A stretch of 64,000 nucleotides of DNA from Macrostomum lignano (taxonomy: Eukaryota): NCBI GenBank assembly GCA_002269645.1, contig NIVC01001405.1, positions 1 to 64,000 on the forward strand, written 5' to 3'. The translations under genes and the position numbers were made by a program. Positions 1 through 64,000 of this stretch are shown here, piece after piece (positions within the stretch are counted from its first letter, which is position 1; each line of letters opens with the position of its first letter). The notes under the pieces were generated by a model, which worked only from the letters and a program-made list of their open reading frames with translations, ran no database searches and was not told the origin of the DNA.

Positions 1-163
1 ATAGTCCTCTCAGTACAGTTACTTAAAATTGCTCATCTCTCAAATTATTACAAAATTAATTAATCGGGTAATTATGTAAAAAAAACAAATGTGCTACTTT
101 TTATACACTATTTACTTTACTAAACAAAAAATCTGCTCTACATAATGACAGAAATAAACTTAC

Positions 164-2051
164 TGCTGGACCGGACGCAGCGCGTCACTGTTCTGCTCGG
201 TATCGATCGAGTCTTGATTGCAACACACTTGAAGCCCTTGCTGCACTTGCGAGATTTGCAGTCACCAGGAGCCCTCTTTGTGCACCTGGCCACCCGTCGG
301 TATTTCTTGTAGGTCCTCGTGATAACACGTGTCACACTTCTGCACTTACACTTCCGGATGTAGCTTCCAAGATCAGACAGATTCAAGCGTCTAAGACGGG
401 AGCTGCCCAGGGCGACGGCTCGACGGATGAAGCTCAGCACCTTGTTGACTTTTCGGCTGTTCAAAGTGATGACACGGCCATTGCCTCTGGAAAGAGCCTG
501 GTACTCTTTGTGGTAATTTCTTCCGCAAAGTCTTCCCGTGACAATAAACACCATCTGCAGGTTCTTGTTGTCGATGACTCTGCGTACCTACATGTATAGT
601 TGAACAAAAATTATATATTTTCAGATTTGCGTATATAGTTTTCCAAAAGACATGCACCATTGCAAAATCATTTTACCTTTTTCTGCAACCTGTAATCTTT
701 AGCGCTGGCGTCGGTAAACACGTAGATCACGGAGCCGCGCTTAACCTTTCTGGCTGCGGCCAGAATGCCGCGCATCGCTAACTCTGGACAGTCGCCGCCG
801 CCTCGAGCCCTCAGGCGTCTCACTGCTGATACTATTGATCCCGCCTTCGTGCTGACTGTCAGCGGCCCGACCTAAATGATAAGCAAAAATAGTGAATCAT
901 GAAAGCACATCTAAGATGGGCTTAAAACATTATATCCAGGCTTTAACTTGTGTGGCGCTGCTTGGAAAACATATCTCGTAAGAAAGGAGGTCGTCAATTT
1001 TAAAGAAGCAGAACTCTAAAACCGAGAATCACTTAACAATCATTTTTCACCACATTCCCTAGCGACTTAGAAGGGGCAGAGAAGCCGTCCAGGCGCAGCC
1101 AAATTAGTTTAGGATTTGAGCACAAAAACAGCCTGTCAACTTAAGCTCATAAAGTGGAGCCCGGTAACCAAAAATGATGCGTTGTTCTGCTCACAGTGAC
1201 ACCAGGAAGCTGGGTTTGGCAAAAATGCGACAAAAATTTGACTTGGGATCGGGGAGAACAAGCAAGGACATAATTAGGGACTTTAAGAGCTTAAGTTAAT
1301 ATAAGTCACTAATCATCCCCTTGGTTGTTCTTCCCTATCCCAAAACCAATTTTTGTCGCATTTTTGCCAAATATAGCTTCCTAGTGTCACTGTGAGCAGA
1401 ACGACGCATAATTTGTGTACATAGGTTACTCGGGCTCCACTTTATGAGCTTAAGTTGACAGGCCCTTTGTCTGGGAATTTTCCCCCATGAGGACCAAGCT
1501 CTGCAATTCACAGATTCTTTACACTACCTGACGATGTGAAAGTAAGGGCCACTGGCCACCCTGTGAGAGTGTACTTGGCTGCGTATCCGTGTGCGTAGTC
1601 AAGGGTCAGTGGAATGGACTCGAGGCTGCTTAAAACCGGCATTAAATTTGCCATCAAAGCTCAAACTTAGTAAACTTTAAATAGATTTTGAGAGAGCTGA
1701 GTCTTTTCAGATATTTTGTCACTGAATTACTTTCAAAACTCCAGCGTCTTACCTTAGGATCATTAAATGGAGCGACAACAAACCGACTGACTGTGCCTCT
1801 GTTAGCCTTCACAATCTTAATTATGTTGCTCTGAATGCTGCGAATCACTCGGCCCATGCTTCCGGTTGTATCAATCACGAACGCCATGTCAACAGCGGAG
1901 CCTCTTGCTGCGGATTTCGCCGCCTTCGATTTGACTGCCCGATTGCAGGAGCATCGCTTCTGACGCCTGCGCACCCGGCGACGCACAGTCTTTGTTTGAT
2001 AGACAACTCGGCACCGCGAGCCCGAGCGGCACTTCATGGTGCTGCACAGGT
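164..2051 (-). CDS. Divergent seventh vWA domain (three exons) of the giant gene
   Basis: Exons 2051-1753 (DMAFVIDTTGSM...FVVAPFNDPK), 871-677 (VGP...GGGDCPELAMRGI...VIYVFTDASAKDY) and 587-164 (LQMVFIVTG...). These are hemicentin/VWA7-type vWA motifs. A perfect GTAAGT donor follows 164, so the gene continues out of the window. Confidence 0.85.
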
Positions 2052-2483
2052 CTGTTGGAAAAGTCACAAGAAAGGGTGTCGAATGTTTTTACGGTGAGTC
2101 TATTTCTTACTGAAAATTCTGGACGATCTGACTTGAAAATCCGAAATATCGCCATGACGGCGACTCATTCTCACAGTAGGATAAAAAAGAACGGTTTTAC
2201 AATACGATGCTTACTAACTAACATTTCAAGCGATTTCAAGAACCTATTTATAACGGATACTTAACGTAACAGACCTTGATTTAAAGGCACATATCTGTCT
2301 CAGCAATTTCAACTTTTTAAGAAATATTTCAGAAGATGAAATTCAAAGAGTATTTAAATATTACTGTTATTCCTGCTTTGGAAAGGTAAATTGTTGAACG
2401 TGTTGTGATTAGGAAGGTTTTAGAAATATTTTAGAAGTATTTATATCGCATTCAAAGCGCCAAGTAGTCTTGATTTGGAGGGC

Positions 2484-2523
<40 letters not shown>

Positions 2524-5500
2524 ATACATGAAAAGATCTGATTTGTGGATGTTAAATCCTAAAGTTGAGTCCTTTCATTAATTCCACCGTGTAGAGACCT
2601 GCCGAAAAGGACAATTTAGAGTAGACTAAGTAGAGTAGACTAAGTTTAGAGTAGACTAAGACTCAGTAACCAATACAGGGATTAGCACCTCGGTCATTCG
2701 TGAAATTTTTGCTCAAAAGTAATTGTTTCACTCTATAAAAAATAGATTTTGTTGTCCTAATTCGCCTCGAAGCTTACTTTTCCTGGGCTGACATTTAGCC
2801 GACTTGAAAACTCGCACTCGACGCCCAATTCGACGCCTTTTCGTCCGAATCACGCAGCGACGCCCGCGACCGCATCTGATTCTGGCACACAGAGCTGCAA
2901 TTTTGGTTGAAGTGTGCACTTTCTATTTGGCTTCAACAACGGCAGCTTATTTTACAGAAACGTGCAAATCTTACCACTCGGCGGCACTCTAACGCAGGCC
3001 GGTTTGTAGGCCATTCTACCAGCAAAGCGCCGTCTTCTCATCACGCACTTCTTGCCTCTGCCGCACCTGACCGCCTTGCAGCCAGCTGAATTGCGTAATA
3101 AACGAAAAGACTCTCCTGAACATGTGATGAAAGAAGAATGAAAGAAGTGATGGATAAAAAGTTACTTACTTTTTTTCGGGGCTACAAATGCACACCGGCT
3201 GACCCTGGATTGCAAGCGTTTTAAGGAGGCGTTTAGTTTCGCCTTCATCATGTTGTAACTTCTTGAAAGTTTCTTCAAAGCGGCGGCGTATCTTGCTTTC
3301 TCGGCCTTTCGTGCACCGGTCGTGGCTCGCGTCGCCTTGCATCTGTAGCGAATCTCCACGTACTTCAGCGTACCAACGCAAGGGTCGCCAAAGACGCTAT
3401 TGCTAGCTGAAAGTCGGCACGACTGCCTGTTCTGACAAGAGCTTCTTATACGCGAACTGGCTGTACGAGCTGAACAAGAGGTGGTGCGTCTGGGTCCCGA
3501 GTGCAGTACTTATTGGATACGCGGCCGTAGAATCCGGAAACAATGTCGATCGTAGTACCTCGCGGGCAGCTGACGGTGCCAGTTTTATGCTCGCAGAAGC
3601 GGCTCACTCGTTTGGCTGAAAGCAATTTTTCTGATGACTTTTTATCGCATTTTTACGAAAATCATAAATCCTGTTTGGCTCACCTGATAGGCGAGGTTTC
3701 ATGTTTCTTAAAAATAGTTTGTGACGTCGAGCTTCGGCTGCTCGTCTAGCGTTGAACCAGCGGGTGGCGCGAACCAATCGAGCGCTGTAAGCTGCTCGTG
3801 CGGATGATCTAACGCGGGCATCGTATCGGTATTTCTTCAGACAACTCATGCCTCGAGTGCACCGGAAAGTTCCACAGGATACTATAATCAAGGTGAAGTA
3901 GCTTTTAAACCTTGCTTTGCGCTATAAAAGGGACTCAAGTGACTCAAAACAGCATCCATTAAACTCACCTCCAACGCTAACTGCTTTCTTGCATTTGCCG
4001 CCTATACGTTTATATCCTCGACGGCACCTTTTCGAGTACCTCACGCACCTGCCCTTCACGCGTCTGTATCCTCGACGACATTTGGATGTAGAACGCTTAA
4101 CGCACTTTACGGAATTTACATACGAGTACTTTGCTGTAAATCGAGGAACTCTGCGACACCTGCACTTCTCGCGTCTCGATACGAACGTCGACAGACCGTC
4201 ACGGTTCAAGCCTCTCAGCGTACTGGCGCCGTGTTTCAGAGCGCGACTCACGAAGCTCATCACTCGGCTAGCCCGAGTTCTGCTCATCTTGATCCAAGCG
4301 CCTCGAGTCGATCGAGACAAACTGCGGTACGAGTTGCGTCTTCCGCACAGATTTCCGGTTATGAGGAAGTTCAGCTGAGCGTTCTTTCTTCGAGCCAGCG
4401 ATCGGACGTTGCTCTCCTTTCTGCAGTCATGAAAATTGAGTTATAATATTTTTTCAGCTGATATCTTGGTATTGGTAGCAAAAAAGCAAAATTAACTTAA
4501 TCAACACATGCCATGTCTGCTCACCGTCTGTCTCGAGCTGACGGACTCGCATCGGTGAACACGTACACAATTGAGTTCTTCTTTACTCTGGTCAGCGCTT
4601 CGTATATTCCTGAGAAGCCGAACTCGGCGCAGTCGCCTCCGCCAGATGCGCGCATTGCGTTCACTGCTCTGATGAGAGAGTTCACGGAGCTGCGAGATCG
4701 CGCACGAGTCGCCGTCACTGGACCAACTTTCGGATCGCCGTACGGCACAAGCACGAATTTGTTTACCTGAAATGGCCAGGTAGCGTTTCGTTTGCCATGT
4801 TAGAAAATTGGTCTTCTTTATTTAGGGCTCTGAAATTTAGATTGAAAACCACTTACGATGCGCGACTTAGCGTTCGCATTGATAACCTCGCGGATCTTGG
4901 CCTTGATCGCGCGGATCACCGATCCCATGCTGCCGGTCACGTCGACCACGAATGCCATGTCGATGGCGTTCTTTTTGGACGGTTTCTTGCCAGTCTTGGC
5001 TCCGATGCAGCTGCACTTCTTAGTGTAGCCAGCCACACGCTTGCCGACTTGGACTCTCGAGCGAATGCGCCTTGACTTCATTCTGCGCGGGCAGCGAACT
5101 GCAACCGATTGCAGTAAGCAGTTTCAATTTTACTCGGTTGCGTACGCACATATTTAAATAAATTTAATTCGAGCCATTTAGCAGTCAATCATTTCTCACC
5201 TCTGATGCACTTTCTGCCATATCGTCGAAAGTATTTTCCACAACGTTCTGAAATAGTAAAAGTTGTAATACAAGCTAGTTTAAAAAAACGTGCTCCATAA
5301 TTCAGTGGTTATACACTCGTAAAGCAACGATTACAATCCAATGAAACGGCAAATATGGCCATAATAAGTAATTATTGACCCTGAAGTTGATGTTTTGAAA
5401 GAATTTAATTTGAAGTAAAAAATTGGCTCTTATCCAGACTGTACGAGCAAACACCTTTATTCTTCCCCTTCTCAAAAGAAAAGAAGATAATGCTCAGGGA

Positions 5501-8500
5501 TGTCTCTGGTTTTAGGCGTTGGCGCAGTAATCTACCGGCTTGACGAGCATCGCTAGTGGCTAACCGCAGTTTGTATGAGTAGATGTTTGGGGTGGTGTTG
5601 CGCGCTATGGTAGTTGTTGCATGTGTGGTTGTGTGTAGGTACGGGCCTGGCCCTGTGCGAGTGGTTGGCGCAATAGATTTTTTCTTCCTCTTAGCTGTGT
5701 CAACTTGCTTGTGAATCTTATTTAAATGTGTTATTTTATACCACATCTTTCGAGCGTATTAACTTTATACAAATTATATTTCGATGGGCTTCGTGCTGGC
5801 TTGCGTCTCATTTTCAGATGTTTGGCAATAAATTGTATCAGCTATTTATGTTAATCACTGTTACAGACTTGCAGATCTTTCATTGCAAGATTAAGAATTG
5901 ATTTTCGGCTCACTAAGTATTTCACTAGTCAAATAAGCTGGCTTTACAAAAATCAGCAACTGCGAGCGCACAACAGAGAGTCCCAAAGCCGACTTTCGAG
6001 TAGTGGAGCCAAGGAAAGTCCCAACCCAAATTTTTACACCTTGAGACATCGTTTACCAAAAATGCAGGACAATTTCAACAACTCTCACGAAATACGAGCG
6101 TACAAAAGTTTACAGTTTAAGTTTTGTGTATTGTGAGGCATACTGAAGCCCTACCATCTGCCTTCAATTGTTGTGAGATGACTGTCGCTTTGATTGGCGG
6201 AGTTTTTCAGAGACCCTATGGTTCGACCAAACGAACCATAAAGTAACTAATAAAGTTGCCGTCAGTACGCTCGTAAATTAGTAAATTATGAGTTTCGTTT
6301 ACTGTTTCTAAAATACCAGCTAGAAAAAATTGTCTGTGTCATTGAAATTACAAAAAATCTCTGTACACGAAGTAGTCGAACTTTTCACGGAATTAATCAA
6401 TCGTTCTTTCTATAAAATCCAATTTTACGGAGCATTAAGTGGGGTCCACATTGATACGGAGTTTCTATTTATGAGAGTCACAGGAAAGGTTGAAGTCTTA
6501 CTAGGAAACACTTTTGGCAAATTACTTGATTCCATTAAAAACTCAATACTTTACAAAACGATGAACATGTAAACACGGTACAAATGTCTAAAGATACTCA
6601 CTGGAGCTCCTGCGCACGCATCTGACACGACGGCGCCGACCAGACCGAACTGTCTGGAATCCTGGCGGGCACCTTCGACGTCCTCGACTGCCGCTCGAAC
6701 TGCTGCCGCCAGTCCGGGCAGCCCCGCGCCTCACGCACCTGCCCTTCACGCGTCTATATCCTCGACGGCACCTTCTCGAGTGCCTCACACACTTGCCCTT
6801 CACGCGTCTGTATCCTCGACGGCACCTTCTCGAGTACCTCACGCACTTGCCCTTCACGCGTCTGTATCCTCGACGGCAACTTCTCGAGTACCTCATGCAC
6901 TTGCCCTTCACGCGTCTGTATCCTCGACGGCACCTTCTCGAGTACCTCACACACCTGCCCTTCACGCGTCTGTATCCCCGACGGCATCTTCTCGAGTACC
7001 TCACACACTTGCCCTTCACGCGTCTGTATCCTCGACGGCACCTTCTCGAGTACCTCACACACTTGCCCTTCACGCGTCTGTATCCTCGACGGCACCTTCT
7101 CGAGTACCTCACACACTTGCCCTTCACGCGCCTATATCCTCGACGGCACCTTCTCGAGTACCTTACACACCTGCCCTTCACGCGTCTGTATCCTCGACGG
7201 CACCTTCTCGAGTACCTCACGCACCTGCCCTTCACGCGTCTGTATCCTCGACGGCACCTTCTCGAGTACCTCACGCACCTGCCCTTCACGCGTCTGTATC
7301 CTCGACGGCACCTTCTCGAGTACCTCACACACTTGCCCTTCACGCGTCTGTATCCTCGACGGCACCTTCTCGAGTACCTCACGCACCTGCCCTTCACGCG
7401 TCTGTATCCTCGACGGCACCTTCTAGAGTACCTCACGCACCTGCCCTTCATGCGTCTGTATCCTCGACGGCACCTTCTCGAGTACCTCACACACCTGCCC
7501 TTCACGCGTCTGTATCCTCGACGGCACCTTCTCGAGTACCTCACGCACCTGCCCTTCACGCGTCTGTATCCTCGACGGCACCTTCTCGAGTACCTCACAC
7601 ACTTGCCCTTCACGCGTCTGTATCCTCGACGGCACCTTCTAGAGTACCTCACACACCTGCCCTTCACGCGTCTGTATCCTCGACGGCATCTTCTCGAGTA
7701 CCTTACACACCTGCCCTTCACGCGTCTGTATCCTCGACGGCACCTTCTCGAGTACCTCACGCACCTGCCCTTCACGCGTCTGTATCCTCGACGACATTTG
7801 GATGTAGAACGCTTAACGCACTTTACAGAATTTACATACGAGTACTTTGCTGTAAATCGAGGAACTCTGCGACACCTGCACTTCTCGCGTCTCGATACGA
7901 ACGTCGACAGACCGTCACGGTTCAAGCCTCTCAGCGTACTGGCGCCGTGTTTCAGAGCGCGACTCACGAAGCTCATCACTCGGCTAGCCCGAGTTCTGCT
8001 CATCTTGATCCAAGCACCTCGAGTCGATCGAGACAAACCGCGGTACGAGTTGCGTCTTCCGCACAGATTTCCGGTTATGAGGAAGTTCAGCTGAGCGTTC
8101 TTTCTTCGAGCCAGCGATCGGACGTTGCTCTCCTTTCTGGAGTCATGAAAATTGAGTTATAATATTTTTTCAGCTGATATCTTGGTATTGGTAGCAAAAA
8201 AGCAAAATTAACTTAATCAACACATGCCATGTCTGCTCACCGTCTGTCTCGAGCTGACGGACTCGCATCGGTGAACACGTACACAATTGAGTTCTTCTTT
8301 ACTCTGGTCAGCGCTTCGTATATTCCTGAGAAGCCGAACTCGGCGCAGTCGCCTCCGCCAGATGCGCGCATTGCGTTCACTGCTCTGATGAGAGAGTTCA
8401 CGGAGCTGCGAGATCGCGCACGAGTCGCCGTCACTGGACCAACTTTCGGATCGCCGTACGGCACAAGCACGAATTTGTTTACCTGAAATGGCCAGGTAGC

Positions 8501-11500
8501 GTTTCGTTTGCCATGTTAGAAAATTGGTCTTCTTTATTTAGGGCTCTGAAATTTAGATTGAAAACCACTTACGATGCGCGACTTAGCGTTCGCATTGATG
8601 ACCTCGCGGATCTTGGCCTTGATCGCGCGGATCACCGATCCCATGCTGCCGGTCACGTCGACCACGAAAGCCATGTCGATGGCGTTCTTTTTGGACGGTT
8701 TCTTGCCAGTCTTGGCTCCGATGCAGCTGCACTTCTTAGTGTAGCCAGCCACACGCTTGCCGACTCGGACTCTCGAGCGAATGCGCCTTGACTTCATTCT
8801 GCGCGGGCAGCGAACTGCAACCGATTGCAGTAAGCAGTTTCAATTTTACTCGGTTGCTTACGCACATATTTAAATAAATTTAATTCGAGCCATTTAGCAG
8901 TCAATCATTTCTCACCTCTGATGCACTTTCTGCCATATCGTCGAAAGTATTTTCCACAACGTTCTGAAATAGTAAAAGTTGTAATACAAGCTAGTTTAAA
9001 AAAACGTGCTCCATAATTCAGTGGTTATACACTCGTAAAGCAACGATTACAATCCAATGAAACGGCAAATATGGCCATAATAAGTAATTATTGACCCGAA
9101 GTTGATGTTTTGAAAGAATTTAATTTGAAGTAAAAAATTGGCTCTTATCCAGACTGTACGAGCAAACACCTTTATTCTTCCCCTTCTCAAAAGAAAAGAA
9201 GATAATGCTCAGGGATGTCTCTGGTTTTAGGCGTTGGCGCAGTAATCTACCGGCTTGACGAGCATCGCTAGTGGCTAACCGCAGTTTGTATGAGTAGATG
9301 TTTGGGGTGGTGTTGCGCGCTATGGTAGTTGTTGCATGTGTGGTTGTGTGTAGGTACGGGCCTGGCCCTGTGCGAGTGGTTGGCGCAATAGATTTTTTCT
9401 TCCTCTTAGCTGTGTCAACTTGCTTGTGAATCTTATTTAAATGTGTTATTTTATACCACATCTTTCGAGCGTATTAACTTTATACAAATTATATTTCGAT
9501 GGGCTTCGTGCTGGCTTGCGTCTCATTTTCAGATGTTTGGCAATAAATTGTATCAGCTATTTATGTTAATCACTGTTACAGACTTGCAGATCTTTCATTG
9601 CAAGATTAAGAATTGATTTTCGGCTCACTAAGTATTTCACTAGTCAAATAAGCTGGCTTTACAAAAATCAGCAACTGCGAGCGCACAACAGAGAGTCCCA
9701 AAGCCGACTTTCGAGTAGTGGAGCCAAGGAAAGTCCCAACCCAAATTTTTACACCTTGAGACATCGTTTACCAAAAATGCAGGACAATTTCAACAACTCT
9801 CACGAAATACGAGCGTACAAAAGTTTACAGTTTAAGTTTTGTGTATTGTGAGGCATACTGAAGCCCTACCATCTGCCTTCAATTGTTGTGAGATGACTGT
9901 CGCTTTGATTGGCGGAGTTTTTCAGAGACCCTATGGTTCGACCAAACGAACCATAAAGTAACTAATAAAGTTGCCGTCAGTACGCTCGTAAATTAGTAAA
10001 TTATGAGTTTCGTTTACTGTTTCTAAAATACCAGCTAGAAAAAATTGTCTGTGTCATTGAAATTACAAAAAATCTCTGTACACGAAGTAGTCGAACTTTT
10101 CACGGAATTAATCAATCGTTCTTTCTATAAAATCCAATTTTACGGAGCATTAAGTGGGGTCCACATTGATACGGAGTTTCTATTTATGAGAGTCACAGGA
10201 AAGGTTGAAGTCTTACTAGGAAACACTTTTGGCAAATTACTTGATTCCATTAAAAACTCAATACTTTACAAAACGATGAACATGTAAACACGGTACAAAT
10301 GTCTAAAGATACTCACTGGAGCTCCTGCGCACGCATCTGACACGACGGCGCCGACCAGACCGAACTGTCTGGAATCCTGGCGGGCACCTTCGACGTCCTC
10401 GACTGCCGCTCGAACTGCTGCCGCCAGTCCGGGCAGCCCCGCGCCTCACGCACCTGCCCTTCACGCGTCTATATCCTCGACGGCACCTTCTCGAGTGCCT
10501 CACACACTTGCCCTTCACGCGTCTGTATCCTCGACGGCACCTTCTCGAGTACCTCACGCACTTGCCCTTCACGCGTCTGTATCCTCGACGGCAACTTCTC
10601 GAGTACCTCATGCACTTGCCCTTCACGCGTCTGTATCCTCGACGGCACCTTCTCGAGTACCTCACACACCTGCCCTTCACGCGTCTGTATCCCGACGGCA
10701 TCTTCTCGAGTACCTCACACACTTGCCCTTCACGCGTCTGTATCCTCGACGGCACCTTCTCGAGTACCTCACACACTTGCCCTTCACGCGTCTGTATCCT
10801 CGACGGCACCTTCTCGAGTACCTCACACACTTGCCCTTCACGCGCCTATATCCTCGACGGCACCTTCTCGAGTACCTTACACACCTGCCCTTCACGCGTC
10901 TGTATCCTCGACGGCACCTTCTCGAGTACCTCACGCACCTGCCCTTCACGCGTCTGTATCCTCGACGGCACCTTCTCGAGTACCTCACGCACCTGCCCTT
11001 CACGCGTCTGTATCCTCGACGGCACCTTCTCGAGTACCTCACACACTTGCCCTTCACGCGTCTGTATCCTCGACGGCACCTTCTCGAGTACCTCACGCAC
11101 CTGCCCTTCACGCGTCTGTATCCTCGACGGCACCTTCTAGAGTACCTCACGCACCTGCCCTTCATGCGTCTGTATCCTCGACGGCACCTTCTCGAGTACC
11201 TCACACACCTGCCCTTCACGCGTCTGTATCCTCGACGGCACCTTCTCGAGTACCTCACGCACCTGCCCTTCACGCGTCTGTATCCTCGACGGCACCTTCT
11301 CGAGTACCTCACACACTTGCCCTTCACGCGTCTGTATCCTCGACGGCACCTTCTAGAGTACCTCACACACCTGCCCTTCACGCGTCTGTATCCTCGACGG
11401 CATCTTCTCGAGTACCTTACACACCTGCCCTTCACGCGTCTGTATCCTCGACGGCACCTTCTCGAGTACCTCACGCACCTGCCCTTCACGCGTCTGTATC

Positions 11501-14500
11501 CTCGACGACATTTGGATGTAGAACGCTTAACGCACTTTACAGAATTTACATACGAGTACTTTGCTGTAAATCGAGGAACTCTGCGACACCTGCACTTCTC
11601 GCGTCTCGATACGAACGTCGACAGACCGTCACGGTTCAAGCCTCTCAGCGTACTGGCGCCGTGTTTCAGAGCGCGACTCACGAAGCTCATCACTCGGCTA
11701 GCCCGAGTTCTGCTCATCTTGATCCAAGCACCTCGAGTCGATCGAGACAAACCGCGGTACGAGTTGCGTCTTCCGCACAGATTTCCGGTTATGAGGAAGT
11801 TCAGCTGAGCGTTCTTTCTTCGAGCCAGCGATCGGACGTTGCTCTCCTTTCTGGAGTCATGAAAATTGAGTTATAATATTTTTTCAGCTGATATCTTGGT
11901 ATTGGTAGCAAAAAAGCAAAATTAACTTAATCAACACATGCCATGTCTGCTCACCGTCTGTCTCGAGCTGACGGACTCGCATCGGTGAACACGTACACAA
12001 TTGAGTTCTTCTTTACTCTGGTCAGCGCTTCGTATATTCATGAGAAGCCGAACTCGGCGCAGTCGCCTCCGCCAGATGCGCGCATTGCGTTCACTGCTCT
12101 GATGAGAGAGTTCACGGAGCTGCGAGATCGCGCACGAGTCGCCGTCACTGGACCAACTTTCGGATCGCCGTACGGCACAAGCACGAATTTGTTTACCTGA
12201 AATGGCCAGGTAGCGTTTCGTTTGCCATGTTAGAAAATTGGTCTTCTTTATTTAGGGCTCTGAAATTTAGATTGAAAACCACTTACGATGCGCGACTTAG
12301 CGTTCGCATTGATGACCTCGCGGATCTTGGCCTTGATCGCGCGGATCACCGATCCCATGCTGCCGGTCACGTCGACCACGAAAGCCATGTCGATGGCGTT
12401 CTTTTTGGACGGTTTCTTGCCAGTCTTGGCTCCGATGCAGCTGCACTTCTTAGTGTAGCCAGCCACACGCTTGCCGACTCGGACTCTCGAGCGAATGCGC
12501 CTTGACTTCATTCTGCGCGGGCAGCGAACTGCAACCGATTGCAGTAAGCAGTTTCAATTTTACTCGGTTGCTTACGCACATATTTAAATAAATTTAATTC
12601 GAGCCATTTAGCAGTCAATCATTTCTCACCTCTGATGCACTTTCTGCCATATCGTCGAAAGTATTTTCCACAACGTTCTGAAATAGTAAAAGTTGTAATA
12701 CAAGCTAGTTTAAAAAAACGTGCTCCATAATTCAGTGGTTATACACTCGTAAAGCAACGATTACAATCCAATGAAACGGCAAATATGGCCATAATAAGTA
12801 ATTATTGACCCCGAAGTTGATGTTTTGAAAGAATTTAATTTGAAGTAAAAAATTGGCTCTTATCCAGACTGTACGAGCAAACACCTTTATTCTTCCCCTT
12901 CTCAAAAGAAAAGAAGATAATGCTCAGGGATGTCTCTGGTTTTAGGCGTTGGCGCAGTAATCTACCGGCTTGACGAGCATCGCTAGTGGCTAACCGCAGT
13001 TTGTATGAGTAGATGTTTGGGGTGGTGTTGCGCGCTATGGTAGTTGTTGCATGTGTGGTTGTGTGTAGGTACGGGCCTGGCCCTGTGCGAGTGGTTGGCG
13101 CAATAGATTTTTTCTTCCTCTTAGCTGTGTCAACTTGCTTGTGAATCTTATTTAAATGTGTTATTTTATACCACATCTTTCGAGCGTATTAACTTTATAC
13201 AAATTATATTTCGATGGGCTTCGTGCTGGCTTGCGTCTCATTTTCAGATGTTTGGCAATAAATTGTATCAGCTATTTATGTTAATCACTGTTACAGACTT
13301 GCAGATCTTTCATTGCAAGATTAAGAATTGATTTTCGGCTCACTAAGTATTTCACTAGTCAAATAAGCTGGCTTTACAAAAATCAGCAACTGCGAGCGCA
13401 CAACAGAGAGTCCCAAAGCCGACTTTCGAGTAGTGGAGCCAAGGAAAGTCCCAACCCAAATTTTTACACCTTGAGACATCGTTTACCAAAAATGCAGGAC
13501 AATTTCAACAACTCTCACGAAATACGAGCGTACAAAAGTTTACAGTTTAAGTTTTGTGTATTGTGAGGCATACTGAAGCCCTACCATCTGCCTTCAATTG
13601 TTGTGAGATGACTGTCGCTTTGATTGGCGGAGTTTTTCAGAGACCCTATGGTTCGACCAAACGAACCATAAAGTAACTAATAAAGTTGCCGTCAGTACGC
13701 TCGTAAATTAGTAAATTATGAGTTTCGTTTACTGTTTCTAAAATACCAGCTAGAAAAAATTGTCTGTGTCATTGAAATTACAAAAAATCTCTGTACACGA
13801 AGTAGTCGAACTTTTCACGGAATTAATCAATCGTTCTTTCTATAAAATCCAATTTTACGGAGCATTAAGTGGGGTCCACATTGATACGGAGTTTCTATTT
13901 ATGAGAGTCACAGGAAAGGTTGAAGTCTTACTAGGAAACACTTTTGGCAAATTACTTGATTCCATTAAAAACTCAATACTTTACAAAACGATGAACATGT
14001 AAACACGGTACAAATGTCTAAAGATACTCACTGGAGCTCCTGCGCACGCATCTGACACGACGGCGCCGACCAGACCGAACTGTCTGGAATCCTGGCGGGC
14101 ACCTTCGACGTCCTCGACTGCCGCTCGAACTGCTGCCGCCAGTCCGGGCAGCCCCGCGCCTCACGCACCTGCCCTTCACGCGTCTATATCCTCGACGGCA
14201 CCTTCTCGAGTGCCTCACACACTTGCCCTTCACGCGTCTGTATCCTCGACGGCACCTTCTCGAGTACCTCACGCACTTGCCCTTCACGCGTCTGTATCCT
14301 CGACGGCAACTTCTCGAGTACCTCATGCACTTGCCCTTCACGCGTCTGTATCCTCGACGGCACCTTCTCGAGTACCTCACACACCTGCCCTTCACGCGTC
14401 TATATCCTCGACGACACCTTCTCGAGAACTTCACACACCTGCCCTTCACGCGTCTATATCCTCGACGACACCTTCTCGAGAACTTCACACAGCTGCCCTT

Positions 14501-17500
14501 CACGCGTTTGTATCCTCGACGACACCTTCTCAAGTACTTCACACACCTGCCCTTCACGCGCCTATATCCTCGACGACACCTTCTCGAGTACCTCACACAC
14601 CTGCCCTTCACGCGTCTATATCCTCGACGGCACCTTATCGAGTACCTTACACACCTGCCCTTCACGCGTCTATATCCTCGACGACACCTTCTCGAAATCT
14701 TCACACACCTGCCCTTCACACGTCTGTATCCTCGACGACATTTGGATGTAGAACGCTTAACGCACTTTACGGAATTTACATACGAGTACTTTGCTGTAAA
14801 TCGAGGAACTCTGCGACACCTGCACTTCTCGCGTCTCGATACGAACGTCGACAGACCGTCACGGTTCAAGCCTCTCAGCGTACTGGCGCCGTGTTTCAGA
14901 GCCCGACTCACGAAGCTCATCACTCGGCTAGTCCGAGTTCTGCTCATCTTGATCCAAGCGCCTCGAGTCGATCGAGACAAACTGCGGTACGACTTGCGTC
15001 TTCCGCACAGATTTCCGGTTATGAGGAAGTTCAGCTGAGCGTTCTTTCTTCGAGCCAGCGATCGGACGTTGCTCTCCTTTCTGGAGTCATGAAAATTGAG
15101 TTATAATATTTTTTCAGCTGATATCTTGGTATTGGTAGCAAAAAAGCAAAATTAACTTAATCAACACATGCCATGTCTGCTCACCGTCTGTCTCGAGCTG
15201 ACGGACTCGCATCGGTGAACACGTACACAATTGAGTTCTTCTTTACTCTGGTCAGCGCTTCGTATATTCCTGAGAAGCCGAACTCGGCGCAGTCACCTCC
15301 GCCAGATGCGCGCATTGCGTTCACTGCTCTGATGAGAGAGTTCACGGAGCTGCGAGATCGCGCACGAGTCGCCGTCACTGGACCAACTTTCGGATCGCCG
15401 TACGGCACAAGCACGAATTTGTTTACCTGAAATGGCCAGGTAGCGTTTCGTTTGCCACGTTAGAAAATTGGTCTTCTTTATTTAGGGCTCTGAAATTTAG
15501 ATTGAAAACCACTTACGATGCGCGACTTAGCGTTCGCATTGATGACCTCGCGGATCTTGGCCTTGATCGCGCGGATCACCGATCCCATGCTGCCGGTCAC
15601 GTCGACCACGAATGCCATGTCGATGGCGTTCTTTTTGGACGGTTTCTTGCCAGTCTTGGCTCCGATGCAGCTGCACTTCTTAGTGTAGCCAGCCACACGC
15701 TTGCCGACTTGGACTCTCGAGCGAATGCGCCTTGACTTCATTCTGCGCGGGCAGCGAACTGCAACCGATTGCACGAAGCAGTTTCAATTTTACTCGGTTG
15801 CGTACGCACATATTTAAATAAATTTAATTCGAGCCATCTAGCAGTCAATCATTTCTCACCTCTGATGCACTTTCTGCCATATCGTCGAAAGTATTTTCCA
15901 CAACGTTCTGAAATAGTAAAAGTTCCAATAGTTACAAAATTATGCTACATGATTCATGAATCAGTTTTTATAATCCAGCAGTTTCAATTACAATCCAATT
16001 TAAAGACAAATGTAGCCAAGTAAGGAATGATTGAGCCTGAAGTTAATTTATAAAAAGAATATAAGTTGAAGTAGAAAATTGGGTGCAACTATTTGCTGCA
16101 CCTGTGAGGATTGCTCGAACTAGATTTTTCAGATGGTTTTACCAACTGTAACTCATTCAGTCTTCCTCAGATAGCAACAACAACAAAATACGTCAGTGGA
16201 TAGAGCGTCCTTAACAAAACAAAAGGAGTAGATAATGAGACGAGATGTCTATGGTTTTAGGCATTTGCACATCAAAACAAACATCGCTAGTTGTAACCGG
16301 GGTTAGTGAGGGTTAGGCGTTAGGGGTGGTGAAACGTGTTGTGGTTGTTGCGCGTTGGGGTGGGTTTCTGCGCGGCTTGTTTATGCAATAGAATTTCTCT
16401 CTTGTTTTAAGCAATGGAATCTTAGTTGAATGTGTTACTAAGATGTGTTACTATATACGCTCGTAGTAGGACAATGTTAAAAGTTTCACAAAATACATAG
16501 GTTTAAATTTTAAGTTTTGTACATTGTGAGGCATCCTGAGACGCTACCACGTGCCCTTGATGGCTATGAGACGTCTTGTGCCAGCAGTGCATGGATAAAT
16601 TCTGAATTTTGTATACTGTATTTGAAGCAGAAAAACTTTTCAATATCATAAAAATTATTAAAAATTAGGTCCAAATTTTAACGAAATCAATATTAATTTT
16701 TATCTGTTTGCTACCACAAATTTGCAACAAAATAAATTTAGTGCCTGCATTTATACAGCGTTTCGATTAATAGGAGTCATAGACAGGAAAGCTTGAGCCT
16801 TACTTGGGAAAGATTTTCGCAGATAATTTGACTGGGTTTCAGACTCAAGAATTTACAAAATCATGTACATGTAAACTCAGTACAATCGTCTGTAGACACT
16901 CACTGGAGCTTCTGCGCACGCATCTGACAAGACCGCGCCGACCAGACCGAACTGTCCGGAATCCTGGCGGGCACCTTCGACGTCCTCGACTGCCGCTCGA
17001 ACTGCTGCCGCCAGTCCGGGCAGCACTGCGCCTCACGCACCTGCGCACCGTCACGTACTTGTAGGTGTTCACCGTGCGCCGAGTTCGGGTACAGCGGCAG
17101 CGTTTGCGGTGTCGCACGAATCTGGCCAGACCGCTGCGGTTCAGCTGTCGCATGCGTCTGGCTCCGAAAGCCAAAGCGCTGCTGATGAACGACAGAACTC
17201 GATTGGACATTCGTTTGTTCATTGCGGTCCACGAGCCGCTGCTTTTCTTTGCGAGGTTTTTGTACGAACTGCGACGTCCGCAGAGGTTTCCAGAGATGAG
17301 GAAGTTCACCTGGATTTTTCTGCTGCTGATCAGTTTCTGCAAAGCTGCTTGGCTCCTGAGTAACAAACCAAAGGAAAAACTTACATTTAATATGAATTTA
17401 CGGAGAAACAATGAATTTAAAACGATAATTAACATTACTACGCTCCTACATGCAATAGCTAAGCGGGGTCAGAGTAGTTCAGTGGTAAACGCGACTGTAG

Positions 17501-20500
17501 TTCAGTGTGATTTCACATTAATTCAAAACTCCTTTACAAAATTAGTACACATGCTTGTTTTAGCTGGTTTTCAAGAGGGCCGATCCACAACCAACCGAAC
17601 GTGTACATTCCTAACGAGTAAGTAGACGAGTAACGCTGGACACATCACGTGAGTTCGTGCCCGTGTACGTATTTGTGTACGGGTCAGTGCCCACGGGTCA
17701 GCAGAATGTATGTAACTAATTTTCCCCTCCATAGCTGCAATTCCACTGACGCCCCAATGCCTCGGTGTCTTTTTGTACAGCAAGCTAACAAGCTGCACAT
17801 CTTACTACATCTTACTACTCTAGCGAAATACTTACACCTTGTCCTTTCTCGATGAGCTGGCGTCGGTGAACACGTACATGATAGAGCCCGGCTTCAGCAC
17901 CGACGCTGCCTGGTACATGCCTGAGCGACTCAGCTCGGGACAGTCGCCACCGCCAGATGCTCTCAATCGGTTCACTGCACTCAGTAGTCGCCGTCTCGAT
18001 CTCGCATTGTTTGCTCGACTCACGACTCGAGGACCGACCACTGGATCAGCGAATGGGACCAACACAAATTTGTCCACCTAAAATATCAATGGACACAAAT
18101 ATCAGTAATTGTCTTTACTATCGATAAAAATAAGAAATGCAATCGAAGCTGCATGCTTACCACTCCGAAGCGTGAGTTCGCATCGATAACCTCTCTGATC
18201 TTGGCCTTGATTCCGCTGATGACGCGGCTCATGCTGCCAGTCACGTCGACAACAAACGCCATGTCAAGAGCTCGCTTCGTGACCTTGGCTGGCGGCTTGC
18301 CGTGGAGACAGCGGCACTTCTTCACGAAGCCGCCGACTGCTCTCTTACCAGCGCGCTTCTTCTGTCGAGTTGTCTGCATACGATAGCCTTTAGGACACCT
18401 TCGAGACACTGCACGACGAACACACCGTCCTTTCAGCAGTCGATAGCCTCGGCGGCATTTCTTTGACGATTTTCTGATGCATCTCACCGCGTTCACATAT
18501 GCGTACTTGGGCGTGATTCGAGGAACTCTACGACACCTGCACTTCTCGCGCCTCGATACGAACGTCGACAGACCATCGCGGTTCAAGCCTCTCAACGCAG
18601 TGGCGCCGTGTTTCAGAGCGCGACTCACGAAGCTCATCACTCGGCTAGCCCGAGTTCTGCTCATCTTGATCCAAGCGCCTCGAGTCGATCGAGACAAACT
18701 GCGGTACGAGTTGCGTCTTCCGCACAGATTTCCGGTTATGAGGAAGTTCAGCTGAGCGTTCTTGCGTCGAGCCAGCGATCGGACATTGCTCTCCTTTCTG
18801 CAGACAAGAAATTTTACTGGGTGGTTTGCGTATCCGGCGTTTGCGCACACTTCCGTCCTCTTTTGGCTACCCCAACCCCTTCGCCTGTGTTCGGGAGTCG
18901 TTATTTTTGCTCAACGCCTGGTTTGGAGGCCAGTTTGCCTTATCCAGATTTGATTGTGAGGCTAGTAGTACTATAAATTTAATCGAATCATACACGCGCA
19001 GTCGCACATACAGTGCATACTACTTATTCAATGCGATAAGTGTAGCATCGTAAAGACATGCGAACTTCTTTTAGACTGTAAATGTGCCCTCTATCATAGT
19101 ATGCTACTATGTTCTGTGAAACTAATCTCTGTTCGGGAGTAAAAAGGCAGCCTGCGTCATAAGGCCCTAGCTTAGGCTGGTGATGAGAGAGTAGAGAGTT
19201 ACGGCTAGAGTTGGATTAAACCTGCCACTTGTTAATTACTGGTTTCGGGGTGGAAACTAAAACAGGTTGTCGAGAGTATGTTTTTACGTTTAATTTTTTT
19301 GTTTAATTTTTTGTCGCTGTTCTAGCTTCCAAAGTTCGAACTATGCATTTCTGATTTTTTCTAAATTATCCCGATACTGAATGATCTACCCACTGTCACG
19401 CGCGAGCTTCCCTGCGCTTGGACCCGGCCTATTCCTATGACAATAAGTAATAGTTGCAGGAGAGTTTCGGGCAACCTAGCGCTGAGTCTGATTCAAGCGC
19501 GCGGTTATTGTATGCAGGCACGCTCTCACAAAGTGCCCTAACTTTCTAGTAGCCCAGACGAGCTCTGTGCCTTAGGGTTGGCCCCCAGTAGGTGTGAGTG
19601 GCACGACAACCCCGCTGCCAAATTTTTGTGCACATACCCCAAATTAATAATGCCGCGGCGCACAAAATCGAACCGGAGGGGGGGGGGGCGGTGGCGGGAC
19701 AGTCAGAAGCGTTTACAGCAGAGGCTCCATCGGTCTGTCCCTCTTCACAGTGCACATTTCCAGCGCTACCAATTTTCTACCTTCGAAACAACTTTGGTAA
19801 GTTATGCGCTGCATTGTTCCGCAGGAGCTCAAAGAATCTGCACGGAGTAAAGCTTTTACATTCGGATAGACAGACAACACTATTATATACACTGAAGAGT
19901 ACAATTCTGTATAAAATTCTACATCACCGTAAGCAGATAGAGAAATTTGAAACAAATTTAAAACAAAAAATGTTGAAGTGACAGAATGCGAATAACACAC
20001 GTATTTCTTGTGGCATGCGCATCGATTGCGCTAATCACTGTCACGTATTTCGTCTCCCGGAAACAAAAATGCACCGCTTCGGAGTCCTATGCCTATCGGC
20101 CCGAAACATTGACCGCTTCAAAACTAAATCTCATTGGAAGCAAAAGCCTGACCGCTGAAGAGCCGCTGCCAACGCTGAGCAATGTCGCAATGATCAAAAA
20201 CTGTCCTCCATTCAACGAGCTCCGCAGCGTCGACTTCACGAACCCCAGCCTGAAGCACCGGCTATGTCAGGAGACGCCGGCCTACCAGTTGGTCAGGGCC
20301 AAGTTTCCCCTGTGCGAGCTGAACAGGAACTTACCGCAGCAGGTGTACACCATTGTCAGACAAGGGTCTCCTCTGGCCAATGTGACCCGAGCGATGGGCG
20401 GCCCTTTAATGCCGATATTCACCTTCGGCAAGGAGGACATGATTTCCGGACTAATTCTAAGACACAATAAATGGGAAAGTAGCGCAATTCGGACGATGCT

Positions 20501-23500
20501 CGACCTGTTAAAGAAGTTTCCGACAAACTCTGCGACTTTCCTGGATATTGGCAGCAACCTTGGCATCTACAGTCTGCAGGCCAGAGAGCTTGGGTATCCC
20601 GTGGTGGCCATCGATGCAAACATTCGCGTACTTGTCAGGCTGCAAATGTCAGCGAAGCGGCTGAACTTGCTTGACGACAAGCTGAAGCTCTTCTGGGGCT
20701 TCATCAGTGACGACGTGGCGGTCAAGCGGATCAGCTGGGACACTGACGGCATGAATTGCAATGTTGGAGGCGGCTCAGGCGGATTGGCTGACTGAAAAAG
20801 GCAGGTCACGAAGTCAATCGAGGACACAATTCCTCTGACCACTGTCAAGGCGGACGAGCTTCGAGCGCACATCGGCACCAAGAATGTGGTCATCAAGATG
20901 GACATCGAGTCTGGCGAGCACCTGTTCATGAAGACTGGCGAGAAGCTGTTTAGCGAACTCAACATCATGGCGCTGCAGATGGAGTTCTGGCGGAAAAAAC
21001 TCAGTAACGGACCGCAATTGTCCAAACATTACGAGTTCGTGACGCGCTTCATGACCTCGAGAAATTTCTCCCTGCCGTCCATGAAGAGCTTCAAAATTCA
21101 GAACATCTCTACATTCAGCGAATGGGACGGACTGTGGGTCAGAAACGACTTTTTGGCTCAAATTGCTAAAAAAGGTTGATGCAACTTGCAGTGCTTGGAG
21201 ATCACTGGGTCATACGCACTGGATCTCACTTTCACAAGATACGAACTAATAAATAGACTTTTAGAAGCGAAACTGGGGTTTTAAGCTAGAAGAATTCTCA
21301 TATAAAATAGCATTTCTGATGTGCATCTTGGGTTTAATTAAGATGGTTTTACCGCAAATTAATTTTTTTACGCCCTTTTGTGTTCCTCGCCCTCGCGGCT
21401 CAGTTTTTTTTGCGACACTCCCTCGTTTTTTTTTTAAATTACAATTTTTAAATTACTTGCAATTATTTTTATCGACTATAGGAGATTATTGTAATGGGCC
21501 TAGGCCTATTTTATTGCTCAACTAGACATACACGTAACCCTAACTACGAGTACTTTAACTTGATTTTTTACTGATTGCGATTTGCGTCTGCAAAGTATAA
21601 GTATTTTTATAACCAGGCCTACTCTTGAACTATAGGAGAGAAACCCAACATTGCTTTGTCATATTGGGTATACGCCAAGGCTAAGTATATTCCGTAATGT
21701 CCAGTAGTGAACTATGAGCGTAATAACCAATGTTGCGCTGAAGATTTTTGGCTACTTTATTTTGCTTCCTAAACTTATACTTAAATACCAATCGCACCAA
21801 AATATAGGATGTCTCCATTGTACAGGATGTTTCTTGCACCGACATCTAATTGGAAACTAAAGTTAATGTCCTACTGGGTAAGCGACAAAAATCTGACACA
21901 ATCTGGATAAAAAAGTAACTTCTACATGCAACCGATTCAGAGATACAGACAGTTTTAATGTTCGGCCTTCAAGTATTTTCCACGATTTGCAAGTGTTGCC
22001 TTCTCCTAGTCCTTGATCTGCAGTTGATCCTCTCGATTGGGCTTCAGGGTCTTCAGGGTCCCAGGTTCCAGGAAACGAAAGCCCCCCAGACATCAGAGGC
22101 GTCAATTAAAGAACATGCTTTCAACCACGGCAGTACAAAAGAGAAGGAGTTGCCGGTTCCTTATAAGGAGCAGTTAACTGTTCAAAGGCCAACTAAATTG
22201 CTTAGAAGCCTTGTAGAATTGCCGCACTCTTGGCTAATTTCTACTGCGTGGGAATCTATGGGCCCCGTCAGATGAAATCTGAGGTATTTCCACTCATGAA
22301 CTGATTATTAATTGCTTTTTCGTGCTCAACTATATTCGGAAGTGACTATTCTTTAGGTACTGATTGAAAATTACTAAGGACCATATCATAGATTCGTAAT
22401 ATTTCTCCGCTGATATCTTGGTATTGCAGCAAAAGACTGCATGCTACACATGCCATGTCTGCTCACCGTCTGTCTCGAGCTGACGGACTCGCATCGGTGA
22501 ACACGTACACAATTGAGTTCTTCTTTACTCTGGTCAGCGCTTCGTATATTCCCGAGAAGCCGAACTCGGCGCAGTCGCCTCCGCCAGATGCGCGCATTGC
22601 GTTCACTGCTCTGATGAGGGAGTTCACGGAGCTGCGAGATCGCGCACGAGTCGCCGTCACTGGACCAACTTTCGGATCGCCGTACGGCACAAGCACGAAT
22701 TTGTTTACCTGAAATGGCCAGGTAGCGTTTCGTTTGTCATGTTAGAAAATTGGACTTCTTTATTTAGGGCTCTGAAATTTAGATTGAAAACCACTTACGA
22801 TGCGCGACTTAGCGTTCGCATTGATAACCTCGCGGATCTTGGCCTTGATCGCGCGGATCACCGATCCCATGCTGCCGGTCACGTCGACCACGAATGCCAT
22901 GTCGATGGCGTTCTTTTTGGACGGTTTCTTGCCAGTCTTGGCTCCGATGCAGCTGCACTTTCTCACTGATCCGGAGACTTTGCGCCCTGTGTAGACTTTC
23001 TGTCGGACATATCGCTTAGCGTAACCACTGGGACATTTTGCTGGAAGGTCAGATTTTGCATAAGCTGGTATCTTAAGATGCTCTCTGCATTTCACAGCAC
23101 TTTCGAACATTTATTTAATGAGTGCTTACTTCGGACGCAACTTTTTCCTACTCGTCGAAAACGTTTTGGGCATCTCATTCTGACACAGAATCGTCCAGAT
23201 TTTTTTGTGCCTTTCGGACAATTCCCTGAAAATTTTGGAATATACTCGTAGAAAGCAAATTGCATTGAATAATTTATATCTCATAGTTCTGAGATTCGAA
23301 GTTTAGCTTTTTTTACTTACGAACGCATAGCTTTCCTTTCTTCTTGTATCCAGCTGTACAGTGAGCTGAAAGTGAATAATTGAATGACTAATTGTTATTG
23401 CAGCAGTTCCCGCTGCCTAAAGTTTTGCAGTTGTACAATTGTTAAATGGAACTTACTTCGCACGCACATGCGTCGCCTTCTCACGAAACCGGAGGGACAT

Positions 23501-25764
23501 GAGTTGTCTGGAGGAGTAAGAGATAAGTCACTTTAGTTCCTTTGTTTTGGTTTAGAAGTAACGCTTAGATATGTCTTGTCGAGTTTGCTACTTACTAATG
23601 CAGTACTGGCCGACCTTTTTGTAGCCAGAGGGGCAAATCAACCGCCTGCAAAGCTTGCCGTGTCGCACCCAGCCAGATGGGCAGGTTTTAACGAATCTTG
23701 TCCTGACGCACATGCGACCAGCTCGCCTGTAGCCACTTGGACACCGAACGAAAACGCATCGACTGCCGCGCCTTACATAGCCTCCGGGGCAGCGGATCCT
23801 CCGACACGTGGATCCCATCCGAGTGTAGCCGCTGGGGCATCGACGACGCTTTTTATAGCGATAAACGCATGCGCTACCGCGCTTCACGTAGTTCTTTGGA
23901 CAAGCGATCCTCACGCAGGAGTAGCCGCGTTTATAGCGTCTGATCTTGCGGAAACCTTTAGCGCAGCTGCCGCTGTTCATTGTGCACTGGATTCTAGATT
24001 AGGTGTAGATAGATTAATTACAGATGTGATGTATTTCTGTTCCAAATTTTCTGAGGCGACAAAGTCCCAACAATGTCACTTACCTATAGCCACGACGCGT
24101 TCGGATCCGTTTCATCTTGTAGCCAACAGGGCACCTGGATACCACAACGACACAACGAACGCGACCGTCTCTTGTTCGCCTTGGAATCCGTTCACTAGGA
24201 CAGGTAAGGACACAGCGCTTACCCCGCCGCTTGTAGTTGCGCGGGCAAGATTTTAATATGCGAATACACTTGCTGCCTTTTCTCTTATAACCAGATCGAC
24301 ATCTGAAATGTTGCAACAATGGTATTGAGAGTTAAAAGCAACTGATATTTTACTTTTAGAGGCAACCAGATGGATTCAGTTAAATTCTTACCTTGCCCGA
24401 CCGCTGCGATAGCGCACACACCGAGCACCAACGCGGTAGTAGTTCTTGGGGCATCTGGTCCGGATTCGGACGCAAGTGAAGCCTTTCAGAGTGAAGCCTT
24501 TCCGGCAGCTCTTGCGGCAGCTGTTGCCAATTTTGGTGAACCCGGCAGGACAGCGGACCAGGTGGCAGCGGCCCTTGTAGACACGGTAGCCGGCGCTGCA
24601 GGCCAGTCCAAGCCGCTGGACGCATCGGCTGCCGTAGCGGGTGAAGCCGCGAGGGCAGGCCATCCGGCGAGCAACAACGCGTCTGTAACGGACGCACTTT
24701 GCTCCCCGACGGACGTACGGCTTCGGACAGTAGACCCGGAAGCACATGTTGCCTCTGCGCTTGTAGCCAGCAGGGCAGCGAGTGTACAGCCGCCTGGTGC
24801 AGGAGACGAAGCGAGTGGCAGCCAGCTTGCAGCGCGAGTAGCTGGATCGCCTAGCGACCCGTCTGACCCGCGCTCTGCTGGTCACTCGAGACCGCCGCAC
24901 CACCGAGCTGGTCCTGCGTATCCGCCGGCTGACGCGAGTGACGCGATATCGAATCGCCGCTCGTCGCACTCGCCGGGCCTTCAAGCGGCGGGCCCATCTG
25001 ACCCGGGCTTTGCGGCCGCGCATGGCTGCGGCCCTGCGAGTCCGACTGTAGGACAGGCCTTTCAGCTTAACCATGCTGCTGCGCATGCGCTTGTAGTAGC
25101 TGCGCATGCTTCTGCTGCAAGATGGGACGATGCGCATTTGGTTCGCTTGTTCACTCTCCGAGGTTTTAACGGCTACTTAGGCAGCGATTTCCTGATTTTT
25201 CTCGATTTCACCTTTTTACAAAAAAATAAAAAGGTGACCCCTTATAAATGTGAACTCGAGAAATTGTGACTGCCTGATACGCGACGACCGAGGCGACAAT
25301 TTTTGCAATGATAGCTGTTTTCTCTACGATAATAAAATAAAAATAATACTAATAGTAGTAATAATAATAACGATTAATTACACCTGCCCAAATTGGGCCA
25401 GATTCGCAACCGACAGCACAGCCTCAGCTATTGCGCGGCGCATCTGAAGGCTGTGTAATGGCTGTTTAATCCAAAGACCCTCAATTACCCCAGCTAATGC
25501 TGGCACCCATTTTACAGCTGGGTAAACTGAAGCGATGCAGAGTTAAGTTTCTTGCTCAAGGACACAAAGTTCAGGACTCGAACCCCCGACCTATAAGTCG
25601 TGAGTCCGACGCTGTAAACCACTAGGCTAAAATCCCTTGAAAAGGTTATATCTACAAAATCAACCTTAGCTTTTAGCTCACCTTTTGCCTTGACGAGCAT
25701 CGGCAAGCTCGCAGAAGACAGTCACAAATAGAAGAGCACTGAGGAGTAGCAGTGCGAGACGCAT
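164..25764 (-). CDS. Giant secreted Arg/Lys/Cys-rich multi-vWA protein (about 3,900 codons in window, 3' end beyond the left edge)
   Basis: Exons spliced by hand with phase-compatible junctions: 25764-25682, 25314-25274 (tentative, GC donor), 25172-24392, 24302-24084, 23993-23596, 23507-23457, 23225-23130, 23040-22799, 22708-22467, 18797-18161, 18077-17836, 17355-16904, 15758-15517, 15426-15185, 15080-14032, 12528-12287, 12196-11955, 11850-10317, 8814-8573, 8482-8241, 8136-6602, 5098-4857, 4766-4525, 4420-3969, 3881-3684, 3615-3170, 3085-2975, 2894-2778, 2051-1753, 871-677, 587-164. All other introns are GT-AG. The frame is broken only at 12038-12040 (TGA), ~10691 (-1) and ~3496 (-1). Confidence 0.75.
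1131..1463. mobile_element. Fold-back/MITE-like element in an intron
   Basis: About 135-bp imperfect inverted arms. GCCTGTCAACTTAAGCTCATAAAGTGGAGCCC at 1131 is the exact reverse complement of the sequence ending at 1463. No coding capacity; TSD not resolved. Confidence 0.7.
2485..2516. repeat. (TA)n microsatellite
   Basis: Visible TA run in an intron. Confidence 0.9.
2778..3881 (-). CDS. Follistatin-N-like modules and a SUEL/rhamnose-galactose-binding lectin domain (exons of the giant gene)
   Basis: Exon 3615-3170 reads CEHKTGTVSCPRGTTIDIVSGFYGR..KYC[-1]..TTSCS..IRSSCQNRQSCRLSASNSVFGDPCVGTLKYVEIRYRC, the SUEL consensus. Flanking small exons give C-x4-C-x5-C...C motifs (CKAVRCGRGKKC, CARIRCGRGRRC, CSTMKCRSGSRC). 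Confidence 0.8.
3969..5098 (-). CDS. vWA module copy (3 exons, about 2 CRRGY repeats)
   Basis: Exons 5098-4857, 4766-4525 and 4420-3969 carry DMAFVVDVTGSM, GGGDCAE and VYVFTDAS. The last exon ends in phase 1 and joins the exon starting at 3881. Confidence 0.85.
6602..8814 (-). CDS. vWA module copy with about 20 x 18-aa Arg/Cys repeats
   Basis: Exons 8814-8573, 8482-8241 and 8136-6602 are fully open; the ORF track shows the 482-aa portion. Confidence 0.85.
6731..7794 (-). repeat. 54-bp coding tandem repeat (CRRGYRRVKGRCVRYSRR), about 20 units
   Basis: Unit TCACGCACCTGCCCTTCACGCGTCTGTATCCTCGACGGCACCTTCTCGAGTACC; many variants are synonymous or conservative (R/K) in the minus-strand frame. Confidence 0.95.
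10317..12528 (-). CDS. vWA module copy carrying a GGA>TGA stop (12038-12040) and a 1-bp deletion (~10691)
   Basis: Near-identical to 6602-8814, but exon 2 reads TTCTCATGA instead of TTCTCAGGA and the repeat exon is 1534 rather than 1535 bp (plus-strand GTATCCCG versus GTATCCCCG). Confidence 0.75.
10446..11508 (-). repeat. 54-bp coding tandem repeat, about 20 units
   Basis: Same unit and same order of variants as 6731-7794. Confidence 0.95.
14032..15758 (-). CDS. vWA module copy with about 11 x 18-aa repeats
   Basis: Exons 15758-15517, 15426-15185 and 15080-14032 are open and in phase. Confidence 0.85.
14161..14740 (-). repeat. 54-bp coding tandem repeat, about 11 units, more diverged
   Basis: Includes variant units (KISRR, YSIRC, KYLRR, KFSRR). 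Confidence 0.9.
16904..18797 (-). CDS. C-terminal part of vWA 1 plus a diverged vWA 2 (three exons)
   Basis: Exons 18797-18161 (...ALDMAFVVDVTGSMSRV), 18077-17836 (FVLVPFADP...GGGDCPE...MYVFTDAS) and 17355-16904; junction phases 0, 2 and 1 are all compatible. Confidence 0.85.
19986..21179 (+). CDS. Intronless FkbM-family SAM-dependent methyltransferase with N-terminal membrane anchor; one in-frame TGA at 20793-20795
   Basis: N-terminal hydrophobic segment (VFLVACASIALITVTYFV), motif I FLDIGSNLG, VVAIDA and the FkbM-type KMDIESGE. ORFs 19986-20795 and 20886-21179 are in the same frame, separated only by GAC-TGA-AAA. Confidence 0.8.
22467..23040 (-). CDS. First vWA domain, N-terminal two exons
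   Basis: Exons 23040-22799 and 22708-22467 are near-identical to the tandem copies. The phase-2 donor matches the acceptor at 18797. Confidence 0.8.
23130..25172 (-). CDS. Arg-rich region and CPxGY..C repeat exons of the giant gene
   Basis: Five phase-compatible exons encode a protamine-like R/S/A stretch followed by many CP(S/K/A)G(Y/F)xRxGxxC units. Confidence 0.8.
25350..25627 (-). mobile_element. tRNA-derived CORE-type SINE in intron 1
   Basis: The minus strand has an A-box-like CCTAGTGGTT and a B-box GGTTCGAGTCC. These are followed by GTGTCCTTGAGCAAGAAACTTAAC...CAGTTTACCCAGCTGTAAAATGGG, which resembles the MIR CORE domain, and an (ATT)-like tail. A second partial copy lies at 56580-56688. 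Confidence 0.7.
25682..25764 (-). CDS. First exon: signal peptide
   Basis: MRLALLLLSALLFVTVFCELADA-RQGK followed by an AG|GTGAG donor. Confidence 0.75.
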
Positions 25765-25865
25765 CTTGTAATCTGAAAGCAATCCGAGGTTGAGTTCCGC
25801 TTAAGATTCTGTAAACTAGGTGTGCTAGTCGTGGAATCGCTAGAAAAGACAATCACCACTCACCA

Positions 25866-26559
25866 ATGCGTCCAGCCCAGCAGTTTGAGAACGAAAGTTT
25901 TGAAGACAACAGTTTTGAAAGCAGAAGTTCTGAAGGGGACCACAGAAATCGCAGTCGCTCTGCGGGGCCGGGAATTTATTTGGAGCAAAATCTGCTGAGC
26001 TGTGGAATCAGATCCGTGTCAGCTGCGAAGTCCTGCGTCACTCGAGCCCCACCCCCACAGCGCCTTTCTCTTCTGCAGAGTCAGCCAAGATCAAATCGAT
26101 ATGCTTGTTGCCCAGGTTCTGCACACTCGCAGGGCATTTGATCCGAAGAGTTGTAAAAAAAAAACGCTAAACTCGGAGATTTTCGCCGCGGCCATTCAAT
26201 GCCCGGCTTCATTTGAAAGAATAGACAAAAAGTTTCTCAAAAAATCAAGGTCGGTTTTTCCCAAAAGAATTTTCCGACAGTTGCAGAAACTGATTGCTCA
26301 GTTAAAAAAACGGAAGCTTTCGGCTGAAGATCAGGTTTCAGTGGCTACAAAGTTGAATTCTATTTTTGTCGTTCTAAAAGATTTTGGAAGGCTACGGCTA
26401 TGGGGTACAGCTCAATTTTGCCACGAGTGCCTTCGAGAAAGAGTTAGACTCCAACAGCGAGTGAATTCACTTTTTGACTTGGTGCAGGCTGAGCGGGATA
26501 GAAGTACAATCTCCCTTTTCTTGTACGGCTTTTACTTTAGCTATGCATCTGTTGGATAA
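25866..26559 (+). other. Possible degraded or frameshifted coding sequence, divergent from the giant gene
   Basis: Overlapping ORFs of 91 and 185 aa with helical, charged composition; no recognisable family. Confidence 0.25.
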
Positions 26560-27406
26560 GTGTAAAGTCTTAAGTAACTCTGGTAGGGTAATCAGGTAAA
26601 TTGATTATCATGACTCGATAGTCTAAAAATACAGCAATTTCTTAATCTGCTTTGGGCCATATTTCTGCTTTCAATACAGTGTAGAAAAAGGTGAAACGCA
26701 GCAATACGTCAGCTGTTGAACTCTGTCACTAAGAAATTTGCTGTCAGAAACTACAATTTCTAGCTGAAAACTGACACCACCTCGTGTCGATTTCTTTGTG
26801 TCAATAATTCCCCCGTGTTGTTTTCCATCGGCAACGATCAAAATGTCCAGTTGTTTCTTATTTAACTCGCTCTAAACTTTGAAGCCAGATTCTGTCTCAG
26901 CAGGTTTTTCGCGGCATATACTGCTGAAGTCAGCTATAGTGAGAAATAAACATGCTTACAGAGCTGATGGCACAATAATAAAGATAATAGTTTATCAGTA
27001 GAAGCGAATCCTGAGAATCTCAGGAAATCGAGCCTAAAATAGTTGGCATTCTTTCACCTACGTGCTTCGCCGTCAACAAAGTGAGTGTGACTCAGCTGTG
27101 TGCCTGGCAGATCTAAAAAAATAGCAGCACCAGCGCATCGCTCGTGTTCAACGATGTTCCTGTGCCCCTGTGCTGTTTACAATTCACAACTAATTGGCTG
27201 AATCAACTATTTATTGAGACTCGGTTGTAAAAAAATCTTTAAATGCTCCGCCACTTCTAGCCTGCAATGCATTCTTTTCAATAAAAATTCCCTTTTCATG
27301 GAGAACATGACTTTAGCGCGTAAGTTACAATACTATTCTCACTCATAGTTGATTTCAATTTTTAAAGAGTTTTCTGTGTTCCTATTATTCAATTCCTAAC
27401 TTGCAG

Positions 27407-28125
27407 ATCGCTTGTGTTTGTAGTCACAGTGGCCTTGACCTCTGCCCTACTGGCTGTCACACTCACCATCGCTATTGTGCACCGCTGGAGGAGGAGAGCT
27501 CGGCAGCGTCACCTCCATGAACGGGTGCTGGGTCTGCCCCATGCAAGGATCAGAGCGGTTAGCCAGTCTCACCGATGCTCCTTGTGCACCCGCTGTTGTG
27601 GACTCGAAAAACCGGAACTAAGACGCTCCAGCTCAAGCATGGAGGTCGGCACTTCAGGCCATTCTAGTAAGTTCTATTTTCGCAGAGTCTTTGCCTCAGG
27701 AAAATGTCTACGCCAGCAGAATCCCCATCTGGAATTTCAGTTGCGGTGATCTCGGACGGCTCCCTGCAGCTTCCAGTGGACGCCCGTCAGCAGTTTTGTG
27801 TTCATCGGTGGGCTGCACGGACGGCGGTCCAATGTCCGACGACACTTCAAAGCAGGACTTCGTTGAGTTGGAGAGCTCGAAGACGCGCGGAGCAGCTGCA
27901 GCGGCAAATCCATTCGTTTCTTCATTGGCAGCGAGTGCAGCTTCTAAACGAGCCGTGCATGTCCGCGGAGTGTCACATTTGATCACACATTCTCGTCTGC
28001 CTACACTGGGTCTCCCTTCTAGCAAAAGCAATAGCAATTTTTGTGCTGAAAAAATGAAAACCTCCTATCTCCATAATGTATTTTTCTGTAAAAACCTGCC
28101 TTCTAAAATTTTCCCAGATACCTAG
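27407..28125 (+). CDS. 3' exons of a single-pass membrane protein of unknown family
   Basis: Acceptor TTGCAG at 27406, TM segment LVFVVTVALTSALLAVTLTIAIV followed by a basic stop-transfer HRWRRRAR, a Cys cluster and an ENVY motif. The two frames are joined by removing 27667-27685. Confidence 0.5.
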
Positions 28126-29415
28126 GTTTACGTCCTTCGATTTGAGTAGCTCGTAAGTCCTGGCTCAATCGTGCAGAATTGCTTATTTCTATGGCAAAAC
28201 ATCATTAACACACGCAGAATGAAACGAGAATGTGATTCAAGAACTCAAACTTGTGGGTCTACGGCAAAAGCACACGACGCACTCCTGAAAAGCTCAAGCA
28301 GACAGATACTATAATATCACCGCAAACTGCATTAGCGAGTAGGAATTGTCAGTGTTTGAGCACTGAATGCACCAAATGTACGTGAGTATCTCAGTTTCTG
28401 AACTTCAATTTGCAAATGGAGCCAGCATTGTGTCTTTAGGGCTGATGTACAGGTCTGTCTAGATAAAGTTTAAAGAAAGATTTATTATTGGCCATGAAAA
28501 AAAATCGATTCGGCAAAAGAAACATTGAGAAGGCAGGGAAAACTGAAATTTTGCCAGCACTTTGCTTGCCAGCCTCATCCGGTAGAAGTTTCTCTTTAGT
28601 CTGCAGTTCAAAAGTATGGTTACACTAATTTAATGCTAGCTACTTTGCTTCCGTCCATTCTGCTTGCTGCCTGTAAAAGTTACCTGTTTTCTATCAGCTC
28701 TGAATTATTGATCCGTTAAAAGCTGTACATACTACTCAATTCAATAAATTCGTTTTAAACTGAAGTAAGAAAGTCCCAAAGTCCAAAGTTGCATTGAATC
28801 TGAATAATATAGCACTGACTTGGTCGCCTTGAGCAGAGAAGGGGGTCTTCACTGAAAGGTAATTTTCAAGCAAAAAATGTCTTACATTACAGCGGAACCG
28901 CACTTCTGTACACGGATACGAAAGTCAGTTAGTTATCTTCTGCCGGAGACGCAATGGACAGAACCGGTCTGTGCTGTACTGAGCGATGTACAATTTATGA
29001 TTTAAAGTACTGCGATCGGGAAAGGCGGACAGGGCATCAAATAAAAGCAGCCGTCTCCGGGAAAAATAACACAGGAACTCGGGCAGAGATACGAAAGCAA
29101 AAAAATGTTCGCACGAGAATTCAAACCTGAGAAAAATGTCAATAGATCTTGGCCGCTTGCTCTGACTGGAAATTGCTGGGGTCAGTCATTCTCGCAGCAG
29201 ATTGGGTCAACGAATATTGGCGGCGTGGGGGCGATGATGTGCAGAAAGGGCCAGCTGGAGTGCGACGGAGCAGTGGCGGGGCAAGATGACATCGATGCTT
29301 CCCATGATCCCATGCAGGCTTATCCCATGCTTGCATTCAATCAGAATCAAAACTTATACCGCTTAATCTCATCGCATAAATGCTTGTCCGATCTGATCTC
29401 ACTTTTTATCATCTT

Positions 29416-29650
29416 CATCCCATCCCAACCCATCCCATCCCATCCCATCCCATCCCATCCCATCCCATCCCATCCCATCCCATCCAATCCCATCCCAACC
29501 CATCCCATCCCATCCCATCCCATCCCATCCCATCCCATCCCATTCCATCCCATCCCATCCCATCCCATCCCATCCCATCCCATCCCATCCCATTCCATCC
29601 CATCCCATCCCATCCCATTCCATCCCATTCCATCCCATCCCATCCCATTC
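29416..29650. repeat. (CCATC)n pentanucleotide satellite
   Basis: Direct inspection; it starts just after a splice donor. Confidence 0.95.
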
Positions 29651-32324
29651 CTACTTGACATCGTAGCGGCTGTACAGCAGGCAGCGCTCGTATTTGCACT
29701 TGATGTCGGTGATGGGATCTCTGGCCTGCTCTGTAGCGACTCCCCGATGTCTGCAGCCGACAGCGGCGGTTGCCGGTCCGTCGCCACTTGCGCAGCCAGC
29801 GGGGCCGCGAGGACCGCAGGCGCCGCCGCTGCCGAGCGCGGCTCGCAGGCAGTTGCGCAGACACGTGGCCCGCGCCTGCGCCTGGCGAATCTCCGCCTTC
29901 ATGCGGGCGGCCGGCATCGAGTTTTCCCAGCTGCAGCCGCCGAAGCCGCGCCGCTGCTGATCGACCCGCTTCCGGCGCTGGCGCTGCTCGTACTGGCGCT
30001 TTAAACGGTCGGTGAGCAGCTGCAGACTCTTCACCATCCTCTCCACTTGGACCACCGTGTTACTGGATTGATAAAAATAAGCAGCATTGTCACACCATCC
30101 TGATATAACTCAATCCTGATGTCACTCCACCTAATGTCACTCCACCCTAATGTCACTCCATCCTAATGTAATTCAATCCTAATGTCACTCCATCCTAATG
30201 TCACTCCATCCTAATGTCACTCCACCCTAATGTCACTCCACCTTAATGTCACTCCACCCTAATGTCACTCCATCCTAATGTAATTCAATCCTAATGTCAC
30301 TCCACCCTAATGTCACTCCATCCTAATGTAATTCAATCCTAATGTCACTCCATCCGAATGTCACTCCATCCTAATGCCACTCCACCCTAATGTCACTCCA
30401 TCCTAATGTCACTTCATCCTAATGTCACTCCATCCTAATGTCACTCCATCCTAATGTAATTCAATCCTAATGTCACTCCATCCTAATGTCACTCCATCCT
30501 AATGTCACTCCACCCTAATGTCACTCCACCCTAATGTCACTCCACCCTAATGTCACTCCACCCTAATGTCACTCCATCCTAATGTCACTTCATCCTAATG
30601 TCACTCCACCTAATGTCACTCCACCCTAATGTCACTCCATCCTAATGTAATTCAATCCTAATGTCACTCCATCCGAATGTCACTCCATCCTAATGCCACT
30701 CCACCCTAATGTCACTCCATCCTAATGTAATTCAATCCTAATGTCACTCAATCCTGATGTCACTCCACCTAATGTCACTCCACCCTAATGTCACTCCATC
30801 CTAATGTCACTCCATCCTAATGTCACTCCATCCTAATGTCACTCCATCCTAATGTCACTCCATCCTAATGTCACTCCATCCTAATGTCACTCCATCCTAA
30901 TGTCACTCCATCCTAATGTCACTCCATCCTAATGTCACTCCATCCTAATGTCATTCGATTCTAATGTCACTCCATTATCACGTCACTCCATCCTTATGTC
31001 ACTTCATCTTAATGTCCCTTTGTCTTTGCTTTGCGATACTTATTTTAATTTTAATTTACGAGTAGTTGAGTACTCATATACTTCTGAGAATATATCTCAC
31101 ATAATCCCAGAGTCACTCCATCCTAATGTCAGATTCACTCCCTTCCTAACTGAAAGCTATCTCGCTGTCCCCCGAGCCGCTCCAAACTCACGCGCAATTC
31201 TCGCGGCCCTCGGGCGGCTCGTTTCCACTAATCCCGCTGCCTCCATGGCCGCCACCTAAGCCGTCCTTGAGGTAGTTGAAGTCCACGTTGCCGCCAGTGT
31301 TCGGGCCGTCCGGGCTGGCGGCTCGCCAGCTGCCGCCACCCTGCTGCAGTCGATGCTTCTTCTTTGTGTGCTCCGGCGGTGGCTTTCGACCGCGGCGTAC
31401 AATGTACTGCCTTCGGTTGGACGCGTTCTGCGACACAAGCGACAGGGTGTCGCTGATGCCCGCCATTCCGGCTTGGCGATTGCTTCTGCTGGTTGCAGCC
31501 GGTTGCTGCACTTGCTGCCTTTTCTGCGGCTGCTCTTGTTGCTGCTGCTCAATCTGGGTTTGTCGAGCCTCGACTTTTACTTGTTTCGTTGCAGGCGCGC
31601 ACTTGGTTGCGGCGTTAACTGCACCTACACAGTACATTGTTACATTGAACTCCTAGGTAAATAGCTCGGATTATTGCTTGCAAAAGTGGAAACAACTCCA
31701 GTACGATAAGCCGGACTCACAACATCGTCCAATTTTGGGGCTCTCCTCCGAGCTGTCGCTGATTGAAAGGACGTTCAGAGCGTTGCAGTTGCTGGTAGTG
31801 CAGTTGCTGCAGGGACTCCGACTGCAGCCTTCACCGCCGCCACCGCCGCCACCGCAAGCATCGCGTTTCTGCGATTCCTTCTGCTGCTGCTTCTGCTCAG
31901 GCTGTTTCCGGTTTCGCTGCCTTCTTCGCCGGCGTTCTTTCGACTTGGCGAACAGGCGGTCCAGCCGTTCCAGCTGCTTGTCGATCTCCGCTGCGGCTGC
32001 TGCGGCCGCCGATGAAGCAGCGGAAGTTGCGGTTCCGGTCGGCTCGACAGGCTGCTGAGCGTTTGACAGCCAAGCAAGTTCAACAAGTCTGACCAGCTGG
32101 AAACTTCTCTTGATATCCCCTCCACTACTCTAGGCCTGGTCGCATTTGATGCATCGCTACACTGTGGATGCAGATGCATTATCCATTAACCCAACTAGAC
32201 CAGAACCGAATGAAGTCCTACGGTCTACAGTCCAGAGACCTACCTTTGCTGCTGAGCGCGGCTGCTGACGACTGTCGCTGAGGTTGTCAATGAGGGTGTT
32301 AACCGAGGACAGCAGGTCCGCCAT
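29651..32324 (-). CDS. Multi-exon gene of unknown function with low-complexity Q/A/G-rich and coiled-coil-like segments
   Basis: Exons 32324-32244, 32096-31721 and 31624-31192 splice in frame (phases 0 and 1). An exon at ~30062-29657 follows, but that junction phase is unresolved. Confidence 0.5.
30096..30953. repeat. 16-bp minisatellite (CCTAATGTCACTCCAT)n, intronic
   Basis: About 50 units with variants such as CCTAATGTAATTCAAT. Confidence 0.95.
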
Positions 32325-32615
32325 GTTTGACGCACCGCCGGGGGTCTCCGCGCATCGTTTTGAGCACTTCATTGATGTTGTGCGAGATTTAAAATATAAA
32401 AGCTACGCTTGTACTCTAAAGTTTCAGGCAGCAACTTGTAATTTGAATGCATACAAATGTAAATAACTGGATTATCTACAAACTGTCACAAAACTCTATG
32501 GTTGAAGTTTGGCAAAAAAAGTTTCTAGCTTAAATTGAGAATTAAGTCATAATTTCATTTTCAAGTTGGATTCGCGTAGCAACTTATGATATTCAATTCA
32601 TATTACTGCCTGTTG

Positions 32616-33314
32616 ATGCTGCGCCGAGGAGGAAGCGGATCCACTTGCGTGACTCCAATTGTTGCAGTGACGGTCCTGTGCCTGCTGTGCGGTGACGCGG
32701 CTGCATGCGGAGCCAGTGAGTTTGCCAGCCATCCAGGCTTTGCGCATCTCGGGTACAGAATTGCTTTTGATTACATCTTGCTCATTGTATCTCAGCCGTT
32801 ACTCATCCCATCGCAATTTCACATCCTATTCCCTTTACAACGTCGCATCATCACAGTGATTAAACATTTTCAAAATCGTACAAAGTAAATAATTATTATT
32901 TGCAAGGTTATGGACAGTCTGGCGCAACGCCTTCGGCGACATCCGTCCATCAACCCAAGCTGAGGCTCCTGGGCACATGTACAAGCGCGCCAATACTGTA
33001 CGCAGGCACGTACTCATACACAGCTCACACAGGGTGTACCGCAGCTCTGGCATTTTGATCGTCAGGCATGTACAGTCTCTGTGCTTGGGGACTGGCTTTT
33101 AACGCACTCCGCCACCTTCTATAGCGCGTATTCAAAATCACAAATAGCCAACAGGTGCGGCTTGGAAGGCGAGGCCTGCTACCTGTTCTACGGCTACAGC
33201 TCGTACGGCGGCATAAACTACAACTCCAAGTGCTGCGATGGACTCAAATGTGTCGAATTGAAATGCCACTCTAAGCCGAGACCAGATCAAAACCCAGGCT
33301 TGGTAGAGATTTAA
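32616..33314 (+). CDS. Secreted inhibitor-cystine-knot (knottin)-like peptide precursor, 2 exons
   Basis: Exon 32616-32715 (MLRRGGSGSTCVTPIVAVTVLCLLCGDAAACGA, phase-1 GTGAG donor) plus exon 33148-33314 (TNRCGLEGEACYLFYGYSSYGGINYNSKCCDGLKCVELKCHSKPRPDQNPGLVEI). Cys framework C-C-CC-C-C. Confidence 0.7.
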
Positions 33315-33572
33315 ACAGCTGTCAACGCCAATGTGCACGAAGCTGACTCGTTTTCGTGATTTTTTGCGATCGAACGATCAAAGTTATTGCGCGCAAGCAG
33401 TTGTATGTAACTCTGTTAAAGAGAAGTGTATTTGGTGGATTATACCAAATCTTAAAACATACAAGCAGTCAACGGTATAGGGGGTACTGGATCAGGTTGC
33501 ATTGGGAGCAGAGCTCGAATTTCACTGCCTAGGTGTAGACCAGGTGTCTCCATGTTTTCCATCTGAATCGGT

Positions 33573-33875
33573 TCACCGCCGCCGCCTCCAAATGCCAGGT
33601 GGCTCCCTGGGCGGGGACAGGTCCTCCCCGTTCCGGCGCTGCACCTGGTGCTGCCGCCCCCTGGCCGCCTCGCTCAGGTACTCAAGCAGCAGTTGCAGCT
33701 CATTGTCAGTGGCTTGAATCGGCCTGTGCCGACCGCTCTCAGCGACGGCTGGCTGGGCGACGGTCGAGTGGCGCGCCAGTGGAGAAGCCTCGCAGCTGCC
33801 GTCCAGCGCCAGCAGCAGCGTCATTAGCAGGGCGGCCGCTGGCAGCAGCGGCTGCAGCTTGGCGACGGTCGGCAT
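33573..33875 (-). CDS. Neuropeptide-like precursor, predicted peptide NGEDLSPPREPPGIW
   Basis: 100-aa ORF with a signal peptide (LLPAAALLMTLLLALDGSCEA), a spacer, a dibasic RR site and a terminal RRRR; TATA box upstream. Confidence 0.7.
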   Translation of the reverse strand: MPTVAKLQPLLPAAALLMTLLLALDGSCEASPLARHSTVAQPAVAESGRHRPIQATDNELQLLLEYLSEAARGRQHQVQRRNGEDLSPPREPPGIWRRRR

Positions 33876-33990
33876 GGTGCGGCGTGTGTCGCTTTAGTTT
33901 AAGCTTAACGGCAAGATTGAACACTTGAGCACTTTATAGAGTCTGCGGCCACAGTGAAGAGAGGCCTCGGCCTGGGCCTACAGTGTCGCC

Positions 33991-33997
33991 TTTTATA
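33991..33997 (-). promoter_or_regulatory. TATA box upstream of the neuropeptide-like gene
   Basis: TATAAAA on the minus strand about 116 bp before the ATG. Confidence 0.45.
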
Positions 33998-34529
33998 GGC
34001 TTGGAGTTTGTAACCAACCACAACACGAGCGGGTTGCCAAGGTCAACAAGACTGACTGGCTGGGTTCGTGCGCTAGAGGGGGAGTAGCGTAATGAGAGAA
34101 CGGATGAGGAACCCTACACTCTGCTAGGAAAGAATTTCGATCAAAAAATGGTTTGAAAAACATCTTCAGGCTTCATATCCCACCTTACTTTTTGTATTTG
34201 GTTTTATTGTGTATCAATTTAAATATATGATAATTCTGTCTACTCAAATTCTTAATATAGTTTTGGAATTCCAAATTTATTTTAATATGTTGTTCTACAG
34301 TAAGCAAGAAGAGAAGAGGCATCCACATGAGAAGAGAAATGAAAAGAAACGAGATTAGAGATTAGAGTCCGGACAAAACGACAGGGGGACAAGAGGAGAT
34401 ACGATGGCAGTAAAGATGAGGAACTGCGGGAGACGGGTCCAAGAAGAGTGAAGAAAAGACAAAAGGAGACAGCAAATGAGAGTGGATTCTTTTTGAGACT
34501 GAAGGATATGAGACAGAGGATAGGAGACT

Positions 34530-35680
34530 AGCGGAGAGATGACTGAAAGAGATGAGATTGGAAGAGATGAGGTTGAAAGAGATGAGATTGGGAGAGATGA
34601 GGTTGGGAGAGATGAGGTTGGAAGAGATGAGACTGGAAGAGATGAGGTTGGGAGAGATGAGGTTGGAAGAGATGAGACTGGAAGAGATGAGGTTGGGAGA
34701 GATGAGGTTGGGAGGGATGAGGTTGGAAGAGATGAGGTTGGAAGAGATGAGGTTATTGGAAGAGATGAGGTTGGTAGAGATGAGGTTGGGAGAGATAAGG
34801 TTGGAAGAGATGAGGTTGGGAGAGATGAGGTTGGTAGAGATGAGGTTGGGAGAGATGAGGTTGGTAGAGATGAGACTGGTAGAAATGAGACTAGAAGAGA
34901 TGAGACTGGAAGAGATGAGATTGGATAAGATGAGGCTGGTAGATATTAGACCGGTAGAGATGAGAATCGAAGAGATAAGACTAAAAGAGATGAGACTCGA
35001 AGAGATTATGAGACTCAAAGAAATGAGGCCGGTAGAGATGAGACTGGAAGAGATGAGGCTGGAAGATTTGAGATTGGAAGAGATGAAGCTGGAAGAGATG
35101 AGACTGCAGTAGAGATGAGACTCGAAGAGATGAGACTGGAAGAGATGAGACTCAAAAATATGGGACTGGAAGAGATGAGAATGGAAGAGAGGAGACTGGA
35201 AGAGATGAGACAGGAATAGATGAGACTGGAAGAGATGAGACTGCAGTAGAGATAAGACTCGAAGAGATGAGACTGGAAGAGATGAGACTGCAGTAGAGAT
35301 GAGGCTCGAAGAGATGAGACTAGAAGAGATGAGACTCGAAGAGATGGGACTGGAAGAGATGAGAATGGAAGAGAGGAGACTAGAAGAGATGAGAATGGAA
35401 GAGAGGAGACTGGAAGAGATGAGACTGGAAGAGATGAGACTGGAAGAGAAGCGACTGGATGAGATGAGACTGGATGAGATGAGGCTGGTAGAGATGAGGC
35501 TGGTAGAGATGAGGCTGGTAGAGATGAGGCTGGTAGAGATGAGACTGGAAGAGATGAGACTCGAAGAGATTAGACTGGAAGAGATGAGACTGGAAGAGAT
35601 GAGACTGGAAGAGAAGCGACTGGAAGAGATGCGACTGGAAGAGATGAGACTCGAAGAGATGAGAGATGAGAGATGAGAAG
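34530..35680. repeat. 15-bp purine-rich minisatellite (GAGATGAGACTGGAA / GAGATGAGGTTGGAA)n
   Basis: Direct inspection; two sub-variants occur in blocks. Confidence 0.95.
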
Positions 35681-36679
35681 ATGAGAGGAGAAATAGCCAC
35701 CATTGAAAGCTAGCGTTCCAAGGGTCGAGCTGAAGATTGCATCCGCAAGGTGCCCAGAGGCTGGCCGCAGTTATTTCTTGAAGCTGCAAAAGCACTGAGA
35801 TACTTTAGAAAAAGAATCCACTCCCGCGACACTGCGCTGACAAGTCTACTCTCAAACTTCCTCCGCATCATGGTCGTCAGAGGTCACGCGACCTGCAGCA
35901 GTCACCGGTCAGGTCTGCCAGTCAGCCGGCAGTCCAGGCAGCTGAACCCGCGGGTCGCTGGGCTGAGCGGCACGCAAAACCAGGCCGAACAATGGCCTGG
36001 AAAGCAGTGAACTGGTGGCAGTCCATGCTAAATTTAACCCGGCCAGACGGGCTGCCCATCAGCCCTGAGAATGGAATCGGTTTAACACGCCCATTTCCTG
36101 CCGGGCTGGGGCCAACGGCTTTTCTTCCAGATTAAGAGATTTAGAATGGGGATTCCGGTCTGCGACTGGATAAAATCCCTATAAATAAAACGGCTTCGGT
36201 TGCGTTTAGCTGTAAATCATTCACTTAGCGCTTGGCAAGGCTTACAGGAGGAAAGCATCACCAGAAGTCTATTAATAGCCAGGCAAAAGTCAGCGAGGTT
36301 GCAACTGCGTCTCCGGATGCCGCGTCACGAGAATTTGAGCATTATGATTTATGATTTATGATTCAATATAAAGAGCTAAAATGCGCTTTGGGATCTGCGA
36401 TGGTTTTTTAGTGACCAGGCCCTAACTTTTCCGTCTTGCGTTCTTGTATCAAAATTATGCAGTTGATGAAAGGCACATTCACAACTAGAGTTGTGCTTAA
36501 ATTCGCAGAACTAAATTTCTTTCTGATCCATTTAACCTTCGAAAATTTTTCTAATCATTTGTTCAGGTAACAATGCGTTCACACAGCGAATGAAAGAGAG
36601 ACAGTTACTTAAAATGAACCTAGGATACTACTGATAACCGGCATGTGAGTAGCTAGTAAAGGGTATCTATCAAGACAAA

Positions 36680-36790
36680 TTTTGTGGTCTCGCCTCTATT
36701 TACCTGTATAGAGCGGTGAGCACCGCGCCTAAAGGCCTTGGGAAGCTGCAGCTTTCCAGGTCCCAGTCAGGGCAAAAATGGAGTGTAAAT
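36680..36790 (-). mobile_element. Possible remnant of a related LTR 3' end
   Basis: The minus strand CTGACTGGGACCTGG..GCAGCTTCCC..TAGGCG..ACCACAA resembles the end of the Gypsy LTR (CTGACTGGGGACCTGG..GCAGCTTCCC..TAGGCG..CTCACAACA). Confidence 0.3.
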
Positions 36791-37707
36791 ATTTTCACAC
36801 ATAACAGACGTCGTGTTTATTTTCATAAGCAATGCTCATTTTATCGTAACTAATGCTTAAACTCGTATCCATGCTCGTATTTGTGTTTATGCCCCAATGA
36901 ATATTCGTTACTCGATTTCCCCTAGCTGGTCAATTGCCTCACGCCTACTCTGCGGAGGACGAAACTTGTGGTCAAAAGTTCGGCGAAGGACCCATGCACC
37001 AAGTCCTCTCGGAACCTCTCCTTTGGCGTAACGCCGAGATCCTCAAATTAGAGATCGTGTACTATGTCCAACCACAAAGCTTGGTTGTTTGGTACATCTC
37101 GCCAGCCGGCGTTAACGATAGTGACTCGAGCTCGACAGTTCTACACTTGGAGGGGTGGATATATACCCAGCAACATTGAACCTTCCACCATAGAGCATCG
37201 GCTCACTGCACTGCAAATGACGCACTGCAAATGAGGTTCTTCAAATCTCGCTGGGATGGCGGCTTTCAATGTTGCTGACTAATGTCAGAGGCAGGAAGGC
37301 AAAGACTGGAAAAGGTTGCGCTAAACCGAAAAGCAGCTAACGAAGCAGTTCGCTAAGCCAGCTTTAACCGATCATAAATTCTACGAAAGTTCGGAGCCAA
37401 AAAGCTGCCCCCAGACTAGCGAACAGGGGATCCCAGATGATTAATTCTGTTTCCTAAGTCTGTTTTGAAGTACAACCGTTTTCTACTGTAGTTGAAGCCG
37501 CCCAAGCTAAAATACTGAGAGCTAATCGAAGGTCCAACTTCAGGACAATGAGTGCTATAGCCTTTAGCGCCGATCTTTGTATGGATTTTGCTCGCCAAAG
37601 ATGTCTATGGTCACATAGAAATGTTTTTGGATCCGTGAGACTTTAGTCCATCCAATGGCAACTGGTCAACAGCTTAAAAGACAACTGATACGGCTCGTAA
37701 ATGCGTT

Positions 37708-38143
37708 TGTTGTGCAATCGTGCCCTTTCTCGCCCTCCTGCCCCGCCCCAACCCTCCAGTCTGCCCCACCCCTCCGATCAATAATCAATGCGTACGCCGA
37801 TCACGCCACCCCGCCCCACCTCCCCTGCTGTACCGTACATTTGTTCTTAAGTTATATTCATGTACGCGGAGGACCAATGAAAAATATATAGTCGCTGTCT
37901 GGAGGGCAGACTCCTCCCTTGCGCGCGTTGGTCCGCCTCCGTTGGCTATTAACGACTCGTCGATCTACCATAAAAAGTGCACGGCGAACTGCATCGGCTA
38001 CGGTGTGTAAGTTCGCGATTTACTGTCCTTTTTCTGCTTCTCCCTAGGGCGCGGGACGGGAGCTCTGACTGGGGACCTGGGGGTCGCAGCTTCCCGACAG
38101 GTTAAAGCTGTAGGCGTTGCTCCGGAGGACGGGGCTCACAACA
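37708..38143 (+). repeat. 5' LTR (436 bp)
   Basis: Matches 44296-44648 plus 50421-50503 (353 + 83 = 436 bp). Confidence 0.95.
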
Positions 38144-38145
38144 AC

Positions 38146-38163
38146 TGGTGCCGTGACCAGGAT
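38146..38163 (+). promoter_or_regulatory. Primer-binding site, tRNA-His type
   Basis: TGGTGCCGTGACCAGGAT starts 2 nt after the LTR and is complementary to a tRNA-His-like 3' end (...TCACGGCACCA). Confidence 0.8.
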
Positions 38164-38266
38164 TCCAGTTAAGGTTTCCGTTAGATTTCTGTCTGTTGTC
38201 TGGGGTAGTGCATTATTGAATTAGTGCTTAGTGCGTTAGAGTTAGTTTTGCGTTAGAATTAGTTTT

Positions 38267-39226
38267 GTGCAAGCGATCATGGCCAATTTAGACGATCTTA
38301 TCGGTGCTTTGACAGCGAGAATCCAGGAGCAGTTGAACGTGGGTCAGCGCGTTCCACGTCCTAATAAGTATGTGCCGACTCAAGATTTTGCTTTGTGGTT
38401 GCAACAGTTTACCACGTACTGCGAGGCTGCTCAGATCCCTGAGGATCAGCGGAAGCAGAATTTGCTGAGTCTGTTGGACTTTGGCACGGCTTTTAAAGCA
38501 GTGGCCAATCTCGAGCTGGATGATGACTTGGACTACGCAGAGTTCGTGGAGCAGCTGGAGGCTCGCTTCAGTCAGAATCGCACACCCCAGGACTACAAGA
38601 CAGAATTTCAAAACAGGAGTCAGAGAGAGGGGGAAGCACTAGAGGATTACGCTGACGCTCTCAGGGAGCTCATGCGTAAGGCATATCCGGCTCTGCCAGG
38701 GGAGCAAAGGGATGAGCTAGCAAAAGACCGATTCTTTAAGGGGATTCGAGTTCCGGACAGGGTGCTTGAGAATGTCTTGCTGCAAGACCCTGACACGCTG
38801 CAGGCCGCGATCCAGCGAGTGCGCCAGACTCTCGCATCGATGAAGCTGCTGGAGGGAAAGCGATCAGTCCACGTGGTGAACAGTCAGGCGGCAGCTGCTG
38901 CAGCGGACAGTCAGACAGCTCGCATGGCTGCGGAGATCGCCAGCTTGAAGGCAGAGATCGCGCAGCTGAAGCAAGGAGGGGCGTCGGCCTCGGCGGTGCA
39001 GCCGAATCCGCAGCAGCCGGCAGCCGCGCCTCAGGCGGGCAGAACCTGTGGGAGGTGTCTTCAGATGGGGCACTCAACGGCGGACTGTAGGAATCGAGTA
39101 GTTTGCCTTGCCTGCGGCCAGCAGGGCCACACTCGTTCCAGGTGCCAGAGTCAGCTGGCTACTCAGAGTCAGGGAAACGGGATGGGGGCCCGGCCAGGCC
39201 AGCGTCCCGGGCCCCGTCTGCAGTGA
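38267..39226 (+). CDS. gag: Gag with two CCHC zinc knuckles
   Basis: 319-aa ORF with a retrotransposon capsid-like region, CGRCLQMGHSTADC and CLACGQQGHTRSRC. Confidence 0.92.
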   Translation: MQAIMANLDDLIGALTARIQEQLNVGQRVPRPNKYVPTQDFALWLQQFTTYCEAAQIPEDQRKQNLLSLLDFGTAFKAVANLELDDDLDYAEFVEQLEARFSQNRTPQDYKTEFQNRSQREGEALEDYADALRELMRKAYPALPGEQRDELAKDRFFKGIRVPDRVLENVLLQDPDTLQAAIQRVRQTLASMKLLEGKRSVHVVNSQAAAAAADSQTARMAAEIASLKAEIAQLKQGGASASAVQPNPQQPAAAPQAGRTCGRCLQMGHSTADCRNRVVCLACGQQGHTRSRCQSQLATQSQGNGMGARPGQRPGPRLQ

Positions 39227-42200
39227 TTGAGGAAGCGCCAGGGCCCACAACCCAGATCCAGAGTGTGCTGGGTGGAACTGGACTGGGTTATATTGACGCA
39301 AAGTTTGAATCTGGGCCCTTGGTTGCTTGTTTGCTGGACAGCGGGTCCACAGTGTCATTACTTATTAGTCGTTTCTTAGAATCCGCCAAAATTAAGAACA
39401 AAATTCAGAATTGTAGTACTGATTTTTCAATTTACACAGCGAGTGGCGAGGCAATTCAAATTTTAGGCCGAACTAATCCGAATTCTTCGATTGGTGAGAC
39501 GAAATTCGAGCACGAATTTTTAGTTGTCGATGAAATTTCACAGCCATGCATTTTAGGAACCGATTTTTTCATTAGAAATTGCATGATAATTGATTTCGCT
39601 AGACACTGCCTGCAGACAGAATCGTGTGTCTTTCCTTTCCGTTTGTGTGCTGACAGACCTCTTGTGTGCCGCATCGTGCTGCGCCAGGCTGTCCGGATGG
39701 ATGCCGGTGAGGAGAAGCTGGTCCCAGTCCGCCTTCAGAGACGCGGGGTGAGGGGATTTCAGTTTCCTGGAATGGTGGAGTCCGAGCGTCGGGCAGCAGG
39801 TGATCATTTGCTGGCCAGATCGGTGCAGTTGCCTGATCAAGAGGGTCGGTTGTCTGTCAGGATGCTGAACACGTCGGAGTGCAGTTTGTCGATAAGGCGG
39901 GGCACTCGAGTTGGCTGGTTTTCGCCGGTCTCTGCACAGCAGCCAGCAGAGCTGCAACTGAATGCCGTCGAGTCAGAAGGAGAGCTGTGGAGTCCCCTCA
40001 GCGAAGTCAAAGAGTGGGGTGCCTGCGGCCTATCAGACGCAGAGGCAAGAGAGTTTGTTTCCCTGGTTGCCAAAAATCGTGACGTCTTTGCCAAAGACAG
40101 CTCTGAACTCGGGCTCACGAATCTGATGGCGCACGAAATCGACACGGGTAACGCGAAGCCCGTGACTGAACCCTTGCGCAGAATCCCGCCGCACTGGAGA
40201 AGTGAGGTTGATAAACAGGTTGATCAACTGCTCGCTGAAGGCCGCATCTATCCCTGTCAGTCACCCTGGTCGAGCCCAGTGGTTCCGGTTAGAAAGTCGG
40301 ATGGCAGTCTCAGAATGTGTCTGGATTACAGGCGTCTGAATAGCGTGACCGTGCCTGATCCTCTGCCTCCGCCCAGAATGGATGAGACTCTTGATGCGCT
40401 CGGGGGAAACTGCATCTTTTCCACGATGGACCTGGCATCCGGGAACCATCAGTGCCCACTGGAGTCGAAAGACCAGTTAAAGACCGCTTTCGTGGTGCCG
40501 AATCGGGGACAGTTTGCGTGGAAGTGCATGAGTTTCGGGCTCAGAAACGCCCCGTCAACTTTTACGAGACTCATGTCCATGGCACTGTCAGAAGTCAACT
40601 GGAAGGAATGCCTCGTCTACTTCGACGACATAGTTGTCTTCTCCACGACTGTGCAGCAGCACTTCGAACGCCTTGAGCATGTGTTCCAATGTCTCAGAAG
40701 AGCTAACATTAAGCTGAAGCCAGCAAAATGTGTCTTTCTGGCCGAAAAGATGAGCTTCTTAGGTCACGTGATCTCCAAGGATGGAATAGCAACGAACCCA
40801 GAAAAGTGTGCCGAAATCCAGGACTGGCCCAGGCCTTGCAGTGTGGCCAAAGTCCAATCGTTTATCGGACTGTGCGTCTACTACAAAGCTTTCATTCCAA
40901 ATTTTTCCGAGATTGCCGCTCCGCTCTACAGACTTGTAGCGAACGATGCCGAGTTCAAATGGGGTCCAGCCCAAGAGCAGTCGTTCAACAGTCTGAAAGC
41001 GGCTCTGTGTTCGCCAAGCGTTATGGCTTTTCCAGACTTCTCGCCAAACGCTGGTGAGTTCATTCTTGACACGGATGCCAGCTCTCGAATTGGGCTTGGT
41101 GCGGTGCTGTCACAGCGCCAGTCGGACGGGTCTGAGAAGGTGATAGCCTATGGATCTCGAATGATTCAGGCAAGCGAGAAAAACTACTGCACCACCCGTC
41201 TCGAGCTGTTGGCAATTGTGCACTTTATCAAAAAGTACCGGTACTATCTACTCGGGAAAAAATTCACTGTGAGATCTGATCACAAAGCCCTGCAGTGGCT
41301 CGCCAGCATCCGTGATGTTGAGGGTCAATGTGCTCGATGGCTGGAGACACTGCAGAACTATGACTTTGTTATAGAACACCGGGCCGGGAAACATCACGGC
41401 AACGCAGACTCTTTGTCTCGGAAATACCGAAGGCACACAGGGCATGAGACTTGTCCTAGTTGCGCACCGGCTCAGCGCAGCAATGGTGTCAATGCAATAT
41501 TTCGGAGTGTGCTGCAGAAGGAAGATATACAGTCAGCTCAAGAAGCAGAGCCAAAGCTGAAGATCATCAATAATTTCTTGACAGATCATGTCGACGCGTC
41601 AACTCCACCGCAGGTGATGTGCTGGGAGGAGAGATGTCTGTGGTCTCAGCGTCAGCTGATCAGGCTTGATGCGCAGGTTCTGGTTTTTCAAGGTCCTGGG
41701 TCTGAGGTTCCGAAAATTATTGTATCTTGCCGCCGAGCTTGTTTCAGAAGGTCTTCAGTGAGTTACATGACGGAGTCGCAGGTGGTCACCTAGGGATCAA
41801 AAAGACCCAGGAGAAGGTGAAGGCTAGATTTTGGTGGCCTGGAATTTCAAGAAAGATCGAGGAGTACTGCAAGAGCTGTGTGCATTGTGCCCGGTCAAAA
41901 CCAGGCCAGGTAAATCGAGCTCCGCTGCACCCGATTGTGTCAGAAGCTCCGTTTCAGCGAATAATGTGCGACATCGTCGGACCATTGCCGCGATCCAGGA
42001 ATGGGTCCAGATTCATTCTGACCATTCAGGACTCGTTCACTAAGTGGCCAGTTGCCATGGCACTTTCAAATCAGCGTGCGAGCACGGTGGCAAAGGCCAT
42101 CTTCGACAATTGGATAGCGCAGTTTGGTTGCCCCGAGTTCCTTGTGACGGACAAAGGCACCAACTTTGAGTCATCGCTGGTAAAGCAGCTGTGTCAGCTG

Positions 42201-43067
42201 ATGGCTGTTAAAAAATGCCGAACAACTGCCTATCATCCCATGGCCGATGGCCAGGCAGAAAGCTTTAACAAAACGCTAAAAAATATGATAAAATGCCGGC
42301 AGAGTGAGGCTGAGAGTGATTGGGAGGAGCTGATCGCTCCATCACTTCTCGCCTACCGCTGTAGTGTCCATCGTGGCACTGGGTACACTCCGTACTACAT
42401 GTTGTACGCAAAAGAAATGCGCCTTCCAGTCGATATTGGGAACCTGCCGGAAGCAGTACCGGCTGATGCACCGGAGTACCTGTTGTCTCTGGGGCACAGG
42501 CTCGCGGAGGCACATTCACATGTAAGGCAGAATCTGCAACATTACCAGCGAAAACAGAAAATCATATACGACTCAAGGGTTAGAGGCCCGACGATAGAAG
42601 TAGGAGATTCGGTACTCGAATATTCGCCGGCCCTGCAGCCGAACGAAGCGGCAAAATTTCACAATTATTGGAAGGGCCCAGCCGAGGTGGTAGAAAAGCT
42701 GTCAGATATTAACTTCAGAATTCTCCATCAGAACAGTAGGAAAAGCAGGTTGGTGCACTATAACAACCTTTGCAAAGTGCCTCAACGTCCCGTTGAGCTG
42801 CAGGCTCCAAGACCGCCGAAGCAAAGGCGCAGACAACGGAAGGGGCAACGTGCTGTTGTTGTTGTGAGCGAAGAGCCGCAAGAGTCGGAGCCCTACTCGG
42901 ATGGCGATGACTCACAGTTTGTCTATGTGCCAGCGGCGGTGCATCAAGACATCCAAGCGCCGCAGGACCAACCGGTTCACGCTGCAGCACCTCCGGCTTC
43001 GCCACGCAGGCTTCGGCCTAGGAGAAACAATCCGCCTGCTCGCTACGGCGACCCAGTACTGTACTAG
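39103..43067 (+). CDS. pol: Pol (protease, RT, RNase H, integrase) with one frameshift near 41720-41727
   Basis: LLDSGS protease, YFDD RT and DAS RNase H lie in 39103-41793. The HHCC (LHDG..GGHLG..CVHC) and DDE integrase domains lie in 41727-43067. Confidence 0.92.
39172..39215 (+). promoter_or_regulatory. -1 programmed ribosomal frameshift signal
   Basis: Slippery G GGA AAC in gag phase, a 6-nt spacer, then a 9-bp GC stem (GGGGCCCGG 39185-39193 / CCGGGCCCC 39207-39215). pol is in the -1 frame. Confidence 0.75.
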
Positions 43068-44282
43068 TTCCATGCGTTCAAACTATCAATAAAATTGTTA
43101 AAATCCAAAAAAATTACAAAACAGCACAAAAGCAACGAAAAAACAACATTTGCTAATAAAGTACATGCTTACAGTAAGCAAGCAGTTCAATTACAGTACG
43201 CTTTTTATAGTTAGTATTAGTTTAGTTCAGAAGTAGTCGGGCTAGATCGGTTTGCCTTTGCTGGAAAGCTTAGCGGTGGGTGGCACCTGCTCGGGAAGCT
43301 GCACTCCCTGTTCCCATGTTGGGGTTTCTCGGCTCGTTCCTCGGGAGTTGTGGGGAAAGCCAGGCTCAAAGGACACCCAGGGCAAGGAGTCGAGAATCAA
43401 GTACCGGCAGGAGGCGGCACTGCGCAGCTGACTGCACCCACGGATCCGTCCAGCGTGAGAACAGTGAACCGGCGCGGGAGATGCGGATGCGGCGTCAGCA
43501 AGTCGGCCGGAGGCTGGATGGCACAAGTCGACGGGATCGCGGTGGTGTCAGGCAAGCTCCAGCAGGCATCAGCGGCGCCAGTGACAACGCTCAGGACATC
43601 TCCAGTACGACCGAGAGTCGCGGTACAAGGACTTCTGCTGGCGAGGCTTGTGCAGCCCGACGAAGGAGGTTCAGCAGCCACTGTGGCAGACAGCGATGAC
43701 CAGGGCCTCAGCGACATCACCGGTTTTCGGCATCAGCAAGCGACTTCGGGTGCCAGAGTGCCAATCGTCGAGTCGGCTCGCGAATCGTCGGGTGTCCGTC
43801 GTGTTGGAGTCGAGCAGGAGTCCGGCGCAGCCCATTCGGCCTGATTTACTTCATTTTAGTGTATTTTTTGACATTTTTGGTTCATTTTTTCTCTTGACAA
43901 TTCGACATTATTAAACTGCTGCTTAACGTTCATGTCGCAAGAAATTCTTCGAAGTTACAGTAACATTGGTAGACAGTGGTGCAATTTTTTCGTTTCGTTG
44001 CGGTTGTCACACTGAAGTTCTTGCTTTTTTTATTTTTCGCGTTTATTTCTCCAACATTTATCGTCCAAAATGCGTTTCCTCAACAGTCGTACATTTTTCA
44101 TATGCGTCAAACTCGTGTTTTCATTATTCGAATGTTGCTAACGCTAAGACTGTTCGTCATAAATCTCGTTGTCGTGCTATTAATTATTCGCGTTTATCCT
44201 CATTGCGCCGTCGTATCTGTCCAACTCATCGAATCCTGTCTTTGTCTCCATTCAGTCTTTGTTCTTGTGACTCGCCTTTTTT

Positions 44283-44295
44283 AAGGAGGGGAGGA
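44283..44295 (+). promoter_or_regulatory. Polypurine tract
   Basis: AAGGAGGGGAGGA immediately before the 3' LTR. Confidence 0.85.
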
Positions 44296-44648
44296 TGTTG
44301 TGCAATCGTGCCCTTTCTCGCCCTCCTGCCCCGCCCCAACCCTCCAGTCTGCCCCACCCCTCCGATCAATAATCAATGCGTACGCCGATCACGCCACCCC
44401 GCCCCACCTCCCCTGCTGTACCGTACATTTGTTCTTAAGTTATATTCATGTACGCGGAGGACCAATGAAAAATATATAGTCGCTGTCTGGAGGGCAGACT
44501 CCTCCCTTGCGCGCGTTGGTCCGCCTCCGTTGGCTATTAACGACTCGTCGATCTACCATAAAAAGTGCACGGCGAACTGCATCGGCTACGGTGTGTAAGT
44601 TCGCGATTTACTGTCCTTTTTCTGCTTCTCCCTAGGGCGCGGGACGGG
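44296..44648 (+). repeat. 3' LTR, left part (continues at 50421-50503)
   Basis: Matches the 5' LTR by eye up to the 13-bp TSD. Confidence 0.95.
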
Positions 44649-44760
44649 CTTGACTTACTTGACTTAGCTGCAGGGTGGTCCGTAGACACAGCGGGGAGGC
44701 GAGGGTCGCCCATTCCGCTAGCCCCTGAAGGCCCGCAGACAGGCAGAGGCGTGGGGCCGG

Positions 44761-47700
44761 TCAGGGTGGTCCGCCGGTCCGTCCTGCAGCGTGATCTTCC
44801 GTTGGGAAGAAACTGGCTCGTCTAGTCGCCCGAAGGAACTGGATGAGCCGTGGGATGCTGTCGGGCTGGCAAACCTCGTCAATGGACGGGTTCGGCCCGA
44901 GGTAGCGTAGCCGGTCTCTGTTAAAGAAAGGGCAGTGACAGACAAAGTGCTGAGCATCTTCATTGTCGCACTCGCAAAAGGGGCAAATTTCGCTCTCGAG
45001 GTCGCCTCGGAGGAAGCAGTGCCTGGCGAGGTAGCCATGGCCGGTAAGGGTCATGACAAGGGCTCGAATATCCTTCCGATTCTGGTTCAGAAGGATGTTT
45101 CTGAGCCTGTGAGACGGGCAAGGAACCGCGGCACGAGATTGCCGGCAGTTTTGGGTGCCCGCCCATCTGTCCCTGTGGAGGGAGTCAGCCCAGTCGTCGA
45201 TCTGACGATTGATGACTGTCAAGGGCATAGGGACCAGGGGGGCAGGGCCGAAAAAAGAGCCAGAGCCGCCCCTCTTGGCGAGGGTGTCTGCCAGCTCGTT
45301 CCCCGGAAACCCTGCGTGCCCTGGGATCCACTTCAGCCTGACAGTATTGCTTCTGGCCAGGAGGTTGAGCTGCCGGGCGCAGTCGGCGACTGTCCGGGAG
45401 TTCGTTGTGGTGTGGCAAAGGGCCTGTAAGGCCGCTTGGCTGTCGGAGTGGATGACAATAGTCTTTCCTCTCGTAACCTTGGCGTTTAGCTCTGCAGCGC
45501 AAGAGCTGATGGCAAGGACTTCGTTCTGGAAGACTGTGGAGAGTCTACCAGTGTGCTGGGCATGCGTGGCAATTACGCGGCCGTTGATGATGATGCAGAC
45601 CCCAAAGCCGGCGCGACCGTCTTTGATGGATCCGTCCGTGTAGCAATGGACCTCCTGGAAATTCCAGTGGTCATTGGCAGCATCCCTAGAGGGGATGGTG
45701 ACCTTGTAGCGCTGAAAGAGGTTGAGAGTGCGGGGTTCGCCGTCAGATAGGACGTGGAGCCCGCCGCTGTCTCTCAAGTCCTTGAGGCAGAGGTCAGCGT
45801 GGGGCAGAAGCTTGCGCTTAGCCATGGCCCTATGGGGCTGGATTCGAATGCCAGCGTCAGCTAGACGGCGGGCAGTCTTAGCCGCTTCCCTGCGGACAAA
45901 GATGTCCAGCGGAGGAATGTTGAGGAAGGCGTTGAGGCCATCGTAAGGAGCAGACGGAGGGGCGCTCATGATCGTGCGACAAGCGCGCCCTTGCGCTCTC
46001 CTGAGAGCCTCTAGACAGGTCTTTATCTGCAGGGCGCTAGCCCAGATCAGGCCGCCATACGAGATAGCGGGCCTAACCATTGCAGTGTAGATCCACCAGA
46101 GGCGCTTGGGGGTGAGCCCCCAGGTGGTGCCGACGGCCCTGCGCAATTGCGCGAGGACTGCGAAGGCCTTTTTGGCTTTTGTTTGAACGTGGGGAGACCA
46201 GTTCAGCCTGTGGTCCAGGGTAATACCCAGACATTTAGTCTGCTTGCAGAAGGGGATTTCCCTTCCGTAAAGCGTGAGCGGCCGAATCTGCCACTTGGTC
46301 CTGCTGGTGAACATGATCGCTGCGGTCTTAGTCTCAGAGAGCCTTAAACCACAGCGGTCCGCCCATTGCTCAGCAGCGTAGATGAAGTTCTGAAGAAGGT
46401 CCCTGAGGGTATCAGGGGACGGACCAGATGCCACCGCGGTGACATCGTCCGCATATCCAACTTTCAGAATGGGGTCAGGCCGAACATCCCGGAGGAGCTC
46501 ATCGATGACCATATTCCAGAGAACTGGAGACAGCACCCCACCTTGCGGGCTACCTTTGCAGACGGGGACCGTCCTCTGGTAGCCCAGCAGACTGGCGGTG
46601 GCCGTGCGATGGCTGATCATGTACATGATCCATCTGGTGAGATGTGAGTGCGTTAGCCTCTCACAAAGAGCTCTTCGGAACGCCTCAAAGAGGACGTTAT
46701 CGAAGGCGCCAATGATGTCCAGGAAGATCCCCAGAGCAAAGCCACTACCAAGCACGGCCTTCTCGAGTTTATCGACCAGGACGTGCAGCGCGCTTTCAGT
46801 GGAGCGACCCGCCCGAAAAGCGTGCTGGTTCTCGCTGAGAGGTTTGTTCTTCAGCTCAACAGAGAGAAGGCGCCAAAGCACCAGTCTCTCCATCAGCTTG
46901 ACCAGGGAGGAGGTCAAGCTGATCGGTCTGAAGGATTTGATAGAATGGTAGTCCGGGCGGCCTGGCTTAGGGATAAAGATCACCTTTGCCTCGGTCCATG
47001 CCTGCGGGACATAACCAAGCGTGATGCATGCCCGAAGAAGGCTGCAAAGTTTGCGCAGGAAGCCTGGGCATTTAACCGCCTCTCTTAGAAGGGCCGGTAC
47101 AATGCCGTCGGGTCCTGGGGCTTTGAAAGGCTTGAAGGAATTTGCCGCTCTCACAATGCGGTCCTCCGTGATGATAGATGCAGCCAGCGCGTGACCTCCC
47201 TCCGAGTGATCCGGAGTGGTCTGGTTAGCTGGCTCGTTAGGGAAAAACGCAGTGAGCATTACATCAAGCGTTTCCCCTGGGTTGTCCGTGGACGTACCGT
47301 CGGTGCGTTTGACCGAGGAGAGCTTAGACATTTTGTCCAGCGTGAGCGCTTTCACAACTCTGGAGGTGGGGCGTGAGCCCTCTAGCTCCTCACAGTATTG
47401 TCGCCATTTTTGAGCCTTTGCATTCCTAACCTGCCTTTTAAACTCATGAATTGCTTCATGATAGGCGGTTTGGTCTGCAGGGCTCTTAGTTTTAGTTGCT
47501 CTGCGGTGGAGTCTCTTAGCCCTGCGACGGAGGTTGCCGAGCTCGGGATTCCACCACGGCGCCGATTTTTTCCCTTTATAGGCTTTTAAAGGGCAGGACG
47601 CCTCAAAGGCGGCGGTTAGCGTCTCTGTCAAAACAGTCGCGCACTCATCCGCCTCTCGGCACGACGTGATCGTGAATGGTTGGCCAGGAGACCGATGGAA

Positions 47701-48471
47701 TTCCTTCAGGGCGAGCCCGAAGGTTTCCCAATCAGTATTTCTGGCGTTCCGTCTCCACATAACACGAGTTGCGCTACGCGCGGCCATTAGGTTGAAGGAG
47801 ATGAACTTGTGATCCGATAGTGAGGACACTGGAAGCACCCGCCACGCCCCAATACTCTGGTAGAGTCTGGGCGTTGCGAGCGTAGCGTCGATCACCTCCG
47901 ACCACCGTCCGTTGTCAAAGGTAGGGGTGGACCCAGAGTTGCAGAACTCGAGGGTCGTAGAGGCAACGTAGGCTAGGAGGTCTTCGCCTCTCTGATTAAT
48001 GCCAGTGCTGCCCCAGTGAGTGTGGTGGGCGTTGATGTCGCCGGCAACCATGAGCTCGTAGTTTTTGGCAGAGCAGAGCTCTACCAGCGTAGCGAGGGCT
48101 CTGGGGACGACCGCAGCATCGCCTGGTAGGTAAACCGAGGCAATGAGGGTGGTCTTCCCAGGAAGAAGGTCCTCGGATTGGATGACGCAGATGTCCCTGT
48201 TGGACAGGTCCGATCTGAGCCACGCACTGAGCGTTTTGCTCGCAAAGATGCAAGCTCTGGGAGGCTGGTTGGCCTCGCGAGGGTAAGTATAAAAACAATT
48301 GTAGCCAGCAGGGGCGTTTTGAGGCTTACCTCTGAGAGTCCAGGGTTCCTGGACGAGGATGAGCCCCGGCTTGTCGAGCTCGGCGTAACGCATAAGGTTG
48401 ACCGAGGCTGCGACGCAGTGCTGCAGATTAATCTGCAGGCAATGGATTCCCTGGTTGCTGATCATTATCAC
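44761..48471 (-). CDS. LINE ORF2: AP endonuclease, reverse transcriptase, RNase H and C-terminal zinc knuckle
   Basis: LQINLQH, VQEPW, GDINAHH..WGS, SDH; PQGGVLSP, YADD; YTDGS; CPFC..EDAQHFVCHC. Confidence 0.95.
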   Translation of the reverse strand: MIMISNQGIHCLQINLQHCVAASVNLMRYAELDKPGLILVQEPWTLRGKPQNAPAGYNCFYTYPREANQPPRACIFASKTLSAWLRSDLSNRDICVIQSEDLLPGKTTLIASVYLPGDAAVVPRALATLVELCSAKNYELMVAGDINAHHTHWGSTGINQRGEDLLAYVASTTLEFCNSGSTPTFDNGRWSEVIDATLATPRLYQSIGAWRVLPVSSLSDHKFISFNLMAARSATRVMWRRNARNTDWETFGLALKEFHRSPGQPFTITSCREADECATVLTETLTAAFEASCPLKAYKGKKSAPWWNPELGNLRRRAKRLHRRATKTKSPADQTAYHEAIHEFKRQVRNAKAQKWRQYCEELEGSRPTSRVVKALTLDKMSKLSSVKRTDGTSTDNPGETLDVMLTAFFPNEPANQTTPDHSEGGHALAASIITEDRIVRAANSFKPFKAPGPDGIVPALLREAVKCPGFLRKLCSLLRACITLGYVPQAWTEAKVIFIPKPGRPDYHSIKSFRPISLTSSLVKLMERLVLWRLLSVELKNKPLSENQHAFRAGRSTESALHVLVDKLEKAVLGSGFALGIFLDIIGAFDNVLFEAFRRALCERLTHSHLTRWIMYMISHRTATASLLGYQRTVPVCKGSPQGGVLSPVLWNMVIDELLRDVRPDPILKVGYADDVTAVASGPSPDTLRDLLQNFIYAAEQWADRCGLRLSETKTAAIMFTSRTKWQIRPLTLYGREIPFCKQTKCLGITLDHRLNWSPHVQTKAKKAFAVLAQLRRAVGTTWGLTPKRLWWIYTAMVRPAISYGGLIWASALQIKTCLEALRRAQGRACRTIMSAPPSAPYDGLNAFLNIPPLDIFVRREAAKTARRLADAGIRIQPHRAMAKRKLLPHADLCLKDLRDSGGLHVLSDGEPRTLNLFQRYKVTIPSRDAANDHWNFQEVHCYTDGSIKDGRAGFGVCIIINGRVIATHAQHTGRLSTVFQNEVLAISSCAAELNAKVTRGKTIVIHSDSQAALQALCHTTTNSRTVADCARQLNLLARSNTVRLKWIPGHAGFPGNELADTLAKRGGSGSFFGPAPLVPMPLTVINRQIDDWADSLHRDRWAGTQNCRQSRAAVPCPSHRLRNILLNQNRKDIRALVMTLTGHGYLARHCFLRGDLESEICPFCECDNEDAQHFVCHCPFFNRDRLRYLGPNPSIDEVCQPDSIPRLIQFLRATRRASFFPTEDHAAGRTGGPP

Positions 48472-49934
48472 GCAGTTGGGGAATCGTTGAGCAGGTCATC
48501 CTCCTCCTTTTCAGTGGTGGGTGACCCGCAGACCTCCATGGGAGTTTCAGCGTCCTCAGCAGTTAGGGTGGCTGTGGAGTCCTCCGCGGACGTGAGCCCA
48601 GCGTGGACGTTACCGTCGCCTCTCCTGCGTGCTTCGGTGCTGTCACTGCCCGTCCCCTCTGCCTCGTCGGTCAGGTCGATGCGGGTGGCGCCAGCCTCCT
48701 GGTGAGTCACAGACTCGAACCAGTCGGTCGGAGCCTCCCCGCTTAGAGTCTGGCCTTCTGGCTGTTGGGGTGGAGCGCGAGAAGCGCGGGCCCGCTCACG
48801 ATGCGCACGAAGGTTCTTGGCCTGGTCCAGCGCGCGCTGGATCAGGCCGGACCTCCGGGTGCTCCTGGCGGGTCTGCGATTGCGATTTCCGGTTTCAGCA
48901 GCGCGAACTGCCTTACCGGGCATAGGATCGGCCGTTTGCCTCGGCTTCTTTGCCGGAGGAGCCTGGGCCCCAGTTCCGGTTTCGGAAGCTTTGGCATTCT
49001 TGGCTTCATCAGCTTTCCGCTCCTCGCAACGGAGGATGGTCAGCTGAGTCAGACCAATATGAATTGTGGACTTAGGCGGCAAGCGCTTAGCCCAGTCATC
49101 AGAGAGCCCTAGGATCACCGTAGCCCCCTTCTCCTTGCGGGAAGTGGCGTGGTGTAGGAGCCCGTTGACCTTAAGGTCGGGGTGCAGCTTTAGCAATATT
49201 TGCCTAAGCTGATCTCCGGACTTAATGGCACTGCCGGCCGGGATCCAGACGCGAAAGCGCTGGGTCTTCTGTCGTTCGCCCTCGCTGGCGAAGACGAGCT
49301 TGCCGAGCTTCTTGGGCCAGTTCAGCTTTGGCAGAAGCTCGCGTAGATTGCGGCTGCTCTCCTCCGAGCTGCACCAGATGAAGATGCAGCCGTCGGTCTT
49401 GGCAGACTTGACCACGCTCACAGGGCGGCCCGCCAGGAGCTGGTCGATGAGCGCAGCATCGATGGTGCGCCAGGCACTGTCGAGCTCGTCGGCCGTGAGG
49501 TCCTGCTCTTCCCCGAAGACGATGACCGCCGGTTGGAGCTTGACCTTTGAGGCGTAGTTGGTGGCGGCGGTTCCCGAAGGCCCGGCCGCGCTTGTAGCAG
49601 GTATACTGGGTGGCTCACCAGCGGGGGTTGTATCCTGGGGGGCAGGGGTTGCTGTGGTTCCTTTCGGCCCAACAGCAGCCTCGCCCTCCCTAGGTTCCCC
49701 TTCCGCCGGTGGCCGGCCCGCAGTACCCCGTAGTCGCCGTCGCCGCTCGTTGCGGCGTTGGTTGCGGGTGCGTCGGGCTTCAGCGGAGGGCCCGGTTGCG
49801 CGTGCGGGCATGTCACCAGCCGAGCCGGCGGCAAGCCCATCTGCCCCCGGTGGGGCGGCGCTGGTGCCAGAGTCACCGGCCGGAGTTGCCGGGGCCCCGG
49901 CTTCAGCGGGGGTTAAAGAGGCGGATGACGCCAT
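48468..49934 (-). CDS. LINE ORF1 (488 aa)
   Basis: Open ORF directly upstream of ORF2, with a central folded region flanked by low-complexity segments; no CCHC knuckle seen. Confidence 0.85.
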   Translation of the reverse strand: MASSASLTPAEAGAPATPAGDSGTSAAPPGADGLAAGSAGDMPARATGPSAEARRTRNQRRNERRRRLRGTAGRPPAEGEPREGEAAVGPKGTTATPAPQDTTPAGEPPSIPATSAAGPSGTAATNYASKVKLQPAVIVFGEEQDLTADELDSAWRTIDAALIDQLLAGRPVSVVKSAKTDGCIFIWCSSEESSRNLRELLPKLNWPKKLGKLVFASEGERQKTQRFRVWIPAGSAIKSGDQLRQILLKLHPDLKVNGLLHHATSRKEKGATVILGLSDDWAKRLPPKSTIHIGLTQLTILRCEERKADEAKNAKASETGTGAQAPPAKKPRQTADPMPGKAVRAAETGNRNRRPARSTRRSGLIQRALDQAKNLRAHRERARASRAPPQQPEGQTLSGEAPTDWFESVTHQEAGATRIDLTDEAEGTGSDSTEARRRGDGNVHAGLTSAEDSTATLTAEDAETPMEVCGSPTTEKEEDDLLNDSPTA

Positions 49935-50117
49935 AGCTGAAAGCGGGAAGGAGTGAGCTGAGTCACAAAAGAAAGAGGAAAGAAGAAAAAGAAAAGGACC
50001 GCTAGCGACCGGACAACCCCCCGGCCTTCCAGCCCATCGGCACGGTCAAACACCTTAGGCATTAGGGGGTACGTTAAGCAGTACCACGGCCTGCAGGCTG
50101 GCAAGCCAGACCCGCAT

Positions 50118-50407
50118 ACCCAAATTCGGCCGAAGCCACTGGATGGGTCGCCAGCGTCGGAGCCCAGTCTGTCCAGCAGCCCTAGGGTCTGCCTTGAACA
50201 CACGCGGGGACGAGTACCCTGGGTCGACTTGTGAAACAGCGTGAGGGGGGGGGGTCTGCGGCTGCCAGTGGCAAATAGCGGGTGCAGACCTCCCTCTCCA
50301 GCCTTGACCTGCTGAATATAGGGGCAGGCGTGAAGCATCGCAGACCGTAGCCCTTAGGCCTGGTCTGTCTCATACTTCACTGGCGTGCTGAATACACCTT
50401 CGCGTGC
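50118..50407 (-). ncRNA. Candidate HDV-like self-cleaving ribozyme at the LINE 5' end
   Basis: P1 GCACGCG (50407-50401) pairs with CGCGUGU (50206-50200), including the G1-U wobble. P3 GGG/CCC; L3 UACUCGU; P1.1 AC/GU; P2 ACCCA/UGGGU; J4/2 CGAA. Confidence 0.7.
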
Positions 50408-50420
50408 GGCGCGGGACGGG

Positions 50421-50503
50421 AGCTCTGACTGGGGACCTGGGGGTCGCAGCTTCCCGACAGGTTAAAGCTGTAGGCGTTGCTCCGGAGGACGGGGCTCACA
50501 ACA
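50421..50503 (+). repeat. 3' LTR, right part
   Basis: AGCTCTGACTGGGG...GGGGCTCACAACA matches the 5' LTR end and is followed by the CGTT TSD. Confidence 0.95.
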
Positions 50504-53500
50504 CGTTCTATAACGTTACATGGGTTTGTATCATGGGATTCATAATGCGTTTGTATCATGCTAGGCTTAGCGTTACAAATTCTAGGACAGGCAGTCAACT
50601 TTCTGGCAGTCATTTCGCAGGCCCCGTTTGTGTTCAATCCGGACGTTTTCGAAATAGAATTGAGTATGCTTTGGCCGAGTTGGCTCGCCAGTAGGATGAA
50701 GTTGGCCTGACCTGACGAATAGTGAACGCTTACTTCAAAGTAGAATCTGGTCCTGGCGAGTTCGAATCTCACTTCTGGACACACACAGAAGCTCGCAAGC
50801 ACTATCTCTGTGTGCTAAAATTCCTCCCAAAAAAACAAAGTCTCCCCCAACCAAGCAGTGAAGCCTCGAGGGCGGGGCCGCTCAGTTCACAGCTGTCCAG
50901 AAAAGGTCGCGTGGCAGTGGCTCAATTAGCGCTGGGGCACACAGGAAGATAAGCAGCAGCCGAAGACGCTACTGTCAATGGCCTGCAACTGCAGAAGCAT
51001 GGGAAGGGGAGGAACCTCAGACTTAAACACGGATGCGCCGAGCTCATTAGGAGGATCCGGTCGCGGTCGCAGCGCTGTACCCACCAATGCTGCGCTTCTA
51101 CTGGGTGCGCAAACACTGACTGGCGCTTCTCTAACTAGCAAAACAGAAAGTCAGAAGCACTTTCACCGAATTGTCTCCCTACTCTCCCTATTGTCACCGA
51201 AATGGCTCAGATAAACCTACTCCTACACTTAATGGGCTTCAGAGCTACTATTAGTAGCATAGAATCATTTTAAATGAACAGACATTCGGACAGAAGCTCA
51301 ACAAGTTTGAGAATAAGTGCAGAACAGCCTGCGCAGTTGGAGAACTGGACTACTCATCTGCAAAAGTCCAAATAAATTGACTTTCATCTATTCATTTTAT
51401 TCCAATAGCATCGATGCGGCAGTTAAGAACAGCGCAGCTACAGACTGAAGCCGACAATAGTGGCGTCATCTGCCCAGTCGATACCTTGGCATCAAGAAGG
51501 ATCGCTTGAGCGAGTTAATTCTTAATTGTAAGAATTTATCCCCTATAGTTTTCTTTCCACTGGACTTGCTTAATTGCAGGCGTGTGGAAATCGCATTTTG
51601 TCCTGCGGGCGTGCCAATGACCCCTGTCATGCTAATTAACCAATTACGGCAAGGCAAAGCAAGACAAGGCAAGCCTTCTTTCAGCTCGGGCGGGAGAGGC
51701 GAGGAAATGAAGTTGTGCAGCAGCCAACAGGGCACCTCCCTTTGCTGGTCAGTTCTGGCGATGGAGAGGTAGGCGAAGGAAGCTGCGGCCGGCTGATTGA
51801 GGGCAGTTCGGGCCTTGATTCGATTCTAGAATGTCTCGGCGCTATCCAGCTTCAGCTGCAAATGGAGCAGCGAGTGGCAGATGAGGCGAGGAGAGGCGCC
51901 TCTGGGAGAAACTGCGAGAAGTTCGCATCCTGCAGTTCCACGTGGAGCTGCCCTCCAACCCTGAGAGCTTCCAACCGAGGCAGGGCTGCATTTGTTCGGA
52001 AATCCGAGCCCGACCCGAGCTGTCACTGCTAGCTGGCACTCACTTTCGCGAACTTCCGAATGTGTTTGCTGAGTTGAAACGCGAGAGCTTAGCCTGCAGA
52101 AGTGCGGCAAGCCGGGGGGGGGGGGGCAAGCGAGGCGGCACTAAATGGCGAAGACTTGATTAGCCGCTGAGCGATATTCCGTCCGCGCTGATTCTCTTCC
52201 TTCATCTCCTTTATGAGCTGGCGGTAAGCCCCTACCAGTGTCTTACCCAAGTCTTGAATGCAGCCGGCTTTTCGGGCCATAAAAAGCTGCATCAAGGCTC
52301 CACCAGAGCAGCTGGCAGCCAGACAGACGGCCAGTTGGACTTTCTGAGCAGCATTGGCTCAGTGCGAGTTATCGACCGACTGTCTTGCTCACATCGGGTG
52401 GGGGGGGGCATTGATTATTCAGAAATTAATTATTTTTCACCGTTAATGAATGTAATTACCGCATGTCTGCGGAAGGAAACTGCAAGTTCTCAACTTGATG
52501 ACAGAGGACTCGGCCTTCTGATGCCAAGATGGGATGCGAAATTTAAAAGTTATTTAAAAGTTAAAACTAGCGCTGAAACCATCAGTAAGGTAATGCGGGT
52601 CAGAAAATAGGCAGGCAGGAGAGAGAAACGGGGCCAAAAGGGCTGCCCAGCAAACTCAAGGCCAGTTTTTCAACCTCGACCGAGGCGGGGCAGCCACTTT
52701 AAGACCTGTCAAGCCTCGTCGATCCGTGTCTGCTCTAGAAAAAATAGAAGCAGGAAAAGTTTTCTTAAAGATACCCTCGGGCTCTCTCGCTTGAGCTGCT
52801 GCTGGGCGCTCCATCACCTGCGCGAACTTGAGGGTCTAAGCGGACACACTATCGAAAAAGTTGAAAAGGAAAAAAACACTTCAGACCCACTTTCTCTCGC
52901 TTCGCAGTCGTTGAGAAAAAAATATATCTTCCCCGGTTGCTTCGATAGGATCGCCTCTTTCTTTTTCGCTTATCTTTTCAATTATTCAGTCGCCGTCGCC
53001 TCCGCAGCCGCCGCCGCCGCGGGAAAGACAGCGAGAGAGGCGGCTCATCAAGATGAAGAGGAGGTCCGCCGAGGTGAGAGAGAGAGCAAGAGACGGAAGG
53101 GCTCCCGGGGTCGTACTTATTCGCTTTACTTCAAGCTCATTCCAGGCTCTCGTTTCGTCTTGAAAGCGCGCGGCGCACACTTTCTCCTGTCTGCAAAGTT
53201 CACGGGCGCCCAGCCGCTAACCACCGCATTAGTGGGGCTCTCTTGGGCCGGTGCATTTGCCACTGGGCTTGCTCTCTCTCTCTCTCAGCCCTGGCTTCCA
53301 TTTCGCTCCTTGTCTGAGTGGCCGCCGGTCCCTCTCTCTCGCCCAACCGTGTACTTTTACTTGTTTTATTATTCTGTCAAAAGAAAAGGCTAAGGAGGCG
53401 GATCCTAGGCTGGTATTTAGCGGCCCAGTGGCTATAATGCTGTCTGATATGCATCTCGCTGGCAGTGCAGCTGACCCAGCCAGTTCTCTGCCTCATCATC

Positions 53501-56500
53501 CATCGATCAAATTGAATGCGATTTTTCGCACGTCAGTCAGCGCTTGAAGTAAAGGAGAGCAGCCATATTTGGAGATGGGAAAGGAATAACAACAATAAGC
53601 ATAGGTTGGCAGGCACCTAGGTGTAACACCAAGGACCAATAGTACATAGTTACCGTTGTATCAGTTTTTTTAAGACTAAAGTTTACGCGGACTTAACTAT
53701 GTTTCCTTTCAGAAAAGCATAATTTATTAAGGCTTGAACTGTTAAATCTACATACAGTGCAATATTTAAAGTATAATTGTTATTATTTTACAATTTTAAA
53801 ACATGTGATGCATTTTTTTCTGCAATATTCTTCTAGAAAGTTGACAAATTATCGTTTTACGACTCGCAAGTGCAACCGATTCAAAGTTATGAGCATTTAA
53901 AGTTCAGCTGCACTGCAAACAAGCGAGACTCCAAATAATTTGCAACTTACACAGATGAAAGTCAGTACATATAGGAATGTGAGCACGTGACAAATTTTTT
54001 TTCAAAGCAGATCTTTGAAAATCGAAGTGGTTATTAACGCTCACTACTGAGAGACAAATTAAATATACGCTCGTACCCTTTTGTGCATTGCTCAAGCTTC
54101 GCTTTGGGGAAGGAACCCTTAATTAATAAGCAAACCAGAGCTTGGTAATCAAACCAGGCTATTATCAGATAAATATTCCAAACAGCAAAAGTTTTTAGAT
54201 GATTAAATTTTTCTAAGAAAGCAAAATTTCAGCAATGTACTTTTCTTTGCTAACACTAAAAGCTTGAGTTTGCCTTGAACTTGTTTTTAATTTCCTCATA
54301 TTTTTGCTGAAATTTTTTCCGAGGGTATTTTAATTAGGCAAGCAGAGCTCAGGTTATAAGACCGCTTGGGGTGACATGGATCATTTGAGCCAATAATTTT
54401 CCACAAAACGCATTAGTTAGATAGCCAGAATCTCGGTTGTGTTACTTTTTTGTGCCTTGTGAACTGCATGGATTCTGCACCGAAATTATGTCTCATTGCC
54501 CAAGGTTGCCAACACTGCATTTACCCCCGAGACAATGCCATGGCCAGAAATGTTCTTGTCTGTAACGATTAGGAGTGTCTGGGCTAATGCAAGGACGGGC
54601 GCTGTGAATCGAGTGGTCGAGGATTCTTGGACTCGATCAATGCGCCTGCAGATCGACCGCACCTCATACCTCACTGTTGCTAGCAGTGCTCTCGCACGGT
54701 CAGACACTGCTCAATGGAGAACCAACACCTCCTAATTCCCGTTAATCCTCCAATGCCCAAACCCGCACAATATTATCTTTACCCTCTAATTTTCGTTGTC
54801 TTACTGAAACGGGAGCGCGAGAGGTAACCGATCGTGTGATAAAGGTTATATTGATTGTGTCTGGAAAGCAAACAGCGTGTTGAGCCATTGACACAAGCGC
54901 TCGCCTTTACTTACGCCTCTGCTACTCTGCAATCGTTGAAGCTAACCCGGCTGAGTTCCTCAGTGAAACAATGAGTGTTTGTCTGTATAGTGTGTCGCTC
55001 AAAACACACTTAGTCCTTGGCTCGTAGGGCCTGGCCCTGCACTTCATATCGAGCCAGTGCCATCTGATTGATTGAGCAGCAGAGCCCAGCTTCTGTGCGA
55101 CACCGATACGCCTCGAGATGAGGCCGGCTGCCCAGTCTGCACTAAATAGATTGGCCAATTCTTCTCGGGAGACTCAAATTTTGTTTCAGACCAAACGCCT
55201 CGAAAAAAGCTAGCTGGGAAAGCCGCATTGGAGCAGCAGTAGAGCAATTGCATCGATTGAGTTTCTCAGTTTGCTCATGGACCTCCCCCCTCGCTGTCTC
55301 GCACCCTGGAGTCCCCTCTGGCGCAGAGATCAGCCGACCTCTCCGCCCCTCACTCCCAGCTGATAGACAGCTGTAATCTCGTTAGCATTTTGCATGGCGC
55401 ACATTTTTGTCCTCCTCCTGCCTTTGCCCCCCCCCCCTCCCACGATTTGCGCTGCTCTGAAAGCCTGCGCTTTCTCCGTTTTGCGAATTTGCCTTTCAGG
55501 CCTCTCAAGACCAGCCCAGACCCGCCCACCCTGCCTAAGCTGCTTTAGTAGTCGAATTACTCGCGATTGGCGCCCGATTGCGGGACGAAAGTGAAAACGA
55601 GGAAAAGCGAAATAGCGGGGATTTATGCGAGATTCTGAGAATTCACAAAGCTAGTATTGACCGAACGATTTCTTAAGAGCGAAGCGAAGCGAAAGAGTAG
55701 ACACCAGGGATTCGAGTGCTTTGGAGAATTTCCCCGGTGTCTCCTTTCCCAGCCTGATGGGAGGGAGAGCCTCGCTAATTGAGAGACAACTGCGCCGATA
55801 ATTGCTGTCGTCTAGCCCCCCTCTGGATGAGGCCAGAGTAGAGAAACCATTAATCCTAAATCCGTTTGACAATCCGTGCGGCCGCTGCAGGAATGAAATC
55901 ATCTGCGTGGGGATTTTTGTCTCAGCCATATTTTCTCCCTTCCTGCCGACACCATTGATTTTTTCAAGTAGCCGATTTGCGCAAGTAGCCGAGAAGCCAG
56001 GCTGAGGTCGGCCAGTTCGGCCACTCCCACCAACAACCCACCGAGGCTCTTCAGTCATGCACGCGAAAAATTGCGATTTTATCTAGCCTAACTCCCCAAA
56101 ACGCCGAGGCGACAGGCTCCCGAAAACCGGGCCTCAGTCGTTAGGCAAGCCGTGAAACTTATTTTTTACTAAATACTGAAAAAAGATTTCAGACAGCTGG
56201 ATATTTTTTAATCTTGTAAAAAAAATTCCAAGAATTTTCCACAGCATAGTCCGCATTGTCGTGCTAAATTCTAACGATTTTCCTACATAGCTAAGCTCCT
56301 GTCCAGGTCTAGACCAATTTACGTAGAAAAAGCAATCATTGAAGTAAGATGTACTCTGCTTGCAATGAAACTCCGACGGTTCGTCTAAAAGACATTTTTT
56401 AATCTTAATAGACACTTAGTACTTCTGAAAGAACAATGAACAGTTCTGATGCATTTCCTATTCCTTTCGCTGCCTAGCCGGCTAAGGCTCGAGGTCTCTC

Positions 56501-56579
56501 GTTCACTGACAGAGGCAGTCCATACTGGTGCTCCCACATTTTTTCTTACACCTGCCCTAATGGACAGCTAGATGTGCAA

Positions 56580-56688
56580 CCGACAGCTCAGCCGCAGCTA
56601 TTGCACGGCTGTTCAGTCCAAGGACTGGAGGGTCGCCACACCCTCACCCTCAATTACCCCAGCTAATGCTGGCACCCATTTTACAGCG
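56580..56688 (-). mobile_element. Partial CORE-type SINE copy
   Basis: Shares CCCTCAATTACCCCAGCTAATGCTGGCACCCATTTTACAGC with the copy near 25480-25520. Confidence 0.6.
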
Positions 56689-57480
56689 AGCTCATGGACA
56701 AAGCATTGGCCATTCGATACTGGTAATATATGCCCGGTAAAAACAAAAAAACGAACAAAAAGCCATCCTCCTTGAACTCCCTTAACGATATGGTGAGGTT
56801 CTATTAAAAAAACTGAGTCAGCATTGCAGCATCAATGGCAATTTCATAATTTGAGTTGCAGATCTTCTACATGGGGGAAAATCAAGTTCGATAAGTCCGT
56901 AAATACGAGTATATGTATATATGCATGCACATTTTTTATATCAGTTAGCAGAGTCTGATCCATTAAAAGCCAACAGAACAGCAAAGCTTAAGCTGTTTAA
57001 GCTGTGAAGCAGGCATTCACGGCACGCCTGCGATTCCGCGGAGCTGTCACGCACTAGTTATCAGAATCTACTGTCGGCAAGAGGTGGCTGGGCAGAGGCT
57101 CTAAAATCTCGGCTTTGATTCATTCTGCCCACCCAGGCGTTGATTTATATTGTCATGCGCCAGGCCGTGGCTGTTTGACTGGGACTCTCGCGGCTCGACT
57201 GCGACTAAGCAGCCTTCCTCCCTTCTCTCCTCTTCGTGTGTTTTACCTTAATACAGAAATATAGTCCGGATTGGCGAACCATAGGGAATTAGCTGACTTT
57301 CGAACAATTTTCCGTGCGATTGATTAATTTTGAGTCCCACACCATTAGCTTTGTATTGGCAAGACAGCAAGATTTCATTCATTGTCGCTTTCAACGGGGT
57401 AGAGACGGTCACGCATATTTCAAATGGTGTGTGGAAACCAGCTATAAGGGTCTGAGTGATGGGCTTGCGGGATTCTGGCT

Positions 57481-58323
57481 CTGGGGTGGGGAGTCTGGGG
57501 TAGGGAGTCTGGGGTGGGGAGTCTAGGGTATGGAGTCTGGGGTAGGGAGTCTGGGGTGGGGAGTCTGGGGTAGGGAGTCTGGGGTGGGGAGTCTGGGGTA
57601 GGGAGTCTGGGGTAGGGAGTCTGGGGTAGGGAGTCTGGGGTAGGGAGTCTGGGGTATGGAGTCTGGGGTGGGGAGTCTAGGGTATGGAGTCTGGGGTAGG
57701 GAGTCTGGGGTAGGGAGTCTGGGGTGGGGAGTCTGGGGTGGGGAGTCTGGGGTAGGGAGTCTGGGGTAGGGAGTCTGGGGTAGGGAGTCTGGGGTGGGGA
57801 GTCTGGGGTAGGGAGTCTGGGGTGGGGAGTCTAGGGTATGGAGTCTGGGGTAGGGAGTCTGGGGTAGGGAGTCTGGGGTAGGGAGTCTGGGGTAGGGAGT
57901 CTGGGGTAGGGAGTCTGGGGTAGGGAGTCTGGGGTAGGGAGTCTGGGGTAGGGAGTCTGGGGTGGGGAGTCTGGGGTGGGGAGTCTGGGGTAGGGAGTCT
58001 GGGGTGGGGAGTCTGGGGTGGGGAGTCTGGGGTAGGGAGTCTGGGGTGGGGAGTCTGGGGTGGGGAGTCTGGGGTGGGTAGTCTGGGGTAGGGAGTCTGG
58101 GGTAGGGAGTCTGGGGTAGGGAGTCTGGGGTAGGGAGTCTGGGGTGGGGAGTCTGGGGTGGGTAGTCTGGGGTAGGGAGTCTGGGGTAGGGAGTCTGGGG
58201 TAAGGAGTCTGGGGTGGGGAGTCTGGGGTAGGGAGTCTGGGGTGGGGAGTCTGGGGTAGGGAGTCTGGGGTGGGGAATCTGAGGTAGGGAGTCTGGGGTG
58301 GGGAGTTTGGGGTAGGGAGTCTG
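57481..58323. repeat. 14-bp G-rich minisatellite (GGGAGTCTGGGGT[A/G])n
   Basis: About 60 units, strongly strand-asymmetric. Confidence 0.95.
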
Positions 58324-60193
58324 AGGATATGGTCTCTGGGGGGAGTAGGGGAGTCCGGGTTGGGACAAAGAGGTTGGTACAAGAATATTTAGAAGTTTTC
58401 GTAACATATTATCGTATCGTATGGTACTCGTAATGTGGCACCGCAACTTTTCGTCTGTCAAAATTTTGGAGACTTTTTGGATGAAAAGTCAAGCTTAATT
58501 TGGACTTCGGTGTTTTTAGCTTGACTTTTGCATTGTCTTTTATGGGTAGGGATGGTGCTATTATCACACAAAGCCGCTGACCGAGCGGCTGTAAGATTAT
58601 CTAAACTAAATTTAGAGTTGCCAACTTGGCACAGAAGCGTGATTATCCGAATTAATAGCTGTCAAATCTTCGCAGAGAAATTTACTATCTACGAACTTCG
58701 TACGCACACTTCGGCCTTAGCCAGACGGAACGCCAGGCGCACAGTTGGACACGAAGGCGCCGCATGATGCAGGGGAAATAGCGGCGGCATAGGAATAGAC
58801 AGGCTGAGCGAGACTTCGTTCTTCGTCCGAGTAAGCTGAGAATGCTTCTTTGTGACAGGCAGCAGACGGGGGCTGCTCCGAGATCGGTGAGGAACGGCAT
58901 CTGGGAACTGACGGGCAGCAAGCAGAGAGGGGCACGGCTGAGAGCTAGAAATTTCTGGGCAAGCCAAGAAATTGTGAAGCGAGAGGTAAAGACGATGCAG
59001 CAGGTGGGTTCTAATATTTCCAGGTTTGTTAGCGGAAATTTCTGTCCAGCAAGCGTCCCCGAGCGCTCGGAGGCGGTCACAAAGCTCCCCATTTTTCTGT
59101 CTTTTATTTAGCATTCCAACTCAGAGGGAGGGAAGGCCAGCGGACACACGCGACTTCTGAATGGCAATGACTGGACAAACATTGACGAAGGCAATTGGAA
59201 AAAGAACAACTGAGGCACAATCTTGATCGAGAGCCGGAGCCCATCTGAAGTTGGATTTCTGCTCCCCTCCCCACCCTCTCCTGCTTTTTCAACAAATCGT
59301 CAAGTCGAATGCCAACTTTTTCGGGCTGGCCATGCAGGACCCAGCCAGGACCCGGCCAGCGACAGGTAAGCGTCTTATCTGGCTTTATTTCTACAACAGT
59401 CTAGTTTTCGAAATAAACAAAATAAAGCTCGTATAGCATATTGAACAGAGCGTGATGGCGCCATTGGTGATGAGAAAGTATAAAGTCGGACGTGATCCAA
59501 AACAGGCTAATTAATTACTGACTAAAAAACAAAGGTGCAGATCGGACTGGCTCAATGCGCTGACAGCTTGCACAGCTATCTGTGCTGGGGCTCAGCTACG
59601 CTAAACTGTGTTAGTCTTGCTTCTTTGCCAAAGTCAGCGACTCTTATCGAAGAACAAATTAGCCTGGCAGCCCTCAGCCGGCTGTCCAAATTGACATTTC
59701 ACTCGGGTAGGTCAACACCGAACTGGCGAATTTCATTCTAAAAGACATTCTAACCGACAGAACGAACAAGCAAACACAGGTGTCAAAAAAGTTGTATGAA
59801 ATTAGCGAGAATCGAACGCCGGGTATGCACGTGAGGACGCACCTTCTGAGGGTGAGTTCTATTCCAAGTCCAGAAATTTCTACCTTCTTATTTTCTTTTG
59901 CTGCTCGCTTGCCGATGCTCAGGAGGGAATTTCTAGGAAACTGGAAACTAGCAGCGGTGGGGGGGGCAAAAAAAGAAAATACGACAGCGGCGGAAAGAGT
60001 AGGGATGGGGAGAAAGTTTGTCCAAGCCAGGCAGTTAAGAATGACAGCAAAGCATTTTTGTTTAATTTTCATGCATTATGCACCACACCGCCCTCCCAAG
60101 ACCTGCGAGGCTGGGACAGCCAACCAAGTTCCCAGGCTTTTCGGGTACCGCTGTTTGCGCAAGCCGATGCTTAGCGTGCGATGCTAAAATGAG

Positions 60194-61499
60194 TTATTCC
60201 TCGGCTGGGTCCTGTCCCTCCAGGCCAGAGCTTTTCCGTCTGTCTCTGGTTGGTAGCATGCCAACCTCCTCGCAGGCGTCGCAAGAGCCCCGTTGCTGCT
60301 GCGTCTGCGGCGGCCGCGGCTGACGAGAGCCGTTCGCTTGTTGCTCTCCGCACAGAGCCTTCCGAAAGTGCTGATCATTGAAGAAATAAATGAACACGTT
60401 CACGATTGAGTCCGCTTGCGACAGAAAAAATGTAACCTGAGGCAGTCTGCGCAAGCGCAAATGCCGTGGAATAGCGTAGACGATGGCCCTCGGGCCCTCC
60501 AGCACCGCGAAGGTGATGGCAAAGATGATCACCATGCGAGTGACCCGCTTGTTCCTCTCGGCGCTGCTGCTGCCGACGCCGGCCCCGTTGCGCAGCGAGA
60601 ACACAAGGATCACGGAGCTGGCGATGATGACCACCAGGGGAATAAACTGCGCCAGGATGTTCCAGCCCATGTCCACGTGGCTCCAGTACTTTGGCTGCTT
60701 ATTGGGCATGTGCAGCAACAGCCGAGAGCTGGTCACCCAGTCGCTGGTATTGCACATGTATACTTCCATGCGCATAAAACTCCCTGGGTCCTTTAGGTAA
60801 GTACGAACGATGGCCAGCCCGATTATGATGAAGAGCTTCACGAAGAACATTAGTAGTATGCGTCTGGTGGCGTAAATCTTATTCACCTGTGGAATGTTTA
60901 TTTATTCAGTCATTAGCAAATGATACGCTGGTGGCTATCCGGCAGGCATCATGCATTGCCCGACTTACCTGAACGTTGGTTCGTCGAGTAGCGATGTAGC
61001 AGCGCAGCAGGGCGGTGATGCCGACCCAGCAGTTGCGCGAGAACTGCGACAGCACGGCCAGGTAGTTGGACAGGTTGGCCACCCCGGCGAAGAGCACCAC
61101 CGCAGCGTTGCTGCTGCCGCCTGGCAGATTGACGGACGAGTAAAAACTGATGTCCACCTTCTCGCCGAGGCTAGGGTCGAACCCGGTCCAACTGTACGGC
61201 TCCGTATTGCTGACCATTTGAATTGAGTAGGTCATCACGCTGCCGATGCAGAACGTGATTTCGCAGAAGCTCAGCAGCAGAAAGAACAGGTGAAAGTTAT
61301 TGCGCTTGCTGGACTTGAAGAACACTTTGGCGAACACGATAAGCGACAGGCTGTTCAGCACGAGGCCAACCAAGCCCACCACGATGCAGATGGTGTGGAA
61401 TATCAACTCATCAGCTTGAGCTTTTTTACTTAAATATAGCGTCTCATTGATTGGCTCACTCAAATTCCCGATTCCGACTGAGCACTCGCCCGTGAGCAT
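60194..61499 (-). CDS. Class A (rhodopsin-like) orphan GPCR, 2 exons, about 407 aa
   Basis: Exons 61499-60969 and 60886-60194 (CAG|GTAAGT ... CACAG|GTG, phase 0). Seven hydrophobic segments, TM1 GLVLNSL, TM3 end ALLRC, TM6 FAVLEGP, TM7 DSIVNVFIY and helix 8 FRKAL. Confidence 0.88.
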
Positions 61500-62697
61500 A
61501 TCTGGAGCTGGCTGCCGCAGACTTTGAAGCCAAGTATAGCGTAGTTCACTTTCCGCCTGAGCTTCCTCGGCGCGTCTTTAGCAGTTGGGCCGCGGCAGTC
61601 CTTGTTTTTATGCACTATCTGGCCTGCTATTTCAGTCCGTGTGGGCTGTCTCGGCTCCTTTCCACATCCGACCAGCGGCGATTCGCTGGGCCCCGCTGGC
61701 CAGTCACACTGCCGCGGCTTAGACAGTGAGGAAAAACAAAAAAATGAGTTGGATGAAATCTCGATTCATCAGGATTGATTAGTTAGAAACTGAGCTGAAT
61801 AAATATTGACGTAAATAAGTTTTCCATCGTCAAGGCTGAAAACCGTGAAAACTTGGCTAAAACAGAGCGGGGCATTTGGCGCGGTTCATTTCAATGAGAA
61901 ATTGTAAAATATGCTGGAATTTAGAGCCAAAACCGGGCGCTGTAATTAAATTTTCAGCTAAATCCAGCCGTATAAGCGCGTGAATATCGCAAGTCTCAGT
62001 GTGTCGGCTCAATCAAATGATGCCCTCCCCCAGCAGAGTCATATTCAAGTGGCCCAGACAGGGTCGGATCGGCCATTTCTCTGATTACAAAATGAAACAG
62101 AGTGGATTTTTCGTTGGAAAAAAGGCAGAAAACAGGCATCAGGGAATACAGTCTGGTGGGTAAGCTGTCACAGGGGGCTGGCCCAGTAAGTGCATTCGGC
62201 CTTCTGATTGGGCTCAGCCAGCCATGGAAATTGGCTGCCAGTGGCGCATAGAAGTTCTTTCTATTGCTCAGTGCACTTTAAAGTAGAGATTGGTCGGCAA
62301 ATGTTATTATACCGAGGCTTGCGTCTAGCCGTGCTCATGCGGTAGAGGCACTGGACCTTCTTCGCCATCGAGAGGCAACCCGCATTTGCTTGCGCTTCTG
62401 ACCTTCTTTGCTAACTTTCTAACTGACTGTTTTAACTCAACTCTCAACTTTCAAGGAGTCGCAACAATTTCAGCTACTTTTAGTTTTTTGTGAATGCTTG
62501 AAAGCAAAAAATAGAAGCAATAATCATTGACGTCAAAGCTTCTCGTCTAGTGTTCTTGTTCAAGTTTGTTTCAACAAAACGTTTGTTTCAAGAATCGTTT
62601 GTTCTGCGAGCGGATATGTTAAACACATCGATTTAGAATCAGGGAAACAACTTGCGCCACGCTGCACAGACATAGGCAGGGTGAGGAATGGAGAAGG

Positions 62698-63101
<404 letters not shown>

Positions 63102-64000
63102 CTTTTGGACTGGGCAGCATACGCTAAGCACGAGCTGCCAAAAAAAGAACATAATATATAATAAAGTAATGGTAATTTATTGCTTCCACTCGTGGCTGAT
63201 AGTTGGGACTGCAATTCATGTCCCCAGCAGCTATAATGGCAGTTACTATAAGTCCCTTACCGGAACCTCTGTGGCAAACTTGAGTTCCAATGCCAGGCAG
63301 AATGAGAAAGCTGCTATTGTGTTGAAAAGTATTAAATTGGAGTTTAAATATTGACAGGAAGAGGTGGCATTATTAGCATCGGAAATTTACCGCTAATGCT
63401 TGAGAAGCAGCTACCTTTTTGGCACTGAAGAGGGTACACTCAGCAACCAAGATCCCCGCTGCGAAACGGAGCCTCATTAAGTGAAACTGCCACCCCTCCG
63501 AGACGTGGACTTTTTTCCTCAGTAAACTCTCTCAGGTGAATTATTTTGTACATTTAAATTCTGTGAAAGCGGCTGCATAAGAGAGATGAGAAAGGGCAAA
63601 AGAGGCCAGGAGGGCTGCAACTGCGTCTCAAGTAGGTCTTATACCGCTTCTTAACTTTTTTGGGGGAATCCACTCACTTTTGCGCGTCACTGCCTGAGAC
63701 TTCTGACGGAACCCCGTCTATTACCGGCCGGTTCTCTAAAGAGTTGTTCGGCCGCTGCGGGTTGGCGGAAGGCAGCCCCGTGCAAGCACGAGCGTGTATA
63801 CAGTTTCCCTTCACTTCTTTCTCGCAGCCAGTCACTTCAGTTGCAGCTGACGATCAGGCCAGCAAGGGGTGGAGATGAAAGGCAGTACAGGTCTTGAGGC
63901 GGAGAAGAGTGCGCTTGAGAAGGATGAGGAGTCAGTGAGGTGAAGCGAGTAGGATGAGGAGTGAGGTAGGGCGGAACTTTTGTAAGCTGGGAGTGCCACG

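Follow-up and report, generated by a model that had tools for sequence, protein, structure and literature searches.

Exon chain and ends of the gene

The window, a stretch of 64,000 nucleotides of Macrostomum lignano DNA (contig NIVC01001405.1), carries on its minus strand, between positions 164 and 25764, part of a gene whose 35 exons lead from an ATG with signal peptide at 25764 (MRLALLLLSALLFVTVFC...) to a GTAAGT donor after position 164. All 35 exons show GT-AG borders and phase-compatible junctions, and the curated chain amounts to 3,973 codons within the window. A preliminary description had given about 31 exons and about 3,900 codons; the chain as such was retained, but both counts were revised. 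Every strong exon was recovered by a gene finder that combines splice sites and codons by dynamic programming. Approximately 30 tiny exons placed by this program in long introns were considered spurious and dropped, and the curated chain stays open without them.

Three sets of UniProt entries, all annotated as uncharacterised, tile the gene, namely A0A1I8GGM8, A0A1I8GGX9/A0A1I8FMU6, and A0A1I8JAD7/A0A1I8GDF5. The start at 25764 and the donor at 164, both proposed earlier, are borne out by the first and the last of these sets. A0A1I8GGM8 has the same start, the same junction between exons 1 and 2, and exons 2-4 as in our model, whereas A0A1I8JAD7 covers the 3' part; over 703 residues, corresponding to 3271-3973 of the model, the two sequences differ only by a 5-residue patch at a frameshift. 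This match confirms seven junctions, as well as the donor at 164. Furthermore, A0A1I8JAD7 reads on past the donor, from CVRSS across the junction into NLCNNIKC, as was to be expected if the gene continues outside of the window. The UniProt fragments add approximately 1,540 residues beyond window position 1, to a total of about 5,500 residues; the window part represents the first ~72% of the gene, and the full coding sequence comprises about 16.5 kb.

Exon 1 (25682-25764) provides the ATG and MRLALLLLSALLFVTVFCELADA, read by inspection as a signal peptide, and its junction to 25114 is identical in A0A1I8GGM8. An Arg-rich, Cys-free stretch followed by the first two-Cys CPxGY hairpin repeats is encoded by exon 2 (24392-25114), and further repeats of this type by exon 3 (24084-24302) and exon 4 (23596-23993), all three supported by A0A1I8GGM8. 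Three mini-exons in phase 1-1 follow, with one hairpin each in case of exon 5 (23457-23507) and exon 6 (23321-23365) and two hairpins in case of exon 7 (23130-23225). All of them have counterparts in the paralogue PAA50029.1; mini-exon 5 is skipped in the A0A1I8GGM8 model. A linker and the N-terminal third of the first von Willebrand factor A (vWA) domain with the motif DVTGS, matched by Pfam, reside in exon 8 (22799-23040), the middle of this domain (GGGDCAE, VFTDA) in exon 9 (22467-22708), and its C-terminal third in exon 10 (18161-18797); this exon goes on with a Cys/Arg spacer into the N-terminal third of vWA 2 and is supported by the homologous contigs L001-L003. The middle of vWA 2 (exon 11, 17836-18077) as well as its end and a spacer (exon 12, 16904-17355) are likewise found in homologous contigs.

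Exons 9 and 10 are separated by an intron of 3,669 bp (18798-22466). The join of 22467 to 18797, on which the single-gene proposal had depended, is supported by the spacing of the same two exons in L001, which lie approximately 100 bp apart, and by the NCBI model of PAA50029.1, in which they are also spliced. Nested in this intron is a plus-strand pair of ORFs (19986-20795 and 20886-21179), for which searches gave methyltransferase hints only, all of them sub-threshold.

Downstream of the repeated middle part of the gene, exons 29 to 35 are all covered by A0A1I8JAD7. Exon 29 (3684-3881) encodes a Cys module and a basic stretch that by eye appears helical, and exon 30 (3170-3615) a SUEL lectin domain (~3571-3339), matched by Pfam, plus a basic helix. 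One C..(K/R)C..G..C module each is encoded by exon 31 (2975-3085) and exon 32 (2778-2894). The seventh vWA domain is assembled from exon 33 (1753-2051; a Cys module and the N-terminal part, DTTGS ... NDPK), exon 34 (677-871; the middle, GGGDCPE and VFTDA), both with Pfam support, and exon 35 (164-587; the end of the domain and Cys modules).

Cassettes, repeat arrays and reading-frame defects

Between exons 12 and 29 the minus strand is occupied by four cassettes of four exons each. Cassette 1 (14032-15907; exons 15907-15860, 15758-15517, 15426-15185, and 15080-14032; 1,581 nt of exon) encodes vWA 3 and an array with 11 copies of an 18-residue unit. Arrays of 20 copies follow vWA 4 in cassette 2 (10317-12677; exons 12677-12630, 12528-12287, 12196-11955, and 11850-10317; 2,066 nt) and vWA 5 in cassette 3 (6602-8963; exons 8963-8916, 8814-8573, 8482-8241, and 8136-6602; 2,067 nt). 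In cassette 4 (3969-5247; exons 5247-5200, 5098-4857, 4766-4525, and 4420-3969; 984 nt), whose 3' part is identical to A0A1I8JAD7, vWA 6 is accompanied by 2 repeat units. Introns included, these cassettes form a tandem genomic repeat of approximately 3,716 bp from 4007 to 14737, with identities ranging from 99.3% (units 1-2) to about 94%. The middle of the gene arose recently, when a cassette of 3.7 kb and four exons was duplicated in tandem.

Within the cassettes, Tandem Repeats Finder (TRF) detected a 54-bp array of 19.7 copies at 6729-7793, which on the minus strand encodes CRRGYRRVKGRCVRYSRR, and sister arrays at 10444-11507 (19.7 copies) and 14159-14740 (10.8 copies). The 54-bp unit has 52 matches versus 0 expected by chance. 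In the window protein this 18-residue Arg/Cys unit occurs in 53 near-identical copies, every one of which contains a single Cys pair, Tyr, a turn at Gly, and 8-10 Arg/Lys residues. Long plus-strand ORFs over the arrays (e.g., 6780-8162 and 6793-8094) were rejected as genes, being antisense artefacts of the 54-bp repeat. The cassettes are in phase 1-to-1. The exon totals of cassettes 1, 3, and 4 are divisible by three, as is that of cassette 2 if its missing G is added; therefore, a change in copy number or the skipping of a cassette leaves the frame intact.

Near-identical units of 3.7 kb, database models that cover the locus only piecewise, and a plus-strand gene inside the proposed 3.67-kb intron might be taken as signs of several tandem genes with one vWA module each. 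We regard this arrangement as extremely improbable, since none of the modules has an ATG or a signal peptide of its own, all vWA domains are split across exons, and the exon phases fit only within the chain. Exon 18797-18161, with 70% identity to a single exon in L001-L003, physically links vWA 1 to vWA 2, and the three sets of UniProt fragments overlap a single chain. The paralogue is moreover transcribed as one mRNA of 11.6 kb with 3,863 codons. The phases, the exon spanning two domains, and this mRNA uphold the original proposal of one gene.

The statement that all exons join in frame does not hold: three defects had been overlooked. An in-frame TGA is located at 12040-12038 in exon 12196-11955, where four sister exons have GGA. 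A GGG run at 10693-10691 is one G shorter than the GGGG at 6979-6976 in the sister exon and shifts the frame; apart from this, exon 11850-10317 is 100% identical to exon 8136-6602, with zero substitutions over 1,534 nt. The third defect, a GGG run at 3498-3496 that is one G short compared to A0A1I8JAD7, breaks the SUEL frame in the window, while A0A1I8JAD7, a model from another assembly, reads through. Both single-G deficits sit in TCGGG(G)A contexts, and the UniProt fragments of the older assembly carry different frameshifts from those in the window. The two frameshifts most likely stem from homopolymer errors in the assembly. At 12040-12038, where the TGA is a substitution and not a homopolymer slip, coverage by a second assembly was not found; we presume that the TGA is erroneous or, if real, a lesion limited to a single cassette, which can be skipped in frame.

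Were the TGA and both frameshifts real, the window could hold a decaying or non-functional copy, with the function carried by paralogues. Three frame defects within 12 kb of coding sequence and the many paralogues in M. lignano would be in agreement with this, as would the fact that none of nine tryptic peptides diagnostic of the window gene was found among the proteomics rows listed (PMC6410801). Nevertheless, decay is distinctly unlikely. The indels are one-base deficits in G runs, typical of long-read consensus errors, and that of the SUEL exon is absent from A0A1I8JAD7, which is otherwise 100% identical over the shared 703 residues. The lack of substitutions between exon 11850-10317 and its sister argues against prolonged decay as well, and the TGA and one frameshift share one cassette, cassette 2, whose skipping by a join of 14032 to 8963 preserves the frame.

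Composition and domains of the predicted protein

The window product contains 23.6% Arg, 8.6% Lys, and 6.4% Cys and has a mass of 461 kDa and a pI of 11.9, with a net charge near +1,190. Outside of the vWA cores, Arg and Lys together account for 38% and Asp and Glu for 0.9% (25 of 2,742 residues), in good agreement with the description of the spacers as Arg/Lys-rich and nearly free of acidic residues. Behind the signal peptide come an Arg-rich stretch, approximately 25 two-Cys CPxGY...C repeats, and a region of seven vWA domains, starting at residues 585, 878, 1206, 1733, 2422, 3111, and 3722, with Arg/Cys spacers between them. AlphaFold renders the CPxGY region as a string of local beta-hairpins, but with a pTM of 0.21.

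Seven hemicentin/VWA7-type vWA domains and one SUEL lectin had been named at the outset, and Pfam recognises both families. The motifs D-x-T-G-S, GGGDC(P/A)E, and (V/L)FTDA are present in 7 out of 7 vWA copies. Three spliced modules match VWA_4 (PF25106) with E values of 1e-34 to 1e-39 and 118-136 bits against a cut-off of 27, and A0A1I8JAD7 scores 128 bits. In an alignment of 29 VWA_4 family sequences, G87, G88, D89, E92, T115, D116, and A117 are invariant. Candidate MIDAS-like ligands (D, T, S, D, D) are conserved, and from this conservation metal binding is predicted. The SUEL domain (PF02140), a lectin of the galactose/rhamnose type, is matched with an E value of 3e-19 and 69.6 bits over positions 2-80 of 80, after one base has been restored; the corresponding score of A0A1I8JAD7 is 68.9 bits. 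Its conserved Cys residues and the YGR and GDPC motifs are present, and C..KC..G..C modules stand after it. The disulfide pattern, metal binding by the vWA domains, and glycan binding by SUEL are all predicted properties.

With hemicentin-1 and VWA7, the vWA domains of the window gene share FVxDTTGSM, PFNDPxVGP, GGGDCPE, YVFTDASAKD, and LTGxC. However, in hemicentin and VWA7, neither of which is basic, a single vWA domain precedes a PF23560 beta-sandwich and modules of the Ig/EGF (hemicentin) or PF25107/PF23619 (VWA7) type. Most of the VWA_4 matches listed from organisms other than Macrostomum carry PF23560 or related modules as well. Neither PF23560, PF25107, and PF23619 nor Ig domains were matched by Pfam in the spliced modules or in A0A1I8JAD7. 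An orthologue of hemicentin or VWA7 was thus rejected, as seven VWA_4 domains without PF23560 are set in polycationic Cys repeats.

A search of PDB sequences with the window protein gave nothing significant. The AlphaFold model of the vWA 1 module (pLDDT 84, pTM 0.84) was compared by Foldseek, and the best 50 matches were nearly all vWA or integrin I-like (E values of 5e-8 to 2e-6), with ITIH1, collagen VI, integrin beta-I, vWF A1, and mussel PTMP1 among the relatives. PTMP1, matched with an E value of about 4e-7, is a holdfast matrix protein of tandem vWA domains from the mussel byssus (PDB 4cn8/4cn9) and, by analogy, provides a precedent for vWA cross-linkers in secreted attachment material. 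It is, however, small, has two classical vWA domains without polycationic arrays or a lectin, and is not a sequence homologue.

In size and composition, the 18-residue units appear similar to hairpin peptides such as tachyplesin, protegrin, arenicin, and gomesin. The protein could therefore be conceived as a host-defence polyprotein, in which the units are precursors of cationic beta-hairpin antimicrobials freed by proprotein convertases, while the vWA and lectin domains target or scaffold them in mucus. The 53 near-identical units with one Cys pair each and predicted beta-hairpin structure fit such a precursor. The 81 R-x-[KR]-R motifs of the window protein would also fit, but owing to the abundance of Arg they are not discriminating. 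The units abut directly, without acidic pro-pieces or distinct spacers, as reflected by the low Asp and Glu content outside of the vWA cores, and their arrays are flanked by folded vWA domains. Due to these features, and to the two-Cys motif at both ends of the protein, which is heterogeneous and clearly not peptide-like, a precursor of this kind is considered very unlikely.

A footprint-associated family and its possible role

We consider it probable that the interval 164-25764 holds the first ~72% of one gene for a secreted protein of approximately 5,500 residues and a pI of about 12, which serves as an extracellular scaffold of surface secretions. Such a scaffold would belong to the mucus of the worm or to adhesive footprint material, for which the detection of a paralogue in footprints (see below) provides indirect support. 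Arrays of Arg-studded, disulfide-stapled hairpins could bind polyanions, such as sulfated or carboxylated glycans and conditioned surfaces, in a multivalent manner, and tyrosines adjoining arginines may add cation-pi cohesion. The seven vWA domains might form metal-dependent protein-protein links and in this way a network. Galactose-terminated glycans, e.g., the PNA-positive Gal-beta1,3-GalNAc known on Mlig-ap2, would serve as docking sites for the SUEL domain.

Mlig-ap1 of the same animal is the obvious candidate for comparison. It is likewise a giant secreted protein with an extreme Lys/Arg content, a pI above 12, and Cys-rich regions, and it combines a lectin with von Willebrand-type domains, is present in footprints, and has been assigned a similar electrostatic mode (PMC6410801). 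Identity with Mlig-ap1, already doubted in the preliminary description, is ruled out, and so is identity with Mlig-ap2: the KR repeats SRKPRRKNRKSRKP, KNNKRRVRKARKNN, and KSRKVN are absent from all six frames of the window, and the same search for repeat peptides of Mlig-ap2 found none. There is no homology between the two proteins. The window gene is characterised by VWA_4, SUEL, and two-Cys hairpins, whereas Mlig-ap1 consists of C-type lectin, vWD/C8/TIL, and 17 EGF-Ca modules (PMC6410801). Pfam detected none of these modules (C-type lectin, vWD/C8/TIL, EGF-Ca) in the spliced parts of the window gene or in its 3' extension A0A1I8JAD7. Mlig-ap1 is further marked by expression in adhesive gland cells and a non-adhesive RNAi phenotype. 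Sea-star Sfp1, a combination of vWD, C8, EGF, and discoidin-type modules, differs from the window protein by not being polycationic. It is comparable as a large footprint protein that is rich in Cys and has several domains, among them galactose-binding lectins (cited in PMC6410801).

A paralogue of the window gene is encoded at a separate locus, NIVC01003734.1, with PAA50029.1 (BOX15_Mlig000911g8) as its partial NCBI model. This paralogue corresponds to a single mRNA of 11,590 nt and a protein of 3,863 residues, 457 kDa, and a pI of 12.13, values for mass and pI that match those of the window part (461 kDa, 11.9). Its identity to the window gene is 58-64% in the CPxGY region and vWA 1; CPxGY repeats, VWA_4, and SUEL occur in the same order, and the splicing, including the mini-exons, is the same. 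The paralogue differs by a long Ala/Arg repeat at the N-terminus and by other diagnostic peptides, and the window gene by its recently amplified 18-residue arrays and its length of approximately 5,500 residues with A0A1I8JAD7.

Wunderer et al. 2019 (PMC6410801) list the product of the paralogue in their footprint proteome without comment. Its peptides NSIVYVFTDASPSR, NIVNVINVNAK, VGPVTISR, and FILVPFADPK are present in two footprint replicates (Dataset S2, PMC6410801). The tail-specific screens of these authors singled out Mlig-ap1 and Mlig-ap2 and not the VWA_4-SUEL family (PMC6410801). Since the footprint samples also contain a vitellogenin-like protein, actin, tubulin, and ribosomal proteins, presence in footprints is no proof of a role in adhesion. 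A published description of the polycationic VWA_4-SUEL family was not found in the literature, also under the locus tag Mlig000911. To call the protein undescribed nevertheless goes too far, since most of the gene is already represented by the uncharacterised UniProt fragments and the product of the paralogue by its footprint listing.

The same molecule could instead act in reproduction, as a scaffold of the egg-shell, the cement gland, or the seminal fluid, and not in locomotion or adhesion. Basic arrays rich in Tyr, as found here, recall cross-linkable shell or cement proteins. The vitellogenin-like protein ranks first among the footprint proteins of these sheets, and reproductive material therefore contaminates the samples. 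A link of the family to cement glands or prostate was not found in the literature, and we consider a reproductive scaffold unlikely compared to one of mucus or footprint material.

Molecular models exist for few bioadhesive systems; one of them is the temporary adhesion of flatworms, for which Mlig-ap1 and Mlig-ap2 form the basis. With giant polycationic, lectin-bearing proteins of a second, unrelated family in the footprint proteome, the secretion appears more complex than in the two-protein model. It is tempting to speculate, although we are rather doubtful of it, that the window gene belongs, with its paralogues, to a family of polycationic proteins of about half a megadalton that is specific to Macrostomum, is built of VWA_4 domains, Arg-Cys hairpin arrays, and SUEL, and represents an overlooked third structural component of the temporary-adhesion and mucus system. 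SUEL would then bind Gal-beta1,3-GalNAc of Mlig-ap2 and the arrays anionic surfaces or the glycocalyx, with the array length tuned by cassette number and exon skipping. As a modular natural design, stapled Arg/Tyr hairpins, vWA cross-linkers, and a galactose lectin may be of use for biomimetic wet adhesives or polyanion binders. For annotation, the locus illustrates how near-identical cassettes and homopolymer errors split a gene with ~16.5 kb of coding sequence into short entries named VWFA domain-containing.

The polycationic VWA_4 family has many paralogues in M. lignano. Other multi-VWA_4 proteins are A0A1I8I2M0, A0A1I8I8N4, A0A1I8JEL7, and PAA86075.1, in which 2-3 VWA_4 domains are joined via CxC...CPxGY...CxC linkers and several of which are basic (pI 10.5-11.8). 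PAA86075.1 deviates by 2 VWA_4 domains, a VWD, and a K/R/C-rich tail of 3,000 residues. In contrast to the window gene, these proteins are much shorter or built otherwise, and none of them combines seven vWA domains, 18-residue arrays, and SUEL. The multi-VWA_4 proteins represent a lineage-specific expansion in M. lignano, and related basic VWA_4 proteins were detected in PNA pull-down or tail proteomes.

Exon chain and continuity of the minus-strand gene

Positions 1-26,000 of the window show a gene structure typical of animals, with numerous short open segments on the minus strand that are Arg/Lys/Cys-rich or carry vWA motifs. Dynamic programming on splice-site and codon-usage scores, followed by manual curation, joined these into a chain of 35 exons with AG/GT borders and compatible phases throughout. 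The chain starts with the first ATG past an upstream stop at 25764, opens with a signal peptide that is of textbook type by inspection (MRLALLLLSALLFVTVFCELADA) and closes with the GTAAGT donor that follows position 164. The preliminary description of one secreted gene between these points agrees with this chain and with the database models. The part of the product encoded in the window comprises 3,973 codons (461 kDa, pI ~11.9; R 23.6%, K 8.6%, C 6.4%) with a net charge of ~+1,190. The near-absence of acidic residues outside the vWA cores was borne out by counting (25 of 2,742 residues, with R+K at 38% and C at 8.7%).

Protein searches returned M. lignano UniProt fragments matching the gene at up to 100% identity. 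The locus is tiled by three groups of database models, all uncharacterised. Of these, A0A1I8GGM8 (954 aa) begins upstream of the same Met and shares the exon 1-2 junction and exons 2-4, after which three mini-exons are left out. Cassette junctions are spanned by A0A1I8GGX9 and A0A1I8FMU6, and A0A1I8JAD7 (2,245 aa) and A0A1I8GDF5 (1,223 aa) bear out the final seven junctions together with the donor at 164. A0A1I8JAD7 continues for 1,542 residues past the window end, which puts the whole protein at ~5,500 residues. This extension consists of K/R-rich stretches (helical-looking by eye), C..KC..G..C modules, KTNKASETKQKT repeats and a CPxGY repeat block at the C-terminus; a Pfam scan of it gave no further domains.

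Separate tandem genes, one per module, are an improbable structural alternative. For the pair of vWA 1 and vWA 2 this alternative is excluded by exon 18797-18161 alone, which runs from the end of vWA 1 across the spacer into the first part of vWA 2. Three homologous Logan contigs (L001-L003), derived from either a related genome or a divergent paralogue, contain the same exon with the same neighbours at 70-84% protein identity, and there the intron equivalent to the disputed 22467->18797 junction is only ~100 bp long. PAA50029.1 (BOX15_Mlig000911g8), a partial NCBI model of a paralogue on NIVC01003734.1, shows an equal splicing pattern, with all three mini-exons and a junction of the 22467->18797 type. 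The locus very probably represents a single secreted, polycationic multi-vWA gene.

The claim that all exons join in frame did not hold, due to three defects in the window sequence. Exon 12196-11955 contains a TGA at 12040-12038, where all four sister exons have GGA. Exon 11850-10317 equals exon 8136-6602 across all 1,534 bases save one G missing from GGGG (10693-10691), and a one-base frame shift is required to read through the SUEL exon. These defects would suit a pseudogenised window copy, an improbable rival reading. Within a stretch of 703 residues A0A1I8JAD7 departs from the model at only five (DPDAPP vs GPRRTT), exactly at the SUEL shift, which implies GGGG in the other assembly vs GGG at 3498-3496 in the window, and by this comparison both indels look like homopolymer undercalls. 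Both deficits lie in a minus-strand TCGGG(G)A, and this shared setting suggests systematic miscalling in the assembly consensus more than two separate mutational events. The older-assembly UniProt fragments contain further frameshifts of this type. The TGA shares its cassette with the indel at 10693-10691, and a join 14032->8963 would omit that cassette with the frame kept.

Domains, repeat arrays and cassette amplification

The proposed seven vWA domains and SUEL lectin were confirmed. The vWA domains begin at residues 585, 878, 1206, 1733, 2422, 3111, and 3722, each being divided between two or three exons; D-x-T-G-S, GGGDC(P/A)E, and (V/I)FTDA are present in all seven, and spliced modules match VWA_4 in Pfam (PF25106; hemicentin/VWA7 subtype) with E 1e-34 to 1e-39. 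AlphaFold predicted module 1 with pLDDT 84 and pTM 0.84, and Foldseek placed this model next to the solved vWA domains of ITIH1, collagen VI alpha-3 N5, and the integrin beta I-like domain, with vWF A1, CMG2, and mussel byssus PTMP1 as further neighbours. The single SUEL domain lies at ~3571-3339 on the minus strand (PF02140, 2-80 of 80, E 3e-19).

The N-terminal 420 residues are made up of ~25 repeats with two cysteines each, following the pattern C-P-x-G-[YF]-x3-4-G-x2-C-[VI] and predicted by AlphaFold as a string of beta-hairpins (local pLDDT 55-78) whose global shape is not fixed (pTM 0.21). The same motif recurs in the 18-residue unit CRRGYRRVKGRCVRYSRR, present in 53 copies in arrays of 11, 20, 20, and 2.

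Between 4007 and 14737 a genomic unit of 3,716 bp including introns is repeated in tandem, adjacent copies being 99.3% identical and identity falling to ~94-95% toward the copy at ~14,700-16,100. Each cassette has four exons: after a mini-exon of 48 nt come two vWA exons of 242 nt and then a long exon carrying the vWA end and the array. The exon totals are 1,581, 2,066 (2,067 once the missing base is restored), 2,067, and 984 nt, and every cassette is entered and left in phase 1, a design that lets copies change in number or be skipped with the frame kept. Since the cassette boundaries fall within 54-bp arrays, unequal crossing-over between arrays is indicated.

Relatives, occurrence in footprints and proposed function

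The known adhesion proteins Mlig-ap1 and Mlig-ap2 were rejected as identities: their repeat peptides are absent in all six frames of the window, and their C-type lectin, vWD/C8/TIL, EGF-Ca, TSP1, and LDL domains are absent from the Pfam scans. The likeness to Mlig-ap1 is that both are giant, polycationic, cysteine-rich, lectin-bearing flatworm secretion proteins. An orthologue of hemicentin or VWA7 was rejected as well; those have a single vWA accompanied by PF23560, Ig, EGF, PF25107, and PF23619, whereas the window gene has seven vWA domains and none of these partners. Of 1.84 billion representatives scanned exhaustively with HMMER, only ten proteins fell below E 1e-30, and seven of the eight whose source was checked are from M. 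lignano. Multi-VWA_4 proteins with CxC/CPxGY linkers appear to be a lineage-specific expansion. That the architecture had not been recognised stands insofar as no description of seven VWA_4 domains with two-Cys Arg hairpin arrays and SUEL was found in the published literature, but uncharacterised fragments were already in databases.

At the paralogue locus, positions 1-2174 hold the 3' end of another annotated gene (2,210 aa), upstream of PAA50029.1 on the same strand, with RRVSRR repeats and C..KRC..G..C modules resembling the window gene's tail. The N-terminus of PAA50029.1 (8263-10071) is a ~350-residue Ala/Arg repeat (ARARARA...). From this gene pair and this N-terminus, family members appear to occur in tandem with variable polycationic low-complexity parts.

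The footprint proteome, i.e., that of material which worms leave on surfaces, contains an unnamed entry in the sheets footprints_Trypsin_intact_1 and _2 of Dataset S2 (Wunderer et al. 2019, PMC6410801). It is given as an 11,590-nt transcript of type 5UTR_CDS_3UTR, encoding 3,863 aa (457 kDa, calculated pI 12.13), with a galactose-binding lectin domain by Pfam and hemicentin-1 as best human match; like other very basic secreted proteins it is listed without discussion (PMC6410801). Its peptides NSIVYVFTDASPSR, NIVNVINVNAK, VGPVTISR, and FILVPFADPK are exact PAA50029.1 sequence, and more of them match the last vWA and the SUEL domain of the family. Transcript and peptides together establish that the sister gene yields one giant mRNA and that its product lies in the substrate deposit. 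The footprint sheets also contain a 1,639-aa protein of pI 12.5 with two SUEL domains, and Datasets S1 and S3 list several multi-VWA_4 proteins of pI 10.5-11.8 in the PNA pull-down or tail, e.g., A0A1I8I8N4, one such basic protein being pulled down by PNA lectin (PMC6410801). For the window gene itself, nine diagnostic tryptic peptides were sought in the part of these proteomics tables that the analysis covered and were not found there. Since yolk-type and cytoskeletal proteins are also in the samples, presence in footprints does not equal specificity. A reproductive rather than locomotory use is a less probable rival.

With somewhat above even probability, the window gene product serves outside the cell as a scaffold in mucus or in adhesive secretions. 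The hairpins would be disulfide-stapled, exposing dense arginine and tyrosine, which may bind polyanionic glycans and surfaces multivalently and add cation-pi cohesion. The same arrays could be read, with low probability, as an antimicrobial-peptide polyprotein. For the scaffold, vWA domains are known to serve as cross-linkers in PTMP1, collagen VI, and matrilins, and by analogy the seven vWA domains might act as metal-dependent cross-linkers. The SUEL domain would bind galactose-terminated glycans, and a candidate ligand is the PNA-positive Gal-beta1,3-GalNAc borne by Mlig-ap2 (PMC6410801). Gene and function taken together, we consider this explanation reasonably probable. The gene is a good bioadhesion candidate and a useful annotation correction, and current ideas are not upset.

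Other elements in the window

The 3,669-bp intron 22466-18798 houses a nested gene on the opposite (plus) strand at 19986-21179 with a pair of ORFs of 269 and 97 aa, an N-terminal membrane anchor, a FLDIGSNLG...KMDIESGE pattern, and only sub-threshold methyltransferase hints in Pfam (Methyltransf_23, E 0.035). Due to the ~100-bp length of the homologous intron in L001, the segment looks like an insertion. The intron that separates exon 2051-1753 from exon 871-677 contains an inverted repeat of ~330 bp (1131-1463; self-pairing at 84% identity), possibly a foldback or MITE-like element.

A Gypsy-type LTR retrotransposon occupies 38267-43067 on the plus strand; its ORFs for gag (PNMA/Retrotrans_gag), protease, RT, RNase H, and integrase seem intact, and those for pol and integrase overlap at 41727-41793. 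It is followed by a non-LTR retrotransposon (LINE) at 44761-49934 on the minus strand, with a seemingly intact ORF2 of 1,236 aa (endonuclease, RT, RNase H) and, ahead of it, an ORF1-like frame of 488 aa with no Pfam match. Two adjacent minus-strand ORFs at 60194-61499 (197 aa and 230 aa), interrupted either by a stop or frameshift or by a very short intron, encode a rhodopsin/Srw-like GPCR (Pfam 7TM_GPCR_Srw E 2e-6, 7tm_1 E 6e-6). Four low-complexity or microsatellite tracts (29300-29800, 34362-35795, 57523-58461, and 62560-63160) yield long spurious ORFs on both strands. They are built on a 15-bp repeat of PIPSH type, a long S/L-type repeat with purine/pyrimidine skew, a Pro-rich repeat of 42 bp (PRLPTPDSLPQTPY) and a ~450-bp trinucleotide run.
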